Origin: Pseudomonadota bacterium
Lineage (GTDB): Bacteria; Myxococcota_A; UBA796; SXON01
Assembly: GCA_039800105.1 (NCBI GenBank)
Contig: JBDLRI010000025.1
Coordinates: 2,902 to 66,901, forward strand
Direction of reading: 5' to 3'
DNA: 64,000 nt
Position 1 is the first letter of the stretch, and every line of letters begins with the position of its first letter. This document shows, piece after piece, positions 1 to 64,000 of the stretch. The notes beneath the pieces were generated by a model that was not told the DNA's origin, did not search any database, and saw only the letters and a program-made list of their open reading frames with translations. The translations under genes were made by a program, and so were the position numbers.

Positions 1-1210
1 CCGCGTGCATCCGGGGCAGTGGTACGCGCTGCCCCAGAGCCCGCAAATCTTCAAGCAGATCCTCATGGTCGCCGGCATGGACCGGTACTTCCAGATCGTG
101 AAGTGCTTCCGCGACGAGGACCTGCGCGCGGACCGCCAGCCGGAGTTCACGCAGATCGACGTGGAGGTCAGCTTCGCGACGCGCGAGGTGATCGTCGAGC
201 TCGGCACGCAGCTGGTGCAGACGATGTGGAAGGAGCTGGTCGGCGTCGACGTCGGCGAGATCCCGGTGATGTCCTACGCGGACGCCATCGCGCGCTACGG
301 CATCGACGCACCCGACATCCGCTTCGGCATGGAGCACGTCACGGTCACGACGACGCTCGCGGCCACGGAGTTCTCCGTGGTGCGCGGGCTGCTCGACGCG
401 GGCGGCATCGCCAAGGCCTTCGTGATCAAGGGCGGCGGCGAGGGCGTCTCCCGCAAGCAGCTCGACGCCTGGACGCAGTTCGTGAAGCGCTACGGCATGG
501 GCGGCCTGCTCTACGGCAAGGTCGGCGCGCCGTGGTCGGGCCCGCTCTCCAAGCTCGCGCAGACCGAGCTCGACGCCCTCGCGCAGGCCACCGGCGCCGA
601 GCCGGGCGACCTCGTGCTGCTGGGCGCCGGGCCGGCCGAGAACGTGAACCCCGGACTCGGGCGGCTTCGCAACGCCGTCGCGCGCGAGCTGGGGCTCATC
701 CCGCCCGGCTACCGCTTCACCTGGGTCGTGGACTTCCCGAGCTTCGAGCGCGATCCCGAGACGGGCCGCTGGATGGCCGTGCACCACCCGTTCACGAGCC
801 CGCGCCCCGAGCACCTCGGCTACCTCGCCGAGGGTCGCCAGGGAGAGATGCTCGCCAACGCCTACGACATCGTGTGCAACGGCTACGAGATCGGCGGCGG
901 CAGCATCCGCATCCACGACCCCGAGATCCAGGCGCAGGTGTTCTCGGCCATCGGCCTCTCGGACGAGGAGGCCAAGCAGAAGTTCGGCTTCCTCCTCGAC
1001 GCGCTCCGCCACGGCGCGCCTCCGCACGGCGGCATCGCGTTCGGCTTCGACCGCATCGTGATGCTGCTCGCCGGCACCGAGAACATCCGCGACGTCATCG
1101 CCTTCCCGAAGACCACGAGCGCCCAGGACCTCATGTCCGGCGCGCCCAGCCCGGTGGACGCGAAGCAGCTCGGCGAGCTGCACGTCGCGAACGTCGCCAA
1201 GCCGGAGTGA
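1..1210 (+). CDS. aspS: Aspartate--tRNA ligase, C-terminal ~400 aa (5' end lies outside the window)
   Basis: ORF 5..1210, with the frame open to the window edge. It carries class II AspRS catalytic-core signatures: QSPQIFKQILMVAGMDRYFQIVKCFRDEDLRADRQPEFTQIDVE, GGGSIRIH, PPHGGIAFGFDRIVMLL. Confidence 0.95.
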   Translation, partial: RVHPGQWYALPQSPQIFKQILMVAGMDRYFQIVKCFRDEDLRADRQPEFTQIDVEVSFATREVIVELGTQLVQTMWKELVGVDVGEIPVMSYADAIARYGIDAPDIRFGMEHVTVTTTLAATEFSVVRGLLDAGGIAKAFVIKGGGEGVSRKQLDAWTQFVKRYGMGGLLYGKVGAPWSGPLSKLAQTELDALAQATGAEPGDLVLLGAGPAENVNPGLGRLRNAVARELGLIPPGYRFTWVVDFPSFERDPETGRWMAVHHPFTSPRPEHLGYLAEGRQGEMLANAYDIVCNGYEIGGGSIRIHDPEIQAQVFSAIGLSDEEAKQKFGFLLDALRHGAPPHGGIAFGFDRIVMLLAGTENIRDVIAFPKTTSAQDLMSGAPSPVDAKQLGELHVANVAKPE

Positions 1211-2277
1211 CCGCCGCACTGGCACTGTGGTTCCTCGCCTGCGCGGGGTCTGCGGGGCCTGCTTCCGGGGCGGAGGGGGTCCCCCCCTCCGCAACGCCTC
1301 CCCCCGCGCCGGGGAAGCCGCCGACGGTGACGATGCAGGCCGACCTGCACCTGGACACCCCGACCCAGCTGCATCGTCGCAACGTCGGCCTCGACGCGAC
1401 GGGCCTGGAGGCCGGCCTCGCGCAGCTGCGGGCCGGCGGCACCAACCTCGCCGTCATGGCGCTCTGGCCCCCGCGGAGGACGGACGGGGAGGCCCATGTC
1501 GACGCGCTCCTCACGCGCATGGAGGCCGAGGACGCGCGCCTGGACGACGTCGTGCTCGTGCGTTCCCCCGACGAGGCGCGGTCCGCCGCCGCAGCCGGCC
1601 GCGTCGGCATCGTGTACGCGCTCGAGGGCACGCACGGCATCGACCGGAGCGGCATCCCCGGGCTGGAGAGGCTGCATGCGCGCGGGTTGGCGCTGCTCGG
1701 CCTGACCTGGACCTTCGACACACGCTTCGCCGGGTCGTCGGGCGGGAAGGGCACCGGCCTCACCGCCGACGGCCGCGCGCTGGTGGACGCGGCCAACCGG
1801 TTGGGCGTGCTCCTCGACGTGAGTCACGCCTCGCGCGCCACCACCCTCGAGGTGTGCGCGCGCTCCCGCGCGCCGGTGGTCGCCTCGCACTCCGACGCCC
1901 ATGTCCTCACGGCGCACCCCCGCAACCTCGAGGACGACGAGATCCGCGCCATCGCCGCCACCGGCGGGGTGATCGGCCTGAACCTCCATCGCCCGTTCCT
2001 CGGCGGGACCGGCGACCTCGCACGGGCCGCGGAACACGCCACGCACCTCAAGCGCGTCGGTGGCGCCGGCGTGGTCGCGCTCGGAACCGATTTCGACGGG
2101 CTCATCGTGCCGCCGCGTGACCTCCCGGACTCCGGCGGCATCGCCGCGCTGTGGCCGTTGCTCACGGCGCGCGGCTGGTCCGCCGCCGAAATCGAAGGGG
2201 TGCGCGGCGCGAACTTCCTCCGTGCATGGCAGGCCGCGCTGGCGACCGCCGGCACCCGCGCGTCCGGCACCCCGTAG
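1207..2277 (+). CDS. Membrane dipeptidase (peptidase M19 family)
   Basis: Distal part of ORF 19..2277. M19 pattern: DLHLDTP, ALEGTHGI, LGLTWTFDTRF, LLDVSHAS, VVASHSDA, VIGLNLH, ALGTDFDG. GTG 1207 overlaps the aspS stop (GTGA) and gives a hydrophobic N-terminus (ALALWFLAC). The alternative ATG 1333 would leave repeat copy 1265-1305 intergenic. Confidence 0.85.
   Translation: MTAALALWFLACAGSAGPASGAEGVPPSATPPPAPGKPPTVTMQADLHLDTPTQLHRRNVGLDATGLEAGLAQLRAGGTNLAVMALWPPRRTDGEAHVDALLTRMEAEDARLDDVVLVRSPDEARSAAAAGRVGIVYALEGTHGIDRSGIPGLERLHARGLALLGLTWTFDTRFAGSSGGKGTGLTADGRALVDAANRLGVLLDVSHASRATTLEVCARSRAPVVASHSDAHVLTAHPRNLEDDEIRAIAATGGVIGLNLHRPFLGGTGDLARAAEHATHLKRVGGAGVVALGTDFDGLIVPPRDLPDSGGIAALWPLLTARGWSAAEIEGVRGANFLRAWQAALATAGTRASGTP
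1265..1305 (-). repeat. GC-hairpin repeat copy (orientation B on the + strand)
   Basis: ccggggcggagggggtccccccctccgcaacgcctcccccc. Matches the family consensus. Lies after the aspS stop, in the 5' region of the dipeptidase ORF. Confidence 0.85.
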
Positions 2278-2284
2278 CCGCCCC

Positions 2285-3682
2285 CTACCAGGCGATCGTC
2301 GCGCGCCCCAGGCTCAGTTCCAGCCCGCGCAGGGCGTGTGCGCTGTCCCCGACGAGGTCCTGCCACAGCTGGCGGTCGCGGGTGCGGAGCGACGGGAGCG
2401 CGCGGTAGACGCCGTCGCGCTTGAGCCGCGCCACCGTCCCGGCCAGCTCGCGCGCCGCGAAGGTCACGTCCTCGAGCTGTACCGCGTCGGGAACGTACAG
2501 TCCGGTCGCCTGCATGCGGCCTGCCGTCTCCAGCCAGTGCCCGAGGAACTTGAGACGCTGCGCGAGCAGGCGCGTGCGCGCATCGGGCGCGCTCGCCAGC
2601 GTCGCGTCGATCTGTGCCAGCTCCTGCCGGAGCCGGTAGTGGTGCAGGGGCACCTGCGCCACCACCGCCGCGCGGTCCGCCGGCGTGCCGAACCCCCGTG
2701 CGATCGCGTAGGCCGCGCCTTGCAGCATGTGCGCGCCGCCGCAGGTGTAGCGGAACAGCGGCTGCCCGCTGCGCGAATACCCACTCCGGGTGCGCATCGC
2801 GTCCGCGAGGAACCCGGTCTCCTTGCGGAGCACCGCCACGACGAACCGCGCCACGCCGTCGAGATCCATCGGCGTTCCGTCGCGCGCGACCCACTGGAGG
2901 GCGGGTGTGGCCGCGGCCCTCCGCGTCGCAGCCGGCGCGTTGGACGCGTCGGCGGCTCCGGGCATCGGCGCCCACTGGGCCAGCGCCTGAAGGCTCCACG
3001 GCACGTCGTCCGGGCTGACGAAGCTCGCGTGGTTGCGTTGCGGTTCCAGCCAGGTGCGGAGCACGGTGTCGCGGTAGAGCGTCGCGAGCGTGACCTCACC
3101 GCGTCGCGTGCGCACGCGCAGGTCCGGCGCGAAGCCGGCCTCCCCGATGTTCTTCAGGAGCAGGTCGGTGTGCGGCTCGACGGGCACACCGTCGCGCTTC
3201 GCCGGGAACCGCAGCAGGACGCGACGCGCGCCGCGGAGCTCCGTCTCCTCGCGCTCCAGCCAGCCGTCGAACAGGTGCGTCAGGGGGTCGCTGCCGTCGG
3301 CCAGCCGAAGGGCCGCTCCGCGCGCCAACAGCGCGTGCGCGATGGCCCAGGGGTTTCCAGGCGCCGCCGCGTGGCGGTCCACCACCTCGCCGAGCGTCAG
3401 GATCGCAGCGTCCAACGTCGGTCCGGCGGGAATCGGGCGGGCCACGGCCGACCGCCGCAACGGCACCACGGGCACAAGGGTGTCGATGGTGCGCGCATCG
3501 TAGACCGGGGGCAGCGCCTGCGCGGGCGTGGCCGCGTCGGGGCCCGGCGTCGCACCGACGGGGGCCGGGGGCGCGGGCTCCGGCACAGGGTCGGGCGTCC
3601 CGCAGCCGGCGAGCCACGCGACCCCGATCGCCCGTGCGGCGCGCGCCGCACCGGCGACAAACGCACGCACCCGCGGGCTCAC
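2285..3682 (-). CDS. Hypothetical lipoprotein
   Basis: Distal 466 codons of ORF 2285..4522. GTG 3682 overlaps the stop of the upstream gene (GTGA). The N-terminus ...AARAIGVAWLAGC is lipobox-like. GC3-rich codon pattern; no family recognised by eye. Confidence 0.65.
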   Translation of the reverse strand: MSPRVRAFVAGAARAARAIGVAWLAGCGTPDPVPEPAPPAPVGATPGPDAATPAQALPPVYDARTIDTLVPVVPLRRSAVARPIPAGPTLDAAILTLGEVVDRHAAAPGNPWAIAHALLARGAALRLADGSDPLTHLFDGWLEREETELRGARRVLLRFPAKRDGVPVEPHTDLLLKNIGEAGFAPDLRVRTRRGEVTLATLYRDTVLRTWLEPQRNHASFVSPDDVPWSLQALAQWAPMPGAADASNAPAATRRAAATPALQWVARDGTPMDLDGVARFVVAVLRKETGFLADAMRTRSGYSRSGQPLFRYTCGGAHMLQGAAYAIARGFGTPADRAAVVAQVPLHHYRLRQELAQIDATLASAPDARTRLLAQRLKFLGHWLETAGRMQATGLYVPDAVQLEDVTFAARELAGTVARLKRDGVYRALPSLRTRDRQLWQDLVGDSAHALRGLELSLGRATIAW

Positions 3683-5472
3683 TTGGCGGCGCCGCCCTTG
3701 GCAGCCGCCTCCTGGGCGGCCTGGACCTCGGCGGCGTGCTTCTGCAGGGCATCCACGCGCACGATGCGGTCGCGGTCGGTGAACCACACCACGCCGCCGG
3801 CGACCGCCACGCGCGGATGCACGAGCTCGACCTCGCTGACCCGCAGCTTCCAGTCGACCTTGCCCGGCTTCTTGAAGCAATGGAGCCAGCCGCCGTCGGT
3901 GAGGACCCACATGCGGCCCTCCTCGTCGAAGGTGACGTCCGCGCTCTCGAAGCCCGCGCCCAGCACGTCGGTGCCGAACTCCACGCCGTACCGGAACCCG
4001 TCGGCGCTCCAGGTCAGCATCGCTTGGCCGTGGAACGTCCAGATGCGGCCATCCGGCGCGACGTCGAGCGCGCCCGGCGCGCCGTCGGCGAGCTTCCACG
4101 GCTCTCCGAGCCGCTCGCCCTGCATGTCGTAGCGGGCCGCCCGGCTGCCCAGCACGACAACCAGCTCCTTCTTCTTCGGCAGCCACGCCAGGTAGCCCTG
4201 TCCGCCCACGCCCGGCTCCGGCGAGTCGCCCACGTCCGCGGTCCACCCGCGCAGCAGCGCGCCGTCGGGGCCGAAGAGCTGCACGCGCCCGACCCCGTCG
4301 AGCACCGCGAAGGAATCGCCGTCCTTGGCGGGCATCAGCTCCACGTCGAGGACGTTCACGAAGCTGCCCGTCGCCTCCGCCCCGACCGAACCGGCGGCGT
4401 ACCAGGGCCGACGTCCGGCGAACCACGCCTCCGTGACGTCCCGCGGGCCGCCCCACTGCGCCTGTACCACGCCATCGTCGCCGAAGCGCTGCACCCGGTT
4501 GTTCGCCAGGTCGCCCACCCACACCCGTCCGGCGCGGTCCCGCTCGATGGCGAGCGGCTCACCGAAGCTCCGCAAGGCGCCGGGCTCCCAGCCGCTCTCG
4601 CCCCAGGGAAGCACGTTCTTGCGCCCGCCACCCTGGAGCTCCGCCCAGGCGTAGAAGTACTCCACGTCGCTCCAGGCCGCGGCCTGCTCGCGCCCGAGCG
4701 CGCGCAGCGCCGCCTGTTCCAGGCCGGGGATGCCGTTGGCGTCCTTGAGCTTGCGCAGGGCCTCGTGCGCCTTCGGGTCCGCCACGATGGCCGCCGCGCG
4801 GAAGCCTTCGGGCACCAGCCCCGCCACACGGCGACGGAGGTACGGCGCGCCCTCGCCCGCGGCGTCGACGAGGAACGCCAGGGACTTCGCGTCCTCCGGC
4901 TGCTTGGTGTGCGTGTCGAACGCCTTGATGACGTCCGCCTCGTGACGTGCCTGAAGCTGCTGCGCCTCGCGGGAGGACCGCCACGCGTCCAGACGGGCCA
5001 CGGACCGGGCACGCTCCCCCTCGTCGAAGTTGACGGCCACCTCGGAGAGATAGGTGTCCCCGTACACGCCGCCCTCGAAACTCTCGACCAGCTCGATGCG
5101 CACGGTGCGGCCGGTCACGCCGACGTCGAGGTCCGCGCGGCGCATCGTGTCCTGCAGCCGCACCGGCTCGCCCACCGGCTTGCCGTCGACGAGGATCCGC
5201 ACCGTCTTCGGCCGCCCGTACTCGCGGAACGAGCGCGCGCCGTCCTTGAGGTTCCCCGGCCAGAGGCTCAGCGTCGTGATCGTCGTGGGGGAAGCAAGGT
5301 CGAACTCCCACCAGGCCCCGTCCCCCGTGCCGGGGGCGCCTTCCGCCCAGCCGGTGGACAGCAACCCGTCGAGGGCCAGCTCGGCGCCGTGGCGGCCGGC
5401 CTCGTCGGTGGCGACCGAGGACGCCGCGGATCGCGCGAACGCGAGGGTGGAGAGGACGATCAGGCCGAGCAT
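3679..5472 (-). CDS. Secreted protein with a discoidin/NADase-type glycan-binding-like domain and an NHL-repeat beta-propeller
   Basis: ORF 3679..5517. ATG 5472 is preceded by GGAGG and gives the signal peptide MLGLIVLSTLAFA. The N-terminal segment LDGLLSTGWAEG...WWEFDL...REYGRPKTVRILVDG...YLSEVAV resembles discoidin/NADase-type glycan-binding domains. An NHL-like repeat is present (VWVGDLANNRVQRFGDDG). Confidence 0.75.
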   Translation of the reverse strand: MLGLIVLSTLAFARSAASSVATDEAGRHGAELALDGLLSTGWAEGAPGTGDGAWWEFDLASPTTITTLSLWPGNLKDGARSFREYGRPKTVRILVDGKPVGEPVRLQDTMRRADLDVGVTGRTVRIELVESFEGGVYGDTYLSEVAVNFDEGERARSVARLDAWRSSREAQQLQARHEADVIKAFDTHTKQPEDAKSLAFLVDAAGEGAPYLRRRVAGLVPEGFRAAAIVADPKAHEALRKLKDANGIPGLEQAALRALGREQAAAWSDVEYFYAWAELQGGGRKNVLPWGESGWEPGALRSFGEPLAIERDRAGRVWVGDLANNRVQRFGDDGVVQAQWGGPRDVTEAWFAGRRPWYAAGSVGAEATGSFVNVLDVELMPAKDGDSFAVLDGVGRVQLFGPDGALLRGWTADVGDSPEPGVGGQGYLAWLPKKKELVVVLGSRAARYDMQGERLGEPWKLADGAPGALDVAPDGRIWTFHGQAMLTWSADGFRYGVEFGTDVLGAGFESADVTFDEEGRMWVLTDGGWLHCFKKPGKVDWKLRVSEVELVHPRVAVAGGVVWFTDRDRIVRVDALQKHAAEVQAAQEAAAKGGAAK

Positions 5473-5527
5473 GGCACCTCCGCGCCGGCGACCTATGCCA
5501 CCCTGCGCCGTCTGCAACCATCCAGCT

Positions 5528-5562
5528 CCTGGGGCGGGGGCTGCCGCCCCCGCAACGCCCCC
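5528..5562 (-). repeat. GC-hairpin repeat copy
   Basis: cctggggcgggggctgccgcccccgcaacgccccc. Intergenic between the AAA/TPR gene and the discoidin/NHL gene. Confidence 0.85.
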
Positions 5563-5572
5563 GCCGGCGTGC

Positions 5573-8104
5573 TCAGGCGCCGATGTCGTCCAGCCGCTTG
5601 CGCAGCTGCTTGCGCTCCTCGCGAAGGTTCGCCGCGTCCGCAGCCTTCAGTCCTTCCTCCAACCAGCGGCGCGCGGCGTCCTTGTCGCCCCGACCGACGT
5701 CGATCTGCGCCAGGTGGTCGGCCGACGCCACGACCTTCCGGAAGTCCTTCGTCCGCTGCGCCAGGCCGAGGGCGTCCCGGAGCGCCGTCGCGGCCACGTT
5801 GACCTCGCCGATGCGCAGGTTCGCGAGCCCATGGTGGAAGTGCAGCTCACGGAGGAAATTCGGGTCCTCGGCGTTCGCGCGTTCGCGCGACTTCACGAAG
5901 AGGCTCGCGGCCTCCGTGGCTCGCCCGAGCATCAGGTTGAAGTAGCCGGCGTTGAAGATGTCGACGGCCAGGAGACGATCGAAGCGCAGCTGCTGCGTGA
6001 GCTGCAGCGTGCGATTCGCCATCTGGAGCGCGGCCTCGTAGTTGCGGAGCGCGCCATGGGCCTGCGCCAGCAGCGCGACGGCGGCACGCTCCCGGGCCGG
6101 GTTCTGGAGCGCCTGCGCGATCTGCGCCACCCGCCCGAGCACGTCGGCCGCCTTGGACATCTGCTGGCCCATCACCAGCGTCTCGCCGTAGTGGAAGCCC
6201 GCTTCGAGGGCGAGGGGCGCCAGCCCGACCTGGCCCGCGATCTCGTTGGAGCGCTTGAAGTGCTCGGCCGCCTCCGGAAGCTTCTTCGCGCGACGCGCGA
6301 GCAGGCCGCGGACGTACTCCACGTTGGCCTCGATCGCCGGCGTGGCCGAGGCCTCGAGCGCCATGCGAAGCTGGTCGGTCGCGGCGTTCGCGTTTCCTTC
6401 CTGGTACTCGATCATCGCGAGGTGGTTGTGCACCTCGGCGACCTTGGCGGGCTCGCCCAGCCCCTGGAACGCCGCCAGCGCCTCCTTCGCGCGGTCACGC
6501 GCACGGTAGAGGTCCGACCGGCGGAAATCCAGGCGGCTGCCGGCGAACGCCACCCATGCCGCGAGCGGCGCGTCCTGCTGGGACTCGCCGAAGCTGCGCA
6601 CCTCCGCGAGCAGGCGCTCGGCCTGCTCCACGTCTCCGCCGGCGACCATGCGCTCCCCGAGGTGCACGAGCGTCGTGCGGATCATCGGCGCGGGCCAGCC
6701 GATGTCCTGGAAGTACGCCAGCACGTCCCGAGTCATGGCCCACACGTCCGGGCGCTCGGAGCCCATCGCCTGCGAGCGGAGCACCGCCGCGCGCTGCGTG
6801 GCGCCGTGCTCGGCGTAGAGCCGCACCGTCTTGACGGCGAACTCGTAGCCGCGCGGCATCAGGAACCGCTCGAGGAAGGTGCCGACCCGGCGCGCCAGCT
6901 CCGCGTCGGCGTCCGTGCCGTGGGCCGCGAGGATCGCGTGACGGTACAGGCCGCGCTTGAACTGGTACAGCCACGTGCCGAAGGGCTGGCTGAACTGCAG
7001 CTCCTTGACCAGCTCCCCGCACGCGTCGAAGAGGTCGTCGACGCTGTCGCGGTCCAGCCCGTCCATGTCGGCGAGCAAACCCGACGGGAACACGTGGCCG
7101 AGCAGCGCGGCCAGGTACTGCACGCGCGGCACGTCCGCGCGCCCCACCACGCGACGCTCGCCCTCGCCCGCGGCGGGCGGCTCCGCGGCGACCTCGCCCT
7201 CGTCGGGCGTGGTCGGCACGAGCGACAGGAGCGTCGTCTCGGCCAGGTGGTCCCCGAGGCGGCCCGCCTCGTCCAGCAGGTCCACCAGCTCCGCCACGAA
7301 CCCGGGGCGACCGAGCGCGAGCTCCGCCACGCGCGCCGGCGCGGCGAGGCGCACGCCGCGGCTCTCCGCGTACGCGGCGACCTCCTCGGCCCCCCACGGC
7401 GCCAGCACCATCGTCTGGAACAGGTCCTTGCGGCGCTCGCGCAGGTCCAACCACGGGACGGGCATCCATGCCCGCGCGGGACCGTCGACCGGCTCGGTCG
7501 AGAAGACGGCGAGCAGCCTTGCCGCAGCGGAGCTGTGGAGGAGTCCCTCGAACATCGCCATCACGCCGATGCTGTGGGTGTTGTGCACGTTCTGCACGTC
7601 GAGCACCACGGGCACGTGCGACGCGATCGCGCCGACGATCGCCGCGAACCCGAGGATCGGGTTGTCCCGCGGCAGGGACACCTGGAAGCTCTGCTCGCCC
7701 TCGACGGGGACGGCCTTCTTGGTGCCCTCGACGAAGGCCTGCAGCCAGCCCTGCACGCGCTTGTCGACCTTGGGAAGCGACTGGTTCAGCGCGAGCTCGA
7801 CGCGGCCGCGCAGCCCGGCGTCCCGCTGCAGGGCGCCGTAGAGCGACGCGTAGAGCCGCAGCGTCGTGCGCAGGCCGTCCTCCTCGTCGGAGAGCGCGGC
7901 GCGGATGACGACGACGTCGGAGAGATCGGTGGACCGGAGGAACTCTCCGACGAGGGCGCGCTTGCCGCCGCCGAGCGGGGCCTCGAGCACCACGGCGCGT
8001 GCCGTGCCGGAGCGGGCGGCCTCGAAGTGGCCCCGGAGGGCCTCCACATCGGCGGGACGACAGACGAACAGCGGGGCGGACTCGGCCACGGGGCACTCCG
8101 GCAT
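5573..8104 (-). CDS. AAA_16/STAND-like NTPase-domain protein with a long C-terminal TPR array
   Basis: ORF 5573..8104, ATG start. P-loop-like VVLEAPLGGGKRALVGEFL, where Arg replaces the usual Ser/Thr after GK. The C-terminal half consists of repeated TPR-like helices (YQEGNANAATDQLRMALE, FNAGYFNLMLGRATEAASLF, etc.). Confidence 0.8.
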   Translation of the reverse strand: MPECPVAESAPLFVCRPADVEALRGHFEAARSGTARAVVLEAPLGGGKRALVGEFLRSTDLSDVVVIRAALSDEEDGLRTTLRLYASLYGALQRDAGLRGRVELALNQSLPKVDKRVQGWLQAFVEGTKKAVPVEGEQSFQVSLPRDNPILGFAAIVGAIASHVPVVLDVQNVHNTHSIGVMAMFEGLLHSSAAARLLAVFSTEPVDGPARAWMPVPWLDLRERRKDLFQTMVLAPWGAEEVAAYAESRGVRLAAPARVAELALGRPGFVAELVDLLDEAGRLGDHLAETTLLSLVPTTPDEGEVAAEPPAAGEGERRVVGRADVPRVQYLAALLGHVFPSGLLADMDGLDRDSVDDLFDACGELVKELQFSQPFGTWLYQFKRGLYRHAILAAHGTDADAELARRVGTFLERFLMPRGYEFAVKTVRLYAEHGATQRAAVLRSQAMGSERPDVWAMTRDVLAYFQDIGWPAPMIRTTLVHLGERMVAGGDVEQAERLLAEVRSFGESQQDAPLAAWVAFAGSRLDFRRSDLYRARDRAKEALAAFQGLGEPAKVAEVHNHLAMIEYQEGNANAATDQLRMALEASATPAIEANVEYVRGLLARRAKKLPEAAEHFKRSNEIAGQVGLAPLALEAGFHYGETLVMGQQMSKAADVLGRVAQIAQALQNPARERAAVALLAQAHGALRNYEAALQMANRTLQLTQQLRFDRLLAVDIFNAGYFNLMLGRATEAASLFVKSRERANAEDPNFLRELHFHHGLANLRIGEVNVAATALRDALGLAQRTKDFRKVVASADHLAQIDVGRGDKDAARRWLEEGLKAADAANLREERKQLRKRLDDIGA

Positions 8105-8193
8105 TGGGGTTCATGCGCCGGAGGGCCCGGCGGGCGCCGCATTGTAGGTCCCGACCTCCGGCGCGTCAACCGTCCGGCGTGCCGGCGCGCCGC

Positions 8194-8685
8194 GTGCGCA
8201 GTTATGACCCCGTCGACCCCGGAGCGCCCGTGCCGTTGTTCCTCCTCCTCGCGTGCGCCGAGGCGCCGAGCCTCCCCGAGGGGGCCGACCGCTACGACGT
8301 CACCGTCACGGCCACGGACGACACCTGCCACGACACCATGGAGCCGTACGAGGAGCGCGTGGACTACGCGATCTTCCTGCGTGGCCGCTCCGCCGACCTC
8401 TACGTGGGCGAACAGCTCTTCGCGACCGGTGCCATCGACGGCTGCGACCTGAGCTACCAGACCGCGGTCTACAACAACGACACGCAGTCCGACGGGAACG
8501 TCAAGTGGCGCCTCTTCGGCACCGCCACCCTCGATCGCGGCGACGACAGCTGCGTCGACGGGGAAGCGGACTGGGAGGGGGAGGAGGTGTTCGAGGTCGT
8601 CGACGCCCCCTCCGACACGATCGAGCCCGGCTGCACGTACACGCTCACGACCACCGGCGTCGTGGTGCGCGGGACGTCCGGGTGA
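8194..8685 (+). CDS. Small Cys-containing lipoprotein, unknown function
   Basis: Distal part of ORF 7999..8685. Lipobox LLLAC follows candidate GTG starts at 8179, 8194 or 8230; the start is uncertain. The stop overlaps the GTG of the next gene. Confidence 0.6.
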   Translation: MRSYDPVDPGAPVPLFLLLACAEAPSLPEGADRYDVTVTATDDTCHDTMEPYEERVDYAIFLRGRSADLYVGEQLFATGAIDGCDLSYQTAVYNNDTQSDGNVKWRLFGTATLDRGDDSCVDGEADWEGEEVFEVVDAPSDTIEPGCTYTLTTTGVVVRGTSG

Positions 8686-9635
8686 GCCTCCCGGATGCTG
8701 GGGCGGAGGGGGTCGGCCACCCCCTCCGCAACGCCTCCCCCGCGGCGACGGTCGAGGCGCTGCGCGCGCGCATCGAGCGTGCCGTCGTCGGCAAGCGGCA
8801 GGTGGTCGATCTCGCCCTGACCTGCGTGCTCGCCGGCGGGCACCTGCTGCTCGAGGACGTGCCGGGCGTCGGGAAGACCACGCTCGCCGTGGCCCTCGCG
8901 CGCGCGACGGGCGGCAGCTTCCGGCGCGTCCAGTGCACGGCGGATCTACTGCCCTCCGACGTCACGGGGGGGCTGATCCTCGACGGCGCGGGCAGCCTGC
9001 GCTTCCGCCCGGGCCCCCTCTTCGCGAACGTCGTCCTCGCCGACGAGATCAACCGCGCCACGCCCCGCACGCAGTCCGCGCTCCTGGAGGCCATGAACGA
9101 GGCGCAGGTCAGCGTCGACGGCGAGAGCCACCCGCTGCCCTCCCCCTTCCTCGTCGTCGCGACCCAGAACCCGCTCGACGTGCACGGCACCTTCCCGCTG
9201 CCGGACGCGCAGCTGGACCGGTTCCTCGTGCGCACGTCGGTGGGGTATCCGCCCCGCGACGCCGAGCGCGCCATCCTGCGCGGCACCGCGGACGGCAGCA
9301 CCATCGAGCCGGTGGTGCCCGAGGCGCTCGCCGCGCTTCGGGCCGCCGTCCGCGCCGTCACCGTGCACCCCGACCTGGAGGACTGGGTCCTCGACCTGGT
9401 GGCGGCGTCGCGGAGCACGGGAGCGTTCGCGCGCGGTGTCAGCCCCCGCGGCGCGCAGGCGCTGGTGGCCGCGGCGCGCGCCCACGCGGTGCTGCACGGG
9501 CGCGCGTGGGTCAGCCCCGAGGATCTCCGCGCCCTCGCCGTGCCGGTTCTCGCGCACCGCGTGCTCGTACGGGACGACTCCGACCCCGCCGCAGCGGTGC
9601 GGGCGCTCGCGGACTCGCTGCCCCCCGCCGCATGA
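8682..9635 (+). CDS. MoxR-family AAA+ ATPase
   Basis: Distal part of ORF 8253..9635. Walker A LLEDVPGVGKTTLA, Walker B VVLADEINRA, ATQNPLDVHGTFPLPDAQLDRF. GTG 8682 overlaps the upstream stop. Repeat copy 8698-8741 lies in the first 20 codons, so the true start may be further downstream. Confidence 0.9.
   Translation: MSLPDAGAEGVGHPLRNASPAATVEALRARIERAVVGKRQVVDLALTCVLAGGHLLLEDVPGVGKTTLAVALARATGGSFRRVQCTADLLPSDVTGGLILDGAGSLRFRPGPLFANVVLADEINRATPRTQSALLEAMNEAQVSVDGESHPLPSPFLVVATQNPLDVHGTFPLPDAQLDRFLVRTSVGYPPRDAERAILRGTADGSTIEPVVPEALAALRAAVRAVTVHPDLEDWVLDLVAASRSTGAFARGVSPRGAQALVAAARAHAVLHGRAWVSPEDLRALAVPVLAHRVLVRDDSDPAAAVRALADSLPPAA
8698..8741 (-). repeat. GC-hairpin repeat copy
   Basis: ctggggcggagggggtcggccaccccctccgcaacgcctccccc. 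Lies at the lipoprotein/moxR junction. Confidence 0.85.
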
Positions 9636-10552
9636 GCGGGGCCGTGGCGCGCTGGACCGCGGCGTGGCGGGCGCGCATGGCCGAGCAGCCGCGCATCCGC
9701 TTCACGCTGGCGGGCAACGTGTACGGCGCCGTGCTGCTCGGCGTGCTCTTCGCCTCCGTGAACACGGGCAACAACCTGCTGTACGTGGTGCTCGGCGCGC
9801 TGCTCGCCGTGCTGCTCGCGAACAACCTCCTGTCCGAGTGGAACCTGCGCGGCGTGTCGGCGGTCCGCATGCTCCCCGCGGATCTCTACGCGGCGCTACC
9901 GGCCCACGGGGCCTGGCGGGTGGAGAACCGCCGCCGCCGCGGGACCGCCTGGCTCATCGAGGTCGCGGAGGTGGACGGCAGCGGCGGCGAGGCCCTCGCC
10001 GTGCGCGTGCCGGCCGGTGGGGTCGCGGAGGTCCCGGGCCAGTGGCGCTTCCCGCGACGGGGGCACGTCCCGCTCGCGCGCGTCCGGATCGGCAGCCGCT
10101 ACCCGTTCGGCCTGCTGGTGCGCTCCCGCGACGTCCCGCTGCGCGACGACGTCGTCGTGTTCCCGACCCCGCACCGCCACCCGCTCGACGCGGCGCCCAC
10201 GCGGACCGGGGACACCGATCCGCGCACGGCGCACCGCGGCGGGACCGGCGACCTCTCGGGGCTTCGGCCGTGGCGTGCGGGGGACCCGGTGCGGAGAATC
10301 CACTGGCCCAGCTCCGCGCGCGCCGGCGCGCCCATCCTGGCGGAACGCAGCGGTGGACGCGCCGGCGCGTGGATGGTGCGCGTGGACGCGCGCGCCGGCG
10401 AGGAGGGGCTCTCTCGGGCCTGCGGCGCCGTGCTGGAGGCCGCCCTGCGCGGCGACGCCGTGGGGCTCGACGCGCCCTTCGCGCAGCTGCCCGTGCGTCC
10501 GGGGGAGAGCTGGCGCCGTCGCCTGCTCACCGCGCTCGCGGGGGCCCCGTGA
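9632..10552 (+). CDS. DUF58 domain protein (MoxR-associated)
   Basis: Distal part of ORF 8933..10552. ATG 9632 overlaps the moxR stop (ATGA). Two N-terminal TM helices and DUF58-type motifs (YPFGLL, GDLSGLRPWRAGDPVRRIHWPSSAR). Confidence 0.85.
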   Translation: MSGAVARWTAAWRARMAEQPRIRFTLAGNVYGAVLLGVLFASVNTGNNLLYVVLGALLAVLLANNLLSEWNLRGVSAVRMLPADLYAALPAHGAWRVENRRRRGTAWLIEVAEVDGSGGEALAVRVPAGGVAEVPGQWRFPRRGHVPLARVRIGSRYPFGLLVRSRDVPLRDDVVVFPTPHRHPLDAAPTRTGDTDPRTAHRGGTGDLSGLRPWRAGDPVRRIHWPSSARAGAPILAERSGGRAGAWMVRVDARAGEEGLSRACGAVLEAALRGDAVGLDAPFAQLPVRPGESWRRRLLTALAGAP

Positions 10553-12531
10553 CCCCCGCGGGGGAGGCGTTGCGGTGGGGGCAGCCGCCCCCTCCGCCCC
10601 AGCATCGACGCGGGTTCGATCCGCTGGCCGTCGTGATGCTCGCAGCCCTCGGAACCCTGTCGCTCGGCGGCGGCGTGTTCACCGTCGTGGCCGGCCTGGC
10701 CACGCTCGGATGCCTGTGGCCGCGGGTCGCTCCGGTCCCCCGACGGGAGGACTGGAACCCGGTCCACGCGGGGGTGCTCGTGCTCGCGATCGGGGTGGCG
10801 TTCGCCACGGAGGTCGTCGCGGGGCTCGCCGCCCTCGCCGCGTGGCTCCTCGTGCAGCAGCGATGGGCGCGGGGCCCCGACGCGGGCCGCAACGTGCTTC
10901 TGCTCGCCACGCTCGTGCTGCTCGTCGGCTCGCTGCGGGCGGACCACCCGGTCCTGGGCGTGTTGTTCCTGTCCTTCGCGGGGGCGCTCCCCCTGGCGCT
11001 GCTGGCGCTGTTGCCGTGGGGCCCCGATCCCGGACCCGGTCGCCCGGCGCGCGCCGCCCTCGCCGGCGGCACGATGCTCGCCACGGCGGTCCTGTTCGCG
11101 ACCATGCCGCGCCTGGAGGGCGGCCTCTTCGGCACGGAACCGGTGACGCAGGGGCGTTTCCCGACCGACATGGAGCCCGGCTCCGGCGCACTCACCAGCG
11201 ATGACCTCGCGCAGGTCATGCGGGTCCGCGTCACGACACCGGACGGCGTCCCGATCCCCGGCCCGGTGTACGTGCGCGCCCGCGTGCTGGAGCAGTTCGA
11301 CGGCAGGCGATGGACCGCCGGGACCCCGCCGGAGCCGATCCCGCCGCTTCGGCCGAACGTGCGCGCCGAGGTGGAGCTCGACGCCGAGCCGGGCATGCAG
11401 CTCTACGGCGTCGGGGAGATCCTGCGGATCGACGGGGCCCCCGGCGTGCACCGCGTCGCGGAGGGGGTGTTCCAGCACCGCGCTCCCGGGCAGCCCCTCG
11501 CGTACGTTGCCTGGGGACACCGCGCCGAGGACGGGACGCCGCTCTCCACGCCGGAGGAGCGCTGGGTGGCGCTGCCGCGCGACCTGGACCCTCGCATCGG
11601 CGCGCTGGCCTGGTCGGTGGCCCGCGACGCCGCACCGGCGTCGGTCGTCGAGGCGCTGCACGCGCTGCTGATGCGGGACTACCGCTATGGCCGGGAGCCC
11701 GAACCGAGCACGCCCGACCCGAGCGCGGCGTTCCTGTTCGCCCGAAGGACCGGCAACTGCGAGCACTTCGCGAGCGCCCTCGCCCTCCTGCTGCGGGCCC
11801 GGGGCATCCCCGCACGCGTGGCGACGGGCTTCTACTCGGAGGAGACCGACGCGGAGGGCCGCGCCGTCATCCGGAGGGGACACGCGCACGCCTGGACCGA
11901 GGTACGAACGCTGGACGGGTGGCGCACGCTGGACGCGACCCCGCCGGGCGGTCTGCCGACCCCCGAGAGCGCCGGCCTCCGCGCGCGCGTCGCCACGCTC
12001 GTCGGCGCGTGGTACCGCGTGATCGTCGGGTACGACATGGAGGCCCAGTTCGCCGCGTACGGCCTGCTCGGGCGCCCGCTCGTCGGGGCCGGCGCGGGCG
12101 GTGCCGCCCCCTTCCGCGCCGGCATCGTCGGCATGCTCGCGACGATCGCGGCCCTGACGGTGGGACTGGGCGCCCTGCGGCTGGGCGTGGCGGCATGGTC
12201 CGGCGCCGGGCGCGTTCCCGACGATCCGATGCGGGCGGCCGCGCGCACGGCCCGGGAGGTGGTGGCGCGGGCGGGCCACCCGCTCCCGGAGCACCTCCCG
12301 CTGCGCGAGGCCGCGGCGTGGCTGGCGGCACGGGCGGGCACCCCGGCCGGCGCCGCCTTCGCCGCGTTTGCCGATGCCTGGTACGCCGCACGGTACGGCG
12401 GAGACACGGCCGCCGCCGCCGGGCTCGCAGACCGGCTCGACGCGCTGCGCCGCACGATGCGCGCAAGAACGAAGACGCCGACCCGGCAGGGTCGGCGCAG
12501 GTGGTGGGCGATACTGGATTTGAACCAGTGA
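10549..12531 (+). CDS. Transglutaminase-like membrane protein (TgpA-like)
   Basis: Distal part of ORF 9436..12531. GTG 10549 overlaps the DUF58 stop (GTGA). Multi-TM N-terminal region and a transglutaminase core RTGNCEHFASALALLLRARGIPARVATGF...HAWTEV...DATP. Repeat copy 10560-10602 follows the candidate start. The 3' end overlaps tRNA-Val in antisense. Confidence 0.85.
   Translation: MTPAGEALRWGQPPPPPQHRRGFDPLAVVMLAALGTLSLGGGVFTVVAGLATLGCLWPRVAPVPRREDWNPVHAGVLVLAIGVAFATEVVAGLAALAAWLLVQQRWARGPDAGRNVLLLATLVLLVGSLRADHPVLGVLFLSFAGALPLALLALLPWGPDPGPGRPARAALAGGTMLATAVLFATMPRLEGGLFGTEPVTQGRFPTDMEPGSGALTSDDLAQVMRVRVTTPDGVPIPGPVYVRARVLEQFDGRRWTAGTPPEPIPPLRPNVRAEVELDAEPGMQLYGVGEILRIDGAPGVHRVAEGVFQHRAPGQPLAYVAWGHRAEDGTPLSTPEERWVALPRDLDPRIGALAWSVARDAAPASVVEALHALLMRDYRYGREPEPSTPDPSAAFLFARRTGNCEHFASALALLLRARGIPARVATGFYSEETDAEGRAVIRRGHAHAWTEVRTLDGWRTLDATPPGGLPTPESAGLRARVATLVGAWYRVIVGYDMEAQFAAYGLLGRPLVGAGAGGAAPFRAGIVGMLATIAALTVGLGALRLGVAAWSGAGRVPDDPMRAAARTAREVVARAGHPLPEHLPLREAAAWLAARAGTPAGAAFAAFADAWYAARYGGDTAAAAGLADRLDALRRTMRARTKTPTRQGRRRWWAILDLNQ
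10560..10602 (+). repeat. GC-hairpin repeat copy (orientation A)
   Basis: gggggaggcgttgcggtgggggcagccgccccctccgccccag. Lies at the DUF58/transglutaminase junction. Confidence 0.85.
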
Positions 12532-12576
12532 CTCCTACCGTGTGAAGGTAGTACTCTTCCGCTGAGTTAATCGCCC
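12502..12576 (-). tRNA. tRNA-Val (anticodon CAC)
   Basis: Minus-strand 75-nt cloverleaf folded by hand: acceptor GGGCGAT/ATCGCCC, D stem ACTC/GAGT, anticodon stem CTACC/GGTAG with loop TTCACAC, T stem ACTGG/CCAGT with loop TTCAAAT, and an encoded CCA. Confidence 0.9.
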
Positions 12577-12611
12577 CAGCCCCCGCACCCTAACAAGCAC
12601 CCCGTGCTCCG

Positions 12612-15314
12612 TCAAGGAGCCCCGGCCGCCGTGGTCTGGCCCGCGAGGCTCGCCCGCGCCGCCTCGTACAGCGCCAGCACGTCGGCGCGGCCCGGCTCCC
12701 GCGCCTCCGCGGCGCGTGCGGCCTTGATCGCCCGCACCGGCTCGTCCCGGTCGAGGTACACGGCACCCAGCGCGACGAGCCCCGCCGCGTCCGGCTCGCC
12801 TTCCATCGGGACCGTCGCGAGCGGACGGAGGGCCAGGAAGTTCGCCGAGCTGGTCTCGCGGTAGAGGTTGCGCGGCGCGCTGAACTCCACCAGCAGGTTG
12901 TCGTCCGTGTTGAGCGGCGCGGTGGCCGACCAGGTCCGCGCCGTCGCATCGTCGAGCAGCGCGTGCGCCAGCAGGTGGTGGCCCGTCGTGACGCCGATGG
13001 ACGCGAGTTCCTCGCGCCGTGCGGCATCCCCGATGACGACCGACGTGGCGCGCTCCAGGTCCAGCGGCAGCGGGGAATCGCTCCCGATCAGCACGAGGTC
13101 CGCGTCGTGGATGGTGCTGAACACCCGCACGTGGGGGTACACGTCGGAGAAGGTGCGCAGGACGGCGCGCACGTCACGGGAATCCATCCCGTAGAGCTGC
13201 AACCACTGGCTCCAGATGCCGCCCGGCGCCAGCCGTGCCTTGCCCATGGCGAAGAACTCGCGCGTGAACAGGTTGCTCACGCCGGTGAGCCACGGGTTGC
13301 TCGGCTCGCTCACGACGAGATCGTAGGTCCCTCGGGGGGCGCGCAGCAGGTGATTGCGGCCGTCGTTCGCGTACAGACGCACGCGCGGGTCGCGCAACGC
13401 GTCGCGGTTCCACGGCCGGAAGAACGCTGCGGCCTCCGGCATGCGCGGCTCCAGCTCGGCCACGTCGATGCGACCGAGGGTTCCGTGGGTGCTCATCGCG
13501 CCGAGGGTGATCCCGCTCGCCAGCCCGACCAGCAACGCGCGCGCGTCGTCCCGGACCGGGAAGAGGAACGGAAGGTGCGCCACGAGCACCTGCGTCGGCA
13601 TGTCCCCGGTGCTCGAGGCATCGATCTTGCCGTTGTTGGCGAGCCAGATGTTCCCCGTCTCGCGGTTGCGCGCCACGGTGACGACGGTGGCCGGACCCTC
13701 CGCGTAGTAGAGCAGGTCGTAACGATCGAGCATGCGGGCGCGGATCTCGGCGAAGCTCGGCGTGTCCAGGTTCTGCACGTACTTGTACATGCCCGACGTC
13801 ATGAGCATGGGGTTCCACGGCGGCGCCAGCACACCGACGGCGAGTCCCGCCGCGAGCGTCCCCCATGCCACGGGACGGCGCAGGGCGCGCCGCACGCCTC
13901 CTTCGCCGAGCACCAGGAGCGCTGCGGCACCGACGTACATCGCGCAGGCCCACCGCACGGTGCCGACCACGCCGGCGTGCGGAAGCAGCAGGAAACCGGC
14001 CGCCACGGCCCCCGCCACGCTGCCGGAGGTGTTCGCGGCGTACACGCGCCCGGTCGCGCGGGAGACCTCCGCGTCGCCGGTGGCCTGCACGAGCAGCGGA
14101 AACATCGCGCCCATGCCGATCGCCGGCGGCACCATCACGGCGCCGGACAGCAGCAGGCGCGAGGGCCAGAGCAGCCAGGTGTCCCCACCGATCGCGAACC
14201 ACAGCCGCGCGAACGCCACGGGGAGCGCACCCCACCCCCACGCGCCGACCCATGTCGCGCCCGCGACGGCCAGCAGGACCCACGGCAAGGCACGACGCGC
14301 CGCCCGGGGATCGCCGTGCGCGTGCCGGGCGCACCACCCGGCCCCGAGCGCGCCGCCGCCGGCGATCCCGCCGAGGAACGCCAGCAGCATGACGGTGAAC
14401 GCGTACGTGCTCGCTCCGAGCACCAGCCCCATGAGGCGCGTCCACGCCACCTCCAGCGCGAGGCTCGCCATGCCCGCGATCGCGGCCACGACGCCGAGAT
14501 CCCACCACGACGGCGCCGTCGTTCCCTCCTGGGGCGGGGGGCTTTGCCCGCCCCCCTCGCGGCCGCCGCCGGGCGTCGGCCTCCGGGGGCGGGGTCCGGC
14601 GCTCGCCGAGCCCGGCTCGGCGCCGCCTTCGGCGGACGCGTCCTCCCCACGCGCGCCGCTCGAGGCCCCTGGAGGGGCCAACCGCGGCGGCGTGCCCGCA
14701 ACGCCCCCGGGCCGCCCGACGGAGGCGCGGGCTCCCACCCACGCGGCCAGCAGCAGGTTGCCGGTCGCCGCGATCCCCGTGGTGGTGGCGACCCCGAAGG
14801 TCGGAAGCAGCACGAAACCCACCGCCCACGTGCCCGCCATGGCACCCGCGGTGTTCCATGCGTACAGGCGCCCCACGTCGGCGCCGGCCCGCGCCGGATC
14901 CCGCGCCACCCACGCGGCCAGCACCGGCAGCGTGGCGCCCATGCACATCGTCGGGACGAGCAGCGCGAGACCGGCGACGAACGCGACGCGCGCCGCGTCC
15001 CGCGCGGGATCGCCCTCCAGCCCGGCCCCCGCCGCCGCGGGACCCAGCGCCTCGAGCCAGCGTGGAAGGAGCCACGCCATCGCGCCGATGCCCGCCTCCA
15101 GCAGCGCGTAGGCACGCAGCGGGTTCCGCAGGCCCGCCGCGCGCGGCCCCATCCAGGCACCGCCCAGGCCGAGGCCTGCCATGAAGGCGGCCAGCACCGT
15201 GGCGACGGCCATCGGACTGGTCCCCACGAGCAGGTGCAGCTGACGCAGCCACACCGACTGGTACACGAGGCTCGTCGCGCCCGACACGAAGAAGACGACG
15301 GAGAGTCCGTCCAC
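12612..15314 (-). CDS. Fused polytopic-membrane / spermidine-synthase-like protein
   Basis: ORF 12612..15314, GTG start preceded by GAGGGGAG. N-terminus VFFVSGATSLVYQSVWLRQL and many TM helices. The C-terminal aminopropyltransferase-like fold shows LLVGLASGITLG, DLVVSEPSNPW and FTREFF. The central low-complexity segment contains two degenerate repeat copies. Confidence 0.85.
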   Translation of the reverse strand: MDGLSVVFFVSGATSLVYQSVWLRQLHLLVGTSPMAVATVLAAFMAGLGLGGAWMGPRAAGLRNPLRAYALLEAGIGAMAWLLPRWLEALGPAAAGAGLEGDPARDAARVAFVAGLALLVPTMCMGATLPVLAAWVARDPARAGADVGRLYAWNTAGAMAGTWAVGFVLLPTFGVATTTGIAATGNLLLAAWVGARASVGRPGGVAGTPPRLAPPGASSGARGEDASAEGGAEPGSASAGPRPRRPTPGGGREGGGQSPPPQEGTTAPSWWDLGVVAAIAGMASLALEVAWTRLMGLVLGASTYAFTVMLLAFLGGIAGGGALGAGWCARHAHGDPRAARRALPWVLLAVAGATWVGAWGWGALPVAFARLWFAIGGDTWLLWPSRLLLSGAVMVPPAIGMGAMFPLLVQATGDAEVSRATGRVYAANTSGSVAGAVAAGFLLLPHAGVVGTVRWACAMYVGAAALLVLGEGGVRRALRRPVAWGTLAAGLAVGVLAPPWNPMLMTSGMYKYVQNLDTPSFAEIRARMLDRYDLLYYAEGPATVVTVARNRETGNIWLANNGKIDASSTGDMPTQVLVAHLPFLFPVRDDARALLVGLASGITLGAMSTHGTLGRIDVAELEPRMPEAAAFFRPWNRDALRDPRVRLYANDGRNHLLRAPRGTYDLVVSEPSNPWLTGVSNLFTREFFAMGKARLAPGGIWSQWLQLYGMDSRDVRAVLRTFSDVYPHVRVFSTIHDADLVLIGSDSPLPLDLERATSVVIGDAARREELASIGVTTGHHLLAHALLDDATARTWSATAPLNTDDNLLVEFSAPRNLYRETSSANFLALRPLATVPMEGEPDAAGLVALGAVYLDRDEPVRAIKAARAAEAREPGRADVLALYEAARASLAGQTTAAGAP
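14528..14562 (-). repeat. Degenerate GC-hairpin repeat copy (left half canonical)
   Basis: cctggggcggggggctttgcccgcccccctcgcgg, inside the spermidine-synthase-like CDS. Confidence 0.5.
14668..14708 (-). repeat. Degenerate GC-hairpin repeat copy (right half canonical)
   Basis: cctggaggggccaaccgcggcggcgtgcccgcaacgccccc, inside the spermidine-synthase-like CDS. Confidence 0.45.
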
Positions 15315-15330
15315 GCGGGGCTCCCCTCGC

Positions 15331-15588
15331 CTAGCGCAGGCGACCGATGGAGTACACGCCGGCGACGCGGCGCCCGACCTCCCGTGCCGTGCCGCCCCAG
15401 GTGTCCCCGAGGAGCGAGCCCGCCGCGATCACCGCGACCACCACGAACGACACCAGCACGATCCACTCGGTCGTCGCCTGACCCCGGCGCGCGCGCCGCG
15501 CCCGGGCGGTCCCCGGGGCGTCGCCGCGTCGCACGGAGTCCCGCGCAGGGGCGCAGGATCCGGGTCCAAGGACGCGAGGGGGGATCAC
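15331..15588 (-). CDS. Flp/Fap-like type IVb prepilin candidate
   Basis: Distal part of ORF 15331..15735. GTG 15588 lies 7 nt after GGAGG; ATG 15612 is the alternative. The motif RRG-QATTEW is followed by the hydrophobic IVLVSFVVVAVIAAG, resembling the Flp G/xxxxEY processing site. GC3 is close to 95 percent by inspection. Confidence 0.45.
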   Translation of the reverse strand: MIPPRVLGPGSCAPARDSVRRGDAPGTARARRARRGQATTEWIVLVSFVVVAVIAAGSLLGDTWGGTAREVGRRVAGVYSIGRLR

Positions 15589-15634
15589 GGCACGGCCTCC
15601 ACGCGATAGCATACGTCGCTTCCCACGAGCCGTC

Positions 15635-17641
15635 ATGTATCCGCACCAGAAGCTCGATTGGTCCGCCGCCCGCCTCGAGGCCCGCCTCGCCGAGGTGCCC
15701 GATGACGTGGACGCACGCCTCGAGCTGGCCCGCATCCACCTTTCCCGCGGCCTCTACCACTCGGCCGGGGACGCCGCCTGCTCGCAGGCGCTCCAGCACG
15801 CCCGACGGATCCTGCAGGACTCCGCGACCCACGCCGAGGCCCTCGTGATCGCGGGCGCGGCGCTCGTCGGCATGGACCGCCCCGAGACCTCGCAGCGCTA
15901 CCTCGACGAGGCGCTGCGGGTCGATCCCGACCGCGCGGACCTCCACCTCGCGATGGGTGCCATGTACCGCGGCCTCGGCGACCGCCACGTGGCGCTTCGG
16001 CACCTCGAGATCGCCTGCCGGCTGTCCCCGGACAGCTGGGAGGTCCACCTGCTGCTCGGCCGCACGCTCACCGAGCGGGCGCGGCAGGTCGGCGGGCGTC
16101 GCCTCGTGGAGCGCAGCCAGTACCACCTGGTGCGGGCGCTGAAGCTCGACCCCTCCCCCGACATGCTGGCGCCGCTGATGCGCGACCTGGGCATCAACTG
16201 CCTCCAGACGGGTCGCTACGCCGAGGCGGAGAAGCTCTTCGTGCGCCTGCGGGAGCACCCGCGCTACGCGGCGCAGGCGCGCAAGCACCTCGGCCACGTG
16301 GCCTTCGCGCTCGGCAAGTTCAAGAACGCCATCTCCCATTACCGGCACTACCTCGAGGCCCACGGCGACGACGTCAACGCGCTGACCCAGGTCGGCATGG
16401 CCTACCTGCAGATGGACGAGCTGGACCGCGCGCGGGAGTTCTGCAACCAGGCCCTGCTGCTCGCGCCCGACCACCTTCCCGCACGGCACGCGCTCGGCTG
16501 CACGCTGCTCGAGGAGGGACAGGTCACGGAGGCGCTCAAGCTCTTCAAGGAGACCCTCGAGGATCACCCCGAGGACACCGCGAGCTACGTGGAGCTGGTG
16601 CGCACGCGGCGTCGCGCCGGCGACTCCCAGTGGCTGCAGCGTGCCCTGGCGGCCGAGGTCGGCGCGTTCGACCGCCTGCCGCTCACCGGCGGCGAGAACG
16701 CGCCGCGGACCTTCACGCGTCGGCGAATCGCGGTGCTTCTCGACGAGCTGCGCGCCATCGGGCCGAGCTCGGTGCCCGGGGTGCTCGAGTCCGTGGATGC
16801 GACCGATGACGAGGGCCTGCGCTTCACGCTCTTCGACGCCGCCTGCACGATGGCCGCCAACCACGTGGCGGACGAGGTCGGCGTGCGGCTCCGCGAGCCC
16901 GGGGCGCACTACGGCGGCGCGCTGGCCCGCGCGGCGTTGGCGTCCGCGTCGTTCATCCCGGAGCCGACGCTGACGGCGGGCCTCAACGTGACCATGGAGG
17001 ACATCCAGCGCATGGCGGTGGAGCGGCGCGGAAACGCCTCCGACCTCGCGGCCCACCGCCGCAACGTCGAGCACGAGCGTGACGTGGCGCGCGCGTACCA
17101 GGCGCTGCTGCTGCTGGCGATCGCCACGCGCAGGAGCCGCTCGGCGCGGCAGCTGCTGGATGGCTGGAACGACGCGGACCCGGAGCTGCTCGTGGCCGTG
17201 CAGGCCGCACGCGTGATCAGCGGCGACGAGGACGCGGCGAAGGCACTCCTGCGCCGCGGCCAGGAGCGGGGCGCTGCCCCCCTGGTGGAGCGGTTCCTCG
17301 CCATGGTCACGCCGCCCGGCGGGCGCGGCGAGCCACGCGCCGTGACGGGCGGCGGGGCCGACGTGCACTGCTCCAGCTGCGGGCGCACGGGCAAGGAGTG
17401 CACGCACCTCATGGCGGGCACGCGCGGGGTCATCTGCGACGTCTGCGTGGGCGACATCGCGCGGAACCGCCGGAACATCGTGGCACCCGACGATGCCGTG
17501 TGCTCGCTGTGCGGGCGCACCCACTTCGAGAGCCGCGCGGTGTACCGCCATCAGGGCGTGGACGTGTGCGCCGACTGCCTCGACCTCAGCATGGGCCTGC
17601 TCGAGCGAGAGGAGATCGACCGCTTCCTCGCGTCCTGGTAG
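15635..17641 (+). CDS. TPR-repeat protein with two C-terminal ClpX-type C4 zinc-ribbon motifs
   Basis: ORF 15635..17641. Multiple TPR units in the first ~330 aa. The C-terminus carries HCSSCGRTGKECTHLMAGTRGVICDVCV and VCSLCGRTHFESRAVYRHQGVDVCADCL, both matching the ClpX N-terminal zinc-binding pattern C-x2-C...ICxxC. Confidence 0.8.
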   Translation: MYPHQKLDWSAARLEARLAEVPDDVDARLELARIHLSRGLYHSAGDAACSQALQHARRILQDSATHAEALVIAGAALVGMDRPETSQRYLDEALRVDPDRADLHLAMGAMYRGLGDRHVALRHLEIACRLSPDSWEVHLLLGRTLTERARQVGGRRLVERSQYHLVRALKLDPSPDMLAPLMRDLGINCLQTGRYAEAEKLFVRLREHPRYAAQARKHLGHVAFALGKFKNAISHYRHYLEAHGDDVNALTQVGMAYLQMDELDRAREFCNQALLLAPDHLPARHALGCTLLEEGQVTEALKLFKETLEDHPEDTASYVELVRTRRRAGDSQWLQRALAAEVGAFDRLPLTGGENAPRTFTRRRIAVLLDELRAIGPSSVPGVLESVDATDDEGLRFTLFDAACTMAANHVADEVGVRLREPGAHYGGALARAALASASFIPEPTLTAGLNVTMEDIQRMAVERRGNASDLAAHRRNVEHERDVARAYQALLLLAIATRRSRSARQLLDGWNDADPELLVAVQAARVISGDEDAAKALLRRGQERGAAPLVERFLAMVTPPGGRGEPRAVTGGGADVHCSSCGRTGKECTHLMAGTRGVICDVCVGDIARNRRNIVAPDDAVCSLCGRTHFESRAVYRHQGVDVCADCLDLSMGLLEREEIDRFLASW

Positions 17642-19018
17642 TCAGCGCGCGGGTCGGCGACGGCGACGCAGGGACGCCATCCCCGCGAGGAAGAAGATCC
17701 CGGGCGCCCCGGCCACCGCGCAGCCGCCCGTCTTCGGCGATGCGGTCGCCGACGTGACGGGGTCCCCGGCACAGGCCTCCGCGAGCTCCGCGGGACCGAG
17801 GCAGGTCCGCACGCGGGTCGAGGCCTCCGCGCGCACGGGGTTCACGCCGACCAGCACGTAGCTGCCGGCCGCCAACTCCCCCAGCGCGCGCGGCGCTGCC
17901 GTTCCGGCGAAGGTGTCCAGCGGCGCCTGCAGTCGACCGGCCCCATCCAGCGGATGGAGCGAGAACACGAGGTCGGGCGCGTCCGTGCCGGTCGCGAACC
18001 ATGCGGCCCCGCCGGGATGTTCCAACCCGTAATAGGTGGCGGCGAGCGGGTAGTAGCGGTTCGTGTCGTCGATCGACGCGCCGCGGGCGGCCAGCGGCGG
18101 CGGGGTGAGCTGCGCCGCGAACGGGTATCCGGGCTCCGCGCCGGCGCGCAGGCCGGTGGCGGCGTTCCGGCGCGCGAAGTCCGCGAAGTCCGCATCCAGC
18201 GCGCCGCCCGCCTCCTCCACCCGCCGCCCCACGTCCCCGAGCGCGTCGCCGTCGGAGGAGGCGGAGTCCTCCAGGAGGTCGACGAGCACGTCCGTGCCGT
18301 ACCGATCGGCCAGGAACCACCACCAGAGGGCGGTGCCGTAGGCGAACGCCGGCACCGGTCCCGTCGGCGGGCGGTCCAGCGATCGGCCCGCGTCCTGCAG
18401 ATACGCGCCGCAGAAGCGCAGGAAGTCGCGGCTTCCGGGATCGTAGAGGTCCTCCGCCCACGTGGCGGTCCCCTCCGACACCCACAGCTCCTGATCGGCG
18501 TCGTAGGCGGCCTGCACGGCGTGGAACAGCTCGTGCGACACGAGCACCGTGACCGCGGTGTCGATGCTGGCGTAGCCGTACCCGACGAAGTCGTTCTCCA
18601 GGAGCACGTGGCCCGCGCACGCGCGCGGGGCCGCGTCACAGGCCTCGGCCACGTACATGCCGTCGGCGTCCCCGCCGAAATCGACCAGGTAGACGTCCAG
18701 GGCGTCCGAGCCTCCCGCGCCCGAATCCGGGAGCGGCGCGCGGAACCCGACGCCGGCGTAGACGTCGAGCACGTCCTCGGTGCGGGCGGCCACGGCCTCG
18801 ACGAAGTCGGGGATCCCGTCCTGATCCGCGTCGGCACGCAGGGTGGCGTTCGGGCCGGCCTCGCTGTACCACACGCGCGCCCGCCCCTCGGCGCCGTCGA
18901 AGGACACGACGCGGTCTTCCGCGGAGAAGGCCCGCAGCCCGGACCCGTCCGTGGGTCGCCCCCACGCCGCACCGAGGAGCAGCAGCGCGATCACGCGCGC
19001 CGCCGGCGCGCGCACCGC
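17642..19018 (-). CDS. Secreted HExxH metalloprotease with MYXO-CTERM tail
   Basis: Distal part of ORF 17642..19846. Zinc motif VLVSHELFHAVQ. C-terminal tail GGCAVAGAPGIFFLAGMASLRRRRRPAR. GTG 19018 gives the signal peptide MRAPAARVIALLLLGAAWG; the alternative GTG 18994 overlaps the upstream stop (GTGA). Confidence 0.75.
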   Translation of the reverse strand, partial: AVRAPAARVIALLLLGAAWGRPTDGSGLRAFSAEDRVVSFDGAEGRARVWYSEAGPNATLRADADQDGIPDFVEAVAARTEDVLDVYAGVGFRAPLPDSGAGGSDALDVYLVDFGGDADGMYVAEACDAAPRACAGHVLLENDFVGYGYASIDTAVTVLVSHELFHAVQAAYDADQELWVSEGTATWAEDLYDPGSRDFLRFCGAYLQDAGRSLDRPPTGPVPAFAYGTALWWWFLADRYGTDVLVDLLEDSASSDGDALGDVGRRVEEAGGALDADFADFARRNAATGLRAGAEPGYPFAAQLTPPPLAARGASIDDTNRYYPLAATYYGLEHPGGAAWFATGTDAPDLVFSLHPLDGAGRLQAPLDTFAGTAAPRALGELAAGSYVLVGVNPVRAEASTRVRTCLGPAELAEACAGDPVTSATASPKTGGCAVAGAPGIFFLAGMASLRRRRRPAR

Positions 19019-20439
19019 ACCGCGAGCAGCGCGACCACCGCGGGGGAGGCGTTGCGGAGGGGGTGTCCCCCTCCGCCCCAGTCGGCCGAGGTGGCGCAGG
19101 CGCACCCCGCGGCGGCCTCCGCATCGGGCGGGTACAGCGTCTCGAGGATGCCGACGGGGTCGATGACGCCCCACCCGTAGACGTCGTTGCGACCGTCGGC
19201 GTCGGGAGGCACGCTCGCCGACGGCGCGGCGGTGCCCTCGATCAGCGCGCGGAGGTCGGCGGCGGTCAGCGTCGGATCCTGCGCGAGCACCCACCCGGCC
19301 AGGCCGCTCACCACGGGAGCCGCGGCGCTGGTGCCGCCGAAGGTCGTGGTCACGCCGCCGCCCGGCACCACCGACACCGTGGCGCTCGGCGCCGCGACGT
19401 CCACCGCGGGGCCGGCGTTGGTGTAGTTCGTCGGGTAACCGTAGCTGTCGGTGGCGGACACGCACAGCACGTCCTCCAGCGCCGCCAGTTCGATGGGGCG
19501 GATGCGCCGATCGTCGTTGCCGGCCGCGAAGACCACGAGCGCGCCGAGGCCGCCGCGCCCCTCGATGCTGGCCCGCGCGATGACCTCGGCCAGCGGCTCC
19601 GGCACCGGGATGGATTCGGTGAACCCCCAGGAATTGTTGATGACGCCGGCGCCCGCGGCGATCGCGTGCTCGAAGGCCCGCACGTCGGCGGACAGCGGCG
19701 TGTCGCCGTCCTCGCCGAGCAGCCGGATCGGGACGAGCGTGCACGCCGGACACATGCCCACGATGCCCACCTCGTTGCCGCCGCGTGCCAGCGCAGCCCC
19801 GGACACCGCCGTGCCGTGGAGATCGCAGGCCAGCTCGGGGCCACACGGCGCGGCCGGCGAGGGATCCTCATCGTCGTCGATCGCGTCGTACGGCGCGGTG
19901 ACCGCGTCCGCGAGATCGGGGTGCCCGATGTCGATGGCGGAATCGATGACGGCCACGCGCACGTCGGGATCGCCCGGCGACACGGCCCACAGGCGATCCA
20001 TCGACAGGCGGTCCACCCACCACTGGCTTCCGCGCGAGGGGTCGTCGTACACCCCCTCGCCGCCGGCCGGCGCCTGCGGCAGCAGCACGTCCGGGAACAC
20101 CCCGTGGATCCCGGCGCGCGCGGCGAGCGCCTGTGCCGTGACGATGGGCGACGCGGACGGCAACCGCCACGAACGGCCCCCGAGAAAAACCGCGCCCGGG
20201 GGCGCCGGCATGCCGGGCGCGACGCGGAACACGACCCCGTCGGACACGGCGAGGTCCACGACACGGCCCTCGAGGTGGGCGAAGCGGTAGACCGGGCGTC
20301 CGGCCCGGACCCCGACGCGCTCCGGCGGCGATGCCGGGTCGAAGCGCAGGGGCGCGGCGTCCGCCGGGACCCACGCGAGGAGGGCGAGCATTGCGACGAC
20401 CATGGGCCGCAGGATATCGGCGCGCCGCGAGGTCCGCAT
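18991..20439 (-). CDS. Subtilisin-like serine protease (S8) with MYXO-CTERM tail
   Basis: Distal part of ORF 18991..20640. Catalytic triad contexts VAVIDSAID, DLHGTAVSG and GGTSAAAPVVSG. ATG 20439 gives the signal peptide MRTSRRADILRPMVVAMLALLAWVPADA; ATG 20403 is the alternative. The tail GCACATSADWGGGGHPLRNASPAVVALLAVRCARRRRA contains repeat copy 19042-19081. Confidence 0.85.
   Translation of the reverse strand: MRTSRRADILRPMVVAMLALLAWVPADAAPLRFDPASPPERVGVRAGRPVYRFAHLEGRVVDLAVSDGVVFRVAPGMPAPPGAVFLGGRSWRLPSASPIVTAQALAARAGIHGVFPDVLLPQAPAGGEGVYDDPSRGSQWWVDRLSMDRLWAVSPGDPDVRVAVIDSAIDIGHPDLADAVTAPYDAIDDDEDPSPAAPCGPELACDLHGTAVSGAALARGGNEVGIVGMCPACTLVPIRLLGEDGDTPLSADVRAFEHAIAAGAGVINNSWGFTESIPVPEPLAEVIARASIEGRGGLGALVVFAAGNDDRRIRPIELAALEDVLCVSATDSYGYPTNYTNAGPAVDVAAPSATVSVVPGGGVTTTFGGTSAAAPVVSGLAGWVLAQDPTLTAADLRALIEGTAAPSASVPPDADGRNDVYGWGVIDPVGILETLYPPDAEAAAGCACATSADWGGGGHPLRNASPAVVALLAVRCARRRRA
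19042..19081 (+). repeat. GC-hairpin repeat copy
   Basis: gggggaggcgttgcggagggggtgtccccctccgccccag. Identical to the copy at 45717. Lies inside the MYXO-CTERM tail of the S8 protease. Confidence 0.9.
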
Positions 20440-21172
20440 GCCCACCCTTCCCGTCCTCTCCGCGCTGCTCACGCTCGCTGCCTGCGGTGCCCCCGCGGAG
20501 GAGAAGGCGCTCGATCCGGTCTGCACCGACCCGGAGCCGCCGGCGTGCATCGACGCGATGATCCAGGACCTCTCGCTGCATGACGACAAGGTGAGCGACG
20601 CCGAGGTGTCCACCACCCGCGACGGCGACGACTTCGTCACCTTCGTGGACGCCTCCGCGGGGGGCTACAGCCGCGCGTCGGCCCATCCCTGGACCTACGT
20701 GCGGTTCACGGAGCTCGGTGCCGAGCGCGTGAACGTCGACGACGAGACCGCCCTGACCGACATGACCTGGCACATGGCGTTCCGGCGCTTCATCATCCGG
20801 CTCAACAGCGGCGACAGCGGTCCGTCCTGCGTCGGCGCATCCGCGCTCATGGGGCGGCGCTACGACGCCGTGGACGCCGTGCCCGAGGGCGTGACCTTCC
20901 TCGAGGACGACAGCTACACGGACGACTGCAGCCTCATCAACGACTCGTCCGGCCTGCCGGGCAGCCCGCAGGTGGCGATGGGCCCGTGGTGGGACTACCC
21001 CGGCTGCGTGGACACCACCGGGACGCCCTTCGTCGTCCAGCTCGAGGACGGGCGGGTCCTGAAGCTCGTCGTCGAGCGGTACTACGACGGCGACGGCGAC
21101 GACGAGTGCGACGACTCGCAGGCGACGCAGGAGGACGGCGGCTTCCTCACGCTCCGCTGGCGCGCGCTCTAG
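20402..21172 (+). CDS. HmuY-like lipoprotein
   Basis: ORF 20402..21172. Lipobox LTLAAC. The segment TWHMAFRRFIIRLNSGDSGPSCVGA resembles the HmuY-family W-D-x-A-F-R...N-S-G motif. ATG 20402 or ATG 20438 is the start. Confidence 0.6.
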   Translation: MGRRISARREVRMPTLPVLSALLTLAACGAPAEEKALDPVCTDPEPPACIDAMIQDLSLHDDKVSDAEVSTTRDGDDFVTFVDASAGGYSRASAHPWTYVRFTELGAERVNVDDETALTDMTWHMAFRRFIIRLNSGDSGPSCVGASALMGRRYDAVDAVPEGVTFLEDDSYTDDCSLINDSSGLPGSPQVAMGPWWDYPGCVDTTGTPFVVQLEDGRVLKLVVERYYDGDGDDECDDSQATQEDGGFLTLRWRAL

Positions 21173-22779
21173 CCTACGCAGGCAGGCCGACGTCGGCGCA
21201 TCACGGCGAGTGCGCACCCCACGAGGATCCCGCCCCAGCGGCCCTGCGCCGGGACACTCCCGCACCCTCCGGTCCCGGCTGGCACCTCCCCGGCCCTCGC
21301 GATCCCGGTCCCGGCGACGCGCGCGTCCGCCGGCGGCAGGCGCGCGCGGTCCGCGAGCCAGTCCCGCACCGCGTCGGGGTCCCGGAAACGCCCGGTGGCC
21401 GAGATCCACAGCGCGGCCAGGCCCGCGACGTGCGGCGCCGCCGCGCTGGTTCCCTGGAACGCGCGCGCGCCGAACGCATCCGTCGACACGGCGCTTGGTG
21501 CCAGCAGCTCCGGCTTGGCGCGCCCGTCGTCGGTCGGCCCGCGGCTGCTGTACGGAAACGGCGCGTCGGACGGGACGTCCCACGCCCCCACCGTCACGCC
21601 GTTTCGCAGGTCCGCCGGCAGCGTGAGGCTGCGCGCGCCGGTGGCCGCCTCGGCCGCCATGCCGCCCGGGGCGTGCAGGGTCGCGGTCAGGCCGGCCGGC
21701 ACCTGGCCGTCCGCCGCCTCGACGCGCGCGCGGACCCACGGGGTGCAGGCAACGGCGTTCACGGACTCGAACGGGTCCCCGCGGCCGTCCTGGCTCTCCG
21801 TGCCGCGCCCGCAGGGGGACCCGTCCGCGTTGACGAGCACGAGGTCGAGGTCGGTCGTCGCGCCACCGAACGGCTCCGACCACCGCAGGGTCGCCCGCGC
21901 CCAGCCGTCGGGTGCCCACACCCACGCGCCCGACCGGTCGCCGATCGGCACGACACCGTCGTCGTCGGGCGTTCCGAGGACGCCCACACGGGTGCGGAGC
22001 GCCTCGTTGCCCGCCGCCGCGACATAGAGCACCCCGTGCGCCGCGACCGCATCCGCCAGGCGCGTCATCGGGCTGGTGGCGTCGGCGTGCCAGACGTTGT
22101 CGAAGCCGATCGAGGCGTTGATCACGTCGGCACCGGCCGCGACAAGCGACTCCAGCGCCCCGGCCAGCTCCACGTCGGTCTCGACGGTCACGAGCACCAG
22201 CTCGGCCTCCGGAGCGATGTCGTGGACGACCTCCGCCACCGCCGTCCCGTGCGCGGATCGCCCGGGCGCGCCGAAGCGGAAGTCCGTGCGCACGCGCCCG
22301 GGGAGTTCGGCGCCGAGCGCGTCCTCCCACCCGGCGAAGCCGACGTCGACGATGCCGACGACGACGCCCGCGCCGTCGAGCCCGGCTTCGTGCCACGGCT
22401 CCACGCCGAGGGCGTCGACCCCCTCGCTGCGCACGCCCTTCGGCACGGCCCGGCGGGGCGGACGCACGCGCGCCACGCCCGGCACCCCGGCCAGCCCGCG
22501 CAGGTCCACGGGCCCCGCGACCTGCACGGCGTCGGGGGACACCGCGCGGACCGACAGGCCCGACGCCACGAGGCGCGCGGCCAGGGCCGGGCCCGACACG
22601 CCCGCCTCCGGATGCACCGCCACGTCCGCCCCGCCCCAGGCCTCCCCCGCGTCCCGCAGCGCGGCGTCGACGCGCGCCCACGCGGGATCGGCCGGCCGGG
22701 GCGCCGCCGCGGCCATCGCCAGCCACGCCAGGATCACGCCACCCCCGCGCCGCGCGATACGGACGCCCCGTGGACCCAC
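21169..22779 (-). CDS. Subtilisin-like serine protease (S8) with MYXO-CTERM tail
   Basis: ORF 21169..22779, GTG start. VVVGIVDVGF, SAHGTAVAEV, FQGTSAAAPHVAGLAAL. Tail GTGGCGSVPAQGRWGGILVGCALAVMRRRRP. Its stop overlaps the stop of the convergent gene (CTAG). Confidence 0.85.
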   Translation of the reverse strand: MGPRGVRIARRGGGVILAWLAMAAAAPRPADPAWARVDAALRDAGEAWGGADVAVHPEAGVSGPALAARLVASGLSVRAVSPDAVQVAGPVDLRGLAGVPGVARVRPPRRAVPKGVRSEGVDALGVEPWHEAGLDGAGVVVGIVDVGFAGWEDALGAELPGRVRTDFRFGAPGRSAHGTAVAEVVHDIAPEAELVLVTVETDVELAGALESLVAAGADVINASIGFDNVWHADATSPMTRLADAVAAHGVLYVAAAGNEALRTRVGVLGTPDDDGVVPIGDRSGAWVWAPDGWARATLRWSEPFGGATTDLDLVLVNADGSPCGRGTESQDGRGDPFESVNAVACTPWVRARVEAADGQVPAGLTATLHAPGGMAAEAATGARSLTLPADLRNGVTVGAWDVPSDAPFPYSSRGPTDDGRAKPELLAPSAVSTDAFGARAFQGTSAAAPHVAGLAALWISATGRFRDPDAVRDWLADRARLPPADARVAGTGIARAGEVPAGTGGCGSVPAQGRWGGILVGCALAVMRRRRPACVG

Positions 22780-23387
22780 ACACCGACGGCTTCTTCGACC
22801 GGGACGCGCTGGAGGTCGCGCACGACCTCATCGGCTGCGTGCTCACCCGCCACGAAGGCCTTCGCGTGCGCATCACCGAGGCGGAGGCGTACCGCTTCCC
22901 CGGCGACAGCGCCAACCACGCGCGCATGGGACTCACCCCGCGCAACGCGCCGATGTGGGGTCCTTCCGGCCATCTCTACGTCTACCTCTGCTACGGCGTG
23001 CATCCCATGCTCAACCTCGTCACCGGGCCCGGGGGTCACGCCGCGGCCGTGCTCCTGCGCGGTGGCGAGCCGATGCAGGACACGATCATGGGGCGGGGGG
23101 GCGCGCCCCCCCGCAACGCCCCCCGCCTCGACGGGCCCGGAACGCTCGCGCAGGCGCTCGGCGTCACCACGGCCCACACGGGCCTGCGGCTCGACGCCGT
23201 CTTCGCGCTCGACGCCCCCGACCGCCCGGTGACGCGGCTCGCCGGACCGCGCGTGGGAATCGACTACGCGGCCCCGGAACACCGCGACGCCCCCTGGCGC
23301 GTGGCATGCGCGTCCAGCCTCCACGTCGGACACCGGCGCACGCTCGCGCCGATCCCGGCTACCAGCTCGGCGCCGGGTTCGCGCTGA
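22770..23387 (+). CDS. mpg: DNA-3-methyladenine glycosylase (Mpg/AAG family)
   Basis: ORF 22770..23387, GTG start. FFDRDALEVAHDLIGCVL, ITEAEAY, DSANHA, HLYVYLCYGVHPMLNLV, GPGTLAQALGV, GPRVGIDYA. Repeat copy 23088-23125 lies in frame between conserved blocks. Confidence 0.88.
   Translation: MDPHTDGFFDRDALEVAHDLIGCVLTRHEGLRVRITEAEAYRFPGDSANHARMGLTPRNAPMWGPSGHLYVYLCYGVHPMLNLVTGPGGHAAAVLLRGGEPMQDTIMGRGGAPPRNAPRLDGPGTLAQALGVTTAHTGLRLDAVFALDAPDRPVTRLAGPRVGIDYAAPEHRDAPWRVACASSLHVGHRRTLAPIPATSSAPGSR
23088..23125 (-). repeat. GC-hairpin repeat copy
   Basis: atggggcggggggggcgcgcccccccgcaacgcccccc, in frame inside mpg. Confidence 0.85.
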
Positions 23388-24144
23388 TCCAGGCGTCCAT
23401 CTCGTCCGCCGCGCCGACCATGTCCTCCACGGCAAGATGCAGCGCCAGCGTCTCGGGGACGTCCGTGCCGGTGAGACGCGTCTGCGCCCAGGTGGCGTAC
23501 ATGTTCCTCGACCCGTCCCCGTGCGGGATGCTGACCCACAGGTAGTATTGCGCCAGCACGTCCAGCCAGTCGACGTTGAGCTCGGCGGCGCCCACCATCC
23601 AGTTGCGCTGCACGAGTGCCTCGCCCCCGTCGGAGAGCTCGACCCAGCGCCACTGCACCAGGTTGTGCGAGGTCACCTCCAGCGAGAGCGGCAGCGACGC
23701 GGTCACCCACGACTCGTAGGCGAAGGTCCCGCACCGGTGATCGAGGAAGCACGCCATGTCGCCCTGGTCCTCGCGCGCGTACGCGAGCACCGTGTCCGCG
23801 TCGCGCACGAGCGGATCGGTCGTGAGCTGCGACGCTGCGATGGTCGTGGGATCGTGGGGGCTCTCATGGCCGACCGCCGCGCCCACCAACCCCTCCGCGC
23901 TGCGCGTGGCGTCGTCGAGGCCGTCGAGGGTGGTCTGATCGAGCGTGCGCACCGCGTAGCCCTCGAGCGTCTCGTCCAGCCGCGTGTCCATCCACACCGC
24001 GAGGTTGTCGCCGCCCGCCGCGAGCGCCGCGGGGTCCTCGTCCATCGCGTGGGCGAAGAGGAACCCGACCAGCGCGTCGAGCTCCTGCGGCGCCTCGACG
24101 GGGCGGCTGCAGGCGAGGAGAAGCGCGAGCGCGACCATGCCCAT
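23359..24144 (-). CDS. Hypothetical lipoprotein
   Basis: ORF 23359..24144, ATG start, N-terminus MGMVALALLLAC. No family recognised. The 3' end overlaps the 3' end of mpg by 29 nt. Confidence 0.65.
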   Translation of the reverse strand: MGMVALALLLACSRPVEAPQELDALVGFLFAHAMDEDPAALAAGGDNLAVWMDTRLDETLEGYAVRTLDQTTLDGLDDATRSAEGLVGAAVGHESPHDPTTIAASQLTTDPLVRDADTVLAYAREDQGDMACFLDHRCGTFAYESWVTASLPLSLEVTSHNLVQWRWVELSDGGEALVQRNWMVGAAELNVDWLDVLAQYYLWVSIPHGDGSRNMYATWAQTRLTGTDVPETLALHLAVEDMVGAADEMDAWISANPAPSW

Positions 24145-24264
24145 GTCGTAGCCGCCTTGCGGCGCGACGCAAGGGCCGGCGGCGCGACCGCGCGCGAACG
24201 CGGGTGCGCGCGCCGGGGGCGTGGCCTACCGTGGTGCGGCCGCGCAACGCGGTAGACCCTCCGC

Positions 24265-25695
24265 ATGTCCGTCCCCCGCCCCGATCCCCGCTACCTCGCG
24301 CTCGGCGAGGGCTACGCCGACGCGGTCGCGCCCGCGCGGTTCCCCGCGCACCGCCTGCGTTGGCGCAACGACCGCGCCGCCGCCGCCGTCGGCCTCACGG
24401 GCCTCGACGACGACGCCTGGATCGACCGCTTCGCGCGCTTCGCGCCGCTGCCGGACAACCTGCCGGAGCCGCTCGCGCTGCGCTACCACGGCCACCAGTT
24501 CCGCCACTACAACCCACACCTCGGCGACGGGCGCGGCTTTCTCTACGCCCAGTTCCGGGACGACCGCGGGCGACTCCTGGACCTGGGCACGAAGGGCAGC
24601 GGCACGACCCCATGGAGCCGCGGCGGCGACGGACGGCTGACGCTCAAGGGCGCCGTGCGCGAGCTGCTCGCGAGCGAGATGCTCGAGGCGCTCGGGGTGG
24701 ACACCTGCCGCACGCTCAGCATCGTGGAGACCGGAGAGTCGCTGGATCGCCACGACGAGCCGTCCCCGACGCGCGCCGCGGTGCTGGTGCGGCTCTCGCA
24801 CAGCCACGTGCGCGTCGGCACCTTCCAGCGGCTGGCGGCGCACGGCGACCGGCAACGCATGGCGCGGCTCGTAGCGTACGTCGCGGAGCACCTGCTGCCG
24901 CACGCGACGCCCACGCCCCGGGGCATCCTCGCGGCGAGCTGCGACCGCGCCGCCTGGACCTGCGGCGCCTGGATGGCTGCCGGATTCGTGCACGGCGTGC
25001 TCAACACCGACAACCAGAACCTGACCGGCGAGAGCTTCGACTACGGCCCGTGGCGCTTCACGCCCACCTACGACCCGTCCTTCGTCGCGGCGTACTTCGA
25101 CCACGAGGGGCTCTACGCCTTCGGGCGGCAGGCGGAGGCCGTGCACTGGAACCTGCGCGCGCTGGCGCAGTCGCTCGCGTTGCTCGGGGAGCCGCTCGAC
25201 GGCGCGCTGGACGGCTTCGCGGCCGCCTTCCACGCCGGCCTGCGCACCACCTTCCTGCGACGGCTCGGGGTCGCCTCCGCCGGCGAGGCCGGTGACACCA
25301 CGCTCTGCATGCTCGGGCTGGAAGCGCTTGCGCGCACGCGGGCGCCGCTGGTCGCGTTCTTCGACGCCTGGCACGGCGGCGCCGACGCGCGGCCCGGGGA
25401 TCATCCCGACGCCGCGACGTGGGCCTCGCCGGCGTTCGACCTCTTCCGCGAAGTCCATTCCGAGTATGTTTCCGTGGCAACGCCCCCTGGCACGTCGCCG
25501 GACCTGCACATCGACACGGTGGAGGCCCTGTGGGCGCCGATCGCGGCCCACGACGACTGGGCGCCGCTCCACGCCCACGTCGCGGGGATCCGCGCCCTCG
25601 GCGCGCGGCTCGGCCCGGCCACCCCGTACGCGGGGCTGGACGAATCCGTCACGGGGGGCGTTGCGGGGGGATGTCCCCCCGCCCCAGGTGAATAG
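24265..25695 (+). CDS. selO: Protein adenylyltransferase SelO (YdiU/UPF0061)
   Basis: ORF 24265..25695. LALRYHGHQFRHYNPHLGDGRGFLY, DLGTKGSGTTPWSRGGDGRLTLKGAVRELLASE, HSHVRVGTFQ, GFVHGVLNTDN, FDYGPW. The last 14 codons derive from repeat copy 25653-25688. Confidence 0.92.
   Translation: MSVPRPDPRYLALGEGYADAVAPARFPAHRLRWRNDRAAAAVGLTGLDDDAWIDRFARFAPLPDNLPEPLALRYHGHQFRHYNPHLGDGRGFLYAQFRDDRGRLLDLGTKGSGTTPWSRGGDGRLTLKGAVRELLASEMLEALGVDTCRTLSIVETGESLDRHDEPSPTRAAVLVRLSHSHVRVGTFQRLAAHGDRQRMARLVAYVAEHLLPHATPTPRGILAASCDRAAWTCGAWMAAGFVHGVLNTDNQNLTGESFDYGPWRFTPTYDPSFVAAYFDHEGLYAFGRQAEAVHWNLRALAQSLALLGEPLDGALDGFAAAFHAGLRTTFLRRLGVASAGEAGDTTLCMLGLEALARTRAPLVAFFDAWHGGADARPGDHPDAATWASPAFDLFREVHSEYVSVATPPGTSPDLHIDTVEALWAPIAAHDDWAPLHAHVAGIRALGARLGPATPYAGLDESVTGGVAGGCPPAPGE
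25653..25688 (+). repeat. GC-hairpin repeat copy
   Basis: ggggggcgttgcggggggatgtccccccgccccagg. Forms the last codons of selO. Confidence 0.85.
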
Positions 25696-25717
25696 CCTGC
25701 GACGAGGGGAGCATGTC

Positions 25718-25924
25718 ATGCACGACCGGCTGATCGCGCTCGAGGAGAAGTTGGCCTACCTGGAGAAGTACCTCTCGGAGCTCGACGGCGTCGTCCGCGC
25801 GCTCCACCAGGAGGTCGCCGGGGTCGTGCGCGAGATGGAGCGCCTGCGCGCCGCCGCCGCCCCCGAGGAGGACGAGGAGGGCACGGTGCGCATCGGCGGG
25901 CACGAGGTCCCGCCGCACTACTGA
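25718..25924 (+). CDS. slyX: SlyX-family coiled-coil protein
   Basis: Distal 68 codons of ORF 25292..25924. ATG 25718 follows GAGGGGAG. RLIALEEKLAYLEKYLSELDGVVRALHQEV and the terminal PPHY are typical of SlyX. Confidence 0.75.
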   Translation: MHDRLIALEEKLAYLEKYLSELDGVVRALHQEVAGVVREMERLRAAAAPEEDEEGTVRIGGHEVPPHY

Positions 25925-25931
25925 CGGCGCG

Positions 25932-26693
25932 TCAGGCCCACCTGCCGAGGTAGTGCGGGAGCATCTCGCGCCAGGTCGGCCAGTCGTGGTCGCCGTCCTT
26001 CCAGACGTCGACCCGGTGCGGGATTCCCTTCTCGCGCAGGATGGAGCCGATCGTGAAGCTGTAGTCGCGGTTCTCGTAGGGGCCGGCGCCCACGCCGAGG
26101 AGGAACACGGAGCGGCGGAGCGCGTCGAGCTGCGGGCCCTCGGCGAGGTTCGGCAGGAACTGCGAAGGGCTGTTGTAGTAGTAGTCCTCGTCCCAGTAGC
26201 CCTGCACGCGGCGGTCCAGGATGTAGGTGCCGCTCATGCCGACCATCAGCCCGAAGATCTCGGGGTGCTTGGCGGCGGCGTTGAGCGCGTTGAAGGCCCC
26301 GAGCGAGCTGCCGACGCAGCCGAACCGCTCGGGGGTGCCGCCGCAGTCGGCGCGGATGCGCGGCACCAGCTCGTCCACGATCCATCGGTCGTAGCGCACG
26401 GCCATCGCCACCTTCTCGCGCGGCGGAAGCTCGCGGTGGGTCCACCCCTGGCGGTCGACGCTGTCGGTGGCGTAGAGCTTGATGCGACCAGCGCGGATCA
26501 GCGGCTCGAGGCACTTCACGACGAGGAAGCGCTCGCAGTCGAGGAAGTCGCCCCCGCCGGTCGGGAACCACACCACGGGACGGCCGAAGTGGCCCCAGCG
26601 CGCGACGCCCATGGACAGTCCGAGCGCGTCGCTTTGCCAGCGCCACACCTCGCGGGGGATCGGGGGAAGCTCGGAAGGGTTCGAGTCGGTCAT
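25932..26693 (-). CDS. Esterase-family alpha/beta hydrolase
   Basis: Distal part of ORF 25932..26801, ATG 26693 (MTDSNPSE). Nucleophile-elbow-like GSSLGAF, plus GRPVVWFPTGGGD and HDWPTW; resembles the putative esterase (esterase D-like) family. Confidence 0.7.
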   Translation of the reverse strand: MTDSNPSELPPIPREVWRWQSDALGLSMGVARWGHFGRPVVWFPTGGGDFLDCERFLVVKCLEPLIRAGRIKLYATDSVDRQGWTHRELPPREKVAMAVRYDRWIVDELVPRIRADCGGTPERFGCVGSSLGAFNALNAAAKHPEIFGLMVGMSGTYILDRRVQGYWDEDYYYNSPSQFLPNLAEGPQLDALRRSVFLLGVGAGPYENRDYSFTIGSILREKGIPHRVDVWKDGDHDWPTWREMLPHYLGRWA

Positions 26694-26799
26694 GCGGGAG
26701 AGTGTACGCCATTTCGCGCGCCGCGCACGCGCTCGCGCGCACGCGCCCCCGCCGCCGTCGCGCGGCCGCGCCGCAGGCAGGCGCGGGTTAGGGCGCCGC

Positions 26800-27165
26800 A
26801 TGATCTCCTACGACGTCTACCGGATCGTCCACTTCGCGGGCTTGTTCCTGCTGTTCCTCAGCTTCGGCGGCCTGCTGGTGCACGTGCGCAACGGCGGCAC
26901 GCGCGAGGGCAACGCCTCGCGTCGCTGGATCGCGGCCAGCCACGGCGCGGCGATGTTCCTCGTGCTGCTCGGCGGCTTCGGCATGCTCGCGCGCCTCGGC
27001 GTGCATTCCCTCCCGGGATGGATCCACGGCAAGCTCACCGTGTGGGCCCTCATGGCCGCGGCGCTCGCGATTCCGTACCGGTTTCCACGCGCCGCGTCGG
27101 CGCTGTGGTTCGTACTGCCGACGCTGGCGCTCGCCGCCGCGTGGCTGGGCGCCCACCACGCCTGA
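26800..27165 (+). CDS. Small integral membrane protein (about 4 TM), unknown function
   Basis: Distal 121 codons of ORF 26479..27165, ATG 26800. Four hydrophobic segments ([61 protein letters not shown]). Confidence 0.6.
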
Positions 27166-27222
27166 TCGTTCGGCCAACCGAACACTGCGGTCGCGCGACG
27201 GGGCAGGACGAACCGCCGCGCG

Positions 27223-28362
27223 GTGCCTATGCCTCCCCGCGAGCAGGCGCCCAGTCCGGGTCGCGCTCACGAGGTCCCGGTGTCCCACCCCACGCTGTTC
27301 TCTTCCTGGAAGCTCGGTCGCGTCACGCTGCACAACCGCATCGTGATGGCGCCGATGACCCGCAACCGCTCGCCGGGCGGCGTGCCCGGGCCGATCGTCG
27401 CGCAGTACTACGCGCAGCGCGCCGAGGCCGGGCTGATCGTCACCGAAGGCGTGTCCCCCTCCCCCGACGGCATGGGCTACGCGCGGATCCCCGGCCTGTA
27501 CGACGCGGCCCAGGTCGCCGGCTGGAAGGCGGTGACCGACGCCGTGCACGCCGCGGGCGGCCACATCTTCGTCCAGCTCATGCACACCGGGCGCTCCACC
27601 GCGGCCGCCAACCTGCCGGAGGGCGCCCGCTGCGTCGGGCCGTCGACGCGCCCGCTCTCGCAGCCGGTGTGGACCGACAGCGCCGGCCAGCAGCCGGCCG
27701 CCCCCCCGCACGCGATGACCGAGGCGGACATCGAGGCGGCCATCGCCGGCTACGCACAGGCGGCGCGCAACGCCATCGCCGCGGGCTTCGACGGCGTCGA
27801 GATCCACGGCGCGAACGGCTACCTCGTCGATCAATTCCTCAACACCGCCTCCAACGACCGCACCGACGGCTGGGGCGGGAACGTGGCCGGCCGGGCCCGC
27901 TTCGCGCTCGCCGTCACGAAGGCCGTGGCCGACGCCATCGGCGCGGACCGCACCGGGATCCGCCTGTCCCCGTACGGGGTGTTCAACGACATGGCGCCCG
28001 ACGCGGACATGGACGCGCTCTACCTCCACCTCGCGCAGGGGCTGCAGGCGCTCGGCGTGGCGTACGTCCACCTCGTGGACCACAGCTCCATGGGCGCGCC
28101 GCAGGTGCCGGCCGCGCTCGTCGCGGGCATCCGCGCCACGTTCCGCGGCACGCTCGTGCTGTCGGGCGGCTACGACGCCGACCGCGCCGAGACCGATCTC
28201 GTCGCCGGACGCGGAGACCTCGTGGCGTTCGGGCGCCCGTTCATCGCCAACCCGCGCCTGCCGTCGAAGTTCCGCGCGGGGTCCACGCTGCGCGCGCCCG
28301 ACTTCGCCACGTTCTACACGCCCGGCGAGGCCGGCTACACCGACTACCCGCTCGACACCTGA
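27223..28362 (+). CDS. NADH:flavin oxidoreductase / alkene reductase (Old Yellow Enzyme family)
   Basis: ORF 27223..28362, GTG start (ATG 27229 alternative). [66 protein letters not shown]. Confidence 0.9.
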
Positions 28363-28367
28363 TGCGG

Positions 28368-28409
28368 ATGGGGGCGGAGGGGGGCAGCCCCCTCCGCAAC
28401 GCCTCCCCC
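28368..28409 (-). repeat. GC-hairpin repeat copy between convergent genes
   Basis: atgggggcggaggggggcagccccctccgcaacgcctccccc. Fills the 54-nt gap between the OYE and hsp20 stops. Possible bidirectional terminator (inference only). Confidence 0.85.
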
Positions 28410-28416
28410 GGGCGGG

Positions 28417-28920
28417 CTACTGCACCTTGTTGGTGCCGCGACCCGTCGGGGTGCCGCCTCGGCCGAGCGCGATCGTGCGCGCCTGCACCTCGGGGCGCTT
28501 GGGTACCTGGATGCACAGCACGCCGTTCTCGAGGTTGGCCTTGATGGCCTCGGTGTTCACGCCCTCGGGGAGCGTGAAATTCCGCGAGAACTGCCCGTAG
28601 CCGCGCTCGCAGGTGTAGTAGTTCTCGCCCTCCTCGCGGGTCTCGTAGGTGCGGTTCCCGCTCACCGAGAGGCGGTTGCCGGTGATGGAGACCTGCACGT
28701 CCTCCTCGCACATGCCGGGGAGGTCCGCCTCGAAGACGTAGGAGTCGCGGGTCTCCTTCACGTCGAACAGCGCGTTGTAGCCGCCGCGGGGCCGCGTCTC
28801 GACGAACCCGAAGTCACGGAACGGGTCCCAGCGCATCATGTCGCGCATCATGCGCCAGGGATCGATCTCGCGGGCCACCCCGTACTCGTTGCCCGTGACG
28901 TCTCGCCGAACGATGTCCAT
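28417..28920 (-). CDS. Hsp20/alpha-crystallin small heat-shock protein
   Basis: ORF 28417..28920, ATG preceded by GGAGGTAGGAC. FDVKETRDSYVFEADLPG, GQFSRNFTLPEGV, ANLENGVLCIQVPK. Confidence 0.92.
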   Translation of the reverse strand: MDIVRRDVTGNEYGVAREIDPWRMMRDMMRWDPFRDFGFVETRPRGGYNALFDVKETRDSYVFEADLPGMCEEDVQVSITGNRLSVSGNRTYETREEGENYYTCERGYGQFSRNFTLPEGVNTEAIKANLENGVLCIQVPKRPEVQARTIALGRGGTPTGRGTNKVQ

Positions 28921-29000
28921 GTCCTACCTCCGTTGTGGGACAGGGCGAACCTAGGCGCGACCCCCGGGGCGAAAAGCGCGGACCGGGCGTTTCATCGGTA

Positions 29001-29702
29001 TTATTTCTTTACCTCGAACCCCAGCTCGAACGCGCCCTGCCCCTCCACCTCCGCGTGGAGCACGACGGGGCGCGCGCCCGCGCCGCCGCGTGGACCCGAC
29101 AGCAGCCCCGTGGCGGGATCGAACGACAGCGGACGCTCCGTGCCGCCGTCGGCAGCGTGACCGCGCACGCCCGCGCGCAAGGCCTCGCGGCGGGCGTCGC
29201 TCATCCAGAACTCCAGGCGTTCGCCCACCTCGCGGAACTCGACGTGGACGTCGCGGTACATGCTCACCACGCCGCCGTGCAGCGCGGTGTGGTCGTGCTC
29301 GGCAAGACCGACCGACGGCGCGTCGAACCGCAGCGACCGTGGGGCGCCGTCGGCGTCCAGGAGCGCGACCGCGCTCGCCGGCTGACCCTGCGTGAGCGTC
29401 GCGACGGCGTGCAGGTGCGGCCCCATCGGGGCGAGGTCGGCCCGGACGACCCGGTCGCCCTGTTGGAGGAGGACGGTGCCACCGCGCCCGTCCGGCGCCA
29501 CGTCCCGCCCGTCCGCGTCCGTGAGCCAGACCATCAGCCCGCCCGGTGCCAGCACGCCCTCGGCCCAGAGCGATCCGAGCGGCCGCACGGTGCCGCCATG
29601 ACGTGGCGACGGCGCGACGCCGCCCGGGGCCGTTGCGCCTCCGGGCTCGGGCGCGGGTCCTCCGCAACCGGCAAGGAGCAGGAGCAACACGATGCGGTAC
29701 AT
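29001..29702 (-). CDS. Lipoprotein with two HGG-initiated modules, directly downstream of the RND pump
   Basis: ORF 29001..29702, MYRIVLLLLLAGC lipobox. Two similar modules begin at HGGTVRPLG... and HGGVVSMYRD.... The start lies 4 nt after the pump stop. Confidence 0.7.
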   Translation of the reverse strand: MYRIVLLLLLAGCGGPAPEPGGATAPGGVAPSPRHGGTVRPLGSLWAEGVLAPGGLMVWLTDADGRDVAPDGRGGTVLLQQGDRVVRADLAPMGPHLHAVATLTQGQPASAVALLDADGAPRSLRFDAPSVGLAEHDHTALHGGVVSMYRDVHVEFREVGERLEFWMSDARREALRAGVRGHAADGGTERPLSFDPATGLLSGPRGGAGARPVVLHAEVEGQGAFELGFEVKK

Positions 29703-29705
29703 GCC

Positions 29706-32700
29706 TCACTCCTCGGCGCACGCGCGACGTAGCGCGGCGCCACCGTCCCGTACCAGCAGGGCCGGGGTCACGAACAGGTCCAGCAGTGTCGCGACGCACA
29801 GACCCCCGAGCACGACCTGGGCGACCGGCGCCAGGATCTCGCGCCCCGGTGCGTTCGGCGTCCATGCCAGCGGAACGAGCGCGATGCCCGCCGCCAGCGC
29901 CGTCATCGCCACGGGGACGATCCGTTCCCGCGCGGCCTGCACCACGACCGCGGCGAGCGCATCCGCCGTGGGCACCCCCCCGGCCTCCCGGGCAAGGTCC
30001 CGCGCGTGGCCGAGCAGCAGCAGCGTGTTGCGGCTGGCGATGCCAGCGAGCGTGACGAACCCGGCCATCGCGGCGACGGAGATGGGCGTGCCGGCCAGCC
30101 ACAGCGCCACCACCCCGCCTGCGCCGGCCAACGGCAGGTTGACCAGCACCTGTGCCACGAGCCGATGCGACCGCAGGTGCCGCGCGAGCACGACCCAGAT
30201 CACGGCGAGGGCCGCCACGGACCAGAGCGCCATGCGCATCGCCGCGTCCTCCTGCGCCGCCAGGCGTCCTTCGAGACGCCACGCCGCCCGCGGCGGCCGG
30301 GTGCGGAGCGCCGCGCGCAGCGCCTCCACGACGTCCGCGCCGGCGGCATCTCCCGCGAGTCCAGCGGTCACCGCCACGCGCGGGCGGCCCTCCTCCCGGG
30401 ACACCTCGACCGCACCGGGCTCCTCCACGACGCGCGCCACCTGGCCCACGTCCAGCATGCGTCCGTCCGCGGTGGCCCACGGCAGGCCCGCGAGGCCCCG
30501 CCCGTCGAGCAGCCCGTCCGGTCCGGGGGTCGCGCGCACCACGATCGGCACGCGCAGGGCCCCGTCCGGGACCTCTCGGACCGTCCGACCCGCCACGGCC
30601 ACGTCCAACTCGCGCGCAAGCTCCCCGGGCGAGGTCCGCAGCGCGGCGAACACCTCCGGACGCGGGCGCACGCGCAGCTCCGGCACCCCCGCGGAGGCCT
30701 CGGCGCGCACGTCCACGAGGCCCGGGACCCCACGGAGGGTCTGCGCCAGGCGCTCCGCCTCCACGCGCAAGACGCCGCGGTCCTCGCCGAAGAGCTTGAC
30801 CACCACCGCCGCGCGCACGCCCGACAGCAGGTGGTCCAGGCGATGGCCGATCGGCTGTCCCACCGCCACCACGAGCGGACCGAACGGCGACAGCGCCTCG
30901 CGCAGCACGTCGATCCGCGGGAGGCGCCCCGGCGCGAACGCGACCTCGATCTCGGCGGCGTGCGTGCCCTCGGCGTGCTCGTCGCCCTCCGCGCGTCCGG
31001 TGCGCCGGCCGGTGTGCGTCACGCCGTCGACCGCGAGCAGACGCCGCTCCGCCCGCGCCGCGAGCGCGTCGGTGACGGCCAGCGTGGTGCCGGGCGCCGT
31101 CCAGAGGTTCACGGTGGCGGTCCCCTCGCGAAACGCGGGCAGGAAGGTGCGCGGCAGCCATGCCGCGGACACCAGCGCCACCCCCGCGACCAGCCCCGTC
31201 GCGAGCAGCACGGTCCGGGGCCGGCGCACCGCCAGCGTGGCGGAGCGCGTCGAGAGGCGGTGCAGCCACGTCACGACGCGCCCGTCCGCGTGCTCCTCGG
31301 CATCGCTCGGCAGCCAGGCGGCGCACAGGACGGGCGTCAGGGTGAGCGACACGACCATCGACGCCAGGATCGCCACCCCGTAGGCCAGGGCGAGCGGCGC
31401 GAGCAGGCGTCCCTCCATCCCGCCGAGCGCGGCGAGCGGAACCATGGCGAGCACGACCACGAGGGTGCTGTAGACGATCGACCCGCGGACCTCGGCGCTC
31501 GCGCGGAAGAGCACGTCCCGCACGGCCACGTCCGGATCGATCCGTCGCGCCTCGCGGAGACGTCGCCAGGCGTTCTCCACGTCCACGATCGCGTCGTCGA
31601 CCAGCTCGCCGACCGCCACCGCGAACCCGCCGAGCGTCATGGTGTCCACGCCGAAGCCCGCGAGCCAGAGGACCGCCACCGCCGCGCCCAGCGAGACGGG
31701 CAACGCGGCGAGCGAGATGGCCACCAGCCGTCCGCGGCGGAGCACCACGAGCAGCACGAGCGCCACGAGGACGGCGCCGTCCCGGAGCGCGACGAACACG
31801 TTGACGACCGAGGCATCGACGAAGTCGGCCTGTCGGAACAGCACCCGGACCTGCGCCCCCGCCGGCAGCTCCGTGTCCGCCGCGGACAACACCGCCTCCA
31901 GCGCGCGCGTCACCGCGCGCGTGTCCGCGCCGGGGGCCTTGAGTACGGACAGCACCACGCCGGGTACGCCGTTGACGCCGGCCGCCCCCCAGGCGGGGGC
32001 CGCGCCGCGCACCACCTGCGCGACGTCCCCCACCCGAAGCTCCTCGCGCACGGTCGCGCGGGCCAGCCCGTCGGGATCGAGCGGCGACCCGGCGACGCGC
32101 ACGACCCCCTCCGTCTCTCCCAGCCGCACGCGACCCGCCGCCAGCACGTCGGTCGCGCGGGCAACGGCGTCGGCGAGGTCCTGCCAGCCGACCCCGCGGG
32201 CCGCCATGGCCGACGGGTCGCCGCGCACCTCGAGCGCGGGGCGGCCGCCGCCGATGACGGACACCTGCGCCACACCCGGCACTGCCGCGAGGCGTGCCCG
32301 CAGGCGCCCCTCGGCCGCCGCGCGGAGGGAGTCCACCGAGGCGTCGCCCTCGGGGGACCAGACGCCCACCAGCATCACCTCGCCCATGACGGAGCTCGGC
32401 GGGGCGAGCGTGGGCGTCACGCCGGCCGGCAGACGCGGGGCGGCGAGCGGAAGGCGCTCGGTCACCTGCAGGCGCGCCATGCGCCCTTCGACGCCCCAGT
32501 CGAACTCGGCCGTCACGATCGCGATGCCCGGCGTGACACGCGTGCGAAGCCGCGCGAGACCCGGCATGCCCGCCAGCACCGCCTCGACCGGCGCCGCGAC
32601 CTGGGCCTCCACGTCCGACGTGGAGAGCGCGCCCGCCTCGACGAGCACCGTGACCACCGGGCGGTCCAGGTTCGGCAGAACGTCCACCGGCAGGGTGCGC

Positions 32701-32789
32701 GCGGTCAGGACCCCGAGCAGGCACACCACCAGCGCGGCGAGCATCGTCGTGCGCGGGTGCGCGAGCGACAGGCGCAGGAGGGCGAGCAC
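29706..32789 (-). CDS. Heavy-metal efflux RND pump (CusA/CzcA family)
   Basis: Distal 1027 codons of ORF 29706..32879, GTG 32789. PVDVLPNLDRPVVTVLVEAGALSTSDVEAQV, GGFAVAVGELVDDAIVDVEN. 12-TM RND architecture with two large periplasmic loops. Confidence 0.9.
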   Translation of the reverse strand: MLALLRLSLAHPRTTMLAALVVCLLGVLTARTLPVDVLPNLDRPVVTVLVEAGALSTSDVEAQVAAPVEAVLAGMPGLARLRTRVTPGIAIVTAEFDWGVEGRMARLQVTERLPLAAPRLPAGVTPTLAPPSSVMGEVMLVGVWSPEGDASVDSLRAAAEGRLRARLAAVPGVAQVSVIGGGRPALEVRGDPSAMAARGVGWQDLADAVARATDVLAAGRVRLGETEGVVRVAGSPLDPDGLARATVREELRVGDVAQVVRGAAPAWGAAGVNGVPGVVLSVLKAPGADTRAVTRALEAVLSAADTELPAGAQVRVLFRQADFVDASVVNVFVALRDGAVLVALVLLVVLRRGRLVAISLAALPVSLGAAVAVLWLAGFGVDTMTLGGFAVAVGELVDDAIVDVENAWRRLREARRIDPDVAVRDVLFRASAEVRGSIVYSTLVVVLAMVPLAALGGMEGRLLAPLALAYGVAILASMVVSLTLTPVLCAAWLPSDAEEHADGRVVTWLHRLSTRSATLAVRRPRTVLLATGLVAGVALVSAAWLPRTFLPAFREGTATVNLWTAPGTTLAVTDALAARAERRLLAVDGVTHTGRRTGRAEGDEHAEGTHAAEIEVAFAPGRLPRIDVLREALSPFGPLVVAVGQPIGHRLDHLLSGVRAAVVVKLFGEDRGVLRVEAERLAQTLRGVPGLVDVRAEASAGVPELRVRPRPEVFAALRTSPGELARELDVAVAGRTVREVPDGALRVPIVVRATPGPDGLLDGRGLAGLPWATADGRMLDVGQVARVVEEPGAVEVSREEGRPRVAVTAGLAGDAAGADVVEALRAALRTRPPRAAWRLEGRLAAQEDAAMRMALWSVAALAVIWVVLARHLRSHRLVAQVLVNLPLAGAGGVVALWLAGTPISVAAMAGFVTLAGIASRNTLLLLGHARDLAREAGGVPTADALAAVVVQAARERIVPVAMTALAAGIALVPLAWTPNAPGREILAPVAQVVLGGLCVATLLDLFVTPALLVRDGGAALRRACAEE

Positions 32790-32793
32790 GACC

Positions 32794-34293
32794 TCAGCCG
32801 CCCAGTCGCGCGCGCAAGGCGTGGGCGCCCGCGACCACCACGCGCTCGCCGTCGGAGACCCCGTCCAGCACGCGCACACGCGCCCCGTCCGAGGCCCCGA
32901 CGCGCACCTCGCGCAGCGCGAAGCCCTCGGGCCCGGTCTTCACCAGCACCGTGGGGACGCCGTGCCGGGGCACCACCGCGTCCACCGGGACCGCGAGGCC
33001 CTCGTCCGGCTCGCCCGACGCGATGGCGACCCGCGCGGCCGCGCCCGGCGGCAGGGGCGCGTCGCACGCCACGGTCACGGGGACGCGTCCGTTGGCGGGA
33101 TCGACCTCGTGGCCGGCGTCGAGCACCACGGCGGCGAGGACCGGCGCGTCCTCCCGCGCCACGCGGCGGACCTGCGCCGTCGCGCCGGCCCGGATCCCCG
33201 CCGCGTCACGCTCCGGAACGTGCACGCGCACCCAGCTCGCCGCCGTGCCCACGACGCGCGCGAGGGCGTCCCCGGCGCGGACGACCTCGCCGGGCTGCAC
33301 CAGCAAGGCCGCGAGCGTCCCGCCGAAGGGCACGCGCACCGGCACGCCCGAGGACGCGTCGCGCCATGCCCGCGCGGATGCGTCCGCCGTCTTCGCCGCG
33401 GCGTCGCGCCGCGCGCGCTCGCGTCCCGACACCACGCCCGTGGCACGCGCGGCACGCGCGGCGTCCTCCAGCGCCACCTCGCGCTCCACGGCGGCGCCGG
33501 TGCGCCGGGACGCCAGCTCCGCGCGCTCCAGCGGGCCGACCAGCTCGCGGACGCGGGCGAACACCTCCCCGGCACGAAGGCGCGTGCCGGGCTGGGGACG
33601 CCCACCGACCGGCTGGAACACGCCATCCGACGGCGCCCGCAGCGTCGCCGCGCCCCCCGGCGCCGGAACGACGTGCCCGACCCCCTCGAGGACCGGCGCG
33701 ACGCGCACGGCCTCCGCGCGCGCCGTGCGAAGTCCGACCAGCAGCTGGGTCTCGAGCGGCATCGCCAGCACGCCCTCCACCCGACGCGCGACCGCGGTCC
33801 GCGCCGCCCCGACCCTCACGCCGTCGACGCCGACCAGCCCCACGTGCTCCGCCTCGCGCACCGCCAGCGCCCCGGCCCAGATCCCGGCGGGCAGGGGCTC
33901 CGCGACACGCCAGGCACCGCCGGCCTCGGCCTGCAGCTCACCCTCCACCACGGAACCCTCCGCCGACCGCCACCAGGCACGTACGGTGCCCGTCTCCACG
34001 GGCGACGTCGTGTCCGCACGGACGATCCACAGGCGCGGGCGGCCCCCGTCGACACTGGCCAGGACGGCCTCGTAGCCACCCTGCGGCGCCGATTCGACGT
34101 TTGCCTGGGGCAGGGGGGGCTCCGCCCCCCCCGCAACGCCCCCCCCGTCGTGGTCCCCGTCGCCGTGGTCCTCGTCCGCGTGGTCATCCCCGCCGTGGTC
34201 ATCCCCGCCGTGGGCGAGGGCGCGCCCGACTCCCAGCACGAGCAGCAGCCCCAGCCCGGCCACGCGCATCCGACGCCCTGTTCCCATCGTCAT
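32794..34293 (-). CDS. RND efflux periplasmic adaptor (CusB/CzcB-like) with an N-terminal His/Asp-rich tract
   Basis: ORF 32794..34338. ATG 34293 overlaps the upstream stop (ATGA); ATG 34287 is the alternative. Signal/TM MRVAGLGLLLVLGVG, then HGGDDHGGDDHADEDHGDGDHD. MFP-type hairpin, lipoyl and beta-barrel regions (RAGEVFARV, PFGGTLAALLVQPGEVVRAGDALARV). Confidence 0.85.
   Translation of the reverse strand: MTMGTGRRMRVAGLGLLLVLGVGRALAHGGDDHGGDDHADEDHGDGDHDGGGVAGGAEPPLPQANVESAPQGGYEAVLASVDGGRPRLWIVRADTTSPVETGTVRAWWRSAEGSVVEGELQAEAGGAWRVAEPLPAGIWAGALAVREAEHVGLVGVDGVRVGAARTAVARRVEGVLAMPLETQLLVGLRTARAEAVRVAPVLEGVGHVVPAPGGAATLRAPSDGVFQPVGGRPQPGTRLRAGEVFARVRELVGPLERAELASRRTGAAVEREVALEDAARAARATGVVSGRERARRDAAAKTADASARAWRDASSGVPVRVPFGGTLAALLVQPGEVVRAGDALARVVGTAASWVRVHVPERDAAGIRAGATAQVRRVAREDAPVLAAVVLDAGHEVDPANGRVPVTVACDAPLPPGAAARVAIASGEPDEGLAVPVDAVVPRHGVPTVLVKTGPEGFALREVRVGASDGARVRVLDGVSDGERVVVAGAHALRARLGG
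34104..34146 (-). repeat. GC-hairpin repeat copy
   Basis: cctggggcagggggggctccgccccccccgcaacgcccccccc, in frame inside the RND adaptor just after the His/Asp tract. Confidence 0.85.
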
Positions 34294-35477
34294 TCTCCTC
34301 CGCCGGGCCCGCCCGGCCACGCCCCCGCCGCGGCCCACTGCGCCGCGCGGGCGCGCACGCGCATGGCACGCAGCGCATCCACCGTCTCGAGGGCGTCCTG
34401 CACCGCGCGACGCTGCACCAGGTACTCGGCGACGGACAGCTCACCGGCGGAAAGGCCGGCGTCCACCGCGCGCAGCGCCTCGGCGAGCCGCTCCGCATCG
34501 ATGTCCGCGAGCAGGGCCTCGGCGTCCGTCCCCTCGCGTTCCGCGCGACGCAGCTCCGCGTCGGCCGCCGCCGTGGTCTCGACGCGCGCGCGCGCGGCCG
34601 CGTCGGCGCGCGCCACCGCGGCCCCGGCACGGGCGGACGCGCCGCCGCCGAGGGGCAGCTCGAGGTTCACCACCGCGCCGACGGGCCCCTCCGCGCTTCG
34701 GCCCACGCCGAGGGAGATCTCCGAGGTTCCGAGCACCCCCGGCGTGGCCCGCGCCACCTGCGCGGCGGCCTCCGCATCGGTGCGGGCGACCCGCGCCGCC
34801 AGGGCTTCCGCGGCGGCGGGCGGGGGCGGAAGGTCCCACGGGCCGTCGGCGCCGTCCACCGGCGCGCCGCCGAGCAGCGCGCCCAGCCGCGCGGCGGCAT
34901 CCGCCTGCGCGCGCGCCGCGTCGCGGGCGTCGCGGGCGTTCGTGGTGGCGACCGCCCCGAGCAGCGCAGCCTCCACCTCGGACAGCTCGCCGTCCGGAGA
35001 GCGCGGGGGCGCGACCCGCGCGACCCGCGCCGCGCGCGCCTGCGCGCACGCCAGGTCGACCCAGGCATCCACCACGTCCACGAGCAGCCCCCCGCGCGCG
35101 GCGGCGGCGCGGGCGTCGGCCGCGGCGGCGCGCGCGCGCACCGCGGCCCGACGTGCCCCGAGGCCCGGCGCGGTCGGCAGGGCGATCGCCACGGACGAGA
35201 GGTCCGGGTCGTGGCCCGCGCGCAGCGCCGCAGGCACCGCGGCGTCGGCGCGCGCCTCCGCACGCGCGGCGAGGTCCGACGCGGCGATCGCCGCCAGCCG
35301 CGGGGACTCCGTGCGCGCCCGGGCCAGCGTGTCCTGCAACGTCAACGCGGACGCCGGTGCGCTCACGAGACCCCACGCGAGCGCCACGGCCCAGCGCAGG
35401 TGGCGGGGGGGCGTTGCGGGGGGGGCGCAGCTCCCCCCGCCCCAGGAACCATGCGAGGAGGACGGACACGCGCGCAT
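34290..35477 (-). CDS. Outer-membrane efflux factor (TolC/CzcC-like)
   Basis: Distal 395 codons of ORF 34290..36770, ATG 35477. Ala-rich coiled-coil/OMF-like repeats (LTLQDTLARARTESPRLAAIAASDLAARAE, AEYLVQRRAVQDALETVDAL). Family call rests mainly on position upstream of the adaptor and pump. Repeat copy 35405-35447 lies in the leader region. Confidence 0.7.
   Translation of the reverse strand: MRACPSSSHGSWGGGSCAPPATPPRHLRWAVALAWGLVSAPASALTLQDTLARARTESPRLAAIAASDLAARAEARADAAVPAALRAGHDPDLSSVAIALPTAPGLGARRAAVRARAAAADARAAAARGGLLVDVVDAWVDLACAQARAARVARVAPPRSPDGELSEVEAALLGAVATTNARDARDAARAQADAAARLGALLGGAPVDGADGPWDLPPPPAAAEALAARVARTDAEAAAQVARATPGVLGTSEISLGVGRSAEGPVGAVVNLELPLGGGASARAGAAVARADAAARARVETTAAADAELRRAEREGTDAEALLADIDAERLAEALRAVDAGLSAGELSVAEYLVQRRAVQDALETVDALRAMRVRARAAQWAAAGAWPGGPGGGE
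35405..35447 (+). repeat. GC-hairpin repeat copy
   Basis: gggggggcgttgcggggggggcgcagctccccccgccccagg, in the leader region of the outer-membrane factor ORF. Confidence 0.85.
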
Positions 35478-35494
35478 CTGCCGCTCCCCTAGCC

Positions 35495-36805
35495 CTAGAG
35501 CTCTTCGACGTCCGGCGGGCCGTCGTCCGGCGACGGCTCCAACCCCGGCGGAATGTACGGCTCCGCACCGGGCGGGATGTACGGCAGGTCGTCGGGCTCG
35601 TCGCGCGGCGGGCCGGGGTCGCGGCCGAGCTTCTCCCCGACGTCCCCGCGCGCCTCGGCCTCCTCGCGGCGGCGGCGCATGCGCTCGCGGCGCTCGCGAA
35701 GGCGCTCCTCCCGCGCGGCCCGACGGTCCTCGGGCGAGGTGTCGGCGTCCAGACGCGGCTCGACGGGCTCCTTGGCCCCGGCCGGGGCGTCCCCTGCGAC
35801 GGGCGCGCTCCCCGCGCCGTCTGCGTCGCCGGTCGGCTTGATCCGGTCGCGCAGCTTCGAGGCACCCGACCGCGACGGGCGCGCCGACGGATCGAGCACG
35901 GTGCCGGTGATCTGGTAGTGGTACTTCCCCTCGGCGTCGCGCGCGCGGCGGAGGTCCGGCGCCAGCTGCGCGAGCTGGTCGAGGTCCGGAGGCAGCGTGA
36001 ACACCACCTCGAGGCGGAGCCGGCTGCGGCCCGGGCGCTTGTTGAGGGTGATGTCGCCGGTCACCGTCGCGTCCAGGGTGGCGCTCTCGAAGGTGCCGTC
36101 GGTGACGCGCGCCTTTCCGTCCTCCACCTCGAACGCGAGCACCGCCTTGTCGAACACCACCTCGGGGAGGTCGAACCCGCCGAGCTTGCTTCCCTTCGCC
36201 AGACCGAAGCCGGGAAGGTCGAAGCGCATGCTGCCGGCGCTCTTCCGGGTGTCCTGGGTGTCGAGGAGCAGGTCGCCGTTGGCGTCGAGGCGCCCCAGGA
36301 GCTGCAGGGCGGTGCTGCCCTCCCCGTGCGGGACGCGCGCGAGGTCGAGCGCGTCCACGGAGAACGCCAGCTTCGTGCCCTCCCCGGACTGCGCCCAGGT
36401 CCCGTCCACCGTGCCGCCGAGCGTCTCCGCGACGAAGGCCACGGCGCGATCGCCGGAGAGCAGCGGCAGCAGCGCCATCCGCGCCGCCAGGCGGTCGAGG
36501 GAGAACGCGAGGGTGCGCTCGAGGGCCGGTCCCTCGGCGGGGGCCTCGGCGTCGCCGCCCTTCTTCGGGCGCGCCTTGCGGGGCTTCTTCACGGTGTAGA
36601 GCTTCACGTCCCGCGCGTCGAGGCCGCTGAGCCGCCACGGGGACAGGTGCGCCACCTCGAGGGCGTACTCGTCCTTGCTGGCGCGGGAGACCTCCCACGC
36701 CACGCGGGTCCGGGCCGCATCCTCGGGAAACGCGAGCCAGAGCCCGCCCACGAAGCACGCCGACGCCCATCCGAGCCCGGCCAGGCCGAGCAGCACGCGA
36801 CGCAT
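35495..36805 (-). CDS. gspN: Type II secretion system protein N with a ~105-aa charged/Pro-rich C-terminal extension
   Basis: Distal 436 codons of ORF 35495..37414. ATG 36805 shares one nt with the gspM stop. N-terminal TM VLLGLAGLGWASACFVGGLWLA. Position after gspM. GspN-like length for the first ~330 aa. Confidence 0.7.
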   Translation of the reverse strand: MRRVLLGLAGLGWASACFVGGLWLAFPEDAARTRVAWEVSRASKDEYALEVAHLSPWRLSGLDARDVKLYTVKKPRKARPKKGGDAEAPAEGPALERTLAFSLDRLAARMALLPLLSGDRAVAFVAETLGGTVDGTWAQSGEGTKLAFSVDALDLARVPHGEGSTALQLLGRLDANGDLLLDTQDTRKSAGSMRFDLPGFGLAKGSKLGGFDLPEVVFDKAVLAFEVEDGKARVTDGTFESATLDATVTGDITLNKRPGRSRLRLEVVFTLPPDLDQLAQLAPDLRRARDAEGKYHYQITGTVLDPSARPSRSGASKLRDRIKPTGDADGAGSAPVAGDAPAGAKEPVEPRLDADTSPEDRRAAREERLRERRERMRRRREEAEARGDVGEKLGRDPGPPRDEPDDLPYIPPGAEPYIPPGLEPSPDDGPPDVEEL

Positions 36806-37407
36806 CACGGTGCGCCTCCCTTGCCCGCCGCGGGCGCGTCCACGAGACGGAAGGCGCTGACCTCCAGCGTGGCGTTGAGCGACTTCACGCCGCCGGCCGC
36901 GGTCGTGCGGATCCGCGCCGTGCGGACCTTCAGCGGGTAGCCGTCGGTCTCCACCGCGTGGAGGAACTCGGCGAAGGGCTGGGTGCCGATCTGCTTGAGC
37001 TCGACCGCGTAGCGCTTGTCCTGCAGGGTGCCCTCGTTGGAGACCTCGCGCTCGCGGACGGACGCCAGGCTCGTCGCCACGCCCGCACGCTGCGCCGCCT
37101 TCTCCATGAACGCGGGAAGATCCTCGCCGGCGCGTGCCTTGATGCGCTCCTCGATGGAGGCCGCCTCGCGGGACGCGGCCGCGTGCTCGGCGGCGAGCGC
37201 CTCGATCTGGACGAGCGCCGCGCGACGCGCGGACACGCGGCTGCGCGCGTCCGCCACCTGCGCGCGTCCGAGCCAGGTCACGCCCCCGAGCGACGCCAGC
37301 ACCAGGAACACCGACAGGCCGACGAACAGCGAGCGGTCGCGCTCGGACATCGTCGCCACGAGATCGTTGAAGCGGGCGCGGAGGCCCTCGAGGAAGGGCG
37401 CGTTCAC
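36805..37407 (-). CDS. gspM: Type II secretion system protein M
   Basis: ORF 36805..37407. Short cytoplasmic N-terminus, TM LFVGLSVFLVLASLGGV, ~150-aa periplasmic domain. Located between gspL and gspN, with overlapping stop/start codons on both sides. Confidence 0.75.
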   Translation of the reverse strand: MNAPFLEGLRARFNDLVATMSERDRSLFVGLSVFLVLASLGGVTWLGRAQVADARSRVSARRAALVQIEALAAEHAAASREAASIEERIKARAGEDLPAFMEKAAQRAGVATSLASVREREVSNEGTLQDKRYAVELKQIGTQPFAEFLHAVETDGYPLKVRTARIRTTAAGGVKSLNATLEVSAFRLVDAPAAGKGGAP

Positions 37408-39011
37408 TCGCCACCCCCCGCGGCCGGGGCGGCGCCCGCGGGCGCCTCCGCCGGCGCGTCGCCCGCGGCCGCGGCGTCCTCCGCCTCCAGCGGGATGTTC
37501 ACGGTGAAGGTCACGACGTCACCCACCTTCTTCTCCTCGGACTTCCGGGCGGTCTGCAGGCGGGCCGAACGCCGCAGGCCCTCCTCGATCTTCGCGGCCG
37601 CCTCGTAGCTGTCGGTCTCGGCCTTGAAGCTCACCGCGTCCTCGGCGATGGTCATCTCGCGCACGTCGACGCGGGCGACGTCCGGTGCCGGCACGTTCTC
37701 CGACACGAGGCGCAGCAGGTCGAGCGTCGGCGGCACGCCGCCGAGCGTGTCGCCGAGCGCGTCCACCCGCGCCCTCGACGCCGCGAGCGACTCCTGCAGC
37801 AGCGCGAGGGCCATGGTCGGCTGGCCCGCGACGCGCGTCGCCGGCACGTCGGGCAGGGCGCCCTGCACGGCGGCGACGACCTCCGCGTCGGCCGCGTCGA
37901 GCTCCGCGCGCGCCTTCACCACCTGGGACACGAACACGCCGATCAGGGCGACGAACGCGACGGCGCCCACGCCCACCGCCCCGAGCGTGACCCGCCACAG
38001 CGTCTCGGCGTGGCCGTGGTACGACAGGTCCCCCAGCCGCAGGTCGGTGGCCTGCACCTCTCCCGCACCCACCCGCGCCAACGCCACCGCGAGCGCGAAG
38101 TCGACGGGGTGACCGCCGGGTACGAGCACCGGACGCACGGGCACGCCGAGCGTGGCGCCGACGCGTCCCGCGAGGCCATCGAGCCGGCTGGCGCCGCCGC
38201 ACAGGAGCACCTCGTCGATGCCCAGGCCGCTCTCGTCCTCCAGCGCGATGAGCGCGGCCCGGAGGTCGACGCTCCAGCGTTCCACGGCCTCGATGAGCAC
38301 GGCCTCCCACCCCGTGGGGGCGGGTTCGTCCGCCGCGGGGAGGCGGGCCCCGTGCTTGGCCGCCTCGGCATGATCCCAGGCCACGCCCGTCGCGCCGGCG
38401 ATGGCCTCGGTCCACGCGGCACCGCCCGACGGCACCACGCGCGCGGCGACGAGACGCCCGTCCTGCGCCAGGGCGACGACCGTGCGGCGGTGCCCGATGT
38501 CGAGGACGGCCTGCACCCCGGCCTCGCCGTAGGTGGCCAGGGCGTCCGCGTCCGCGACGACCACCCGCGGCTCGGCGTGGGCCGCCGCGAACGTGTCGAT
38601 GCGTGCCCGCACGTCCGCCCGCGGCACGATCACGGCCGACGTGCGGCTTCCGCGTGGGCCCGCCTCGAGGATCCGCGGCGCGAGAATCATGGCGTCGAGG
38701 TCCCACGGGACCGCCGCCTCGATTTCGGCGGGCAAGGCACGAAGGATGTCCTTCCGCTCGGCGAACGGCATGGCCGCCACACGGACCGCGCACAGCTCCA
38801 TCGGCATGCAGGCCGCCCGCTCGCCCAGCTCCCAGCGGGGGTCCGCCTCGCGCAGCGCCCGAAGCGCCGCGTCCGCGTCGGGCGCGCCGTCGGGACCGAC
38901 GGGCGTGGCCAGCTCCGCGGTGCCGCCGGGCGTGAAGCGCCGGAAGCTCCCCTCCATGGTCGCCACGCGCGTGCGCCAGCTCCCCGTGTCGATGCCGTAG
39001 ACCGTCGCCAT
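37404..39011 (-). CDS. gspL: Type II secretion system protein L
   Basis: ORF 37404..39011, ATG after GGGAGAGGGGA. Actin/PilM-like cytoplasmic domain (VYGIDTGSW...LDIGHRRTVV...LLCGGASRLDGL), one TM (VGAVAFVALIGVFV) and a periplasmic C-terminal domain. Confidence 0.8.
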   Translation of the reverse strand: MATVYGIDTGSWRTRVATMEGSFRRFTPGGTAELATPVGPDGAPDADAALRALREADPRWELGERAACMPMELCAVRVAAMPFAERKDILRALPAEIEAAVPWDLDAMILAPRILEAGPRGSRTSAVIVPRADVRARIDTFAAAHAEPRVVVADADALATYGEAGVQAVLDIGHRRTVVALAQDGRLVAARVVPSGGAAWTEAIAGATGVAWDHAEAAKHGARLPAADEPAPTGWEAVLIEAVERWSVDLRAALIALEDESGLGIDEVLLCGGASRLDGLAGRVGATLGVPVRPVLVPGGHPVDFALAVALARVGAGEVQATDLRLGDLSYHGHAETLWRVTLGAVGVGAVAFVALIGVFVSQVVKARAELDAADAEVVAAVQGALPDVPATRVAGQPTMALALLQESLAASRARVDALGDTLGGVPPTLDLLRLVSENVPAPDVARVDVREMTIAEDAVSFKAETDSYEAAAKIEEGLRRSARLQTARKSEEKKVGDVVTFTVNIPLEAEDAAAAGDAPAEAPAGAAPAAGGGE

Positions 39012-39021
39012 TCCCCTCTCC

Positions 39022-40230
39022 CTAATCCACCCGCCAGTAGATGACCTTGCCCTCGTTGGATCCGCCGTAGTCGACGACCGCGGTGATCGTGGCCGTCGCG
39101 TCGCCCACCTGCCCGGTGCTCGTGATGGTGAACACCTGCGTCGCCGTGCTCACGGCCTGCGCCATCTCGGGGCGTGGCTCGAGGTTCGCGTTGGCCCGGA
39201 CCCAGCCGACGAAGGCGTTTCCGTTCGGAAACGTCGACAGCAGCATGGCCGCGCGGAAGTCGCCCACGATCCGGTCCAGCTCGGTGTCGGTCAGGGCGCG
39301 CGTCGCGTAGGCCTTCAGCAGCCCCTTGATCACCGCGTCGTCGGCGCAGTTGATGTTGACCTTGCCGCTGCCGTAGATGGTGAGCTGGTCCGCGAAGCGG
39401 TCGAAGACCTCGTCCTGCCACCCGTCCACCAGCCGGATCTCCGCGTGGGTGTCGAAGCGCGCGTTCTTCGACACGTAGGGACTGGGCAGGGCGTTGTAGC
39501 GATCGTCCTCGTAGCCGCCGCGGCCGCCGACACCGGTGTTGTCGGCGTCGACCCAGTCGGCGAGGTTGTCCACGAGATCCCAGCGCTCCAAGCCCCGGTC
39601 GCGCAGGAACGCCTCGTTGTCCTCGCCGGACAGCAGCCCGTAGATCTGCTGGCCGGTCGGGGTGTCCCGCGGGAGGGTCTCCGGCGCCCGGCCCGACAAC
39701 GTGTTCACGTTGATGCGGCAGTCCTCGCCCCGCACGGACGCGGAGAAATCACCGTCGAAGTCAAGGAAGTTCCGGTTTCCGAAGCGCGTTCCGGTGCCCT
39801 CCCGGCTCTTCTCGACGATCTCCTCCGGAACCGCGCCGTCCTGCGCTGCGGCCTGGAGGTCCTCGTCGTCCACGCTGCCCCCCGAGCCGGCGATCATCCG
39901 CAGCAGCCCCGTGTTGATGAACGGGATCATCTGCCACAGGGCGTCGCCCGCGTTGATTCCGAACGCCGCGAGCTGCTGCCCGAAGCCGCTCTTGGCGAGC
40001 TGGCGGTTCGCGGTGAGCACGAGGCGGTACACGTTCACCCCGGTATGGGCGAGCCACTGGGCGCGAGCCTCGTCCCGGGTGTGCACCGCGGCCAGGAAGC
40101 GCACCCGCGCGCCGTAGGTGATGTCGGTGACGAGCACGCTCAGGAGCATGATCGTGGAGATCACGAACAGCAGGGCGACACCCCGCCGGTCATCCCGACG
40201 GCGCGCCCGCGACAGCCGGGGCCGCCTCAC
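39022..40230 (-). CDS. gspK: Type II secretion system minor pseudopilin K
   Basis: ORF 39022..40230. RRGVALLFVISTIMLLSVLV N-terminus. GspK-like body (INVNTL, NLADWVDADN, INCADDAVIKGLL). Confidence 0.85.
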   Translation of the reverse strand: MRRPRLSRARRRDDRRGVALLFVISTIMLLSVLVTDITYGARVRFLAAVHTRDEARAQWLAHTGVNVYRLVLTANRQLAKSGFGQQLAAFGINAGDALWQMIPFINTGLLRMIAGSGGSVDDEDLQAAAQDGAVPEEIVEKSREGTGTRFGNRNFLDFDGDFSASVRGEDCRINVNTLSGRAPETLPRDTPTGQQIYGLLSGEDNEAFLRDRGLERWDLVDNLADWVDADNTGVGGRGGYEDDRYNALPSPYVSKNARFDTHAEIRLVDGWQDEVFDRFADQLTIYGSGKVNINCADDAVIKGLLKAYATRALTDTELDRIVGDFRAAMLLSTFPNGNAFVGWVRANANLEPRPEMAQAVSTATQVFTITSTGQVGDATATITAVVDYGGSNEGKVIYWRVD

Positions 40231-40943
40231 GTGCCCCCCGACCCGAGCGACTGGCGCCTCAGGGGCGGCGCGAAGGCGAGCAGCACCGTGCTGACGTAGC
40301 TGCGCTCGGTGGTGCGGCTGCCGTCATCGGGGTCCGGCACGAGGAGCGTGAGCGTGACCCGCACGGCGCGCGGCAGCCGGTTCGGCGTGTCGGCGCCCGT
40401 GGTGTCCCATTCCTTCCTCCATTCCCCGTCCTGCTGCTCGAGGTACTGGAGATCGAAGGCGCGCACCCCGTAGGCCACGGGGGCGATGTTCCCGTCCTTC
40501 TCCGGCTCCTGATCGACGCGGGGCGCCTCGCGACGGAGGAGCACGAGCGCGTCCGAGCGCGTGGGGTCATCCTCCGTCCAGTACGTGATCTCCGTCTGAT
40601 CGCCCTCCCGGGCGCCGACGATGCGGCGCTGGTGCGAGAGGGACGCCAGCCAGAGCCGATCCGCGCCGCGCTCGTCCTGCCCGACGAAGATCGTGCGGTA
40701 GGTGTTCACGGCCGCGGTGTTGGGGGTGAGGTACGCGAGCTGCAGGTCCCGGCGGATGCGGCCCATCGCGATGCGGGCCGCCTGGTTCGCCGCGTCCTCC
40801 TCCTCCAGGAGATCGCGCGTGGTGAGGGCGTTCGACAGCGTGAGAAACGTCATCAGCCCGATCAGCGCGAGCACGCTGATCGCCACCACGACCTCCACCA
40901 GCGTGAAGCCGGGCCGCGCGCGGAGGGCGCCGCGCCGCGTCAT
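40227..40943 (-). CDS. gspJ: Type II secretion system minor pseudopilin J
   Basis: Distal 238 codons of ORF 40227..41417. ATG 40943 overlaps the gspI stop (ATGA). Prepilin leader RARPG-FTLVEVVVAISVLALIG. Confidence 0.85.
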   Translation of the reverse strand: MTRRGALRARPGFTLVEVVVAISVLALIGLMTFLTLSNALTTRDLLEEEDAANQAARIAMGRIRRDLQLAYLTPNTAAVNTYRTIFVGQDERGADRLWLASLSHQRRIVGAREGDQTEITYWTEDDPTRSDALVLLRREAPRVDQEPEKDGNIAPVAYGVRAFDLQYLEQQDGEWRKEWDTTGADTPNRLPRAVRVTLTLLVPDPDDGSRTTERSYVSTVLLAFAPPLRRQSLGSGGT

Positions 40944-41560
40944 CCCTCGCCCCCGGGGACGATCTTGCCGGAGGGGTTGATCGCGTGCGTGACGATCTCC
41001 ACGCAGGACTCGCAGTCGGCCGGATCGGCCTCCGTCCCGTCCCACCACACCAGCACCCGCACCTCCCGAATGTACGGGCGCAGCATGTCGCCGAACATGG
41101 AGGGGTCCATGCCGAGGTCGCCGAGGTCGCGCTGCTCCTGGGCACCCTGCGCGCCGTCCTGCGCCTGGGGCCCGCCGAACCCGGCCGCCTTCAGGTCCTC
41201 GGCCGCGCCGCTCATGTCGCCGAGCTGAAGATCCACGCGGCGGATCGTGTAGGCCCAGCGGTAGTCGTTGAAGGTGTCGCCGAACTCCACGTCCTCGCCG
41301 AGGGCGCCGTCGTTGCCGTAGTCCTCGAAGTCGCCTTCCTCGTCGATGTCGGAGTCGCGGAACCCATCGCGCTCGAGCCGCAGCATGGCCTCGGCCATCT
41401 TCTCCTGCGCGAGCCACGTGCCGGTCAGCACCTTCTCCGTGTCGGTGGTCATCACGACCGCCGTCGCCTGCCCGTCCACCAGCACGAGCAGGCTCACGGC
41501 CAGGATCGCGAGCGCGACCACGACCTCCAGCAACGTGAAACCGGCGCGGGGGCGCATCAT
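40940..41560 (-). CDS. gspI: Type II secretion system minor pseudopilin I
   Basis: Distal 206 codons of ORF 40940..41833. ATG 41560 overlaps the gspH stop. Prepilin leader MMRPRAG-FTLLEVVVALAILAVS. Confidence 0.8.
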   Translation of the reverse strand: MMRPRAGFTLLEVVVALAILAVSLLVLVDGQATAVVMTTDTEKVLTGTWLAQEKMAEAMLRLERDGFRDSDIDEEGDFEDYGNDGALGEDVEFGDTFNDYRWAYTIRRVDLQLGDMSGAAEDLKAAGFGGPQAQDGAQGAQEQRDLGDLGMDPSMFGDMLRPYIREVRVLVWWDGTEADPADCESCVEIVTHAINPSGKIVPGGEG

Positions 41561-42264
41561 CGCAGCGTCGGCGCCTCCTCCGGCAGCCACGCGAAGCGGG
41601 CCGTCGGGTCGATCTCCTCGGTCACCACGGACACCGCGCCGCTCAGCGGCTCCACCTCCACGGTGTAGCCGTCCTCGGCGTCGTCGGGGTCCACGATGCG
41701 CACGACCGTGTGCTCGGCCTCGCCATTCGAGAACACATAGGCGTAGACGATGCGCGGCCCGTCCTCCTCGTCGCGCGGACGGTCCTCGGAAACCGGGCGC
41801 TGGGGCTCCCCGTACTGCGGGGTCCACACCCACCCGAAGGCGGCGCCCTCGGGCAGCTGCACCTCGCTGGAGAACCCCGGGACGTCGAGGTTGGCGAAGC
41901 GCCCCGGTCCCTCGGCCGAGGCCTCCGCCGCGTCCTTGTCCGCCCCGCGGGAGAAGCGGCGCATCGCACGCTCGCGCTCCGCCTCCACCGCCTCGCGTTG
42001 CGCGGGGTCCGAGAACACGAGGGTGGCAGGGTCCCCGACCTCGATGCGGTAGCCGTTCGTGTCGAGGTTGAACGCCACGCGGAAGGTGACGTTGCGCATG
42101 GTGGCCTCGTCCTCGAGGAACCGGAAGGTCTGCGCCAGCTCACGGGCCGCGCCGCGCTGCTGCACGTCCAGGAGCGCCGCCATGCTGGGGGCGCCGATCC
42201 CGAGCACGACCGCCATGATCGCCATGACCGCCATGATCTCGAGCAGCGACATCCCCCGGCGCAC
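41557..42264 (-). CDS. gspH: Type II secretion system minor pseudopilin H
   Basis: ORF 41557..42264. Prepilin leader MRRG-MSLLEIMAVMAIMAVVLGI. Positioned between gspG and gspI. Confidence 0.8.
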   Translation of the reverse strand: MRRGMSLLEIMAVMAIMAVVLGIGAPSMAALLDVQQRGAARELAQTFRFLEDEATMRNVTFRVAFNLDTNGYRIEVGDPATLVFSDPAQREAVEAERERAMRRFSRGADKDAAEASAEGPGRFANLDVPGFSSEVQLPEGAAFGWVWTPQYGEPQRPVSEDRPRDEEDGPRIVYAYVFSNGEAEHTVVRIVDPDDAEDGYTVEVEPLSGAVSVVTEEIDPTARFAWLPEEAPTLR

Positions 42265-42269
42265 GGACG

Positions 42270-42707
42270 TCAGTCCCCGGTGGACATGGTCGCCGACGAG
42301 ATGTCGGCGTTGGCGTCCTCGCCACCCTCACGGCCATCCTTCCCGAGGGAGATGATCTCGTACGCCGCGCTGCCGTTGCCGGGGCTGCGGTACTGGAACG
42401 CGTTGCCCCACGCATCCGTGGGGACGGTGTTGTTGGGGAAGAACTTCTTGGCCGCGTCGAGGCCCTCGCCGGTGGAGGGGTACTTGCCGCGGTGCTTGGC
42501 CGCGTAGGTCGTGAGCGCCGACTCCATGTTCTTGATCTGGATCTTCGTGGCGGACGCGTTCGCCTCGTCCAGGTAGCCGACGACGTTCACGGCCACGACG
42601 GTCATCAGCACGCCGATGATCGCGATGACGACCATGATCTCGACGAGGGACATGCCGCGACGGCTGGCGAGGGTGGAGGCGGAGAGGCGGGAGCGGGCAG
42701 CGTTCAT
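42270..42707 (-). CDS. gspG: Type II secretion system major pseudopilin G
   Basis: Distal 145 codons of ORF 42270..42779, ATG 42707. Leader SRRG-MSLVEIMVVIAIIGVL. Conserved GspG core YPSTGEGLDAA, DAWGNAFQYRSPG, YEIISLGKDG. Confidence 0.92.
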   Translation of the reverse strand: MNAARSRLSASTLASRRGMSLVEIMVVIAIIGVLMTVVAVNVVGYLDEANASATKIQIKNMESALTTYAAKHRGKYPSTGEGLDAAKKFFPNNTVPTDAWGNAFQYRSPGNGSAAYEIISLGKDGREGGEDANADISSATMSTGD

Positions 42708-42711
42708 CGGT

Positions 42712-43944
42712 TCACCGTACGACGGAGGTGAGGTTGAGCATGGGCAGGAGGATGCCGAGCGCGATGACCGCGACGACACCGCCCATGAAGAGGGTCATGA
42801 TGGGCGTGAGCAGCGAGGTGAGCGCGTTGACCGTGTTCTCCACCTGGCTGTCGTAGGAGTCCGCCACCTTCGAGAGCATGCCTTCCAGCTCGCCGGTCTT
42901 CTCGCCGATGGCGATCATGTGCGTCACGATCGGCGGGAACTGGCCGGACTGCTTGAGCGGCACCGCGACGGACTGGCCCTCGGCGATGTTCTTGCCGGCG
43001 GCCTCGATCGCGGCGGCGATGATGTCGTTGCCGACGACGGACTTCACGATGGAGAGCGCCGTGAGGATGGGCACGCCGCTCACGAGCAGCGTGGCGAGGG
43101 TGCGGCAGAACCGCGACACCGCGACGAGGCGGTTGATCTTGCCGAACACCGGGAGCCGCAGCTGGGCCCGATGCCACCACGCGCGGCCCTTCGGCGTGCG
43201 AAGCCACGCGCGCGTGCCCCAGGCCGCCGCCGCGCCGAGCATGCCCAGCGCCCACCAGTAGCCGGTGACGAGGTTGCTCGCGCCGAACAGGATCCGCGTG
43301 ATGAGCGGAAGCGCCGCGTCGAAGCTGTCGAAGATGCGCTTGAGACGCGGGATGACGAAGGTGAACAGGCCGAGCACGAGCGCGCTCGACACCAGCATCA
43401 TGAGCACGGGGTAGGTCACGGCGGCGACGAGCTTGCCGCGCAGCGCCACCTGGCTCTCGGTGTACGACGTGAGCCGCTCGAGCACGAGGTCGAGGGCGCC
43501 GGACTGCTCGCCCGCGTCGATCATGTTCACGTAGAGGTCGTCGAAGACCGTGGGGTGCGCGCGCAGGGCCTTCGCGAGGCTGATCCCCTCGTTGACCTTC
43601 TGGCGCACGTCGACGAGCGAGGCCTGCAACTTCGGGCTCTCGGTCTGCTCGATGAGGGCGCCGAGCGCGTCGACCAGCGGAATCCCGGCCCCGATGAGCG
43701 TGCCGAGCTGGCTGGTCATCTGGGCCAGGTCCTCGACGCGCACGCGCTGGCCGATCTTGGAGAAGTCGATCTGCACGTCCAGGCCGCGACCGCGCGTGGC
43801 ACCCTCGCGCTTTTCCCACACGTCCGTCGGGAAGACGCCCTGCTTGCGCAGGCGCCCGCGCGCGGACTTCGGGGAATCCGCGTCCACGATGCCCTTGGCC
43901 GGCTTCCCGGCGGCGTCGAGCCCGAGGTATTCGTAGACGGGCAT
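42712..43944 (-). CDS. gspF: Type II secretion system inner-membrane platform protein F
   Basis: ORF 42712..43944. Duplicated GspF/PilC domain (LATLLVSGVPILTAL, AIGEKTGELEGML) and three TM segments. Confidence 0.92.
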   Translation of the reverse strand: MPVYEYLGLDAAGKPAKGIVDADSPKSARGRLRKQGVFPTDVWEKREGATRGRGLDVQIDFSKIGQRVRVEDLAQMTSQLGTLIGAGIPLVDALGALIEQTESPKLQASLVDVRQKVNEGISLAKALRAHPTVFDDLYVNMIDAGEQSGALDLVLERLTSYTESQVALRGKLVAAVTYPVLMMLVSSALVLGLFTFVIPRLKRIFDSFDAALPLITRILFGASNLVTGYWWALGMLGAAAAWGTRAWLRTPKGRAWWHRAQLRLPVFGKINRLVAVSRFCRTLATLLVSGVPILTALSIVKSVVGNDIIAAAIEAAGKNIAEGQSVAVPLKQSGQFPPIVTHMIAIGEKTGELEGMLSKVADSYDSQVENTVNALTSLLTPIMTLFMGGVVAVIALGILLPMLNLTSVVR

Positions 43945-43947
43945 GCG

Positions 43948-45666
<1,719 letters not shown>

Positions 45667-45667
45667 G

Positions 45668-48295
45668 TCAGGGCCCCGTGGCGGGTGCCGGCGCCGGCGA
45701 GTCGGACGGCACCGCCGGGGGAGGCGTTGCGGAGGGGGTGTCCCCCTCCGCCCCAGGCGTCACGGGAGGCGTGGAGGACGGCGCGGCCCCCTCGGCCCCG
45801 GGCAGCGTGTCGATCGCCTCCGGGGTCTGTTCGGCCGGCGAGAGCTTCGTGCGGTAGCGGCTCGGCTCGTCGGGGAAGTTCATGCTGTAGCCGAGCAGGT
45901 CCTGGAGGGCCTTCTCCTGCTGGGCGCGGCTCTTGCCGTAGAAGCGGCGCACGAACTCCTGGTGCTGGGCCCACTTGTTGCGGTAGACCTCCTCGAGATC
46001 CGCCGGCTCGTTGATGACGTGCGGCGTGAGGAAGATGAGCAGGTTCGTCTTGCGGTCCGTCTCGCGCTTGCCGCGGAAGAACATGCCGAGGAGCGGGATG
46101 TCTCCGAGCACCGGCACCTTCGTGCGCACCTTGGTGGCTGTGTTTCCGATGAGGCCGCCCATCACGACGGTCTGGTTGTCGCGCACGACCAGCACGTTCT
46201 CGGTCTGGCGCTTGCTGGTGATGAAGCCCGCGGTGGCCACGTCGAGCCCGGAGCTGTCCTCCTCGACCTCCGCGACCTCCAGGTTCATCTCCAGCGTGAC
46301 GTAGTTGCTCTCGTTGATCTGCGGGGTGACGCGGAGCGTGATGCCGACGTCCTCGCGCTGGTAGCTGATGATCGGGTTGTTGTTGTTGTCGCGGCCGGCG
46401 CTCACCGGGAACGGGACGTTGCGCCCGATGTTGATCGTCGCCTCCTCGTTGTCCACGACCATGAGCGACGGGTTCGAGAGGATGTTCACCGCGCTGTTGC
46501 TCTGCAGCGCGTTGAGCGCGATGCCGAAGGCGGGGACCGTGAGCGTGGAGGTGCCGCCGGAGCCATTCGCGACGCTCACGTCGATGCCCTCGCCGAAGAC
46601 GCCCATGGCGAGTCCGCTGAGCAGATCCGCCGGGTTGAGGCCGAAGCTGCTCGCGTTGAGCTGCATGCTGCCGTAGCCGGTCTGGAACGGCGACACGTCG
46701 TTGCTGCCCATGTGGGCGCCGATGCCGGCGTTGAACTCGTCCTCGCTGGCGACCTCGACGACCGTGGCCTCCACGAACACCTGGCGGCGCGGGATGTCGA
46801 GGCGATCGATCACGCGGCGGAGGATGCGGAAGTCCTCCGGCGCCGCGATGAGCACCAGCGAGTTGGTGTTCTCGTCCGCGGTGATACGCACGCCGCTGTC
46901 GAAGGCCGCGACGACGCCCGTGCCACCGTCCGGACCGGCCGCCCCGCCGGGCAGGCCGGGAGGCCCGCCCTTGTCGCCGCCGCCGAAGCCGCCGGCGCGG
47001 CGCGCCGTGTTTCCGCGGGAGGACTGGGCGCCGGCCTTCTTGCCGCCGGCCCGGTTGCCACCCCCGCCGCCGGTGCCGGTGCCCCCGGAGAGGCTCTGCA
47101 GCACGCCGGCCACGTCCTGGGCCTTGGCGTGCTCCAGGTAGATCACGTGGATCTGGCTGCGGCTGGCGGGATCGATGTCGACGTCGAGGGTCTTGATGAG
47201 CTCCTTGACCTTCGTCAGCGCCTCCTCGTTGGCCTGGAGGATGAGCGAGTTGGTGCGCTCGTCCGAGATGATCTTGGAGATGTAGGCGCCCTCGGAGCCG
47301 ACGTTGGTGCTCGTCGCGCCGGTGGGCGCGGGCGCCTCGTCCGCCTTCGCGCGGCGACGGGACGCGCGGTCTCCGCCCGCCCCGGTGCCCCCGGTCGACG
47401 CGGCCACGCCGTAGACCTCCTCCAGGACCTTCTCGATGTCGGCCGCCACGGCGTAGCGGATCGCGACGACCTCGAGCTTGGACTTGGGCGCCGCGACGTC
47501 GAGCTGCTTCACGATCCGGTACACGCGACGGATGTTGAAGGCCGCGTCCGTCACGATGAGCGTGTTCGTGGGCGCGTAGGTGATGACCTTGGCGTTGGGA
47601 CCGCTCAGCTCCTTCACGATGGTGCTGATCTCGTTCACCGCCACGTTGTCGAGCCCGATGATCTGCGTGACGAAGTTGTCGGTCGCCGGGATCTCGTCGC
47701 CGTCGTAGACCCGCAGCGGGGCGTTGGCGGCCTTGCCCGTCGCGACGATCTTCGTGTTCTTCCCGACGGTGACGGTCGTGAAGCCCGCCACCTCCAGCGC
47801 GCTCAGGAAGGCCTCGTAGGCCTCCGCGATCGTCACGGGCTGGTGGCTGATGATCGACATCGTGCCCTTCAGGTCGTCGGACAGGATGAAGTTCCGGCAG
47901 GTGATCTCCGCCATGTACTTGGCGACGTCCAGCAGCGGGGCGTCGGCGTAGTCCATCGTGACGCGCGTGGAGGCGTCGGCGCAGGGCAGCTTGCGGGCGT
48001 CGGGAGTCCCCGGCGCCTTCGGCGCCTCGGCGGCGGGCGCGGCCGGGGCCGCCGGCGCGGGGGCCTTGCCGGCCGGCGGTGCCCCGGGCAACACCGGAGG
48101 GGCACCGGGCAGCGGCTTCCCGCCGATGCCGGCGGGGAGGCCCGGACGGATGCGCTCCGGCGCCCCGGGCGCGGGAGGCGCCTTCGGGTCGTCGGCGTGC
48201 GCGGGGGCGACGCCCCCCACCGCGAGGGACAGCAGGACGGCGCAGGTGGCACGGACGGGGAGGAGAGTGTGCACGCGGGTTCCGGGGCGGGTCAT
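45668..48295 (-). CDS. gspD: Type II secretion system secretin D
   Basis: ORF 45668..48295. ATG overlaps the gspC stop (ATGA). Signal peptide, N0-N3-like repeats, secretin domain (VPVLGDIPLLGMFFRGKRETDRKTNLLIFLTPHVI). The Pro-rich C-terminal tail contains repeat copy 45717-45757. Confidence 0.93.
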   Translation of the reverse strand: MTRPGTRVHTLLPVRATCAVLLSLAVGGVAPAHADDPKAPPAPGAPERIRPGLPAGIGGKPLPGAPPVLPGAPPAGKAPAPAAPAAPAAEAPKAPGTPDARKLPCADASTRVTMDYADAPLLDVAKYMAEITCRNFILSDDLKGTMSIISHQPVTIAEAYEAFLSALEVAGFTTVTVGKNTKIVATGKAANAPLRVYDGDEIPATDNFVTQIIGLDNVAVNEISTIVKELSGPNAKVITYAPTNTLIVTDAAFNIRRVYRIVKQLDVAAPKSKLEVVAIRYAVAADIEKVLEEVYGVAASTGGTGAGGDRASRRRAKADEAPAPTGATSTNVGSEGAYISKIISDERTNSLILQANEEALTKVKELIKTLDVDIDPASRSQIHVIYLEHAKAQDVAGVLQSLSGGTGTGGGGGNRAGGKKAGAQSSRGNTARRAGGFGGGDKGGPPGLPGGAAGPDGGTGVVAAFDSGVRITADENTNSLVLIAAPEDFRILRRVIDRLDIPRRQVFVEATVVEVASEDEFNAGIGAHMGSNDVSPFQTGYGSMQLNASSFGLNPADLLSGLAMGVFGEGIDVSVANGSGGTSTLTVPAFGIALNALQSNSAVNILSNPSLMVVDNEEATINIGRNVPFPVSAGRDNNNNPIISYQREDVGITLRVTPQINESNYVTLEMNLEVAEVEEDSSGLDVATAGFITSKRQTENVLVVRDNQTVVMGGLIGNTATKVRTKVPVLGDIPLLGMFFRGKRETDRKTNLLIFLTPHVINEPADLEEVYRNKWAQHQEFVRRFYGKSRAQQEKALQDLLGYSMNFPDEPSRYRTKLSPAEQTPEAIDTLPGAEGAAPSSTPPVTPGAEGDTPSATPPPAVPSDSPAPAPATGP
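45717..45757 (+). repeat. GC-hairpin repeat copy
   Basis: gggggaggcgttgcggagggggtgtccccctccgccccagg, in frame in the gspD C-terminal tail. Confidence 0.9.
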
Positions 48296-49317
48296 CGGAC
48301 CTCGTAGTCGAGCGTCTGCCGCTGGTTGCGGCGGGAGATCTCGAAGTTGAAGGCCTTCTCGTTGCGGAGGGACTGGTAGAGGGCGAGGGCCCCCTCGGTG
48401 CTCGTCATCGCCTGGCCGTTGATGGCGTGGACGACGTCGCCGTTCTTGATGCCGAGCTTGTCGAAGAGGCTGCCCTTCCGGATCGCCGAGAGGCGGAATC
48501 CGTCGACGTTGCCGCTGCCGTCCTTGTGGGGCACGGCGCGCAGCTGCCCGGCGAAGCTCTCGAGGTTGCCGAGGGCGCTGTCGAGCAGCGAGCGGTCGAC
48601 CTGGTACTTGTTCTCGCCGATCTTCTCGACGGTGCCGCCCTCGCCGGACGCGGACGCGACCGCGGCGCCGGGCGCAGGCGGTGCCTGCTCACCGATGCAC
48701 ACGCAGGTCCCGTCCTCCATGCACACCTTCTTCTGCTCGATGCGGGCGATCCGGCCGCCGCCGGGCACCTCGTCGCCGATCGCGAAGCCGTCGGCCTTCG
48801 CCTCCCGCGCGGCGCCCAGCGCCAGCAGCGCGGAGCTGAAACGCTCCGGGATGGCCACGATGGTGGCGAGGAGCCGCACGTTGGCGTCCGCGCGACAGGT
48901 CCACTCCCCGACGACCGTCACGCCGGGGCGGTACACCCCGGCGCTGTCGAAGATGCTTCGCCGCACGATCGGATCCACGTAGCTGGCGCGCGGCATGGCC
49001 ACGGGGCGCTGCGGCGCCTCGACGGCCGGCGCCTCCGCCGGCGGCTCGGCGGACCCCGGCTCTCCGGCCCGGGCGGGTGCCTCCGTGCCGGCGGCCGGCG
49101 CGGCAGCGGGCGCCGCGACGTCCTGGTACGTCGGCAGGGTCTCGCCGCCCGGCAGGGCGAGCATGCGACCCACCCCGCGCGCCGCGAGCGCGCCCGACCC
49201 CACCCCCGCCAGCGCGAGCGCGGCGCCGACGAGCAGCACGCGGCGCACGGGGACCGGCGCGGCCTGCACCTCCGGCAGGTCGGGCGGGGTTTCCGCGAGA
49301 GGAAGTTCGTCGTCCAT
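48292..49317 (-). CDS. gspC: Type II secretion system protein C (PDZ-containing)
   Basis: Distal part of ORF 48292..49380 (TTG). ATG 49317 is preferred but the start is uncertain. TM VLLVGAALALAGV. C-terminal PDZ-like GFRLSAIRKGSLFDKLGIKNGDVVHAINGQAM. Confidence 0.8.
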   Translation of the reverse strand: MDDELPLAETPPDLPEVQAAPVPVRRVLLVGAALALAGVGSGALAARGVGRMLALPGGETLPTYQDVAAPAAAPAAGTEAPARAGEPGSAEPPAEAPAVEAPQRPVAMPRASYVDPIVRRSIFDSAGVYRPGVTVVGEWTCRADANVRLLATIVAIPERFSSALLALGAAREAKADGFAIGDEVPGGGRIARIEQKKVCMEDGTCVCIGEQAPPAPGAAVASASGEGGTVEKIGENKYQVDRSLLDSALGNLESFAGQLRAVPHKDGSGNVDGFRLSAIRKGSLFDKLGIKNGDVVHAINGQAMTSTEGALALYQSLRNEKAFNFEISRRNQRQTLDYEVR

Positions 49318-49577
49318 CGGCCGGATGGGTAGCAAGAAGCGTGCCGCCGCGAAAGGCCTCCCGCGGGCGGGAATTGTCAACGTTTCCCGCGTGCGACGCG
49401 GACGGGTCCCGGACGCCGCGCGTCAGACTGGCAAACCGGCCGCGCCCTCCCGGCCGACCGGTGACAAAATGTCCAGCGCGGGACGTCCGCGGCACGGGTG
49501 ACACGCGCGCCTGCCCCGGCTACCTTCTGCCCGCCGGCCGGGCCACGGCCGGAGAGTCCGAACATCGGAGGCCGTCC

Positions 49578-51116
49578 GTGCGCACGCGTACCCTGACCGT
49601 CGTCTTCACGGACATGGCCGACTACACGCGCTCCGTGTCGGCCAGCGACCGCGAGGGGCTGCGCACGCTGCTGGCGATGCACGAGCAGCTCGTCGGGCCG
49701 GTGCTCACCCGGCGCGGCGGACGGGTGGTGAAGAACATCGGCGATTCCTTCATGGCCCTGTTCGAGAGCGCCACCGACGCGCTCCGCGCCTGCCTCGACC
49801 TCATGGAGGCGCACGCGCCGGCCAACGCGACCGGCATCGCGTTCCGGGCCGGCCTGGCCACCGGGGACGTCGAGGACACGGGCAACGACGCCTTCGGCGA
49901 GCCGGTCAACCTGGCGGCGCGCATCATCGGCAAGACCCCGACCGGAGAGGTCTGGTTCTCCAACGCCACCCGCCACTGCATGAACCAGGCGGAGATTCCC
50001 TACGAGAGCACCGGACGCCACGCCCTGAAGGGGATTCCCGGCGACATCGAGGTGTTCCGCGCGGTTCCCCGGCACGCCGCCTACCTGCCCGACGACCTCG
50101 TGGCCGCGATTCGCGCGCGCGCGGTGGTGCGCTGGGCCGCGGGCGACCCGGTGCCGCGCGTGCCGCAGGGCGCGCACGTCGTCCTGCACGGCTACCGCGC
50201 GGGCACGAGCGAGCTTGCGGGCGCCGTGGACCAGCTCCCGCAGGTCGAACCCGCGCGCCTGTGGCTCGCCACCTACGCGATCTCCCCGGCGGACCGCCAC
50301 GACTGGGCGCGCGGGGGACGCCAGCTTCTCGTGGCGACGGTCGAGGGCCTCGACGCGGCGTTCAAGGCCCACGAGCGCGCGCCGACGCGCACGCCGGGGT
50401 CGGACACCATCATCATGGATGGCGACTCGGACGCGGCCTTCGACCTGGTCGCCGGAGGCCTGGCGCTGCCCAGCGTCCCCCTCGCGGAGGTCGTCGCGGG
50501 GTACAGTTACGACCTGCTGTCCGATGGACGCTGGCTCAACCGTCACGAGCGCGCCGTGCTGCGCGTCGAGGTCGGCATGGAGGGCGCTTCCGCGCTCGTC
50601 CTCGGGCCGGGTGTGCAGGTGGGCGGGCAGGCCGCCGCCGTCGATACACGCGTGGCGCTCGTGGACGGCCTGCGGATCCGCACGCCGTCGGGTGCCATGA
50701 CCTACCGGGCGCTGAACACCGAGGGCTACCTCGGCGTGCTCCTGGGCGAAGGCGTCATGCGGCTCGGCGTCGCGGCGGGGCAGGCGGTGGAGATCGGGCG
50801 CGAGCCGCAGCAGCCGGGCTACCTCCTGCCCGACCGCTCCAACCAGGACAACATCGCGTGGCTTGCCGGGCCGCGCGCCGCGCGCGCCCGGGAGCGCGGC
50901 CTCACCGTGGACAAGGTCATGACCGGCCGCCGTCAGGCCAGCGTGGCGGACGCGGGCGGCACGCCGGTGGTCACGCCGCTGCACGAGACCTGCGCGACCG
51001 TCCTGCTCGGCGCCGACGGCGGCGCGACGCGCCTGGCGGCCTCGACGGACGCGCGCATCGGTGATTCGCTGCTGCTCGGCACCTCGGTGGTGGCCCTCCG
51101 CCCGCCGGTCGGCTGA
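49578..51116 (+). CDS. Class III adenylate/guanylate cyclase domain protein with a C-terminal FHA-like region
   Basis: Distal 512 codons of ORF 49077..51116. GTG 49578 lies 7 nt after GGAG. Cyclase core TVVFTDMADYT, VKNIGDSFMALF, GLATGDV, GEPVNLAARI. The C-terminal VEIGREP...MTGRRQASV...RIGDSLLLGTSVVAL is FHA-like. Confidence 0.8.
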   Translation: MRTRTLTVVFTDMADYTRSVSASDREGLRTLLAMHEQLVGPVLTRRGGRVVKNIGDSFMALFESATDALRACLDLMEAHAPANATGIAFRAGLATGDVEDTGNDAFGEPVNLAARIIGKTPTGEVWFSNATRHCMNQAEIPYESTGRHALKGIPGDIEVFRAVPRHAAYLPDDLVAAIRARAVVRWAAGDPVPRVPQGAHVVLHGYRAGTSELAGAVDQLPQVEPARLWLATYAISPADRHDWARGGRQLLVATVEGLDAAFKAHERAPTRTPGSDTIIMDGDSDAAFDLVAGGLALPSVPLAEVVAGYSYDLLSDGRWLNRHERAVLRVEVGMEGASALVLGPGVQVGGQAAAVDTRVALVDGLRIRTPSGAMTYRALNTEGYLGVLLGEGVMRLGVAAGQAVEIGREPQQPGYLLPDRSNQDNIAWLAGPRAARARERGLTVDKVMTGRRQASVADAGGTPVVTPLHETCATVLLGADGGATRLAASTDARIGDSLLLGTSVVALRPPVG

Positions 51117-52438
51117 TGGCCGGGCGTCGGCCGCCGCCGGGTCCCGACGCGCCGGGCGCGTGGCGACACGCCCGTCCGACGGGGGTCCAGGGGGCGGCGC
51201 CCCCTGGCGGGGCGTTGCGGGGCGGCGCCCCGCCCCAGGGAAAGCCAGCCTCCGCGCGGGACGACGGCAGGCTGCACGTGAACGCCTACAGCGAGGGGTG
51301 GCTGCGGAAGGGCTTTCCGTGGGTCTACCCCGCGGAGATCACGGCGGGCAGCGTGCGTCCGGGCCGTGCGACGCAGCTGGTGGCGCCCGGCGGCGAGGTG
51401 CTGGGCACGGCCATCGCCGACGACGGCTGGATCGCGGCGCGGCGCTTCCGCGACGATGCCGGCGACATCGACGGGGCGCTGCTGCGCGCGCGGGTGGAGG
51501 CGGCGCTCCGTCGTCGTGCGGGGCTGATCCCGCCCGACACCACCGCCTGGCGACTGGTGCATGCCGAGAACGACGACCTGCCCGGCATCCGCGTCGACGT
51601 GTGGGGCGCGCATGCGGTCGTGTCCCTCGACTCCCCCTCCCTCACGGGGCTGCTCGCGCCGCTTTGCGACGCCGTCGAGGCGGTGATCGGCCCGCGGGAG
51701 GGCATCCACCTGGCGCACCGGCCCGACCCGCGGGAGAAAGAGCGGCGGTCCTGGCCCCGCGAACCGGGCCTGCTGCGCGGGTCCGATCCCGGCGAGATCG
51801 AGGTCCTCGAGCGGGGCGTGCGGTTCCGGGTGCGCCCCGGCGATGGCCAGAAGGACGTCGGGCTCTACCCGGACATGCGCGACAACCGCGCGTGGCTGGA
51901 CCCCCACTGGCGGGGCCGCTCGCTCCTGAACCTGTTCGCGCACACCTGCGCCTTCAGCGTGTTCGCGGCGCGGGCCGGCGCCGCCTCCACCGTGTCGGTG
52001 GACCTGTCGGCGGCCTACCTCGAGCGCGGTGCCGCCAACTTCCGCCACAACGGCCTGCCCGTGCCGGAGCTGCTCGCGGAGGACTGCTTCCGCGCGCTGG
52101 ACCGCTTCCGCCGGCAGGGCCGGACCTTCGACGTGGTGCTGCTCGACCCGCCGGGACACAGCCACGGACCCGAGGGCACGTGGTCCGGGGAGCGCGACTA
52201 CGCCCGCCTCGTGCTCGGCGCGCTGCGGGTCCTGGCCCCGGGCGGGTGGCTCGTGGCGGCAAGCAACCTCGGCACCGTGAGCCCCCACCGCTTCCAGGGC
52301 ACGCTGCTCGACGGCGCCCGCCGCGCGGGACGCACGCTGCGCCTGCTGCACGACGGCGACGCCGCGCCCGACTTTCCCGCGGCGCTGGCGTTCCCCGAGG
52401 GCCGGTACCTGAAGTTCATGATTTGCGCGGTGGACTAG
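51116..52438 (+). CDS. Class I SAM-dependent rRNA methyltransferase (RlmI/RlmK-like)
   Basis: ORF 51116..52438. KGFPWVYPAEI (PUA-like start), WRLVHAENDDLPGIRVD, LNLFAHTCAFSVFAA, VVLLDPP, LVAASN. ATG 51116 shares one nt with the upstream stop. The alternative GTG 51278 would leave repeat 51187-51240 intergenic. Confidence 0.82.
   Translation: MAGRRPPPGPDAPGAWRHARPTGVQGAAPPGGALRGGAPPQGKPASARDDGRLHVNAYSEGWLRKGFPWVYPAEITAGSVRPGRATQLVAPGGEVLGTAIADDGWIAARRFRDDAGDIDGALLRARVEAALRRRAGLIPPDTTAWRLVHAENDDLPGIRVDVWGAHAVVSLDSPSLTGLLAPLCDAVEAVIGPREGIHLAHRPDPREKERRSWPREPGLLRGSDPGEIEVLERGVRFRVRPGDGQKDVGLYPDMRDNRAWLDPHWRGRSLLNLFAHTCAFSVFAARAGAASTVSVDLSAAYLERGAANFRHNGLPVPELLAEDCFRALDRFRRQGRTFDVVLLDPPGHSHGPEGTWSGERDYARLVLGALRVLAPGGWLVAASNLGTVSPHRFQGTLLDGARRAGRTLRLLHDGDAAPDFPAALAFPEGRYLKFMICAVD
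51187..51240 (+). repeat. Composite GC-hairpin repeat copy
   Basis: The near-palindrome ccagggggcggcgccccctgg is followed by cggggcgttgcggggcggcgccccgccccaggg. The block ggggcggcgcccc occurs twice. Confidence 0.75.
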
Positions 52439-52461
52439 GCGTGCCGCTCCGTGCCACGGCT

Positions 52462-52505
52462 CCTGGGGCGGTGGGGGGTCCACCCCCCTCCGCAACGCCT
52501 CCCCC
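52462..52505 (-). repeat. GC-hairpin repeat copy
   Basis: cctggggcggtggggggtccacccccctccgcaacgcctccccc, between the methyltransferase stop and the hydrolase core. Confidence 0.85.
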
Positions 52506-52509
52506 GGGC

Positions 52510-53430
52510 GTGACGTGCCTGCGCGGACCCGCCGCCGGCCCGTGCGTCGCGATCACCGGAAACATCCACGGCGACGAGCTGACGGGCCTCGGCGCCGCGC
52601 ACGCGCTCGCCGGGAGGCTGGACGGGGCGCTGCGCGCCGGACGGGTGCGGCTGTACCCCTCGCTCAACCCCGACGGCCTGCGCCAGGGCACCCGGCGGGT
52701 GCCCGACGACGACCGTGACCTCAACCGATGCTTCCCGGGGGACCCCGCCGGCGGCCCCAGCGACCGACTGGCCCACGCGGCCTGGGAGGACCTCTCCCGC
52801 GAAGGCGTGGACCTGCTCGTGGACGTCCACGCCGATTCCTCCCACGCGCTGCCCTACGTCGTGCTGGACCGCGCGGTGCACCATGCCGGCGCGGCGCGCA
52901 CCGGGCTGGAGGCGCGTGCCGCCACGCTCGCCGCGACGACCGGGCTGACCGTGCTCCACGATCTCGCCGACGAGGCCTACGTGGCCGCGCGGCTCGACCG
53001 GACGCTGACGGGGTGCGTGCTCAACCGGCGCGGCGTCCCGGCCTTCACCCTCGAGGCGGGTCCGCGCGGGCGCCTCGACCCTTCCGCCGTCGAGGTGGTC
53101 GTGGATGCCCTCCTCGGCGTGCTCGGCGCGCTGGGCATGCTCGAGGCCCCGCCGGTTCCCCGCGACCACCCCACCCGCGTAGCGGGGGGGCCATGGCGCA
53201 GGGCGGTCGGCCCGCGCGCCCGCATGGACGGCGTCCTGGTCGCCACGGTCGCGCCCGGAGCGTGGACGGAGGCCGGCGCCGCCGTGGCCGAGATCCGGGC
53301 GCTCGATGGCCGCACGCGGGAGCACGTGCGCGCCGAGCGCGACGGTTTCGTCGTCAGCCATGCCCACCACGGCCACGTCGTCGCCGGGACGGCCGTGTGC
53401 ACGTGGGCGCATCCCGAGGCACCCGCATGA
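52510..53430 (+). CDS. Succinylglutamate desuccinylase/aspartoacylase-family zinc hydrolase
   Basis: Distal part of ORF 51061..53430. ITGNIHGDELTG, LNPDGLRQGTRRVPDDDRDLNRCFPG, LVDVHAD. Start GTG 52510 lies after the repeat; the alternative GTG 52441 would read through repeat copy 52462-52505. Confidence 0.8.
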   Translation: MTCLRGPAAGPCVAITGNIHGDELTGLGAAHALAGRLDGALRAGRVRLYPSLNPDGLRQGTRRVPDDDRDLNRCFPGDPAGGPSDRLAHAAWEDLSREGVDLLVDVHADSSHALPYVVLDRAVHHAGAARTGLEARAATLAATTGLTVLHDLADEAYVAARLDRTLTGCVLNRRGVPAFTLEAGPRGRLDPSAVEVVVDALLGVLGALGMLEAPPVPRDHPTRVAGGPWRRAVGPRARMDGVLVATVAPGAWTEAGAAVAEIRALDGRTREHVRAERDGFVVSHAHHGHVVAGTAVCTWAHPEAPA

Positions 53431-54773
53431 CGCACCCGCCGCCGGACCTGCTCGCCCGACAGCTGGCGTGGCTGGACACGCACGCCCCGGACGTCGCGGC
53501 GGCCGTGGTCCGGGCGCCCCCGCACGCGGAGGTGGTCGAGGTCGCGGGCGTGCCGCGCCGCACCCTTCGCATCGACGGCATCCAGCTGTGCGGGGCCGTC
53601 CGGCCCGACGACGAGGCCGCCCTGCAGGCACAGCGCATCCCTCCCGGCGCGCGCACCGCCACCGTCTACGGGGTCGCGCAGGGCGACCTTCCGCGCGTGC
53701 TGCTCCGCCGCCCCGAGCTGCAGCGGCTGGAGGTGGTCGTGCTCGAGCCGGGGGCGCTGCGGGAGGTGTTGACGCGCTTCGACCAGGCCGGCTGGATGCA
53801 GGATCCGCGCGTGCGGATCCGCGTCCCGACGGCCGACGAGCGGCCCCTCGCCCCGTGGGCGTTGGCGCCCGCCGCCCTGCGGCTCGCGAACCCCGCTGTG
53901 TGGACGCTGCGCGACCAACTCGTGCTCGCCCTCGGACTCGCCTACCAGCAGCGGGGGTTCGCGTACCTCGACGATCAGCTGCACGAGCGCCTCGTCGCGA
54001 ACGCGGAGCTCCTCGCGACGGACGGAGACGTGGCGGAGCTGTTCGGACGGGCCTCGGGACGCCGCGTGGTGGTGGCGGGGAGCGGCCCGACGCTCGCGGA
54101 CGAGGCCGCATGGCTGCGCGCCCACCGCGAGACGGTCACCCTCGTGGCGGTCAACAGCGCCCTCCGGCCCCTGCTGCTCGCGGACATCGTCCCCGACGTC
54201 GTGGTGGCGGTGGACGGGCACGAGAACCTCGTCCGGCACCTGGCGTGTCCCCCCGCGCTGGCACCGGAGGCGTGGGCGATCCTGCTTGCGCCGGTGCCGC
54301 TCGTCTACGCACCCGCCCTGCACCCCGACGCGCTGCGCGGCTGGCCCGGGCCGCGCTACGCCACGCTGCTGTCCTCGCGTCGCTACGACCCCCTGGAGGC
54401 GACACTGCCACGCGGACGGCTGTGGTGCGCGGGGACGGTCACCCAGACCGCCCTGGACCTCGCCGCGCGCATGGGTGCCACCGACATCGTGCTCGTCGGG
54501 GTCGACCTGGGGTATCCCGACGACCGCACGCACGCGGAGGGCGCGGTGGCCGCGGTGACCGTGCCGGCGCACGAGCGCCGCTACAGCATCGAGGACGGCC
54601 TCGGCGGCGCGATCCGCAGTGACGTGACGCTGATCGGCTACCTGCGCGACCTCGAGGACTGGATCGCCGACCGCCCGCACCTGCGCGTGCGCAAGCGCGG
54701 GCGCGCCGGCGCGCGGATGCGCGGGGCGCCCTGGCTCGATGACCGGGAGGACGGCGATGACGCCCGAGACTGA
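53427..54773 (+). CDS. DUF115 (MptE-like / motility-accessory-factor-like) domain protein
   Basis: Distal 448 codons of ORF 52728..54773. ATG 53427 overlaps the upstream stop (ATGA). Core RRVVVAGSGPTLADE, LVAVNSALRPLL, IVPDVVVAVDG, IVLVGVDLGYPD, as in DUF115 proteins. Confidence 0.7.
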   Translation: MTHPPPDLLARQLAWLDTHAPDVAAAVVRAPPHAEVVEVAGVPRRTLRIDGIQLCGAVRPDDEAALQAQRIPPGARTATVYGVAQGDLPRVLLRRPELQRLEVVVLEPGALREVLTRFDQAGWMQDPRVRIRVPTADERPLAPWALAPAALRLANPAVWTLRDQLVLALGLAYQQRGFAYLDDQLHERLVANAELLATDGDVAELFGRASGRRVVVAGSGPTLADEAAWLRAHRETVTLVAVNSALRPLLLADIVPDVVVAVDGHENLVRHLACPPALAPEAWAILLAPVPLVYAPALHPDALRGWPGPRYATLLSSRRYDPLEATLPRGRLWCAGTVTQTALDLAARMGATDIVLVGVDLGYPDDRTHAEGAVAAVTVPAHERRYSIEDGLGGAIRSDVTLIGYLRDLEDWIADRPHLRVRKRGRAGARMRGAPWLDDREDGDDARD

Positions 54774-55008
54774 GCTGGCCGCCGAGGCGGTGCAGGCCCT
54801 GCGGCGCGGCGAGGACGGTGCCGCGTGGGACGCCCTCGGCCGCTTCGCGGACGCGCTGGGGAGGCTCGCCGCCGCGGGCGACCCGCGCCTGCCGCCGCTG
54901 CTGCCGGTGCTGGAGGAGATCTTCGCGTGCCAACAGCGCGGCGACCTGCTTCGGATCGCCGACCTCCTCGCGTTCGTGGTCACGCCGGCGCTGCTGCGGC
55001 GCGACTGA
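54757..55008 (+). CDS. Small helical protein (83 aa), unknown function
   Basis: ORF 54739..55008. ATG 54757 follows GGGAGGACGGCG. Overlaps the DUF115 3' end by 17 nt. GC3-rich codons throughout. Confidence 0.55.
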   Translation: MTPETELAAEAVQALRRGEDGAAWDALGRFADALGRLAAAGDPRLPPLLPVLEEIFACQQRGDLLRIADLLAFVVTPALLRRD

Positions 55009-55032
55009 GCGCGCCCATGGTACGCTCGCGGG

Positions 55033-56538
55033 ATGCGAATCCTTCCTGCCCTGGCGGGCGCGGCGGCACTCGTCGCGGTGCCGGCGCACGCCACCGACAC
55101 GTGGACGAACGTACGGCCCGGCATCGACTACCTCTACCGTGAGCTGGGCCCGCCGAAACCGCAGCGGATCCACGCCGTGCGCGTCGACCTGTCGGACCCG
55201 CGGATCGGCATCCACGCCAGCGCGGACCTGCGCGGTCAGGAGTGGGCGGTCAACACCCTGGCCTTTGCGCGCAACACCGACGCCATCGTCGCCATCAACG
55301 GGGACTGGGCGTACATCGAGGGAACCGGCGACGCGTACCTGCGCCCCGCGAGCCTCGCGATCAGCGAGGGCAACCTGTGGAGCCCGCACTGGCCGTACGC
55401 CAACACCGTGGAGAGCTGGGGCTACGTCGCCTGCACGCTCGACAAGCAATGCACGCTCTCGTTCGCGCCGACGCTCGACAACCCGGGCATGGTCTTCCAT
55501 CCGCTCCAGAACCCGACCGTGTGGCCGCTCCGGTACTACAACGCAGTGGGTGCGAACGCGGTGCCGGCCCTGGTCCACGGCCAGCGCGTGGACGGGTGCT
55601 ACGACGGGCAGACGAACGCGCCCCGAAGCTCCGCGTGCACGGAGATCGACGGGACCCACCTGTGGCTCGTCGTCGTGGACGGACGCAACGCCGCCGGCGG
55701 GGAGTCCGGGATGAGCTGCGACGAGGTGCGCGATCAGCTGCTCACCCTCGGCTGCCACGAGGCGATGTTCCTGGACGGGGGCGGGAGCTCCACGCTGGTC
55801 GTGGACGACCAGGTCAAGAACACGCCGTCGGACGGTGGACTGCGCACGGTGGCCAACCACTTCGGCATCACGTGGGACGAGGTCGCCGACCCGCGGTGCC
55901 GGAAGGCCAACGGACGCTGGTGCGACGGCACCGTGATCGCAGCCTGCGCCGGAGGGCGCTACAAGGGGGACGGGGACTGCGGCTACTTCGGCGCGGGCTG
56001 CCAAGAGGACGGGGACTTCGCGTTCTGCGTGCACCCCTCGTGCCCGGACGGAAACGGCCTGCGACACAACGCGTGCCTCGACGCGACGCGCGTGGCGGGC
56101 TGCAACGACGGCCAGTACTCCGAGGGCGACTGCGGGGCCTTCGGGCTCGTCTGCGGCGGGGACCGCGGGAGCGCGCAGTGCATGGACCGCCGCTGCGCGG
56201 GGCCGAACGCCGCGCGCTGCGACGGCGCCACGCTCGTCGCGTGCACGGACGGCATCGCGACCCTGACCGACTGCGCCGCGCAGGGACTGGAATGCCGCGC
56301 GTCCGCGGCGGCGTGTGTCACGCCCGGGACGCCGGAGGACACGGCGACGTCGACCGGAACCTCCCTGGACGCGGGTGACGCGGGAACCGGGGACGACGCG
56401 TTCGACGGGACGCCCGCCGGCTTCACCGACCGCGGCTGCGCCTGCGACGCCGCCGGTGGCGTCCCGCTGCTCCCCGCGCTGCTCGCCGCGCTCGGCGCGC
56501 TGGATCGACGACGCCGGTCCGCCGACGCGGCGCGGTAG
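55033..56538 (+). CDS. Phosphodiester glycosidase (NAGPA/DUF2233-like) with Cys-rich modules and MYXO-CTERM tail
   Basis: ORF 55033..56538. Signal peptide MRILPALAGAAALVAVPAHA. AIVAINGDW, LWLVVVDGR, GMSCDEVRDQLLTLGCHEAMFLDGGGSSTLVV. About 150 aa of repeated Cys modules. Tail FTDRGCACDAAGGVPLLPALLAALGALDRRRR. Confidence 0.8.
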   Translation: MRILPALAGAAALVAVPAHATDTWTNVRPGIDYLYRELGPPKPQRIHAVRVDLSDPRIGIHASADLRGQEWAVNTLAFARNTDAIVAINGDWAYIEGTGDAYLRPASLAISEGNLWSPHWPYANTVESWGYVACTLDKQCTLSFAPTLDNPGMVFHPLQNPTVWPLRYYNAVGANAVPALVHGQRVDGCYDGQTNAPRSSACTEIDGTHLWLVVVDGRNAAGGESGMSCDEVRDQLLTLGCHEAMFLDGGGSSTLVVDDQVKNTPSDGGLRTVANHFGITWDEVADPRCRKANGRWCDGTVIAACAGGRYKGDGDCGYFGAGCQEDGDFAFCVHPSCPDGNGLRHNACLDATRVAGCNDGQYSEGDCGAFGLVCGGDRGSAQCMDRRCAGPNAARCDGATLVACTDGIATLTDCAAQGLECRASAAACVTPGTPEDTATSTGTSLDAGDAGTGDDAFDGTPAGFTDRGCACDAAGGVPLLPALLAALGALDRRRRSADAAR

Positions 56539-56553
56539 CCCACCAAGACCGGC

Positions 56554-56591
56554 GGGGGGCGTTGCGGGGGGCAGCCAGCCCCCCGCCCCAG
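56554..56591 (+). repeat. GC-hairpin repeat copy
   Basis: ggggggcgttgcggggggcagccagccccccgccccag, intergenic between the two NAGPA-like paralogs. Confidence 0.85.
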
Positions 56592-56618
56592 CCTTCCCGA
56601 CCGTGCTAGCATGCACGC

Positions 56619-58334
56619 ATGCGACCGCTCCTCGCCGCCGTTGCCACCCTGCTCGCGCTTGCCGCCCCCGCCCATGCCACCGACTACGAGCGGGTGGTCC
56701 GGCCGGGCATCACCTCGTTCAAGCGCCTGATCACCGGAAGCGAACCGCAGAACATCTACGCGGTGCGCGTGGACCTCACCGTCCCCAACATCGGACTGTA
56801 CGCCTCGGCCGACCGCCGCGGCGACGAGTGGGCCGTGGACACCCTCGACTTCGCCGAGGAGGTCGATGCCATCGCGGCGCTCAACGGCGACTGGTCGTGC
56901 ACGAGCTGCAGCGGCAACAACTACCTCAAGCCGCTGGGGCTCGCGATCAGCGACGGCGTCATGTGGCACAGCCACCGGCCGACCGATGACATCGGCACGC
57001 GTTGGGGGTACTTCGCCTGCACCATCGACAAGCGCTGCGACCTGACCCGCGCGCGCATGCTCGATGACCCGACGATGGCCACGAGCCCGCTCCGGACCCC
57101 CACGGTCTACCCGCTGCGCTACCACCAGGCGATCGGCGCCAACGGGCTGAACCTGCTCACCGACGGCGTGCGCGGGAACGGCTGCTTCGACACCTCCCAG
57201 TCCAACCCCCGCAGTGCCGCCTGCACCGACATCACGGGCACGATCCTGTGGCTCTTCGCCATCGACGGGCGCGGCGTCGGCGGCGGCACCGGCATGAGCT
57301 GCGCGGATGTCCGCAACCTTCTCCTCGACGCGCCCTTCAACTGCTGGGACGCGGTCATGCTCGACGGCGGCGGGTCCACGACCCTCGTCGTGGAGGACAC
57401 GAACACCAGCGCCTCCTGCAACCCGCGCGGCCGCAACAACCTGTGCGTGAAGAACCACCCGTCCGACGGCAGCCTCCGCAACGTGGGCAACCACATCGCC
57501 ATCACCTGGGAGGACACCATCGACGGGCGGTGTCGCCACGCCAACGGCATGTGGTGCAACAACGGCGCCCTCGAGACCTGCCAGGGCGGGCGGTTCAAGA
57601 CGTCCACCAACTGCGCGGCCGCCGGCAAGGGCTGCCAGGAGGACGGCACCTTCGCGTTCTGCGTCGACCCTCGCTGCCCCGCCGGCAACGGCCTGCGCGT
57701 CGGCGGCTGCCTCGACGCGACGCGCATCGCCAGCTGCAACGACGGCGTGTACGCCGAGGGCGACTGCGCCGGTTTCGGCCTCGTGTGCGGCGGCACCCCC
57801 GGCGCGGCGCAGTGCATGGACGCGCGCTGCGGCATTCCCGAGGGCGGCGCGTGCGTGGGCAGCGTGTGGACCCGCTGCAGCGCGGGCACCTACGTCGAGG
57901 CCGTGGATTGCGCGTCCTCCGGCCTGGTGTGCGACAACGGCGCGGGCTGCGTGACCCCGAACAGCGGCGGCGGCGGGTCGGGCACCGGCACCAGCGGCGG
58001 CGGCACCGGCACCGGCGGCACGAGCGGCGGCGGCACCGGCACCGGCGGCACGAGCGGCGGCACCGGCACCGGCGGCAACCACGGCGGCGGTGCCGGCAGC
58101 GGCGGGGATGACACCCACGCCACCGGGTTCGATGGTGGGTTCGGCGACTCCGGCCTCGAGGGCGCGCACGCATTCACCGATCGCGGCATTTCCTGCGGCT
58201 GCGCGTCGCACGCCGGCGGGACTCCGTCGGTACCGGCGTTGCTGGGACTGATCGTCCTCGCCGGTGCGCGGCGGCGTCCCGACGGCCAGACCCGTGACCG
58301 GGCGCGGCTGGCTCCCCGGACGATGCGCGCCTAG
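56619..58334 (+). CDS. Phosphodiester glycosidase (NAGPA/DUF2233-like) paralog with Cys-rich modules, Gly/Thr repeat and MYXO-CTERM tail
   Basis: ORF 56619..58334. Collinear with the previous gene (AIAALNGDW, LWLFAIDGR, GMSCADVRNLLLDAPFNCWDAVMLDGGGSTTLVV). Has a GGGTGTGGTSG repeat. Tail FTDRGISCGCASHAGGTPSVPALLGLIVLAGARRR. Confidence 0.8.
   Translation: MRPLLAAVATLLALAAPAHATDYERVVRPGITSFKRLITGSEPQNIYAVRVDLTVPNIGLYASADRRGDEWAVDTLDFAEEVDAIAALNGDWSCTSCSGNNYLKPLGLAISDGVMWHSHRPTDDIGTRWGYFACTIDKRCDLTRARMLDDPTMATSPLRTPTVYPLRYHQAIGANGLNLLTDGVRGNGCFDTSQSNPRSAACTDITGTILWLFAIDGRGVGGGTGMSCADVRNLLLDAPFNCWDAVMLDGGGSTTLVVEDTNTSASCNPRGRNNLCVKNHPSDGSLRNVGNHIAITWEDTIDGRCRHANGMWCNNGALETCQGGRFKTSTNCAAAGKGCQEDGTFAFCVDPRCPAGNGLRVGGCLDATRIASCNDGVYAEGDCAGFGLVCGGTPGAAQCMDARCGIPEGGACVGSVWTRCSAGTYVEAVDCASSGLVCDNGAGCVTPNSGGGGSGTGTSGGGTGTGGTSGGGTGTGGTSGGTGTGGNHGGGAGSGGDDTHATGFDGGFGDSGLEGAHAFTDRGISCGCASHAGGTPSVPALLGLIVLAGARRRPDGQTRDRARLAPRTMRA
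57965..58100 (+). repeat. Tandem ~30-bp coding repeat (Gly/Thr/Ser linker)
   Basis: The unit agcggcggcggcaccggcaccggcggcacg occurs at 57993-58022 and 58023-58052, followed by a shortened third unit. It encodes SGGGTGTGGT repeats in the second NAGPA-like protein. Confidence 0.8.
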
Positions 58335-58359
58335 GCTGTACCCATACCGAGAGAGATCC

Positions 58360-59241
58360 ATGACCCTGTCCAACGGGCGCGTGTGCGCGCTCCCCCGCCC
58401 CGCACGCGTCGCGGCCTTGTTCCTCTGCCTGTGCGCCCCGGCGTTCGCGAAGCCCGGGGCCACGCCGTCCGTCGCGGCACCGGGAACCCCGACGCGCTCC
58501 GGAACCGTGCTCGTCACGGTGAACGGCCAGGCGGTGACCCAGGACATGCTGGACTCGGCCTTGGCCGCCATGCCCGCCGACGTGCGCGACCAGGTCGTGT
58601 CCCAGGGCCTGCAGGCGCGCCTGCGCGACCACATGGTGCTGCAGGAGCTGCTCTGGCAGGAGGCGGTCAAGCGCGGCCTCGCGACCGAGCCCGCGGTACA
58701 GGCCGCGCTCGTGATGGCGGCGCGCGATGTCCTCGCGAACGCGGTGCTCGAGGCCGAGACCGGGCGCCGGAGTGACCCGGCCGCGGTGAAGGCCTACTAC
58801 GACGCCCACCCCGAGCACTTCAAGCGCCCGCAGGTCCACGCGCGTCACATCCTCGTGCCCGACGAGCCCGGTGCGCGCGACGCGCTCGCGAAGGTCAAGG
58901 CCGGAGCCAGCTTCGCCGACGTCGCCCGCACGGTCAGCCGCGACCCCGGCAGCGCCGAGAACGGCGGCGACCTGGGCTGGTTCGAGCGCGGCACGATGGT
59001 CCCCGAGTTCGAGGCGGCCGCCTTCGGCGCCGCGACCGGCGCGCTCGTGGGGCCGGTCAAGTCCCAGTTCGGCTGGCACGTCCTCGAGATCCTCGGCACG
59101 CGCGACACGGTTCCCCTCGAGGAGGTCCGCGAGGGCATCGAGGAGAAGCTCCGCGACGAAGCCCGCACGAGCTGGATCGAGGAGCTGCGCTCCCGGGCGA
59201 CCATCGTCCCCGGCGGACCCGGCGCGTCGTCGACCCCCTAG
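58360..59241 (+). CDS. Peptidylprolyl isomerase (parvulin/PpiC type, SurA/PrsA-like)
   Basis: Distal 293 codons of ORF 58264..59241, ATG 58360. Signal peptide ...AALFLCLCAPAFA. Parvulin core ARHILV, NGGDLGWFERGTMVPEFEAAAF, GPVKSQFGWHVLEI. Confidence 0.88.
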   Translation: MTLSNGRVCALPRPARVAALFLCLCAPAFAKPGATPSVAAPGTPTRSGTVLVTVNGQAVTQDMLDSALAAMPADVRDQVVSQGLQARLRDHMVLQELLWQEAVKRGLATEPAVQAALVMAARDVLANAVLEAETGRRSDPAAVKAYYDAHPEHFKRPQVHARHILVPDEPGARDALAKVKAGASFADVARTVSRDPGSAENGGDLGWFERGTMVPEFEAAAFGAATGALVGPVKSQFGWHVLEILGTRDTVPLEEVREGIEEKLRDEARTSWIEELRSRATIVPGGPGASSTP

Positions 59242-59252
59242 CGCGTGCGGTT

Positions 59253-59289
59253 CCTGGGGCGGGGCCTCGGGCCGGCCCCGCAACGCCCC
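59253..59289 (-). repeat. GC-hairpin repeat copy between convergent genes
   Basis: cctggggcggggcctcgggccggccccgcaacgcccc, between the PPIase stop and the methyltransferase stop. Confidence 0.8.
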
Positions 59290-59294
59290 GGCCC

Positions 59295-60017
59295 TCACGG
59301 GAACGGGGCGACCTCCGCGACGATGACCCAGTCCTCGCCCCACACCTGCGGCCCGATCTCCAGCGCACGGGCGCGGACGTCCTCGATGGAGGCCTCCATC
59401 GCCGCCGCCAGCGCCGGGTCTCGAAACCACTTCAACTTGGCCCGCGCCACGTCCAGCTGCCCGTTCACGAAGCGCGCGCCGATTCGGTTGGGGAACCGCG
59501 CGACGTCGCACACGCGGTACCCGGCCTGCGCAAGCCAGGTCTCGATCGTCGACGCCGGATACTCGCGGTACGTCCGGTGCCCGGCCAGGAGGATGCAGGC
59601 GTCCCGCATGCGGCAGACCTCGTCGAGCACGCTGCCGTCGCGCGGCTGCGGCTCCAGCCCCACGAGGTAGACCCGTCCGCCACAGTGCGGACGCAGCCGC
59701 CGGAGGAAGTCGTACTGGAAATACGGCGCGTGCCCGTCGATCGCCCCGATGACATAGTCCACCAGCACCTGGTCGAACACCTCGCCGTAGAGCAGCGCCG
59801 GGTCGGTCCATTGACCGATCACGAGCCGCGCATCCACACCGAGGGCGCGCAGACCCTCGATCCGCCACGTCTCCACCGTCACGGCCGTCCGGGACGCGGC
59901 CGGGAGCGTGCCCAGCCACGACAGGCTGTGGTCGCCGGTGCCGGCGTCCAGCACGCTGCCCCAGGCCGGGCCATTGGCGCGCTCGATGTACGTGAAGAGC
60001 GCGTCCTCGCGCCTCAA
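59295..60017 (-). CDS. Class I SAM-dependent methyltransferase
   Basis: Distal part of ORF 59295..60065. Motif I-like VLDAGTGDHS. Start uncertain: TTG 60017 overlaps the tyrS stop. Confidence 0.6.
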   Translation of the reverse strand: MRREDALFTYIERANGPAWGSVLDAGTGDHSLSWLGTLPAASRTAVTVETWRIEGLRALGVDARLVIGQWTDPALLYGEVFDQVLVDYVIGAIDGHAPYFQYDFLRRLRPHCGGRVYLVGLEPQPRDGSVLDEVCRMRDACILLAGHRTYREYPASTIETWLAQAGYRVCDVARFPNRIGARFVNGQLDVARAKLKWFRDPALAAAMEASIEDVRARALEIGPQVWGEDWVIVAEVAPFP

Positions 60018-61183
60018 GGGAGGCACAGGCGCACCGCCTTCTTCTTGCCCACCCGCACCAGGCACGGCGCGGGCACCTCCATGCCGGGGTCGGTCACCCG
60101 CGCCCCGTCGACGCTCACCCCGCCCTGCGCGACCAGCCGACGGCCCTCACCGCGGCTCGCGGTCAGCCCTGCCGCGACCAGGATGTCGAGCAGCGGCGCG
60201 GGCAGCACGTGGGCAAGCTCGGGGGTGTCCTCGGTGCTGCTCCCCGCCGCCGCCGCACGGGCCGCGGCGTCCGCGGCCTCGGCGGCCTCGCGTCCGTGCA
60301 CGATCGCCGTGGCCTCCCGCGCCAGCACGCGCTTCGCCTCGCGGATGTCCCCGGCGACGAGGGCCGCGATCTCGTCGGGCGTCAGGAACGTGAAGAGCTT
60401 CAGGAAGCGCTCCACGTCACGGTCGTCGCAATTGTACCAGAACTGGCGGTAGTCAAACGGCGAGGTGCGCGCGGCGGACAGCCACACCGCGCCCGCGGCG
60501 GTCTTCCCCATCTTCGCGCCGGACGCCGTCGTCAGGAGCGGCAGCGTGAGGCCGTAGGTCTCCGCCCCCTCCAGCCGCCGGACGAGGTCGATGCCGCTCA
60601 CGATGTTGAACCACTGGTCCTGGCCGCCCACCTGCAGGATGCAGCCGTAGCGCCGGTGCAGCTCCACGAAGTCGTAGCTCTGCAGCAGGGCGTAGTTGAA
60701 CTCAAGGAACGACAGGCCGTGGTTGCGCTCCAGCCGCAGCTTCACGCTCTCGGCCGTCAACATCCGGTTCACGCTGAAATGCCGGCCGATGTCGCGCAGG
60801 AACGCGATGTAGCCGAGTCCCAGCAACCATTCGGCGTTGTCGACGAGCCGTCCGTCGCAGAATCGCGCGATCTGGGCGCGGATGGCGGCCTTGTTGGCGT
60901 CGATGCGCGCCGTGTCGAGCAGATCGCGGCTCTCGTCGCGCCCGGAGGGGTCCCCGACCATCGCCGTGCCGCCGCCCACCACGGCGATGGGGTCATGACC
61001 CGCCCGCGCCAGGTGCGTCATGAGCATGAGCGGCAAGAGGTGGCCCACGTGCAGGCTGTCCGCCGTGGGGTCGAAGCCGCAGTAGAACGTGACGGGTCCG
61101 GCGTCCATGCGGGCGCGCAGGGCGGCCTCGTCGGTCAGCTGGTGCAGGAATCCACGGGCCCGGAGCTGGTCGATGACGTGCAT
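60014..61183 (-). CDS. tyrS: Tyrosine--tRNA ligase
   Basis: Distal 389 codons of ORF 60014..61444, ATG 61183 (MHVIDQL). HIGH-type motif DSLHVGHLLP, KMSKS-type KMGKT, GGQDQW, and a C-terminal S4-like domain (SRGEGRRLVAQGGVSVDG). Confidence 0.93.
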   Translation of the reverse strand: MHVIDQLRARGFLHQLTDEAALRARMDAGPVTFYCGFDPTADSLHVGHLLPLMLMTHLARAGHDPIAVVGGGTAMVGDPSGRDESRDLLDTARIDANKAAIRAQIARFCDGRLVDNAEWLLGLGYIAFLRDIGRHFSVNRMLTAESVKLRLERNHGLSFLEFNYALLQSYDFVELHRRYGCILQVGGQDQWFNIVSGIDLVRRLEGAETYGLTLPLLTTASGAKMGKTAAGAVWLSAARTSPFDYRQFWYNCDDRDVERFLKLFTFLTPDEIAALVAGDIREAKRVLAREATAIVHGREAAEAADAAARAAAAGSSTEDTPELAHVLPAPLLDILVAAGLTASRGEGRRLVAQGGVSVDGARVTDPGMEVPAPCLVRVGKKKAVRLCLP

Positions 61184-61193
61184 GGGGCGCGGG

Positions 61194-64000
61194 CTATCCG
61201 CGCCGTCGCCGCCGCGCGAGCAGCCCGAGCGGCAGCAGCATCCACGCGGAGGCCTCCTCGCCGTCGCGACCGCAGCAGCCGCCGGCTCCCTCGACGTCCG
61301 CCGGACCGGCCTGGCGCGCCAGCGGGGTGCTCGCGTTGCCCGTGTTCTGCGGGTCATGGTGGACACCGGCCCAGCCGATGTCCTGATCCGCCCGCCCCCG
61401 GGTGCGCCACGCGAAGAGCCGGCCCTCGCGGGTGCTGATGACAACCTCGACGTAGCCGTCCCCGTCGATGTCGCCGGTGGCCGGGCTGCCGAGGATCCAG
61501 TTGCCGGTGAACTTCGGCCAGCCCTCGGCCTCGTTGCCGCGCGCGTCCCAGGCGTGCAGCAGGTAGCCTGCGCTCCCCATGATCGCCTCGGCCCGGCCGT
61601 CGCCCGTCACGTCGGCGACGCCCGGGGCCACCAGGAACTGGAGATCCTCCACCTGGCGGGGCCAGCCGGGCAGCATCTGGCCGGTGGCACCGTCCCAGGC
61701 GGCGACCACGTTGTGCCACTCGAGCGCGGTCGGAAGCGCGAGCGCCACCAGGTAGTACGTGCCCGCGCCGCCGATCACGTAGTCCGGCACGCCGTCCCCG
61801 GTGAGATCGCCGAAGGACGGGTTGTTCGTCATCTGCACGAAGCTCGGCTCGGTGGCGTTCGACTCCGGGCCGTAGGCGCCCATGACGTAGGAGAGGTCCC
61901 GCGCCACGGTCGCATCGTGGTGGTAGAGCGGCGAGCGGCCGAGCATCACAGGGCTCGCGATCTCGAGATCCCCGTCCCGGTCGAGGTCGGCGAAGGCGAG
62001 GGAGCCCGGATGCCCGTCTCCCACGATCGGCAGCAGGCCGGCCTCGTTGATGAGCCCACCCTCGCGCAGGGGCCATCCGGGCTCCAGCGTGCCCGACACC
62101 GCGTCCAGAAGGTAGGAGATGCTCTCCCGCCCGCCGGAGACGGTCTCGTTGGTGCCGAGCCCGATCTCCACGGCGCCGTCGCCATCCACGTCCCCGACGG
62201 TCGGCGAGTTGATGATGCGCGCTCCCTCCACACCGCAGATCGACGGGTCGCACAGCTCCACGGGGTACGGCCCCCACGGCTGGCCCGCCGCATCCCAGGC
62301 GTACAGCCGCTGGTCGAGCCCCGCGGCCAGCACCTCCAGGCTTCCGTCCCCATCGAGATCATAGAGGGTCGGCGCCCCGTAGATTCCGTTGTCCCACCCG
62401 TTCTCGGACCCGACCCGCTCCGGCGGGCGCCCCAGGATCGCGACCGGAAAGCCGTCGACCGGACTCCCGTCGGCGTGCCAGGCGTAGACGCGGCCCTCCA
62501 CGCCGGCCGCTACCACCTCGGGGACGCCGTCACCCTCGAGGTCCCCGACCGCCGCCGTGGCGAGGACCGCCTCGTGCAGCTCGGACACGCCGGGCAGCGC
62601 GAGCTGCGGGCGCCACAGCCGCGACAGGGCGGTGCGCACGGGGAACCCGGCGGCCTCGCGACCCTGCGCGTCGAACGCGTGGACCCACCCCGTCGCGTCG
62701 GCGATCACGATCTCGAAGATGCCGTCATCGTCGAGATCGGCGAGCACCGGGCTGCTCTCGGCGGACCCGGGGAGCGTCAGCGGGAAGGCCTCGAGCAGGT
62801 CCGGATCGTGCCGCACGAAGAAGGTCTTGCGGAAGCTGGCCGCCGTACCGTCGGAATCGGTGGCCCGCACGCGCACGGTCACGGCTCCGCCCATCACGCG
62901 GGTCACGCGCTGCACCAGCGTCTCGTAGGCGGGCGCGTCCCCCGGCGCGCGGGTGTCGAGCGTGGAGAGATCGAGCTGCGCGAAGGTGCCCGCGAAATCC
63001 GCCGTCACCGTTCCGCGCGTGAGCTCGCGCCAGCTCGTCGGCGTGGCACCTACGCCGACGTCCACGACGTAGTCGACGGACTGGGCGCGCGGCATGCGGA
63101 TCGTACCGACGATGTCCACGGGACCGCGCGCCGGGTCGCGCGTCTCCAGCCACGCCGGCGAGGTCAGATCCAGCATCGGCGGAATGCGACCCGCGGCGAC
63201 GGCGTCCACGGCCCTGCCGATGTCCAGGCGGCCGTAGCCGTAGAACGTGTCCCAGCCCTCCGCGGAGGGGTAGGTGTTCGCGGTGGCCACGTCCTCCGGC
63301 GGCAGCGCGATGTCGGTCGCCGTCGTGACGAGCAGCTGGTAGACCTCGTCGGATTCCAGCGTGATCCCGCGCGCCCGCGCCGCCGACTTCACAAGTCCGA
63401 CCGCGCCGGTCGTGATCGCCGTCGCGCCGGTGGCGCACGCGGGACTGTCGGCGACGACGTCCAGGCGCGGCCCGTAGTTGTTGCAGTTGAAGAAGTTGAA
63501 GTAGCTGTAGGCGCCGGTGTTCTCGTCGGAGCTGTCGGCACGGATGCTGTGTACGAACAGCACCCCGTCGTGCAGGGCCGGGAAGTTCGCGTGGTAGGCG
63601 TTCTCGTCCCCCGCGGCCCCCGCGATGGAGATGCCGTTCGCGCGGGCCCAGGCGGCCGCCTCCGTCATCGTCGCGGGGTTCGTGAGCGCGCCGACGGAGA
63701 GGTTGAACGCCGCGGCACCGCGCTCCGCCGCGTAGAGGAGGGCCATCGCCGCGCGGCTCCCGTCCGTGACGAAGGTGTCGCCGATGCGGATGGGCAGCAC
63801 CGCGCAGTTGGGACACACGCCGATGGCACCGTCGTCGCCCCCTTCGGCGGCCATGTCCTCCACGACACCGCTGCCGTGGTCGCCGAAGTCCCCCTCGAAC
63901 GACGCGTAGGGATCGTTGTCATCCGAGAAGAAGTCCCAGCCGGCGATGTCGTCGACGAGACCGTTCCCGTCGTCGTCCACACCGTCGCTGAAGGCCGCCA
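61194..64000 (-). CDS. Large S8 serine protease with FG-GAP/VCBS-like repeats and MYXO-CTERM tail (N-terminus outside the window)
   Basis: ORF 61194..63980, with the frame open to the window edge. DDDGNGLVDDIAGWDF, DHGSGV. Repeated D-x-D-x-DG calcium-type FG-GAP units (DLDDDGIFEIV, DLEGDGVPEVV, DLDGDGSLEVL, DVDGDGAVEI, DIDGDGYVEVV). Tail GAGGCCGRDGEEASAWMLLPLGLLARRRRRG. Confidence 0.85.
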   Translation of the reverse strand, partial: AAFSDGVDDDGNGLVDDIAGWDFFSDDNDPYASFEGDFGDHGSGVVEDMAAEGGDDGAIGVCPNCAVLPIRIGDTFVTDGSRAAMALLYAAERGAAAFNLSVGALTNPATMTEAAAWARANGISIAGAAGDENAYHANFPALHDGVLFVHSIRADSSDENTGAYSYFNFFNCNNYGPRLDVVADSPACATGATAITTGAVGLVKSAARARGITLESDEVYQLLVTTATDIALPPEDVATANTYPSAEGWDTFYGYGRLDIGRAVDAVAAGRIPPMLDLTSPAWLETRDPARGPVDIVGTIRMPRAQSVDYVVDVGVGATPTSWRELTRGTVTADFAGTFAQLDLSTLDTRAPGDAPAYETLVQRVTRVMGGAVTVRVRATDSDGTAASFRKTFFVRHDPDLLEAFPLTLPGSAESSPVLADLDDDGIFEIVIADATGWVHAFDAQGREAAGFPVRTALSRLWRPQLALPGVSELHEAVLATAAVGDLEGDGVPEVVAAGVEGRVYAWHADGSPVDGFPVAILGRPPERVGSENGWDNGIYGAPTLYDLDGDGSLEVLAAGLDQRLYAWDAAGQPWGPYPVELCDPSICGVEGARIINSPTVGDVDGDGAVEIGLGTNETVSGGRESISYLLDAVSGTLEPGWPLREGGLINEAGLLPIVGDGHPGSLAFADLDRDGDLEIASPVMLGRSPLYHHDATVARDLSYVMGAYGPESNATEPSFVQMTNNPSFGDLTGDGVPDYVIGGAGTYYLVALALPTALEWHNVVAAWDGATGQMLPGWPRQVEDLQFLVAPGVADVTGDGRAEAIMGSAGYLLHAWDARGNEAEGWPKFTGNWILGSPATGDIDGDGYVEVVISTREGRLFAWRTRGRADQDIGWAGVHHDPQNTGNASTPLARQAGPADVEGAGGCCGRDGEEASAWMLLPLGLLARRRRRG

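Follow-up and report, generated by a model that had tools for sequence, protein, structure and literature searches.

The closest described counterparts of the repeat presented here are the BoxC, PIT (potential intrastrand triplex) and TMECO repeats of Escherichia coli and other Proteobacteria (Holder et al. 2015, PMC4666352), for which earlier work by Hoyne/Maher and Bachellier is cited in the same paper. Holder et al. define the ITxF as three consecutive blocks on one strand, with a stem of 6–15 triads and short loops. For the TMECO repeat, an analogous G/C-rich motif, CD and NMR show a triplex that withstands temperatures up to about 75 °C; a stable triplex was not seen by DMS footprinting in vivo (PMC4666352).

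The family under study is an interspersed G/C-rich repeat of ~42 bp, found about once per 4 kb in an uncultured Myxococcota genome, and judging from its sequence it is probably defined by an intrastrand (fold-back) triplex. It was analysed in a 64-kb stretch of DNA, called the window, and in a few metagenome assemblies of related organisms. With BoxC/PIT/TMECO it has in common a length of ~37–45 nt, three consecutive G/C-rich arms on one strand (ARM1 to ARM3), G.G-C, A.A-T and T.A-T triads, and a turn with TT that joins the purine arm to the third arm. Both groups are interspersed, mostly intergenic and present in both orientations, have no associated transposase and undergo small deletions that leave a hairpin. 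The purine arm, its Watson–Crick complement and the mirror third arm of the ITxF definition are all found in the family. A preliminary description of this DNA recognized no described family; this stands for the sequence, as no description of the sequence family or its strand order was found in the literature within reach of the search, but the intrastrand-triplex kind is already described (PMC4666352). The Myxococcota host, proposed earlier and borne out, sets the family apart from BoxC/PIT/TMECO, as do copies lying in frame within genes. Its local density is far higher, 15 per 64 kb versus 23 TMECO copies per E. coli K-12 genome, and while TMECO copies hardly differ from one another, the arms of this family show both variation and covariation.

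REP, BIME and REPIN elements, mobilized by RAYT (TnpA-REP) transposases of the Y1/HUH kind whose genes usually have REPs on their flanks, are likewise short, GC-rich, palindromic and high in copy number, and lie in short gaps after genes. Further likenesses are subfamilies, a variable loop on a conserved stem and persistence at orthologous sites in close relatives. With 15 copies per 64 kb, the family is a short imperfect extragenic palindrome of high copy number, as REPs are. Unlike REPs and REPINs, it has neither a GTAG/CGTC tag nor the REPIN doublet organization, and no RAYT was found in the DNA searched; to our knowledge, a third arm with mirror symmetry has not been described for REPs. 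Another comparison is offered by the homopurine/homopyrimidine mirror repeats of H-DNA, since ARM1-TT-ARM2 is a purine-rich mirror repeat, which is the sequence requirement of H-DNA. However, H-DNA uses a duplex and leaves one half-strand unpaired, whereas here the arm complementary to the hairpin's purine arm is present as well, and a single strand supplies all three; the mirror arms are also just 8–10 nt, unlike in H-DNA. Finally, the eukaryotic and viral ENE elements (MALAT1, PAN RNA) are RNA triple helices that protect 3′ ends, with U.A-U triads clamping an A-rich tail. Copies oriented with the C strand as sense would similarly place a hairpin and a major-groove third strand near transcript 3′ ends, but their triads in RNA would be almost all C+.G-C.

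Architecture and copies of the repeat

The G-rich strand of the element reads ARM1, CG-TT-GC, ARM2, a loop of 3–7 nt, ARM3 and a CCCAGGA tail. ARM1 is GGGGGAGG or G4–8, and ARM2 and ARM3 are the arms of a hairpin, whose free energy as DNA, under duplex-only folding, is about −13.5 kcal/mol. ARM1 is the mirror image of ARM2, and neither a direct nor an inverted copy of it. The CGTT turn and the CCCAGGA tail are conserved in position-by-position base counts, which gave no conservation or repeats past positions −10 and +7. By the classes of Holder et al. (2015, PMC4666352), this layout makes the G strand a predicted class I intrastrand triplex and, automatically, its complement a class III one. 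TMECO (class II/IV) runs pyrimidine–purine–third strand, and the present family (class I/III) third strand–purine–pyrimidine; along the G strand, the third strand comes first, at the 5′ end, whereas class II puts it 3′. The TMECO consensus, CCCTCNCCC N3-6 GGGNGAGGG N3 GGGNGAGGG, has no match in the window, and the CCCAGGA tail and the CG..GC frame around TT are the family's additions to it. The hairpin with an unpaired GTTGC bulge drawn in the preliminary description is correct as to the hairpin, but the GC of GTTGC forms the first two stem base pairs, and what precedes GTTGC on its 5′ side is a third arm, a mirror of the stem that changes along with it. Both R positions were written in the earlier consensus; the co-variation of the 5′ one, which belongs to the third arm through mirror symmetry, was missed.

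Terminal inverted repeats, the MITE hallmark, are absent from the element, and so is the MITE combination of these with target-site duplications. There is no T run of an intrinsic terminator, the sequence after the hairpin being CCCAGGA on one strand and AACGCC on the other. In Rfam, a tRNA-Val is the sole match of the whole window at gathering score, and nothing appears around 19042 at E-values up to 1.

All 15 clear copies lie where they were first reported, and the two degenerate ones are as described. In the following list, the strand is the one bearing the G-rich version.

1263–1304, minus: A-type copy between aspS (5–1210, plus) and an M19 dipeptidase gene (1327–2277, plus)
5527–5565, minus: G5-type copy, intergenic between two minus-strand genes; ARM1 GGCGGGGGCG mirrors ARM2 GCGGGGGCGG
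8696–8741, minus: A-type copy upstream of a MoxR-type AAA gene
10560–10604, plus: A-type copy with a T/T mismatch; A of ARM2 changed to T, ARM1 keeps A
14528–14570, minus: degenerate copy; tail and hairpin kept, ARM1 and CGTTGC turn (GCAACGC) gone
14668–14712, minus: degenerate copy; ARM1 and turn (GCAACGCCCCC on the plus strand) kept, hairpin disrupted
19042–19083, plus: exemplar A-type copy inside the C-terminal tail of a subtilase ORF (18991–20445, minus), beyond the Pfam domain
19042–19051, plus: ARM1 (third strand) of this copy, GGGGGAGGCG
19052–19053, plus: its TT turn
19054–19063, plus: its ARM2, GCGGAGGGGG
19064–19066, plus: its loop
19067–19076, plus: its ARM3, CCCCCTCCGC
19077–19083, plus: its tail
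23086–23126, minus: G-type copy in frame within a methylpurine-DNA glycosylase gene (22770–23387, plus)
25651–25689, plus: G6-type copy supplying the last codons of the SelO ORF (24265–25695, plus)
28367–28409, minus: A-type copy filling the 54-nt gap between convergent OYE oxidoreductase (plus) and HSP20 (minus) genes
34103–34146, minus: G8-type copy between RND efflux operon genes; stem with a G.T wobble
35404–35447, plus: G-type copy, intergenic, minus-strand genes on both sides
45717–45758, plus: A-type copy within the variable C-terminal tail of gspD (45668–48274, minus)
51205–51240, plus (entry 51187–51240): G4-type copy with an extra palindrome, CCAGGGGGCGGCGCCCCCTGG, 5′ of it
52461–52505, minus: A-type copy with an A/A mismatch; T of ARM3 changed to A on the G strand
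56552–56593, plus: G6-type copy between two NAGPA-family genes
59252–59293, minus: G4CC-type copy filling a convergent-gene gap; ARM1 GGCCGGGGCG mirrors ARM2 GCGGGGCCGG

A loose tail search found no further copies in the window. The family is mostly intergenic, as first proposed, with a few of the clear copies inside ORFs. An example of a genic copy is 23086, which encodes the loop MGRGGAPPRNAP. In the SelO copy, the stop TGA of the SelO frame overlaps the last tail base (25689) and ends four bases later (CCCCAGGTGAATAG; ORF end 25695). The CCCCCTGG at the 5′ side of the 51187 copy is complementary to the tail, and this subtype also occurs in the related contig L063.

The repeat of the first account is real and not a product of chance. 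The strict core pattern has 6 matches in the window versus 0.00 in 100 dinucleotide shuffles. A generic search, which required a perfect all-purine arm of at least 6 nt with loops of 1–8 and 1–10 nt and no family core, gave 11 perfect class I motifs in the window versus 0.1 per shuffle, 1 in 562 kb of unrelated DNA (at least 65% GC), and no class II motifs in the window. All 11 are family copies or adjoin one (51181–51205, the palindrome beside 51205), and 5 of them have at least 8 perfect triads.

Covariation of the three arms

From the window and related metagenome contigs, 169 copies were parsed with a search pattern that left ARM1 free; since they descend from subfamily masters, the independent co-variation events are fewer, perhaps ~8–10. 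At position 5 from the TT centre, the triples of ARM1, ARM2 and ARM3 are G.G-C in 92 copies, A.A-T in 68 and T.A-T in 4, and ARM1 never has G or C opposite an A-T pair (0/72). At position 6, AAT occurs in 3 copies. The triads seen are G.G-C, A.A-T and T.A-T, exactly those of the purine (R) motif (PMC4666352), in which the third strand runs antiparallel to the purine one. The T-for-A variant of ARM1, present at 3 different loci, is allowed only in this motif, on G-strand DNA. Two features depart from the purine code, the GGCC subtype and a conserved C at position 2; the C.C-G triads that the CG/GC beside TT and this subtype require would fall outside the purine motif and count against a triplex.

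Rare subtypes keep all three arms matched. In one, the A is shifted to position 6 (GGGGAGGGCG TT GCGGGAGGGG..CCCCTCCCGC; L143, L144); the others are an AA subtype (L189) and the GGCC subtype (window 59252). Longer G runs in ARM1 go with longer ones in ARM2 (rho 0.67 in the G type, 0.47 in the A type). In 147 of 162 copies ARM1 has the length of ARM2 or is one shorter, although an ARM1 shorter by one G, in about a quarter of copies, speaks against a triplex.

Over 45 distinct arm combinations, ARM1 and ARM3 in parallel register are 92.1% complementary versus 80.2 ± 1.5 when shuffled. Their covariation is 0.327 versus 0.139, a value reached by 0 of 500 shuffles, and slid registers give at most 0.166. 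In the ARM2/ARM3 hairpin, 96% of cells pair, with double changes in 6 of 10 pairs and none of 500 shuffles equal, and the earlier proposal of a hairpin under selection holds. The co-varying stem position is likewise as first listed, A-T at 1265, 8698, 19042, 28368 and 45717 and G-C at 5528, 23088, 25653, 35405 and 56554; the pairing is broken at 10560 (T/T) and 52462 (A/A on the G strand). The first stem pair changes from G-C to A-T in three copies with ARM1 unchanged, which fits a turn that excludes the first pairs. The joint change of all three arms suggests that a three-stranded fold is under selection.

Distribution, conservation and spread

Among 124 copies with a callable upstream gene, 77 have a stop codon 1–94 nt before the copy (median ~9 nt). 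Such short gaps after stop codons are accompanied by an enrichment in convergent gaps, and a few copies lie within ORFs, in frame. Both orientations occur, as was first noted, but they are not fully independent of gene direction: after stop codons the sense strand is the C-rich version in 31:10 cases (p=0.0015), and in 25:10 within co-directional gaps.

Orthologous copies are identical at 436 of 440 positions versus 92.9% in the ±150-nt flanks (Fisher p = 4e-9). L214 matches the 19042 copy at 39/39 positions from ARM1 to the fourth base of the tail, with flanks at 76%, and the 45717 copy is 42/42 identical in L234 at a whole-match identity of 89%. The latter is missing from the orthologous gspD tails of L231–L233, and the 8696 copy from its orthologous place in L143. 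The reported identity of the 19042 and 45717 copies over 40 nt is confirmed. Identical cores recur in as many as 12 different flanking contexts and presence varies among relatives, which fits the spread proposed earlier. The machinery of this spread was not found: neither a transposase, as reported before, nor a RAYT is among the 39 of 51 window gene calls scanned against Pfam, and tblastn with an E. coli RAYT gave no credible match in 1.67 Mb of DNA, a weak test because the query was approximate.

An example of element instability is L236, a 99.7% identical strain, in which 3 of 6 differences from the window in 7.3 kb fall inside elements. They include a 15-nt in-frame deletion (23106–23120) between the C runs of ARM2′ and ARM1′. 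Such instability is of the kind reported for TMECO, although the differences could be assembly errors at the repeat.

Readings of the fold and proposed mechanism

A REP-like hairpin, with only the ARM2/ARM3 stem structural and the mirror relation a side effect of descent in subfamilies and of low-complexity G runs, would be an unlikely account. ARM1, CGTT and CCCAGGA could then be recognized, single-stranded, by a RAYT-like enzyme or another HUH enzyme, and conserved unpaired flanks are typical of RAYT-bound REPs. Alternatively, the ARM1 G run would pair with the tail CCC, giving the bulged hairpin of the preliminary description; the minimum-energy fold of the G strand indeed adds 3 bp between ARM1 GGG and tail CCC, with a 7-nt bulge. 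Subfamilies, short post-stop gaps and convergent-gap enrichment also resemble REPs. However, descent alone explains neither why ARM1 matches each new ARM2/ARM3 state (A5, A6, AA, G4–G8, GGCC) nor why T is the only recurrent alternative opposite A-T; slid registers score lower, a 3-bp ARM1:tail helix does not account for where the A lies, and both the failed RAYT search, weak as it is, and the missing GTAG or CGTC tag stand against it. Direct copies of ARM2 (GGAGGGGG) are what a switch with ARM1 and ARM2 competing for ARM3 would need, and there are none; instead ARM1 is the mirror, GGGGGAGG or T for A, in 72/72 A-type copies, which leaves A.C and G.T mismatches with ARM3. Even though G-type ARM1 and ARM2 are both G runs, either of which could pair with the ARM3 C run, and the L236 deletion leaves an ARM1′/ARM3′ hairpin, such a switch is very improbable; it and direct-repeat readings are contradicted by the A-type, A6 and AA subtypes. 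A G-quadruplex-forming repeat or chance G/C-rich low complexity is scarcely credible. Several G tracts lie on the G strand, and the TMECO CD spectrum also resembles a parallel G4 (PMC4666352), but the G4-type copies (GGGG CGTTGC GGGG) keep the full architecture with two G tracts only, a quadruplex has no need of ARM3 or the mirrored A, and shuffles and unrelated high-GC DNA hold essentially no such motifs; these observations contradict both.

The orientation bias directs attention to RNA. The transcript would read 5′-UCCUGGG-GCGGAGGGGG-loop-CCCCCUCCGC-AACG-CCUCCCCC-3′, and its C-rich 3′ arm would dock on the hairpin in a triple helix of the pyrimidine motif (C+.G-C / U.A-U), which would stabilize or define mRNA 3′ ends. 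The C-rich sense bias after stops would fit such an RNA-level role better than a strand-neutral role in DNA, and copies lie 1–22 nt 3′ of stops. At least 7 contiguous C+.G-C triads nevertheless need protonation, disfavoured at neutral pH. A quarter of post-stop copies have the other orientation, and between convergent genes each copy has it with respect to one transcript of the two; the T variant of ARM1 would place A opposite A-U, a triad foreign to the pyrimidine motif, and coding-region copies lie away from 3′ ends. RNA allows intrastrand triplexes of the pyrimidine type but not of the purine type, and PIT elements showed no terminator activity in E. coli (PMC4666352). A selected RNA structure is quite unlikely.

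The fold-back triplex, which would form on DNA rather than RNA, could arise when the DNA becomes single-stranded in a lagging-strand template, transcription bubble or repair gap. ARM2 and ARM3 would pair as a hairpin of 8–12 bp, and ARM1 would fold back antiparallel to ARM2 in the major groove. The contacts of ARM1 would be reverse-Hoogsteen G.G-C and A.A-T (or T.A-T) triads at ~6–8 positions, the two base pairs beside TT being duplex only. The family may be a REP-type non-autonomous repeat, moved to new, mostly post-stop-codon sites by a putative machinery. Copies with three matching arms would be those that persist or propagate, and the fold may have a role for the cell or for the element: by analogy with E. 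coli BoxC/PIT/TMECO, it would be expected to hold up polymerases and make slippage from arm to arm more likely.

Architecture of the repeat in the window

The 15 clear and two degenerate copies claimed in the preliminary description of a hairpin repeat family are all present on re-inspection of the window, which corresponds to one copy per 4.3 kb, and a loose search for the tail recovered no further copies there. The window has a G+C content of 74%. The strict inverted-repeat core occurs six times, compared with 0.00 in 100 dinucleotide-preserving shuffles, so that the motif is in excess over base composition. The identity of the copies at 19042 and 45717 over 40 nt is likewise borne out. The covariation of the purine/pyrimidine position in the stem was found as described, with the exception of a mismatch there in the copies at 10560 and 52462.

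Each copy was read on the G-rich strand and anchored at the invariant TT. The element starts with ARM1 (GGGGGAGG or four to eight G), followed by CG, TT, GC and ARM2 (GGAGGGGG or a G run), and continues with a loop of 3–7 nt and with ARM3, which is complementary to ARM2; GC and the tail CCCAGGA follow. Position-by-position base counts place the ends of conservation at −10 upstream and +7 downstream, and show neither terminal inverted repeats nor target duplications. The insertion boundaries come solely from these counts, since no filled/empty site pair was found among near-identical genomes in the relatives compared. This anatomy departs from the preliminary description in two respects. The "GTTGC bulge" is not wholly unpaired, because its GC supplies the two stem pairs nearest the turn, and the segment 5′ of GTTGC is the mirror image of ARM2 rather than loose flank, and represents a third arm which had been missed.

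Mirror relation of ARM1 and ARM2 around the TT turn (ARM1, turn, ARM2)
First example: GGGGGAGGCG, TT, GCGGAGGGGG
Copy at 5527: GGCGGGGGCG, TT, GCGGGGGCGG
Copy at 59252: GGCCGGGGCG, TT, GCGGGGCCGG

In one subtype (window 51187–51240, and about 245–290 of locus L063), CCCCCTGG lies 5′ of ARM1; its complement is found in the tail, CCAGGG(G), and pairing of the two could enclose the whole element in an outer stem. At 51187–51240 of the window, CCCCCTGG belongs to an extra 21-nt palindrome, CCAGGGGGCGGCGCCCCCTGG.

Three-arm covariation and the triplex reading

A first scan of the collection used an overly loose pattern and returned 110 loci, 106 of which were chance matches; the element was present in only four (L002, L015, L038 and L063, from three uncultured high-GC MAGs). 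The metagenome scan used the pattern CGTTGCGGRGGG N3-26 CCCYCCGCCCCAG, leaving ARM1 unconstrained, and matched at least 120 contigs. From the window and the metagenome matches listed, 169 distinct copies were parsed.

Among these, position 5 from the TT reads GGC in 92 copies, AAT in 68 and TAT in 4 (in the order ARM1, ARM2, ARM3), and ARM1 carries G or C opposite an A–T pair in 0 of 72. In rare subtypes all three arms change in step: A is placed at position 6 in GGGGAGGGCG TT GCGGGAGGGG ... CCCCTCCCGC (contigs L143 and L144), and an AA type occurs in L189. The G-run lengths of ARM1 and ARM2 are correlated among the matches listed (rho 0.67 in the G type and 0.47 in the A type), ARM1 being as long as ARM2 or one nucleotide shorter in 147 of 162 copies.

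The covariation counts were based on 45 distinct arm combinations, which blunts the effect of copy number. In this larger alignment the pairing of ARM2 with ARM3 is upheld, with 96% of positions paired and double changes at six of ten pairs, a level reached by 0 of 500 shuffles. ARM1 and ARM3, compared in parallel register over the 45 combinations, are 92.1% complementary, as against 80.2 ± 1.5 in shuffles. Their covariation is 0.327 versus 0.139; none of the 500 shuffles reaches it, and slid registers give at most 0.166. The parallel complementarity of ARM1 to ARM3 is a restatement of the ARM1/ARM2 mirror. In three copies, two of them in the triple table, the first stem pair changes from G–C to A–T with ARM1 unaltered; thus the pairs beside the turn follow the duplex rule only.

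A purine arm, its Watson–Crick complement and a mirror purine arm on one strand are laid out as in an intrastrand fold-back triplex. The purine motif, as described by Holder et al. (2015, PMC4666352), consists of G.G-C, A.A-T and T.A-T triads in which the third strand runs antiparallel to the purine strand, and the triads observed in the element are those of this motif. Class I denotes the order of a 5′ reverse-Hoogsteen arm, then the purine arm, then the pyrimidine arm (PMC4666352). The G strand of the element is of class I, and the complementary strand is automatically of class III. When perfect class I motifs were sought generically, with no requirement for the family core, 11 were obtained in the window versus 0.1 per shuffle. 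All 11 are family copies or adjoin one; the match at 51181–51205 is a palindrome beside the copy at 51205. The same generic search found no class II motif in the window, and in 562 kb of unrelated DNA with a G+C content of 65% or more it gave a single perfect class I motif.

Other structural readings break down at the A-type copies. An alternative hairpin, with ARM1 as a competitor for ARM3, needs a direct copy of ARM2, which is found in 0 of 72 A-type copies. G-quadruplex formation would draw on the G runs, but it does not require ARM3, and the G4-type copies are unable to form one. The predicted minimum-energy fold contains a 3-bp helix between ARM1 and the tail and reproduces the bulge of the preliminary description; it leaves the position of the A without a reason. 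The best explanation is that the repeat is an intrastrand-triplex repeat family. Its architecture and three-way covariation are observed directly; the triplex itself, the strand and molecule in which it would form, and its role are inferred. The variant with T for A in ARM1, found among the matches listed in three different loci with the same loop as a common A-type subfamily, fits the purine but not the pyrimidine motif, which is weak evidence that selection acts on the G-rich DNA strand. The earlier view of a selected, dispersed, REP-like hairpin is right in part; it overlooked the third arm and the literature on triplex repeats.

Genomic placement, host and spread

Genes were called with a home-made codon log-odds caller, whose class of ORF-internal copies is unreliable unless confirmed by Pfam or orthologues, as it was for gspD, the MPG glycosylase gene, SelO and the subtilase. 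According to these calls and Pfam, most window copies sit in short gaps, and several, including those at 28367 and 59252, take up all the space between convergent genes. Among the matches listed, a stop codon lies 1–94 nt before the element in 77 of 124 callable upstream genes (median about 9 nt), and convergent gaps are enriched about 3.4-fold per gap over co-directional ones. The intergenic gaps of this genome are so short (median 9–16 nt) that proximity to a stop codon is not in itself evidence of targeting, and the copies examined show no target-site duplication or other target motif. The AGGA of the tail was considered as the ribosome-binding site of the next gene; the distances to the start codon, judged by eye for the window copies, are inconsistent, and this reading was rejected.

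Orientation had been described as independent of gene direction. Among the matches listed, non-convergent copies within 60 nt after a stop qualify this: both orientations occur, though not at random, the sense strand being C-rich in a ratio of 31:10 (p = 0.0015), and A-type copies are rare in the G-sense orientation after stops. The bias may stem from the direction of replication, from a need to avoid G-rich transcripts or R-loops, or from a role at the RNA level. It seems unlikely that the three-stranded fold acts as a functional signal, either recognised by an unknown mobilisation machinery, so that a copy would spread only if its single strand forms the triplex, or serving as a bacterial triple-helix cap, of RNA or of DNA, which would define or protect 3′ ends. 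The 3:1 bias towards a C-rich sense strand after stop codons would fit such a cap.

Features of the window
12502–12576, − strand: tRNA-Val (CAC), the sole Rfam/ARAGORN match in the window
18991–20445 and 21169–22737: two subtilase genes, flanking an HmuY-like gene
18991–19083: subtilase ORF read through an element
22770–23387, + strand: methylpurine-DNA glycosylase gene with a full in-frame element at 23086–23126, encoding the loop MGRGGAPPRNAP
25651–25695: SelO ORF read through an element
36805–49317, − strand: complete type II secretion (gsp) operon (PDZ protein, GspD, E, F, G, minor pseudopilins, K, L-like, others)
45668–45760: GspD ORF read through an element
55078–56538 and 56619–58334: tandem NAGPA-family (phosphodiester glycosidase) genes, with an element between them

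Possible loop bases aside, all frames of the element are free of stop codons, and SelO, GspD and the subtilase therefore take C-terminal codons from their copies. In SelO the last codons come from the element and the TGA overlaps the final tail base, while the variable C-terminal tail of GspD holds an in-frame copy which its orthologues lack. The glycosylase element forms a surface loop in the alignment with homologues, whose overall protein length is matched. Such elements are thus tolerated in frame inside genes. The ORF call at 10633–12531 is probably too long, since the tRNA-Val overlaps its 3′ end.

The host belongs to an uncultured Myxococcota lineage: its GspE shares 98% identity with a protein from a contig in metagenome assembly JACCDP, and the named relatives are Myxococcota MAGs. 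The gsp operon is syntenic with Myxococcota MAG contigs (L231–L235), of which those at 79–88% GspE identity lack the repeat family. Relatives at this identity and 69–71% G+C contain no copy in 57 kb. The repeat is also present in L002 and L015, which derive from MAG CAYWGD01 (73% G+C), named [quoted passage not shown]; this label is almost certainly wrong. As reported before, no transposase lies nearby, none being found in the 39 of 51 window gene calls scanned against Pfam. A tblastn search for a RAYT-like gene over 1.67 Mb gave no credible hit, only an Arg-rich wrong-frame match (E = 0.09); with an approximate E. coli YafM query this is a weak test. Viral contigs gave 0 matches to the element, and Rfam none at gathering or E-value thresholds.

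Among the matches listed, 166 copies comprise 114 distinct cores and 70 loops, and the commonest identical cores recur in 12, 9, 8 and 6 different contexts; the family therefore consists of subfamilies that have spread. Orthologous sites at 70–78% nucleotide identity are empty. One gap shared at 76–78% identity by related contigs (L135 7151–7194 and L197 1868–1911, L175 4593–4631, and L121) is occupied by a G-type copy, by an A-type copy facing the opposite way, or by an unrelated hairpin and no copy, which suggests repeated independent acquisition at 3′-end gaps. Closer relatives keep the copy, and it is better conserved than its surroundings, with 436 of 440 element positions identical versus 3067 of 3300 within 150 nt on either side (Fisher p = 4e-9).

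The 99.7% identical contig L236 differs from window 18438–25729 by five substitutions and one indel in 7.3 kb. Three of these six differences lie within elements, and elements account for less than 2% of the compared sequence. Two are T to C substitutions at 19066 and 19072, one of which breaks an A–T stem pair. The third is a 15-nt in-frame deletion (window 23106–23120, in the glycosylase gene region that spans 4333–4935 in L236) between the C runs of two arms, which leaves a plain hairpin and a glycosylase loop five residues shorter. These differences point either to a hot spot of mutation or to assembly error caused by the repeat, and the repeats are candidate slippage hot spots. Many of the element-bearing metagenome contigs L111–L230 are short, with copies often no more than a few hundred bases from the contig end, and among the matches listed they contain one extra copy per 21 kb, whereas the window has one per 4.3 kb. 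Short-read assemblies of this lineage may be broken up by the repeat.

Relation to known triplex repeats

Knowledge of intrastrand triplex repeats in E. coli goes back to the work on BoxC/PIT. These BoxC/PIT/TMECO repeats are G/C-rich and always intergenic, show no strand bias and neither promoter nor terminator activity, and have been linked with local genome variability (PMC4666352). CD and NMR of the isolated single strand showed their triplex, whereas in vivo footprinting did not detect it (PMC4666352). Present in E. coli and other Proteobacteria, they are the closest described kind, sharing with the Myxococcota repeat the three-arm logic, the triad types, a TT-containing turn and the lack of a linked transposase; the arm deletion in L236 echoes the instability reported for TMECO. 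The Myxococcota repeat differs in its reversed arm order (class I/III, TMECO being class II/IV), its own tail, its much greater density here and its phylum, and the TMECO consensus has 0 matches in the window. Its likeness to REP sequences lies in distribution; it has no GTAG/CGTC tag, no REPIN doublets and no known RAYT. The preliminary statement that no described family matches therefore holds for the sequence family, which was not found in the searchable literature (subscription journals and the ITxF database being outside its scope), but not for the kind.

The TMECO copies are nearly identical and give no evolutionary test, whereas the Myxococcota repeat, abundant and variable, offers one. 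The choice between A and G, the position of the A and the arm length (4 to 8) vary in step across three arms. These changes follow the purine-motif triad code and the mirror register, which polymerase-based copying does not yield, and on this comparative evidence they argue that the third strand is under selection. The repeat probably breaks metagenome assemblies of this lineage. Its strand order is the reverse of that in TMECO (class I), it occurs in another phylum, at about one copy per 4 kb, and its natural variants are ready-made mutants for a biophysical test.

Follow-up and report, generated by a model that had tools for sequence, protein, structure and literature searches.

An in-frame copy of a dispersed hairpin repeat in the MYXO-CTERM-type tail of an S8 protease

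How does a protease come to carry a copy of a dispersed DNA repeat within its C-terminal sorting signal, and can such a signal still work? This question is raised by a gene in the window, i.e. the whole 64-kb stretch of DNA that was analyzed. Its product, an S8 serine protease, possesses a signal peptide-like N-terminus (MRTSRRADILRPMVVAMLALLAWVPADA, judged by inspection only) and a MYXO-CTERM-type tail that forms the final 38 residues of the protein (GCACATSADWGGGGHPLRNASPAVVALLAVRCARRRRA). The minus-strand ORF 18991-20439 also matches a mycosin-like S8 model, and identical or near-identical proteins (P0001 and P0243-245) are found in independent assemblies. A type II secretion operon is present in the same window. 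The C-terminus of the protease reads GCACATSAD-WGGGGHPLRNASP-AVVALLAV-RCARRRRA, and an earlier note had proposed that its middle residues are encoded by a repeat copy, which separates the Cys motif from the hydrophobic helix and the Arg cluster. Both points are borne out by the translation: the insert lies after the Cys motif and ahead of the hydrophobic stretch and the Arg segment, which includes RRRR, and the copy comprises 39 nt and thus 13 codons, the extent given earlier (19042-19081) including one flanking C. The 3-9 residues that the note assigned to this interval in the other five MYXO-CTERM-like tails of the window are roughly right and slightly low, as we counted about 7-11 residues in these tails versus 18 in the S8 tail. 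All features are compiled in Table 1.

Table 1. Features of the protease locus and repeat copies in the window
Feature	Position	Strand	Basis or remark
S8 serine protease CDS, 482 aa + stop	18991..20439	-	ORF and translation, PF00082 match
Cys signature G-C-A-C of MYXO-CTERM-type tail	19096..19107	-	translation; aligns with GCxC of >100 homologous tails
Native spacer ATSAD, upstream of insert	19081..19095	-	translation and homologue alignment
39-nt repeat copy, translated WGGGGHPLRNASP (13 codons)	19042..19080	-	repeat matching, translation
Insert copy, 5' arm	19076-19067	-	
Insert copy, loop	19066-19064	-	
Insert copy, 3' arm	19063-19054	-	
Insert copy, AA	19053-19052	-	
Insert copy, mirror tail	19051-19042	-	
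Hydrophobic segment AVVALLAV, remaining membrane-anchor stretch	19018..19041	-	orthologue: AVLGVLAAL
Basic cluster RCARRRRA	18994..19017	-	orthologue: RARRRRVRA, 6-nt in-frame indel
GTGA, protease stop TGA sharing bases with GTG start of next gene	18991..18994	-	sequence
Downstream MXAN_6640-family HExxH metalloprotease with own uninterrupted MYXO-CTERM tail	17642..18994	-	NF045524, 223.5 bits
Repeat copy, intergenic, 56 nt past stop codon	1266..1304	+	core match
Repeat copy (G/C/C subfamily), 8 nt beyond stop of 5573-8110 gene	5527..5565	+	core match
Repeat copy, gene boundary where coding frame switches	8704..8741	+	core match
Repeat copy, gene boundary	10560..10600	-	core match
Repeat copy (G/C/C subfamily), intergenic	23089..23126	+	core match
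Repeat copy between convergent genes, 8-10 nt from either stop	28372..28409	+	core match
Repeat copy (G/C/C subfamily), ambiguous coding context	34108..34146	+	core match
Repeat copy, 53 nt past stop codon	35404..35442	-	core match
Second in-ORF copy, disordered C-terminal tail of GspD secretin, other frame (PGAEGDTPSATPPP)	45717..45756	-	core match
Degenerate tandem copy, directly upstream in GspD tail	45764..45803 (approximate)	-	31/40 identity; 0/2000 shuffles reach score
Repeat copy, 29 nt past stop codon	52467..52505	+	core match
Repeat copy between two MYXO-CTERM protein genes	56552..56590	-	core match
Divergent copy, arms GCGGGGCC and GGCCCCGC, mirror tail CGCCCCGGCC	59262..59300	+	

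The comparison with homologous proteases confirms the earlier view that the repeat was inserted into a MYXO-CTERM-type spacer. About 107 homologous tails lack the element and pass from GCxC through a short spacer to a hydrophobic run and then RRR, and the only carriers, all at ≥81% identity, are P0001 with its cluster members and the 81%-identical orthologue P0002 (locus L001), which possesses the insert at the same codon; among S8 homologues below 81% identity none was found with it. The insertion in the protease and in its 81% orthologue is of common ancestry. Both loci are collinear with 80% nucleotide identity across 4.6 kb, and downstream of the insert the frame, hydrophobic run and RRRR of L001 are intact even though there are many substitutions and a 6-nt indel that preserves the frame. 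Part of the reason for the intact frame could be selection on the translational coupling with the gene that follows. The stop/start overlap of 4 nt, which reads ATGA in L001, is conserved in that it is also called in L001, L010 and L012, and as a consequence there is no intergenic space between the protease and the next gene. The tail of the metalloprotease encoded there scores 22.2 bits with TIGR03901 when taken alone. We also considered whether the Arg cluster of the S8 protease simply results from this next gene starting further upstream in another frame, and rejected this, as L001 keeps RRRR with the ATGA overlap start.

The distance from the first Cys to RRR is 32 residues in the S8 protease (19 without the insert), which corresponds to about the 97th percentile of homologues, and the 107 insert-free tails have a median of 23 with a range of 12-44. 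By the note's own criteria, the exceptional spacer length that had been claimed is only partly upheld: repeat-free homologues reach equal or larger Cys-to-RRR distances of 32, 36 and 44, and the spacer of TraA has 13 residues (PMC11980579), so that spacer length alone is less exceptional than the earlier note stated. Other properties of the tail are affected as well. The hydrophobic run past the insert has only 8-9 residues in the window protein and its orthologue versus 11-15 as typical of homologues, an Arg and a His are brought in adjoining the helix, and the membrane anchor may have been split by the insert. The native tail gave no match with TIGR03901 and TIGR03382 and stays below every family HMM threshold, whereas homologues exceed the MYXO-CTERM family cut-off (27.6 bits for P0008). 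Deleting the insert in silico raises the window tail to 7.9 bits with TIGR03901, still under the cut-off of 20, the L001 tail from no match to 20.4 bits with TIGR03382 (cut-off 15.85), and the L072 tail from 14.2 to 23.4 bits with TIGR03901 (cut-off 20). The insert thus breaks the recognition of the tail by MYXO-CTERM family HMMs, and substrates that carry it, scoring under the curated cut-offs, will be missed in annotation.

The same element occurs in a CAP-domain (PF00188) protein and in a DUF6055 metalloprotease, and its sub-site and frame there agree with those in the S8 protease. The encoded peptide WGGGG(x1-2)PLRNASP is found in the S8, CAP and DUF6055 proteins among others, and other frames are used elsewhere. 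In orthologues of the CAP protein the element persists, its loop varying by 3-nt indels, and a hydrophobic run and a basic cluster follow downstream, except in P0248, whose C-terminus has no RRR cluster. At this locus the element is conserved and its flanks have diverged. In the DUF6055 orthologue L134 the insert has decayed as DNA but survives in the protein as a spacer of 16 residues, and the transmembrane segment and the Arg cluster are intact. The element was found in 3 of 11 MYXO-like tails versus 20 of 461 other gene ends (Fisher p = 0.013), which represents three events at loci that were chosen for containing the element.

These observations are, in our view, quite probably explained by a copy of a dispersed repeat that sits in frame in the putatively discarded spacer of the protease tag, with the tag most likely still working and the permissive site accounting for the recurrence. 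A dispersed copy was inserted in frame near the 3' end of the protease gene. Elements of this kind usually sit in sense orientation, between a few and some dozens of bases past stop codons, and because the protease stop overlaps the next start, an element at the end of this cistron must fall in coding sequence. The landing site is between the putatively lipidated Cys and the membrane helix. According to the working model, myxosortase cuts just distal to the lipidated Cys and the downstream part is discarded, and the experimentally processed TraA tag also has its 13-residue spacer there (PMC11980579). If this model holds, the 13 Gly/Pro-rich residues would never be part of the mature protease, and the insert would do no more than extend a flexible tether, from about 5 residues to 18. 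With a tag that most likely still works, the spacer would be a site where insertions are permitted, and this would account for the hits in unrelated MYXO-CTERM proteins as well. Judged from the preserved tail, sorting and cleavage of the S8 protease probably continue, and the recurrence is probably due to tolerance (or benefit) and not to the targeting of a specific site.

The repeat itself belongs to an abundant family. The 22-nt core has 12 sites in the window at ≤5 mismatches, to which a divergent 13th near 59262-59300 can be added, so that there are at least 13 copies in 64 kb or about one per 5 kb, and 173 copies were found in about 880 kb of related contigs. The copy in the GspD tail is shared with a 97% relative (P0121) and is absent from more distant GspD tails. 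For 62 copies adjoining confident ORF ends the orientation is sense in 51 and not in 11 (p = 3e-7); 39 of the 51 sense copies begin 7-114 nt past the stop, with most copies at 7-60 nt, and about a quarter of the copies adjoining confidently called ORF ends fall inside the ORF. Rfam at gathering thresholds provided no family for the element, the sole match in the window being a tRNA. In genome contigs the 22-nt core was found at no fewer than eight loci, six of them from one MAG among the matches listed. The two 22-mer matches from Bryobacterales and Limnocylindrales were rejected as family members, as they occur without the 5' hairpin arm of the element. No copy is present in L010 and L012, the syntenic loci (21 kb each) of relatives with 62% identity, which suggests that the family is lineage-restricted. 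With the 41-residue tail, a word-index protein search gave no candidates and a HMMER search against 1.84 billion representatives gave two matches, both to unrelated repetitive proteins; short repeat-encoded peptides are not surveyable in this manner. We regard the family as previously undescribed, and it is abundant, transcription-oriented and repeatedly absorbed into protein C-termini.

Each copy has about 40 nt (39-42), is very G+C-rich and follows the order R-loop-Y-AA-Y, in which the third block mirrors the second. With a 3-nt loop and AA as linkers, the blocks GCGGAGGGGG, CCCCCTCCGC and CGCCTCCCCC give eight contiguous canonical triads (GGAGGGGG). An intrastrand triplex as defined for ITxF motifs has three consecutive blocks of ≥8 nt (R-Y-Y or R-R-Y) with loops of 1-6 nt; the three blocks of the element are able to form such base triads, and the loops of the family (2-9 nt) slightly exceed that limit. 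Each of the 23 distinct stem-pair variants at positions 5 and 6 carries the mirrored change in the tail, these variants not all being independent, and the triple changes are of at least three kinds (A/T/T to G/C/C, G/C/C to A/T/T, and a shifted A). Covariation is absent at position 1 and mixed at positions 8-10. The RNA hairpin with flanks is stable (-40.5 kcal/mol, z = -3.2), and ViennaRNA predicts the hairpin only. An intrinsic terminator was rejected as an interpretation, since no U-tract follows the hairpin. No identical run in the 4640-column alignment of window and L001 is longer than that formed by the element (46 nt), which by a naive run-length estimate has a probability of about 0.12 after position correction and is not compelling alone; identity at four-fold degenerate sites is complete in the insert (12 of 12) versus 60% gene-wide (P = 0.002). 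The element thereby shows extra conservation at the nucleotide level.

Could the segment be a native spacer whose Gly-rich sequence just happens to look like the repeat, or could assembly or ORF calling have produced it as an artefact? MYXO-CTERM spacers are often rich in Gly, Ala and Pro and the DNA has 74% G+C, but the insert is identical to, e.g., 45717-45756, its 23-nt hairpin core matches another copy exactly and three sites match at ≤3 mismatches with 0.00 expected, the same tail is found in independent JGI and NCBI assemblies, and homologues of less than 81% identity lack the segment, which makes this extremely improbable. More weight could be given to the possibility that the insertion has disabled sorting, the protease being released or anchored via an uncleaved tail and the tag being a decaying relic. 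The failure of the family HMMs on the native tail, the short hydrophobic run and the high percentile of the Cys-to-RRR distance all point in this direction. A relic, however, is hard to reconcile with a hydrophobic run and RRRR that were kept over 20% nucleotide divergence with an in-frame indel and neither stop nor frameshift, with the same arrangement in two other protein families, where it persists after decay of the element, or with the long spacers that occur naturally, as in TraA and in homologues with Cys-to-RRR distances of up to 44. We therefore consider disabled sorting improbable. The earlier note had left both outcomes standing, tolerance or disablement, and the intact tails downstream in the orthologue, the CAP and the DUF6055 proteins favor tolerance.

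A different view is that the element is kept for a function as nucleic acid and the peptide is a by-product. Located at the end of the protease cistron, its hairpin, with or without a triple helix, could then keep 3' exonucleases off the upstream mRNA or determine the expression ratio of the two translationally coupled proteases. The identical run and the invariant four-fold sites argue for this, and so do the repetition of the pattern at the CAP locus, the sense bias with placement just past stops, the stable hairpin, and the three-way covariation, which implies selection on a folded structure. On the other hand, the decayed copy of L134 with its preserved protein tail indicates that the structure is dispensable there, the identity between copies could stem from recent spread or gene conversion, and a hairpin with no U-tract is not a classical intrinsic terminator. 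A nucleic-acid function is thus possible, though we hold it with some doubt. Going further, the element might be a functional, transcription-oriented triple-helix module, with the 3' tail in the major groove of the hairpin or as a purine-motif DNA triplex on the template strand, for which the cleaved MYXO-CTERM spacer would be a favored docking site where coupled genes have no intergenic space; this we think is rather unlikely. In MALAT1 and PAN RNA, triple helices protect the 3' ends, and if the triple-helix reading were true the element would be a bacterial analogue, its three-way covariation would amount to evidence from natural evolution for a bacterial intramolecular triplex, and the insertions would be natural experiments on the spacer that myxosortase substrates tolerate. 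Three unrelated substrates have 13-16 extra residues between the putatively lipidated Cys and the helix and are seemingly still under selection, which predicts that the lipidation enzyme and myxosortase are insensitive to this distance. Two questions could be approached with this tractable repeat, namely if intramolecular triplexes have a role in bacteria and in what way repeats, selfish or structural, come to extend proteins.

Among known systems, the REP/BIME elements of enterobacteria and pseudomonads are likewise short, abundant, GC-rich hairpins past stops or between cistrons, for which a role in stabilizing the upstream mRNA is plausible, although the S8 copy itself is intragenic. The element differs from them in that it has no GTAG-type 5' tetranucleotide, its conserved 5' flank being YTGGG, and in its conserved 12-nt 3' extension that mirrors a stem arm. 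The MITE pattern of terminal inverted repeats plus target-site duplications is not seen at the three coding sites, where flanking direct repeats are not evident by inspection (left and right flanks GCCGAC and GCGGTG, AACTCT and TCGGGC, GCTTCT and GGCGTC). Rickettsia palindromic elements (RPEs), as reportedly described by Ogata et al. in 2000, are inserted in frame in protein-coding genes; they are reviewed elsewhere (PMC10969869). The repeat described here shares with the RPEs the in-frame insertion of a palindromic repeat into unrelated ORFs, where it encodes a conserved peptide at function-compatible sites, and the decay of old copies to ordinary coding sequence. It differs in its length of 39-42 nt versus roughly 100-150 bp, so that by size, the only character judged, it does not group with the RPE families, and in being extremely G+C-rich, mostly intergenic and found in uncultured Myxococcota-like bacteria. 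The insertions described here also lie in a putatively cleaved propeptide and not in a mature fold.

On the nucleic acid side, the PIT elements of Hoyne et al. (2000) are said to be bacterial intrastrand triplex motifs. Like these and the ITxF motifs, the element has three consecutive G/C-rich blocks (R, Y and mirrored Y, or R-R-Y on the other strand) with short loops, is highly repeated and mostly intergenic, and provides complementary triplex classes on the two strands. The TM_ECO/ITxF intrastrand triplex motifs were described by Holder et al. 2015 (PMC4666352), where no Myxococcota element is mentioned, and the TM_ECO consensus CCCTCNCCC-N3-6-GGGNGAGGG-N3-GGGNGAGGG given there differs from the element in sequence and block order, with no match. 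Further differences are the one G/C inversion within the blocks of the element, its natural three-way covariation, its orientation bias and its in-frame coding copies. With regard to the tag, the S8 protease, as a secreted protein, resembles the MYXO-CTERM/MrtX system in its C-terminal GCxC, its Arg cluster and, less clearly, its short hydrophobic segment, and departs from it in a spacer that is enlarged by 13 repeat-encoded residues (PMC11980579). By analogy, the element appears to combine two kinds that are both already known, namely in-frame palindromic repeats as in the Rickettsia RPEs and bacterial triplex repeats.

The C-terminal 38 residues of the S8 peptidase read GCACATSADWGGGGHPLRNASPAVVALLAVRCARRRRA, and within them the peptide WGGGGHPLRNASP is encoded by exactly 39 nt (19080-19042). 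The earlier note had placed a repeat copy inside the MYXO-CTERM tail of this protease, and this is borne out, since the match to the repeat family is real and beyond chance: in the window (74% G+C), the hairpin core with up to three mismatches is present at three sites (0.00 expected), the 22-nt core with up to five mismatches occurs 12 times, and a 13th, divergent copy lies near 59262-59300. Among 5.8 billion proteins searched, 298 are homologous to the protease, and in the best 120 of the 298 nearly every tail runs from GCxC over a short spacer into 11-15 hydrophobic residues and then RRR. Judged by sequence, the insert breaks up a genuine sorting tail. Apart from this very protein in other assemblies (P0001, P0243-245), WGGGGHPLRNASP was found only in an orthologue of 81% identity (P0002), at the same position. 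The insert is absent from 107 parsable homologous tails. In these 107 tails the Cys-to-RRR distance, taken from the first Cys, has its median at 23 and spans 12-44, so that long spacers also exist without the repeat; in the window protease the distance is 32, or 19 if the insert is removed. The interval between Cys and helix is indeed shorter in the window's five other MYXO-CTERM-like tails, but we count about 7-11 residues there (18 in the protease) instead of the 3-9 residues claimed. The 64-kb window encodes no fewer than six MYXO-CTERM-type tails, two of them in adjacent genes that share a 300-nt direct repeat and likely have paralogous domains.

Features of the window and of related loci
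Feature	Location	Strand	Remarks
tRNA gene	12505-12576	minus	65.1 bits; Rfam matches nothing else in the window
S8 peptidase	18991-20439	minus	482 residues, signal-peptide-like N-terminus
Type II secretion operon	39022-48295	minus	25 kb away from the protease; GspD and GspE recognised by ORF translation and annotation of homologues
Element copy in disordered C-terminal tail of GspD secretin	45717-45756	minus	identical copy in a different frame (PGAEGDTPSATPPP)
Degenerate tandem copy in GspD tail	~45764-45803	minus	directly upstream, 31/40 identity
300-nt direct repeat	55813-56112, 57447-57746		71% identity; both genes with MYXO-CTERM ends
27-30-nt tandem repeat	57986-58102		GGC/ACC/AGC-rich unit; in the second of the two repeat-bearing genes
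Copies illustrating the mirror tail	window 19042-19076, 59262-59300; L059:89, L060:4295, L132:3176, L099:4057
ORF reading through antisense copy	L002 3128-3175
22-nt mirror-core match	L004 652-673		Bryobacterales MAG
22-nt mirror-core match	L007 1152-1173		Limnocylindrales MAG
Antisense copy translated just past the signal peptide	L075 4102-4136		in DUF6055 gene 2636-4306, minus

Over 4.6 kb, the orthologous contig L001 (NCBI GCA_013565555.1) and the window run collinear at 80% nucleotide identity, and the longest identical run in the 4640-column alignment is the element itself, with 46 nt as compared to 32 nt for the runner-up. All 12 four-fold degenerate sites in the insert are identical, whereas gene-wide this holds for 163 of 271 (60%; P = 0.002), which is evidence, from sequence comparison, for a conservation of this copy beyond coding needs. 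On the 3' side of the insert, window and L001 differ by many substitutions and an in-frame 6-nt indel, and each has retained a hydrophobic run and an Arg cluster (AVVALLAVRCARRRRA and AVLGVLAALRARRRRVRA).

It had been suggested that the insertion may have disabled sorting of the protease. The native tail matches none of the NCBIfam sorting-signal models, and in silico deletion of the insert brings it to 7.9 bits with TIGR03901 (cut-off 20 bits). The tail of the L001 orthologue rises upon deletion from no hit to 20.4 bits with TIGR03382 (cut-off 15.85 bits) and from 7.3 to 15.7 bits with TIGR03901, and an insert-free homologue, P0008, scores 27.6 bits with the latter model. The main reason for doubting that the tail is processed is the short remaining hydrophobic run of 8-9 residues. 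The evidence nevertheless points against disablement, as the tag has stayed open and tag-like ever since the insertion in both lineages, which argues against a dead signal. According to the working model, the invariant Cys of MYXO-CTERM proteins, which are reported to be exported by the T2SS, is lipidated, and a myxosortase then cuts just distal to it and the rest of the tag is released (PMC11980579). The TraA tag, for which cleavage by the myxosortase MrtX was shown experimentally, has 13 polar residues between Cys pair and helix (PMC11980579). The insert would then lie wholly inside the discarded peptide and do no more than make a flexible tether longer, which would explain its tolerance and make the site a safe harbour. 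We infer that the protease tail is processed.

Two more unrelated proteins hold the element at the same sub-site and in the same frame, namely a CAP-domain protein (PF00188; L072/L090) with the tail ...VGCASVPNS-WGGGGDPLRNASP-SGWMALIGMGAVLLERGRRRRTR and a DUF6055/MXAN_6640-type metalloprotease (L075). With TIGR03901 (cut-off 20), the CAP tail scores 14.2 bits as it stands and 23.4 bits once the insert is deleted. As traced in the members of 90%-identity clusters, CAP orthologues keep a perfect element with 3-nt loop indels between divergent flanks, and in a DUF6055 orthologue the insert has decayed (WGGNGPTGPLTPVGGP, in-frame 6-nt indel) with helix and RRR kept. The element is present in 3 of 11 distinct MYXO-like tails and, among the 461 remaining gene ends, in 20 (Fisher p = 0.013), a comparison that comprises only three events, at loci selected for element content. 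P0248, an element-bearing member of the CAP cluster, has an altered C-terminus (…VLVARTRCSLRHPRQGWLRRLLTR) without the RRR cluster; a frameshift 3' of the insert could make it a case of a disabled tag. The L075 orthologue P0252 keeps the copy behind the signal peptide in changed form (TPGEALRTGGPPPPH). The GspD-tail copy is common to a 97% relative (P0121), and GspD tails further removed are of low complexity and unrelated.

The stop codon of the protease and the start of the gene that follows overlap (GTGA in the window, ATGA in L001), and this following gene encodes an HExxH metalloprotease of the MXAN_6640 family with its own intact MYXO-CTERM tail; an equal 4-nt overlap is called in L010 and L012, relatives at ~62% identity. 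A metagenome scan with three covarying positions left open gave 120 more loci, chiefly from JACCD*/JACCE* assemblies, and the set of window, L001-L003, L005-L006, L008-L009 and L014-L133 holds 173 copies in ~880 kb. Altogether 62 copies adjoin an ORF end that was called with confidence, 51 of them in sense and 11 in antisense orientation (binomial p = 3e-7); 39 of the 51 sense copies start 7-114 nt past the stop codon, most copies at 7-60 nt, and 14 of the 62 start within the last ~45 codons of the ORF. Because of this sense bias and the post-stop positions, the cistron 3' end is the usual home of the element, and with no intergenic space it comes to lie in the coding tail, for which the copy in the GspD tail is another case in the window. 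Orientation and placement point to a putative transcript-level or transcription-coupled role. At L002, L126 and L127, ORFs continue across an antisense copy to a stop only 1-3 nt past it, with the last ~12 residues wholly repeat-encoded (GGGVAEG..PSAP or GEALRRG..).

The element consists of TGGG, GCGGAGGGGG, ACA, CCCCCTCCGC, AA and CGCCTCCCCC, that is, a 10-bp hairpin and a conserved 12-nt 3' extension, and its RNA with flanks has a folding energy of -40.5 kcal/mol (z = -3.2). No Rfam family matches it, and a full-text literature search for REP elements in myxobacteria gave nothing relevant. The extension CGCCTCCCCC mirrors the 3' arm CCCCCTCCGC (reverse, not reverse complement) and is thereby the parallel complement of the purine arm, so that the blocks follow the R-loop-Y-loop-Y order of an intramolecular triplex, which reads R-R-Y on the opposite strand. 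All three blocks change together in variants (GCGGGAGGGG / CCCCTCCCGC / CGCCCTCCCC and GCGGAAGGGG / CCCCTTCCGC / CGCCTTCCCC), likewise in a G/C/C subfamily and in GGCC-topped stems with mirrored GG. At positions 5-6, a mirrored tail change accompanies the stem change in 23/23 distinct, partly non-independent variants, with no stem-alone changes; position 1 does not covary, and near the loop the picture is mixed. Ten copies have A/T/A at position 5. The antiparallel purine motif allows a T.A-T triad, and these copies fit such a motif on the G-rich strand rather than a pyrimidine motif. No process of replication or recombination is known to us that would generate mirror repeats, and selection on a predicted three-stranded fold is therefore the best explanation. 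Exact mirror-core matches in unrelated phyla (L004, L007) lack the 5' hairpin arm and are either chance or a related motif; in L004 upstream GGAGGCGTT could pair with AACGCCTCC instead.

The system is not new in kind. Abundant bacterial repeats with intrastrand triplex motifs already form a known class (Hoyne 2000; Holder 2015, PMC4666352), and compared with TM_ECO the family described here has another sequence and another block order. The Rickettsia RPEs (PMC10969869) are a well-known case of palindromic repeats inserted in frame into genes, as is found here. What is new is where the insertions fall, in a C-terminal sorting signal of three protein families and there in the spacer that is proposed to be cleavable, together with the type of element (39-42 nt, G/C triplex-style, from uncultured Myxococcota-like bacteria) and the evidence that the copy is conserved beyond coding needs. 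Directly testable predictions follow for myxosortase substrate recognition and triplex biology.

Follow-up and report, generated by a model that had tools for sequence, protein, structure and literature searches.

The mpg gene and its repeat copy

The window analyzed here (the whole 64,000-nt stretch of DNA) contains at 22770..23387 (+) an intact coding sequence (CDS) of 205 aa with a GTG start, found in the ORF list, for Mpg, a 3-methyladenine (alkyladenine) DNA glycosylase. Its translation matched PF02245 (Pur_DNA_glyco) in Pfam over residues 8–180 with E = 6e-46 and 156.5 bits against a cut-off of 27. In the middle of this CDS, and in sense orientation, lies a full-length, 40-nt copy of a three-block GC-rich repeat (23086..23125, +), which was aligned by nhmmer to model positions 1–40 (E = 3.5e-8) of a profile HMM built from 180 parsed family members, and whose edges were set from the position profile. 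The initial annotation had recognized a hairpin repeat here at 23088-23125; the element is indeed present, and its bounds move to 23086-23125.

The copy opens with the 5′ tag TCATGGG (23086..23092, +), for which the family consensus is TCCTGGG (in the position profile, drawn from 178 copies, the tag begins with T at 63%, C at 73%, C at 75%, and T at 96%, followed by GGG; the final five positions were partly set by the search patterns used). The tag is followed by block S1, the purine arm GCGGGGGGG (23093..23101, +), a CGCG loop (23102..23105, +), and block S2, the pyrimidine arm CCCCCCCGC (23106..23114, +), which is the Watson-Crick partner of S1. Together these form GCGGGGGGGCGCGCCCCCCCGC at 23093-23114, a perfect 22-nt palindrome for which 0.04 chance matches are expected in the window. 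Downstream of the palindrome stand an invariant AA linker (23115..23116, +), which is the center of the core CCGCAACGCC, and then block S3, CGCCCCCC plus G (23117..23125, +), which mirrors S2 and is the parallel complement of S1.

The conserved Mpg blocks HLYVYLCYGVHPMLNLV...LLRGGEP before the copy and GPGTLAQALGV...GPRVGIDYA after it are in the same frame, and GC3 is about 0.9 in mpg, with phase and strand unchanged on either side. These observations, with the ORF translation and the PF02245 match, bear out two earlier claims, namely that Mpg blocks flank the element in one frame and that it stays within the CDS whichever start codon is chosen, since it is translated between them. The element-encoded peptide MGRGGAPPRNAPR (codons 107–119, M107–R119; 23088..23126, +) is predicted to be coil, with pLDDT <50 at residues 107–111. 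Among the window copies of the repeat, this is the only one deep within a domain.

Residues E39, Y41, H50, Y70, Y72, N82, and R97 are retained and occupy invariant columns across 121 aligned sequences (including that of the window); the human equivalents of the core residues are E125, Y127, H136, Y159, N169, and R182, a numbering that comes from the alignment and our own count along the human sequence. The AF2 model of the window Mpg has the AAG fold (overall pLDDT 82.5) and was matched by Foldseek to human AAG (3QI5/1F6O/1EWN) with E ~5e-12 and a TM score of 0.71. The closest Mpg homologue (P0001) is 99% identical and every other one is at most 63% identical, with no relatives between 63% and 99% identity found in the homologue search and no record returned by an exact-protein look-up. 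At the nucleotide level, the closest other relative (contig L219, 80% identity) stops 360 nt before mpg.

Layout and distribution of the repeat family

The profile HMM detected 15 copies of the family in the window, and about 180 more were found in related metagenome and MAG contigs, including several MAGs labelled Myxococcota, Polyangiaceae, or “Pseudomonadota” and many metagenome contigs. The core CCGCAACGCC occurs exactly 16 times in the window, in 15 cases within the shared wider layout, which reads 5′-TCCTGGG, GCGG(A/G)G4-7, a loop of 3–7 nt, C4-7(T/C)CCGC, AA, CGCC(T/C)C4-7, and G. In the position profiles, a unit starts at TCCTGGG, about 7 nt ahead of the stem, and ends at the G after the last C-run. 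Units are 32–49 nt long and have ~90% G+C. Rfam searches, at gathering and E ≤ 1 settings, gave no match at any copy and detected only a tRNA in the window.

The third block is tied to the first across the family. An A or G in S1 was paired with T or C, respectively, in S3 in 175 of 179 cases from 180 unique copies, and in the G subtype the length of the S1 G-run follows that of the S3 C-run (Spearman 0.70). The whole stem is mirrored by S3 in 117 of the 180 copies; the fraction mirrored among the 22 distinct S1 types was 0.88, compared to 0.59 after permutation (0 of 5000 permutations reached 0.88), and even the rare types GCGGGAGGGGC/CGCCCTCCCCG and GCGGAAGGGGGG/CGCCTTCCCCCG obey the mirror rule. 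A C or T after the S1 G-run is not tracked by S3, which confines the mirror relation to the purine tract.

This S1-S2-S3 block order is the arrangement of an intrastrand triplex motif, which makes the family a candidate, as read from its sequence, for triplex formation. By the definitions of Holder et al. 2015, the top strand (purine-pyrimidine-Hoogsteen) belongs to class III and the bottom strand (reverse-Hoogsteen-purine-pyrimidine) to class I. A simpler reading of the same covariation is that S3 serves as an alternative, antiparallel Watson-Crick partner of S1, which fits equally because the G-runs are identical when read either way, and RNAfold does pair S1 with S3 in the mpg copy. Given this preference, folding energy does not tell a hairpin from an alternative hairpin or a triplex, and the energies of the copies are in any case indistinguishable from those of dinucleotide shuffles (z between −0.6 and −1.7).

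Judged by GC3 phase and in-frame stops, most window copies either follow a stop codon at a distance of 7–55 nt or separate convergent genes. Copies follow a stop codon by 55 nt (1267..1303, +), 17 nt (8697..8740, +), 7 nt (10561..10603, −), and 28 nt (52461..52504, +), and two copies are between convergent genes (28371..28408, +; and 59252..59289, +, of a GGCC-extended subtype). One more copy sits between two minus-strand genes (5527..5563, +) and another between two plus-strand genes (56553..56591, −). Three copies fall within the last 13–30 codons of ORFs: 19043..19081 (−) in the C-terminal tail of ORF 18991..20640(−), where it encodes WGGGGHPLRNASP; 45718..45757 (−) in the C-terminal tail of ORF 45668..48295(−), where it encodes GAEGDTPSATPPP; and 25653..25688 (−), which is read antisense as the last 13 residues of a SelO-like ORF, 24265..25695(+). 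Toward the other end of genes, one copy (34104..34145, +) sits in the N-terminal linker of a membrane-fusion-protein-like ORF, 32794..34338(−), the likeness being by eye only; a second (35406..35447, −) lies at the N-terminus, or upstream of it, of a TolC-type-like ORF, again by eye only; and a third, of a short-stem subtype (51209..51239, −), either precedes ORF 51116..52438(+) or falls within its N-terminus.

Family-wide, 30 of the 161 copies with enough flank (19%) were called mid-CDS, that is, with a stop-free frame and coding periodicity on both sides of the copy, though a few of these look false-positive by eye. Genic copies use all three sense frames as well as the antisense orientation. 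Nine host proteins were verified by PDB or Pfam, i.e., Mpg and eight others: a malonyl-CoA-synthetase-like enzyme, a MoxR ATPase, and a DEAD-box helicase (checked against PDB), and, with Pfam, RibD_C (copy mid-domain), an MFS transporter (copy in the central loop), and epimerase-cytidylyltransferase, homocysteine methyltransferase-MTHFR, and FAD-binding/OYE-type oxidoreductase fusions (copy in the inter-domain linker). Of the other verified genic copies, at least three (L145, L198, and L119) are net insertions of 17–36 residues, and one (L188) is length-neutral, as in mpg. Element lengths that are multiples of three are not enriched among mid-CDS copies (p = 0.21), which indicates that simple insertion of a 3n-long unit is not the rule and that boundary adjustments must be common.

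The family’s coding properties, a Gly/Pro/Ala-rich peptide and freedom from stops, had been proposed, from the sequence alone, to explain its tolerance in proteins. The six-frame translations, taken together, are indeed rich in these residues (Gly 25%, Pro 25%, and Ala 12%) and also in Arg (13%). The accompanying claim that the element has no stop codon in any of the six frames in any copy is true of 23088-23125 itself and of 161 of the 180 copies (89%); it fails for the remaining copies and, once the 5′ tag of the mpg copy is included, for one antisense frame, which is stopped by TCA at 23086-23088. With ~90% G+C, stop codons are rare, and copies landing in genes can therefore be read through, as the 30 genic copies and nine verified hosts attest; but 61% of composition-matched shuffles are also stop-free. 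Stop-freeness is thus largely a by-product of base composition that enables tolerance, and not a special adaptation.

Orthologous and strain variation at the mpg site

The segment between E100 and G122 comprises 21 residues in the window and has a mode of 22 in orthologues (range 16–32, n = 119). This closeness in length indicates that the element in mpg is a replacement and not a 13-residue addition, and the claim of a 13-residue insert has to be withdrawn: a native segment of matching length in orthologues, which the initial annotation had itself named as evidence against an insert, was found in 119 of them, including a syntenic one (L232, JAUXQH010000081) from a MAG that carries the repeat family elsewhere. 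The orthologue consensus reads ...G-L-x-x-x-R-A-R-R-G-x-x-x-G-P-x-L-L-(D/T)-G-P-G-K, and the window has ...Q-D-T-I-M-G-R-G-G-A-P-P-R-N-A-P-R-L-D-G-P-G-T. Within this segment, an arginine pair is invariant in 119/119 orthologues, of which the window keeps the first member (R109, encoded by the repeat’s CGG) and has G110 in place of the second; a Gly two residues upstream of the copy, present in 118/119 orthologues, is deleted. Native orthologue DNA at the site is G-rich (CGG GCG CGG CGC ...), and the palindrome, the CCGCAACGCC core, and the mirrored third block occur at this site in no aligned orthologue.

The structural context of the site was also compared. In the window AF2 model, residues 107–119 are a low-confidence coil with a truncated helix (pLDDT <50 to 64), whereas in the AlphaFold model of one orthologue (P0003) the same segment forms a helix (residues 104–110) and an ordered loop with pLDDT 97–98. 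Some of the low confidence in the window model may come from the underlying alignment, where no more than two sequences have this segment. The site aligns with human AAG residues 200–214, of which loop 203–207 has no electron density in PDB 3QI5. The earlier suggestion of a surface-loop site accordingly agrees with the disordered human loop and disagrees with the helix of the bacterial orthologue. A search for empty sites among 232 loci yielded only divergent pairs (66–76% identity), which are too divergent for insertion footprints or target-site duplications to be read.

A strain comparison at much closer range was provided by contig L001 (JGI 3300043427), which is 99.73% identical to window positions 18438-25729, over 7.3 kb. 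Such a comparison had been suggested as a way to detect presence/absence polymorphism; the copy turned out to be in both strains, with the difference lying inside it. The sole indel between the two sequences is a 15-nt in-frame deletion in L001 within the mpg copy; it spans the AA linker, with most of S2 before it and the start of S3 after it. Had simple slippage between the direct CGCCCCCC repeats been the cause, 13 nt would have been lost, and this frame-preserving outcome of 15 nt is therefore mildly suggestive of selection. Of five SNPs, two are in copy 19043-19081 and two lie beyond the 3′ end of the mpg copy, at distances of 18 and 27 nt, so that four of the five are in or at most 30 nt from copies, compared to ~4% of the aligned sequence made up by copies plus 30-nt margins (binomial p ~1e-5). 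The two SNPs 3′ of the mpg copy (23143..23152, +) are non-synonymous: 23143 C/A gives T125 in the window and K in L001, at a residue that is K or R in 119/119 orthologues, and 23152 A/G gives Q128 and R, respectively. At the DNA level, the mpg copy is thus a local hot spot of change between 99.7% identical strains, provided that the G/C runs are free of sequencing or assembly error. The lost near-invariant residues (the Gly, the second Arg, and K125), together with two non-synonymous SNPs in mpg, also fit relaxed constraint.

The locus thereby offers a natural experiment, in which one segment of an enzyme is seen in three states: native, replaced by a full repeat copy, and replaced by a copy minus 15 nt.

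A separate comparison concerns copy 19043-19081, which is 40/40 identical to its orthologous copy in contig L219 while its flanks are ~81% identical. This degree of conservation hints that copies are not simply neutral junk.

Origin of the mpg segment and related repeat systems

We consider it probable (roughly 0.7) that the stretch within mpg belongs to a high-copy, non-coding repeat family of REP/BoxC-like type and is a copy that is translated and tolerated and has replaced a native segment. The family resides mostly a few bases downstream of genes and would be a selfish or neutral dispersed repeat whose genic copies are tolerated when they can be read through. In the lineage of the window and its sister strain, one copy came to occupy mpg with no lengthening of the protein, in place of 12–14 native codons that specify the second half of a short helix and the following loop (R-A-R-R-G-x-x-x-G-P-x-L). 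Mechanistically, this replacement may have taken place through insertion and subsequent length-restoring deletions, or through homology-assisted conversion, seeded at the native CGG-GCG-CGG-CGS-GGC Arg/Gly codons, which resemble the purine arm. The speed at which indels arise at the copy makes the insertion-then-deletion route plausible. Since the core residues are kept, the frame is preserved in both strains, and the corresponding human loop is disordered, the window Mpg is predicted to fold and probably works, perhaps less well, and the copy is probably a tolerated passenger with no adaptive role in mpg. For annotators and structure predictors, Gly/Pro/Arg/Ala-rich, repeat-derived patches of 11–16 residues are to be expected in proteins of this lineage; as copies can replace conserved residues at constant length, screens for insertions that are based on length will miss such copies.

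The same segment could instead be read as the mark of a gene that is functionally dead or dying, in which the copy has cost the enzyme a helix and an Arg pair that it needs, and only recency and the rarity of stop codons at 75% G+C keep the ORF open. The losses of the Gly, the second Arg, and K125, the two non-synonymous SNPs relative to L001, and the low-confidence model at residues 107–119 where the orthologue is ordered would all be expected of such a gene, but the retention of every core residue that is invariant across the 121 sequences and the unbroken GC3 signal (~0.9) in one frame on both sides of the copy would not. Moreover, the sister strain still has K125 and lost 15 nt with its frame preserved, not the 13 nt that slippage of the CGCCCCCC repeats would remove, and in the human enzyme, crystal order does not depend on the equivalent loop. 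We therefore regard a dying mpg as rather unlikely.

More speculative, and in our view improbable, is a previously undescribed class I/III intrastrand-triplex repeat that would spread or homogenize by conversion at G-rich Arg/Gly tracts, overwriting loops length-neutrally (as in Mpg and the malonyl-CoA-synthetase-like enzyme) and leaving behind a hypermutable spot. If this were true, the family would be a built-in generator of loop variation and not just a tolerated insertion, with a possible link between triplex-type repeats and variation of coding sequences.

A regulatory reason for keeping the copy in mpg, such as pausing of RNA polymerase or the ribosome or an effect on mRNA stability through a hairpin or triplex, appears very unlikely. 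The local pairing potential is strong (−30 kcal/mol for 56 nt) but no different from that of dinucleotide shuffles (z = −0.8), and although the family favors positions just after genes, the scan for terminators and promoters around mpg found nothing: there is no terminator-like site in 22400-23600, and the element is followed 3′ by a C-run plus G and not T, so that the U-run of an intrinsic terminator is absent. Intrastrand triplexes have been reported to block polymerases in vitro, but in vivo, the PIT/BoxC elements of E. coli acted neither as promoters nor as terminators and had no effect on polymerases (PMC4666352). The far better conservation of one orthologous copy than of its flanks would suit a regulatory role, but the sister strain kept the gene despite losing S2, the linker, and the first part of S3, and the copy is absent from orthologues, including one whose genome has the family. 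Lastly, chance resemblance of high-G+C native Arg/Gly/Pro codons to the repeat, for which one could cite the G-rich native orthologue DNA and the likeness of the peptide GRGG to native ARRG, is effectively refuted by the match to 40/40 positions of the family model (E = 3.5e-8) with an exact 10-nt core CCGCAACGCC, and by a perfect 22-nt palindrome (0.04 expected) and mirrored third block that the native sequence of orthologues has in no case.

With the favored reading of a translated and tolerated repeat copy, mpg is a further example of a known phenomenon, that of in-frame palindromic repeats in genes, which is here extended from Rickettsia palindromic elements (RPEs) and intragenic REPs to a very different type of genome (~74% G+C, uncultured, and Myxococcota-like). 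The family works like RPEs, REPs, and BoxC/PIT/TMECO yet belongs to none of these named families, and it joins two usually separate literatures, on translated palindromic repeats and on triplex-type, BoxC-like repeats that destabilize their surroundings.

RPEs, in the accounts given by PMC10969869 and PMC3733652 of the work of Ogata et al. (2000, 2002), are dispersed palindromes of ~150 bp that are AT-rich, occur in alpha-proteobacteria, encode a conserved peptide, and stand in frame within unrelated, apparently functional genes, with a sizeable fraction being intragenic; those of R. conorii are described as ending in a CGTC tag (PMC3733652). The present family similarly lies in frame in ORFs (mpg and 29 other copies) and changes a peptide segment, but its element is 32–49 nt long, has ~90% G+C and a third mirror block, is untagged, and is probably unrelated in sequence, and the mpg copy replaces residues rather than adding them. 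As RPEs are described, unit length (32–49 nt versus ~150 bp) sets the family apart from them and excludes its membership.

BoxC/PIT/TMECO elements, found in E. coli and in other bacteria, are G/C-rich dispersed repeats made of three consecutive 8–10-nt blocks with short loops (Hoyne et al. 2000; Holder et al. 2015, PMC4666352), namely a pyrimidine block, a purine block, and a second such block able to bind as third strand, in the pattern CCCTCNCCC-N3-6-GGGNGAGGG-N3-GGGNGAGGG, and are always intergenic in E. coli K-12 (PMC4666352). The present family likewise falls under the ITxF definition (three consecutive blocks, stems of 6–15 nt with at most one mismatch, loops of 1–6 nt, and a third block mirroring its neighbor), and its local instability between strains fits that reported around the E. 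coli triplex-motif repeats. The two differ in sequence and in block order, which is pyrimidine-purine-purine in TMECO (class II) and, in the present family, purine-pyrimidine-pyrimidine on the top strand (class III) and purine-purine-pyrimidine on the bottom strand (class I). In addition, the second loop is only AA here (GC-AA-CG if the closing pair frays), and about 19% of copies are in genes, in contrast to the strictly intergenic TMECO; the triplex of the present family is a sequence-based prediction.

Di Nocera et al. 2013 (PMC3733652) describe REPs of the GTAG/CGTC super-families as stem-loops of 20–40 bp, most of which are found shortly after ORFs or where two genes converge; some are contained entirely within ORFs, especially those for replication and repair (uvrA/B, recB), where they were proposed to be neutral in linkers or loops (PMC3733652). 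The present family shares with them a short palindromic unit, a high density (15 copies in 64 kb), and a mostly extragenic placement downstream of ORFs, but its consensus, TCCTGGGGCGG...CCGCAACGCC(T/C)CCCCG, has no GTAG, CGTC, or their complements at the ends, and it has the extra mirrored block. REPs of these super-families are mobilized by RAYTs, transposases of the IS200/IS605 Y1 type. A literature search for REPs in myxobacteria found nothing relevant. The present copies are also almost always single units, and not head-to-head dimers or clusters: among 197 copies there is one inverted pair within 52 nt, with six more adjacent pairs 226–900 nt apart. In the 1.67 Mb of fragments, ORFs between nearby inverted copies resemble housekeeping genes by eye and none is RAYT-like, and in the window, the inverted pair 34104/35406 flanks an ORF resembling a TolC-type gene.

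Repeat copies at protein termini and at orthologous sites

Three open reading frames (ORFs) in the window run through a copy of the GC-rich, three-block repeat close to their 3′ ends, and their C-terminal tails are therefore encoded by the repeat. The tail of the plus-strand ORF at 24265–25695 reads ...GGVAGGCPPAPGE*, with the stop codon following; the two minus-strand ORFs continue for 17 residues past ...WGGGGHPLRNASP (18991–20640) and for 15 residues past ...GAEGDTPSATPPP (45668–48295). For the copy at 19043–19081, pairwise comparison with the copy at the orthologous site of L219 (about 1187–1627), the next closest relative after the sister strain, revealed 40/40 identical positions, whereas the flanking coding sequence was only about 81% identical, and L219 carried an additional partial core (CCTCCGCAACG) immediately upstream of its copy. 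This identity suggests that repeat copies are under constraint, or are homogenised.

Absent, partial, and possibly doubled copies

The window region 8933–10552 is the counterpart (about 76% nucleotide similarity) of the MoxR-type ATPase gene in the related locus L145, and it has no repeat at the linker where a copy splits the gene in L145. This copy is thus present in one lineage and absent from the other. In the DEAD-box helicase ORF of another related locus (L198), an inter-domain insertion of 36 residues (in the region of protein residues about 242–284) is approximately twice the length encoded by one repeat copy, and the additional GGGSGGDAARGRPTGSSSG within it may be a second, decayed copy. 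Within the window, the 5′ tag and a hairpin are present in a partial copy at 14527–14567 (TCCTGGGGCGGGGGGCTTTGCCCGCCCCCC...), but there is no GCAACGCC core and no third block. Many copies were also found in the metagenome-assembled genome CAYWGD01 (loci L004, L011, L014, L015, L019, L024, L031, L032, L064, and L073), which has 70–75% G+C and whose label, “uncultured Enterobacteriaceae,” is almost certainly wrong.

Inverted pair and other window features

The copies at 34104–34145 and 35406–35447 are inverted, 93% complementary, and separated by a 1.26-kb segment in a region of 79% G+C. By eye, the ORF in this segment resembles a TolC-type gene rather than a transposase. The adjacent ORF, which by eye resembles a membrane-fusion protein, has an N-terminal linker rich in Asp, His, and Gly, and the left copy falls within this linker. 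A 300-nt direct repeat (55813–56112 and 57447–57746; 71% identity) spans two adjacent plus-strand ORFs, the second of which also contains a tandem array of four 30-nt units (CGGCACCAGCGGCGGCGGCACCGGCACCGG; 57986–58102). The sole Rfam match within the window was a minus-strand tRNA gene (12505–12576).

The 5′ end of mpg

When called as longest ORFs, the plus-strand glycosylase gene mpg and its divergent upstream neighbour, a subtilase-like gene (21169–22779, minus strand), have 5′ ends that share 10 nt (22770–22779). Because the two genes were called 33 nt apart in the sister-strain contig (L001), the true start of the subtilase-like gene is probably further in than the longest call. The promoter region common to both genes is very short.
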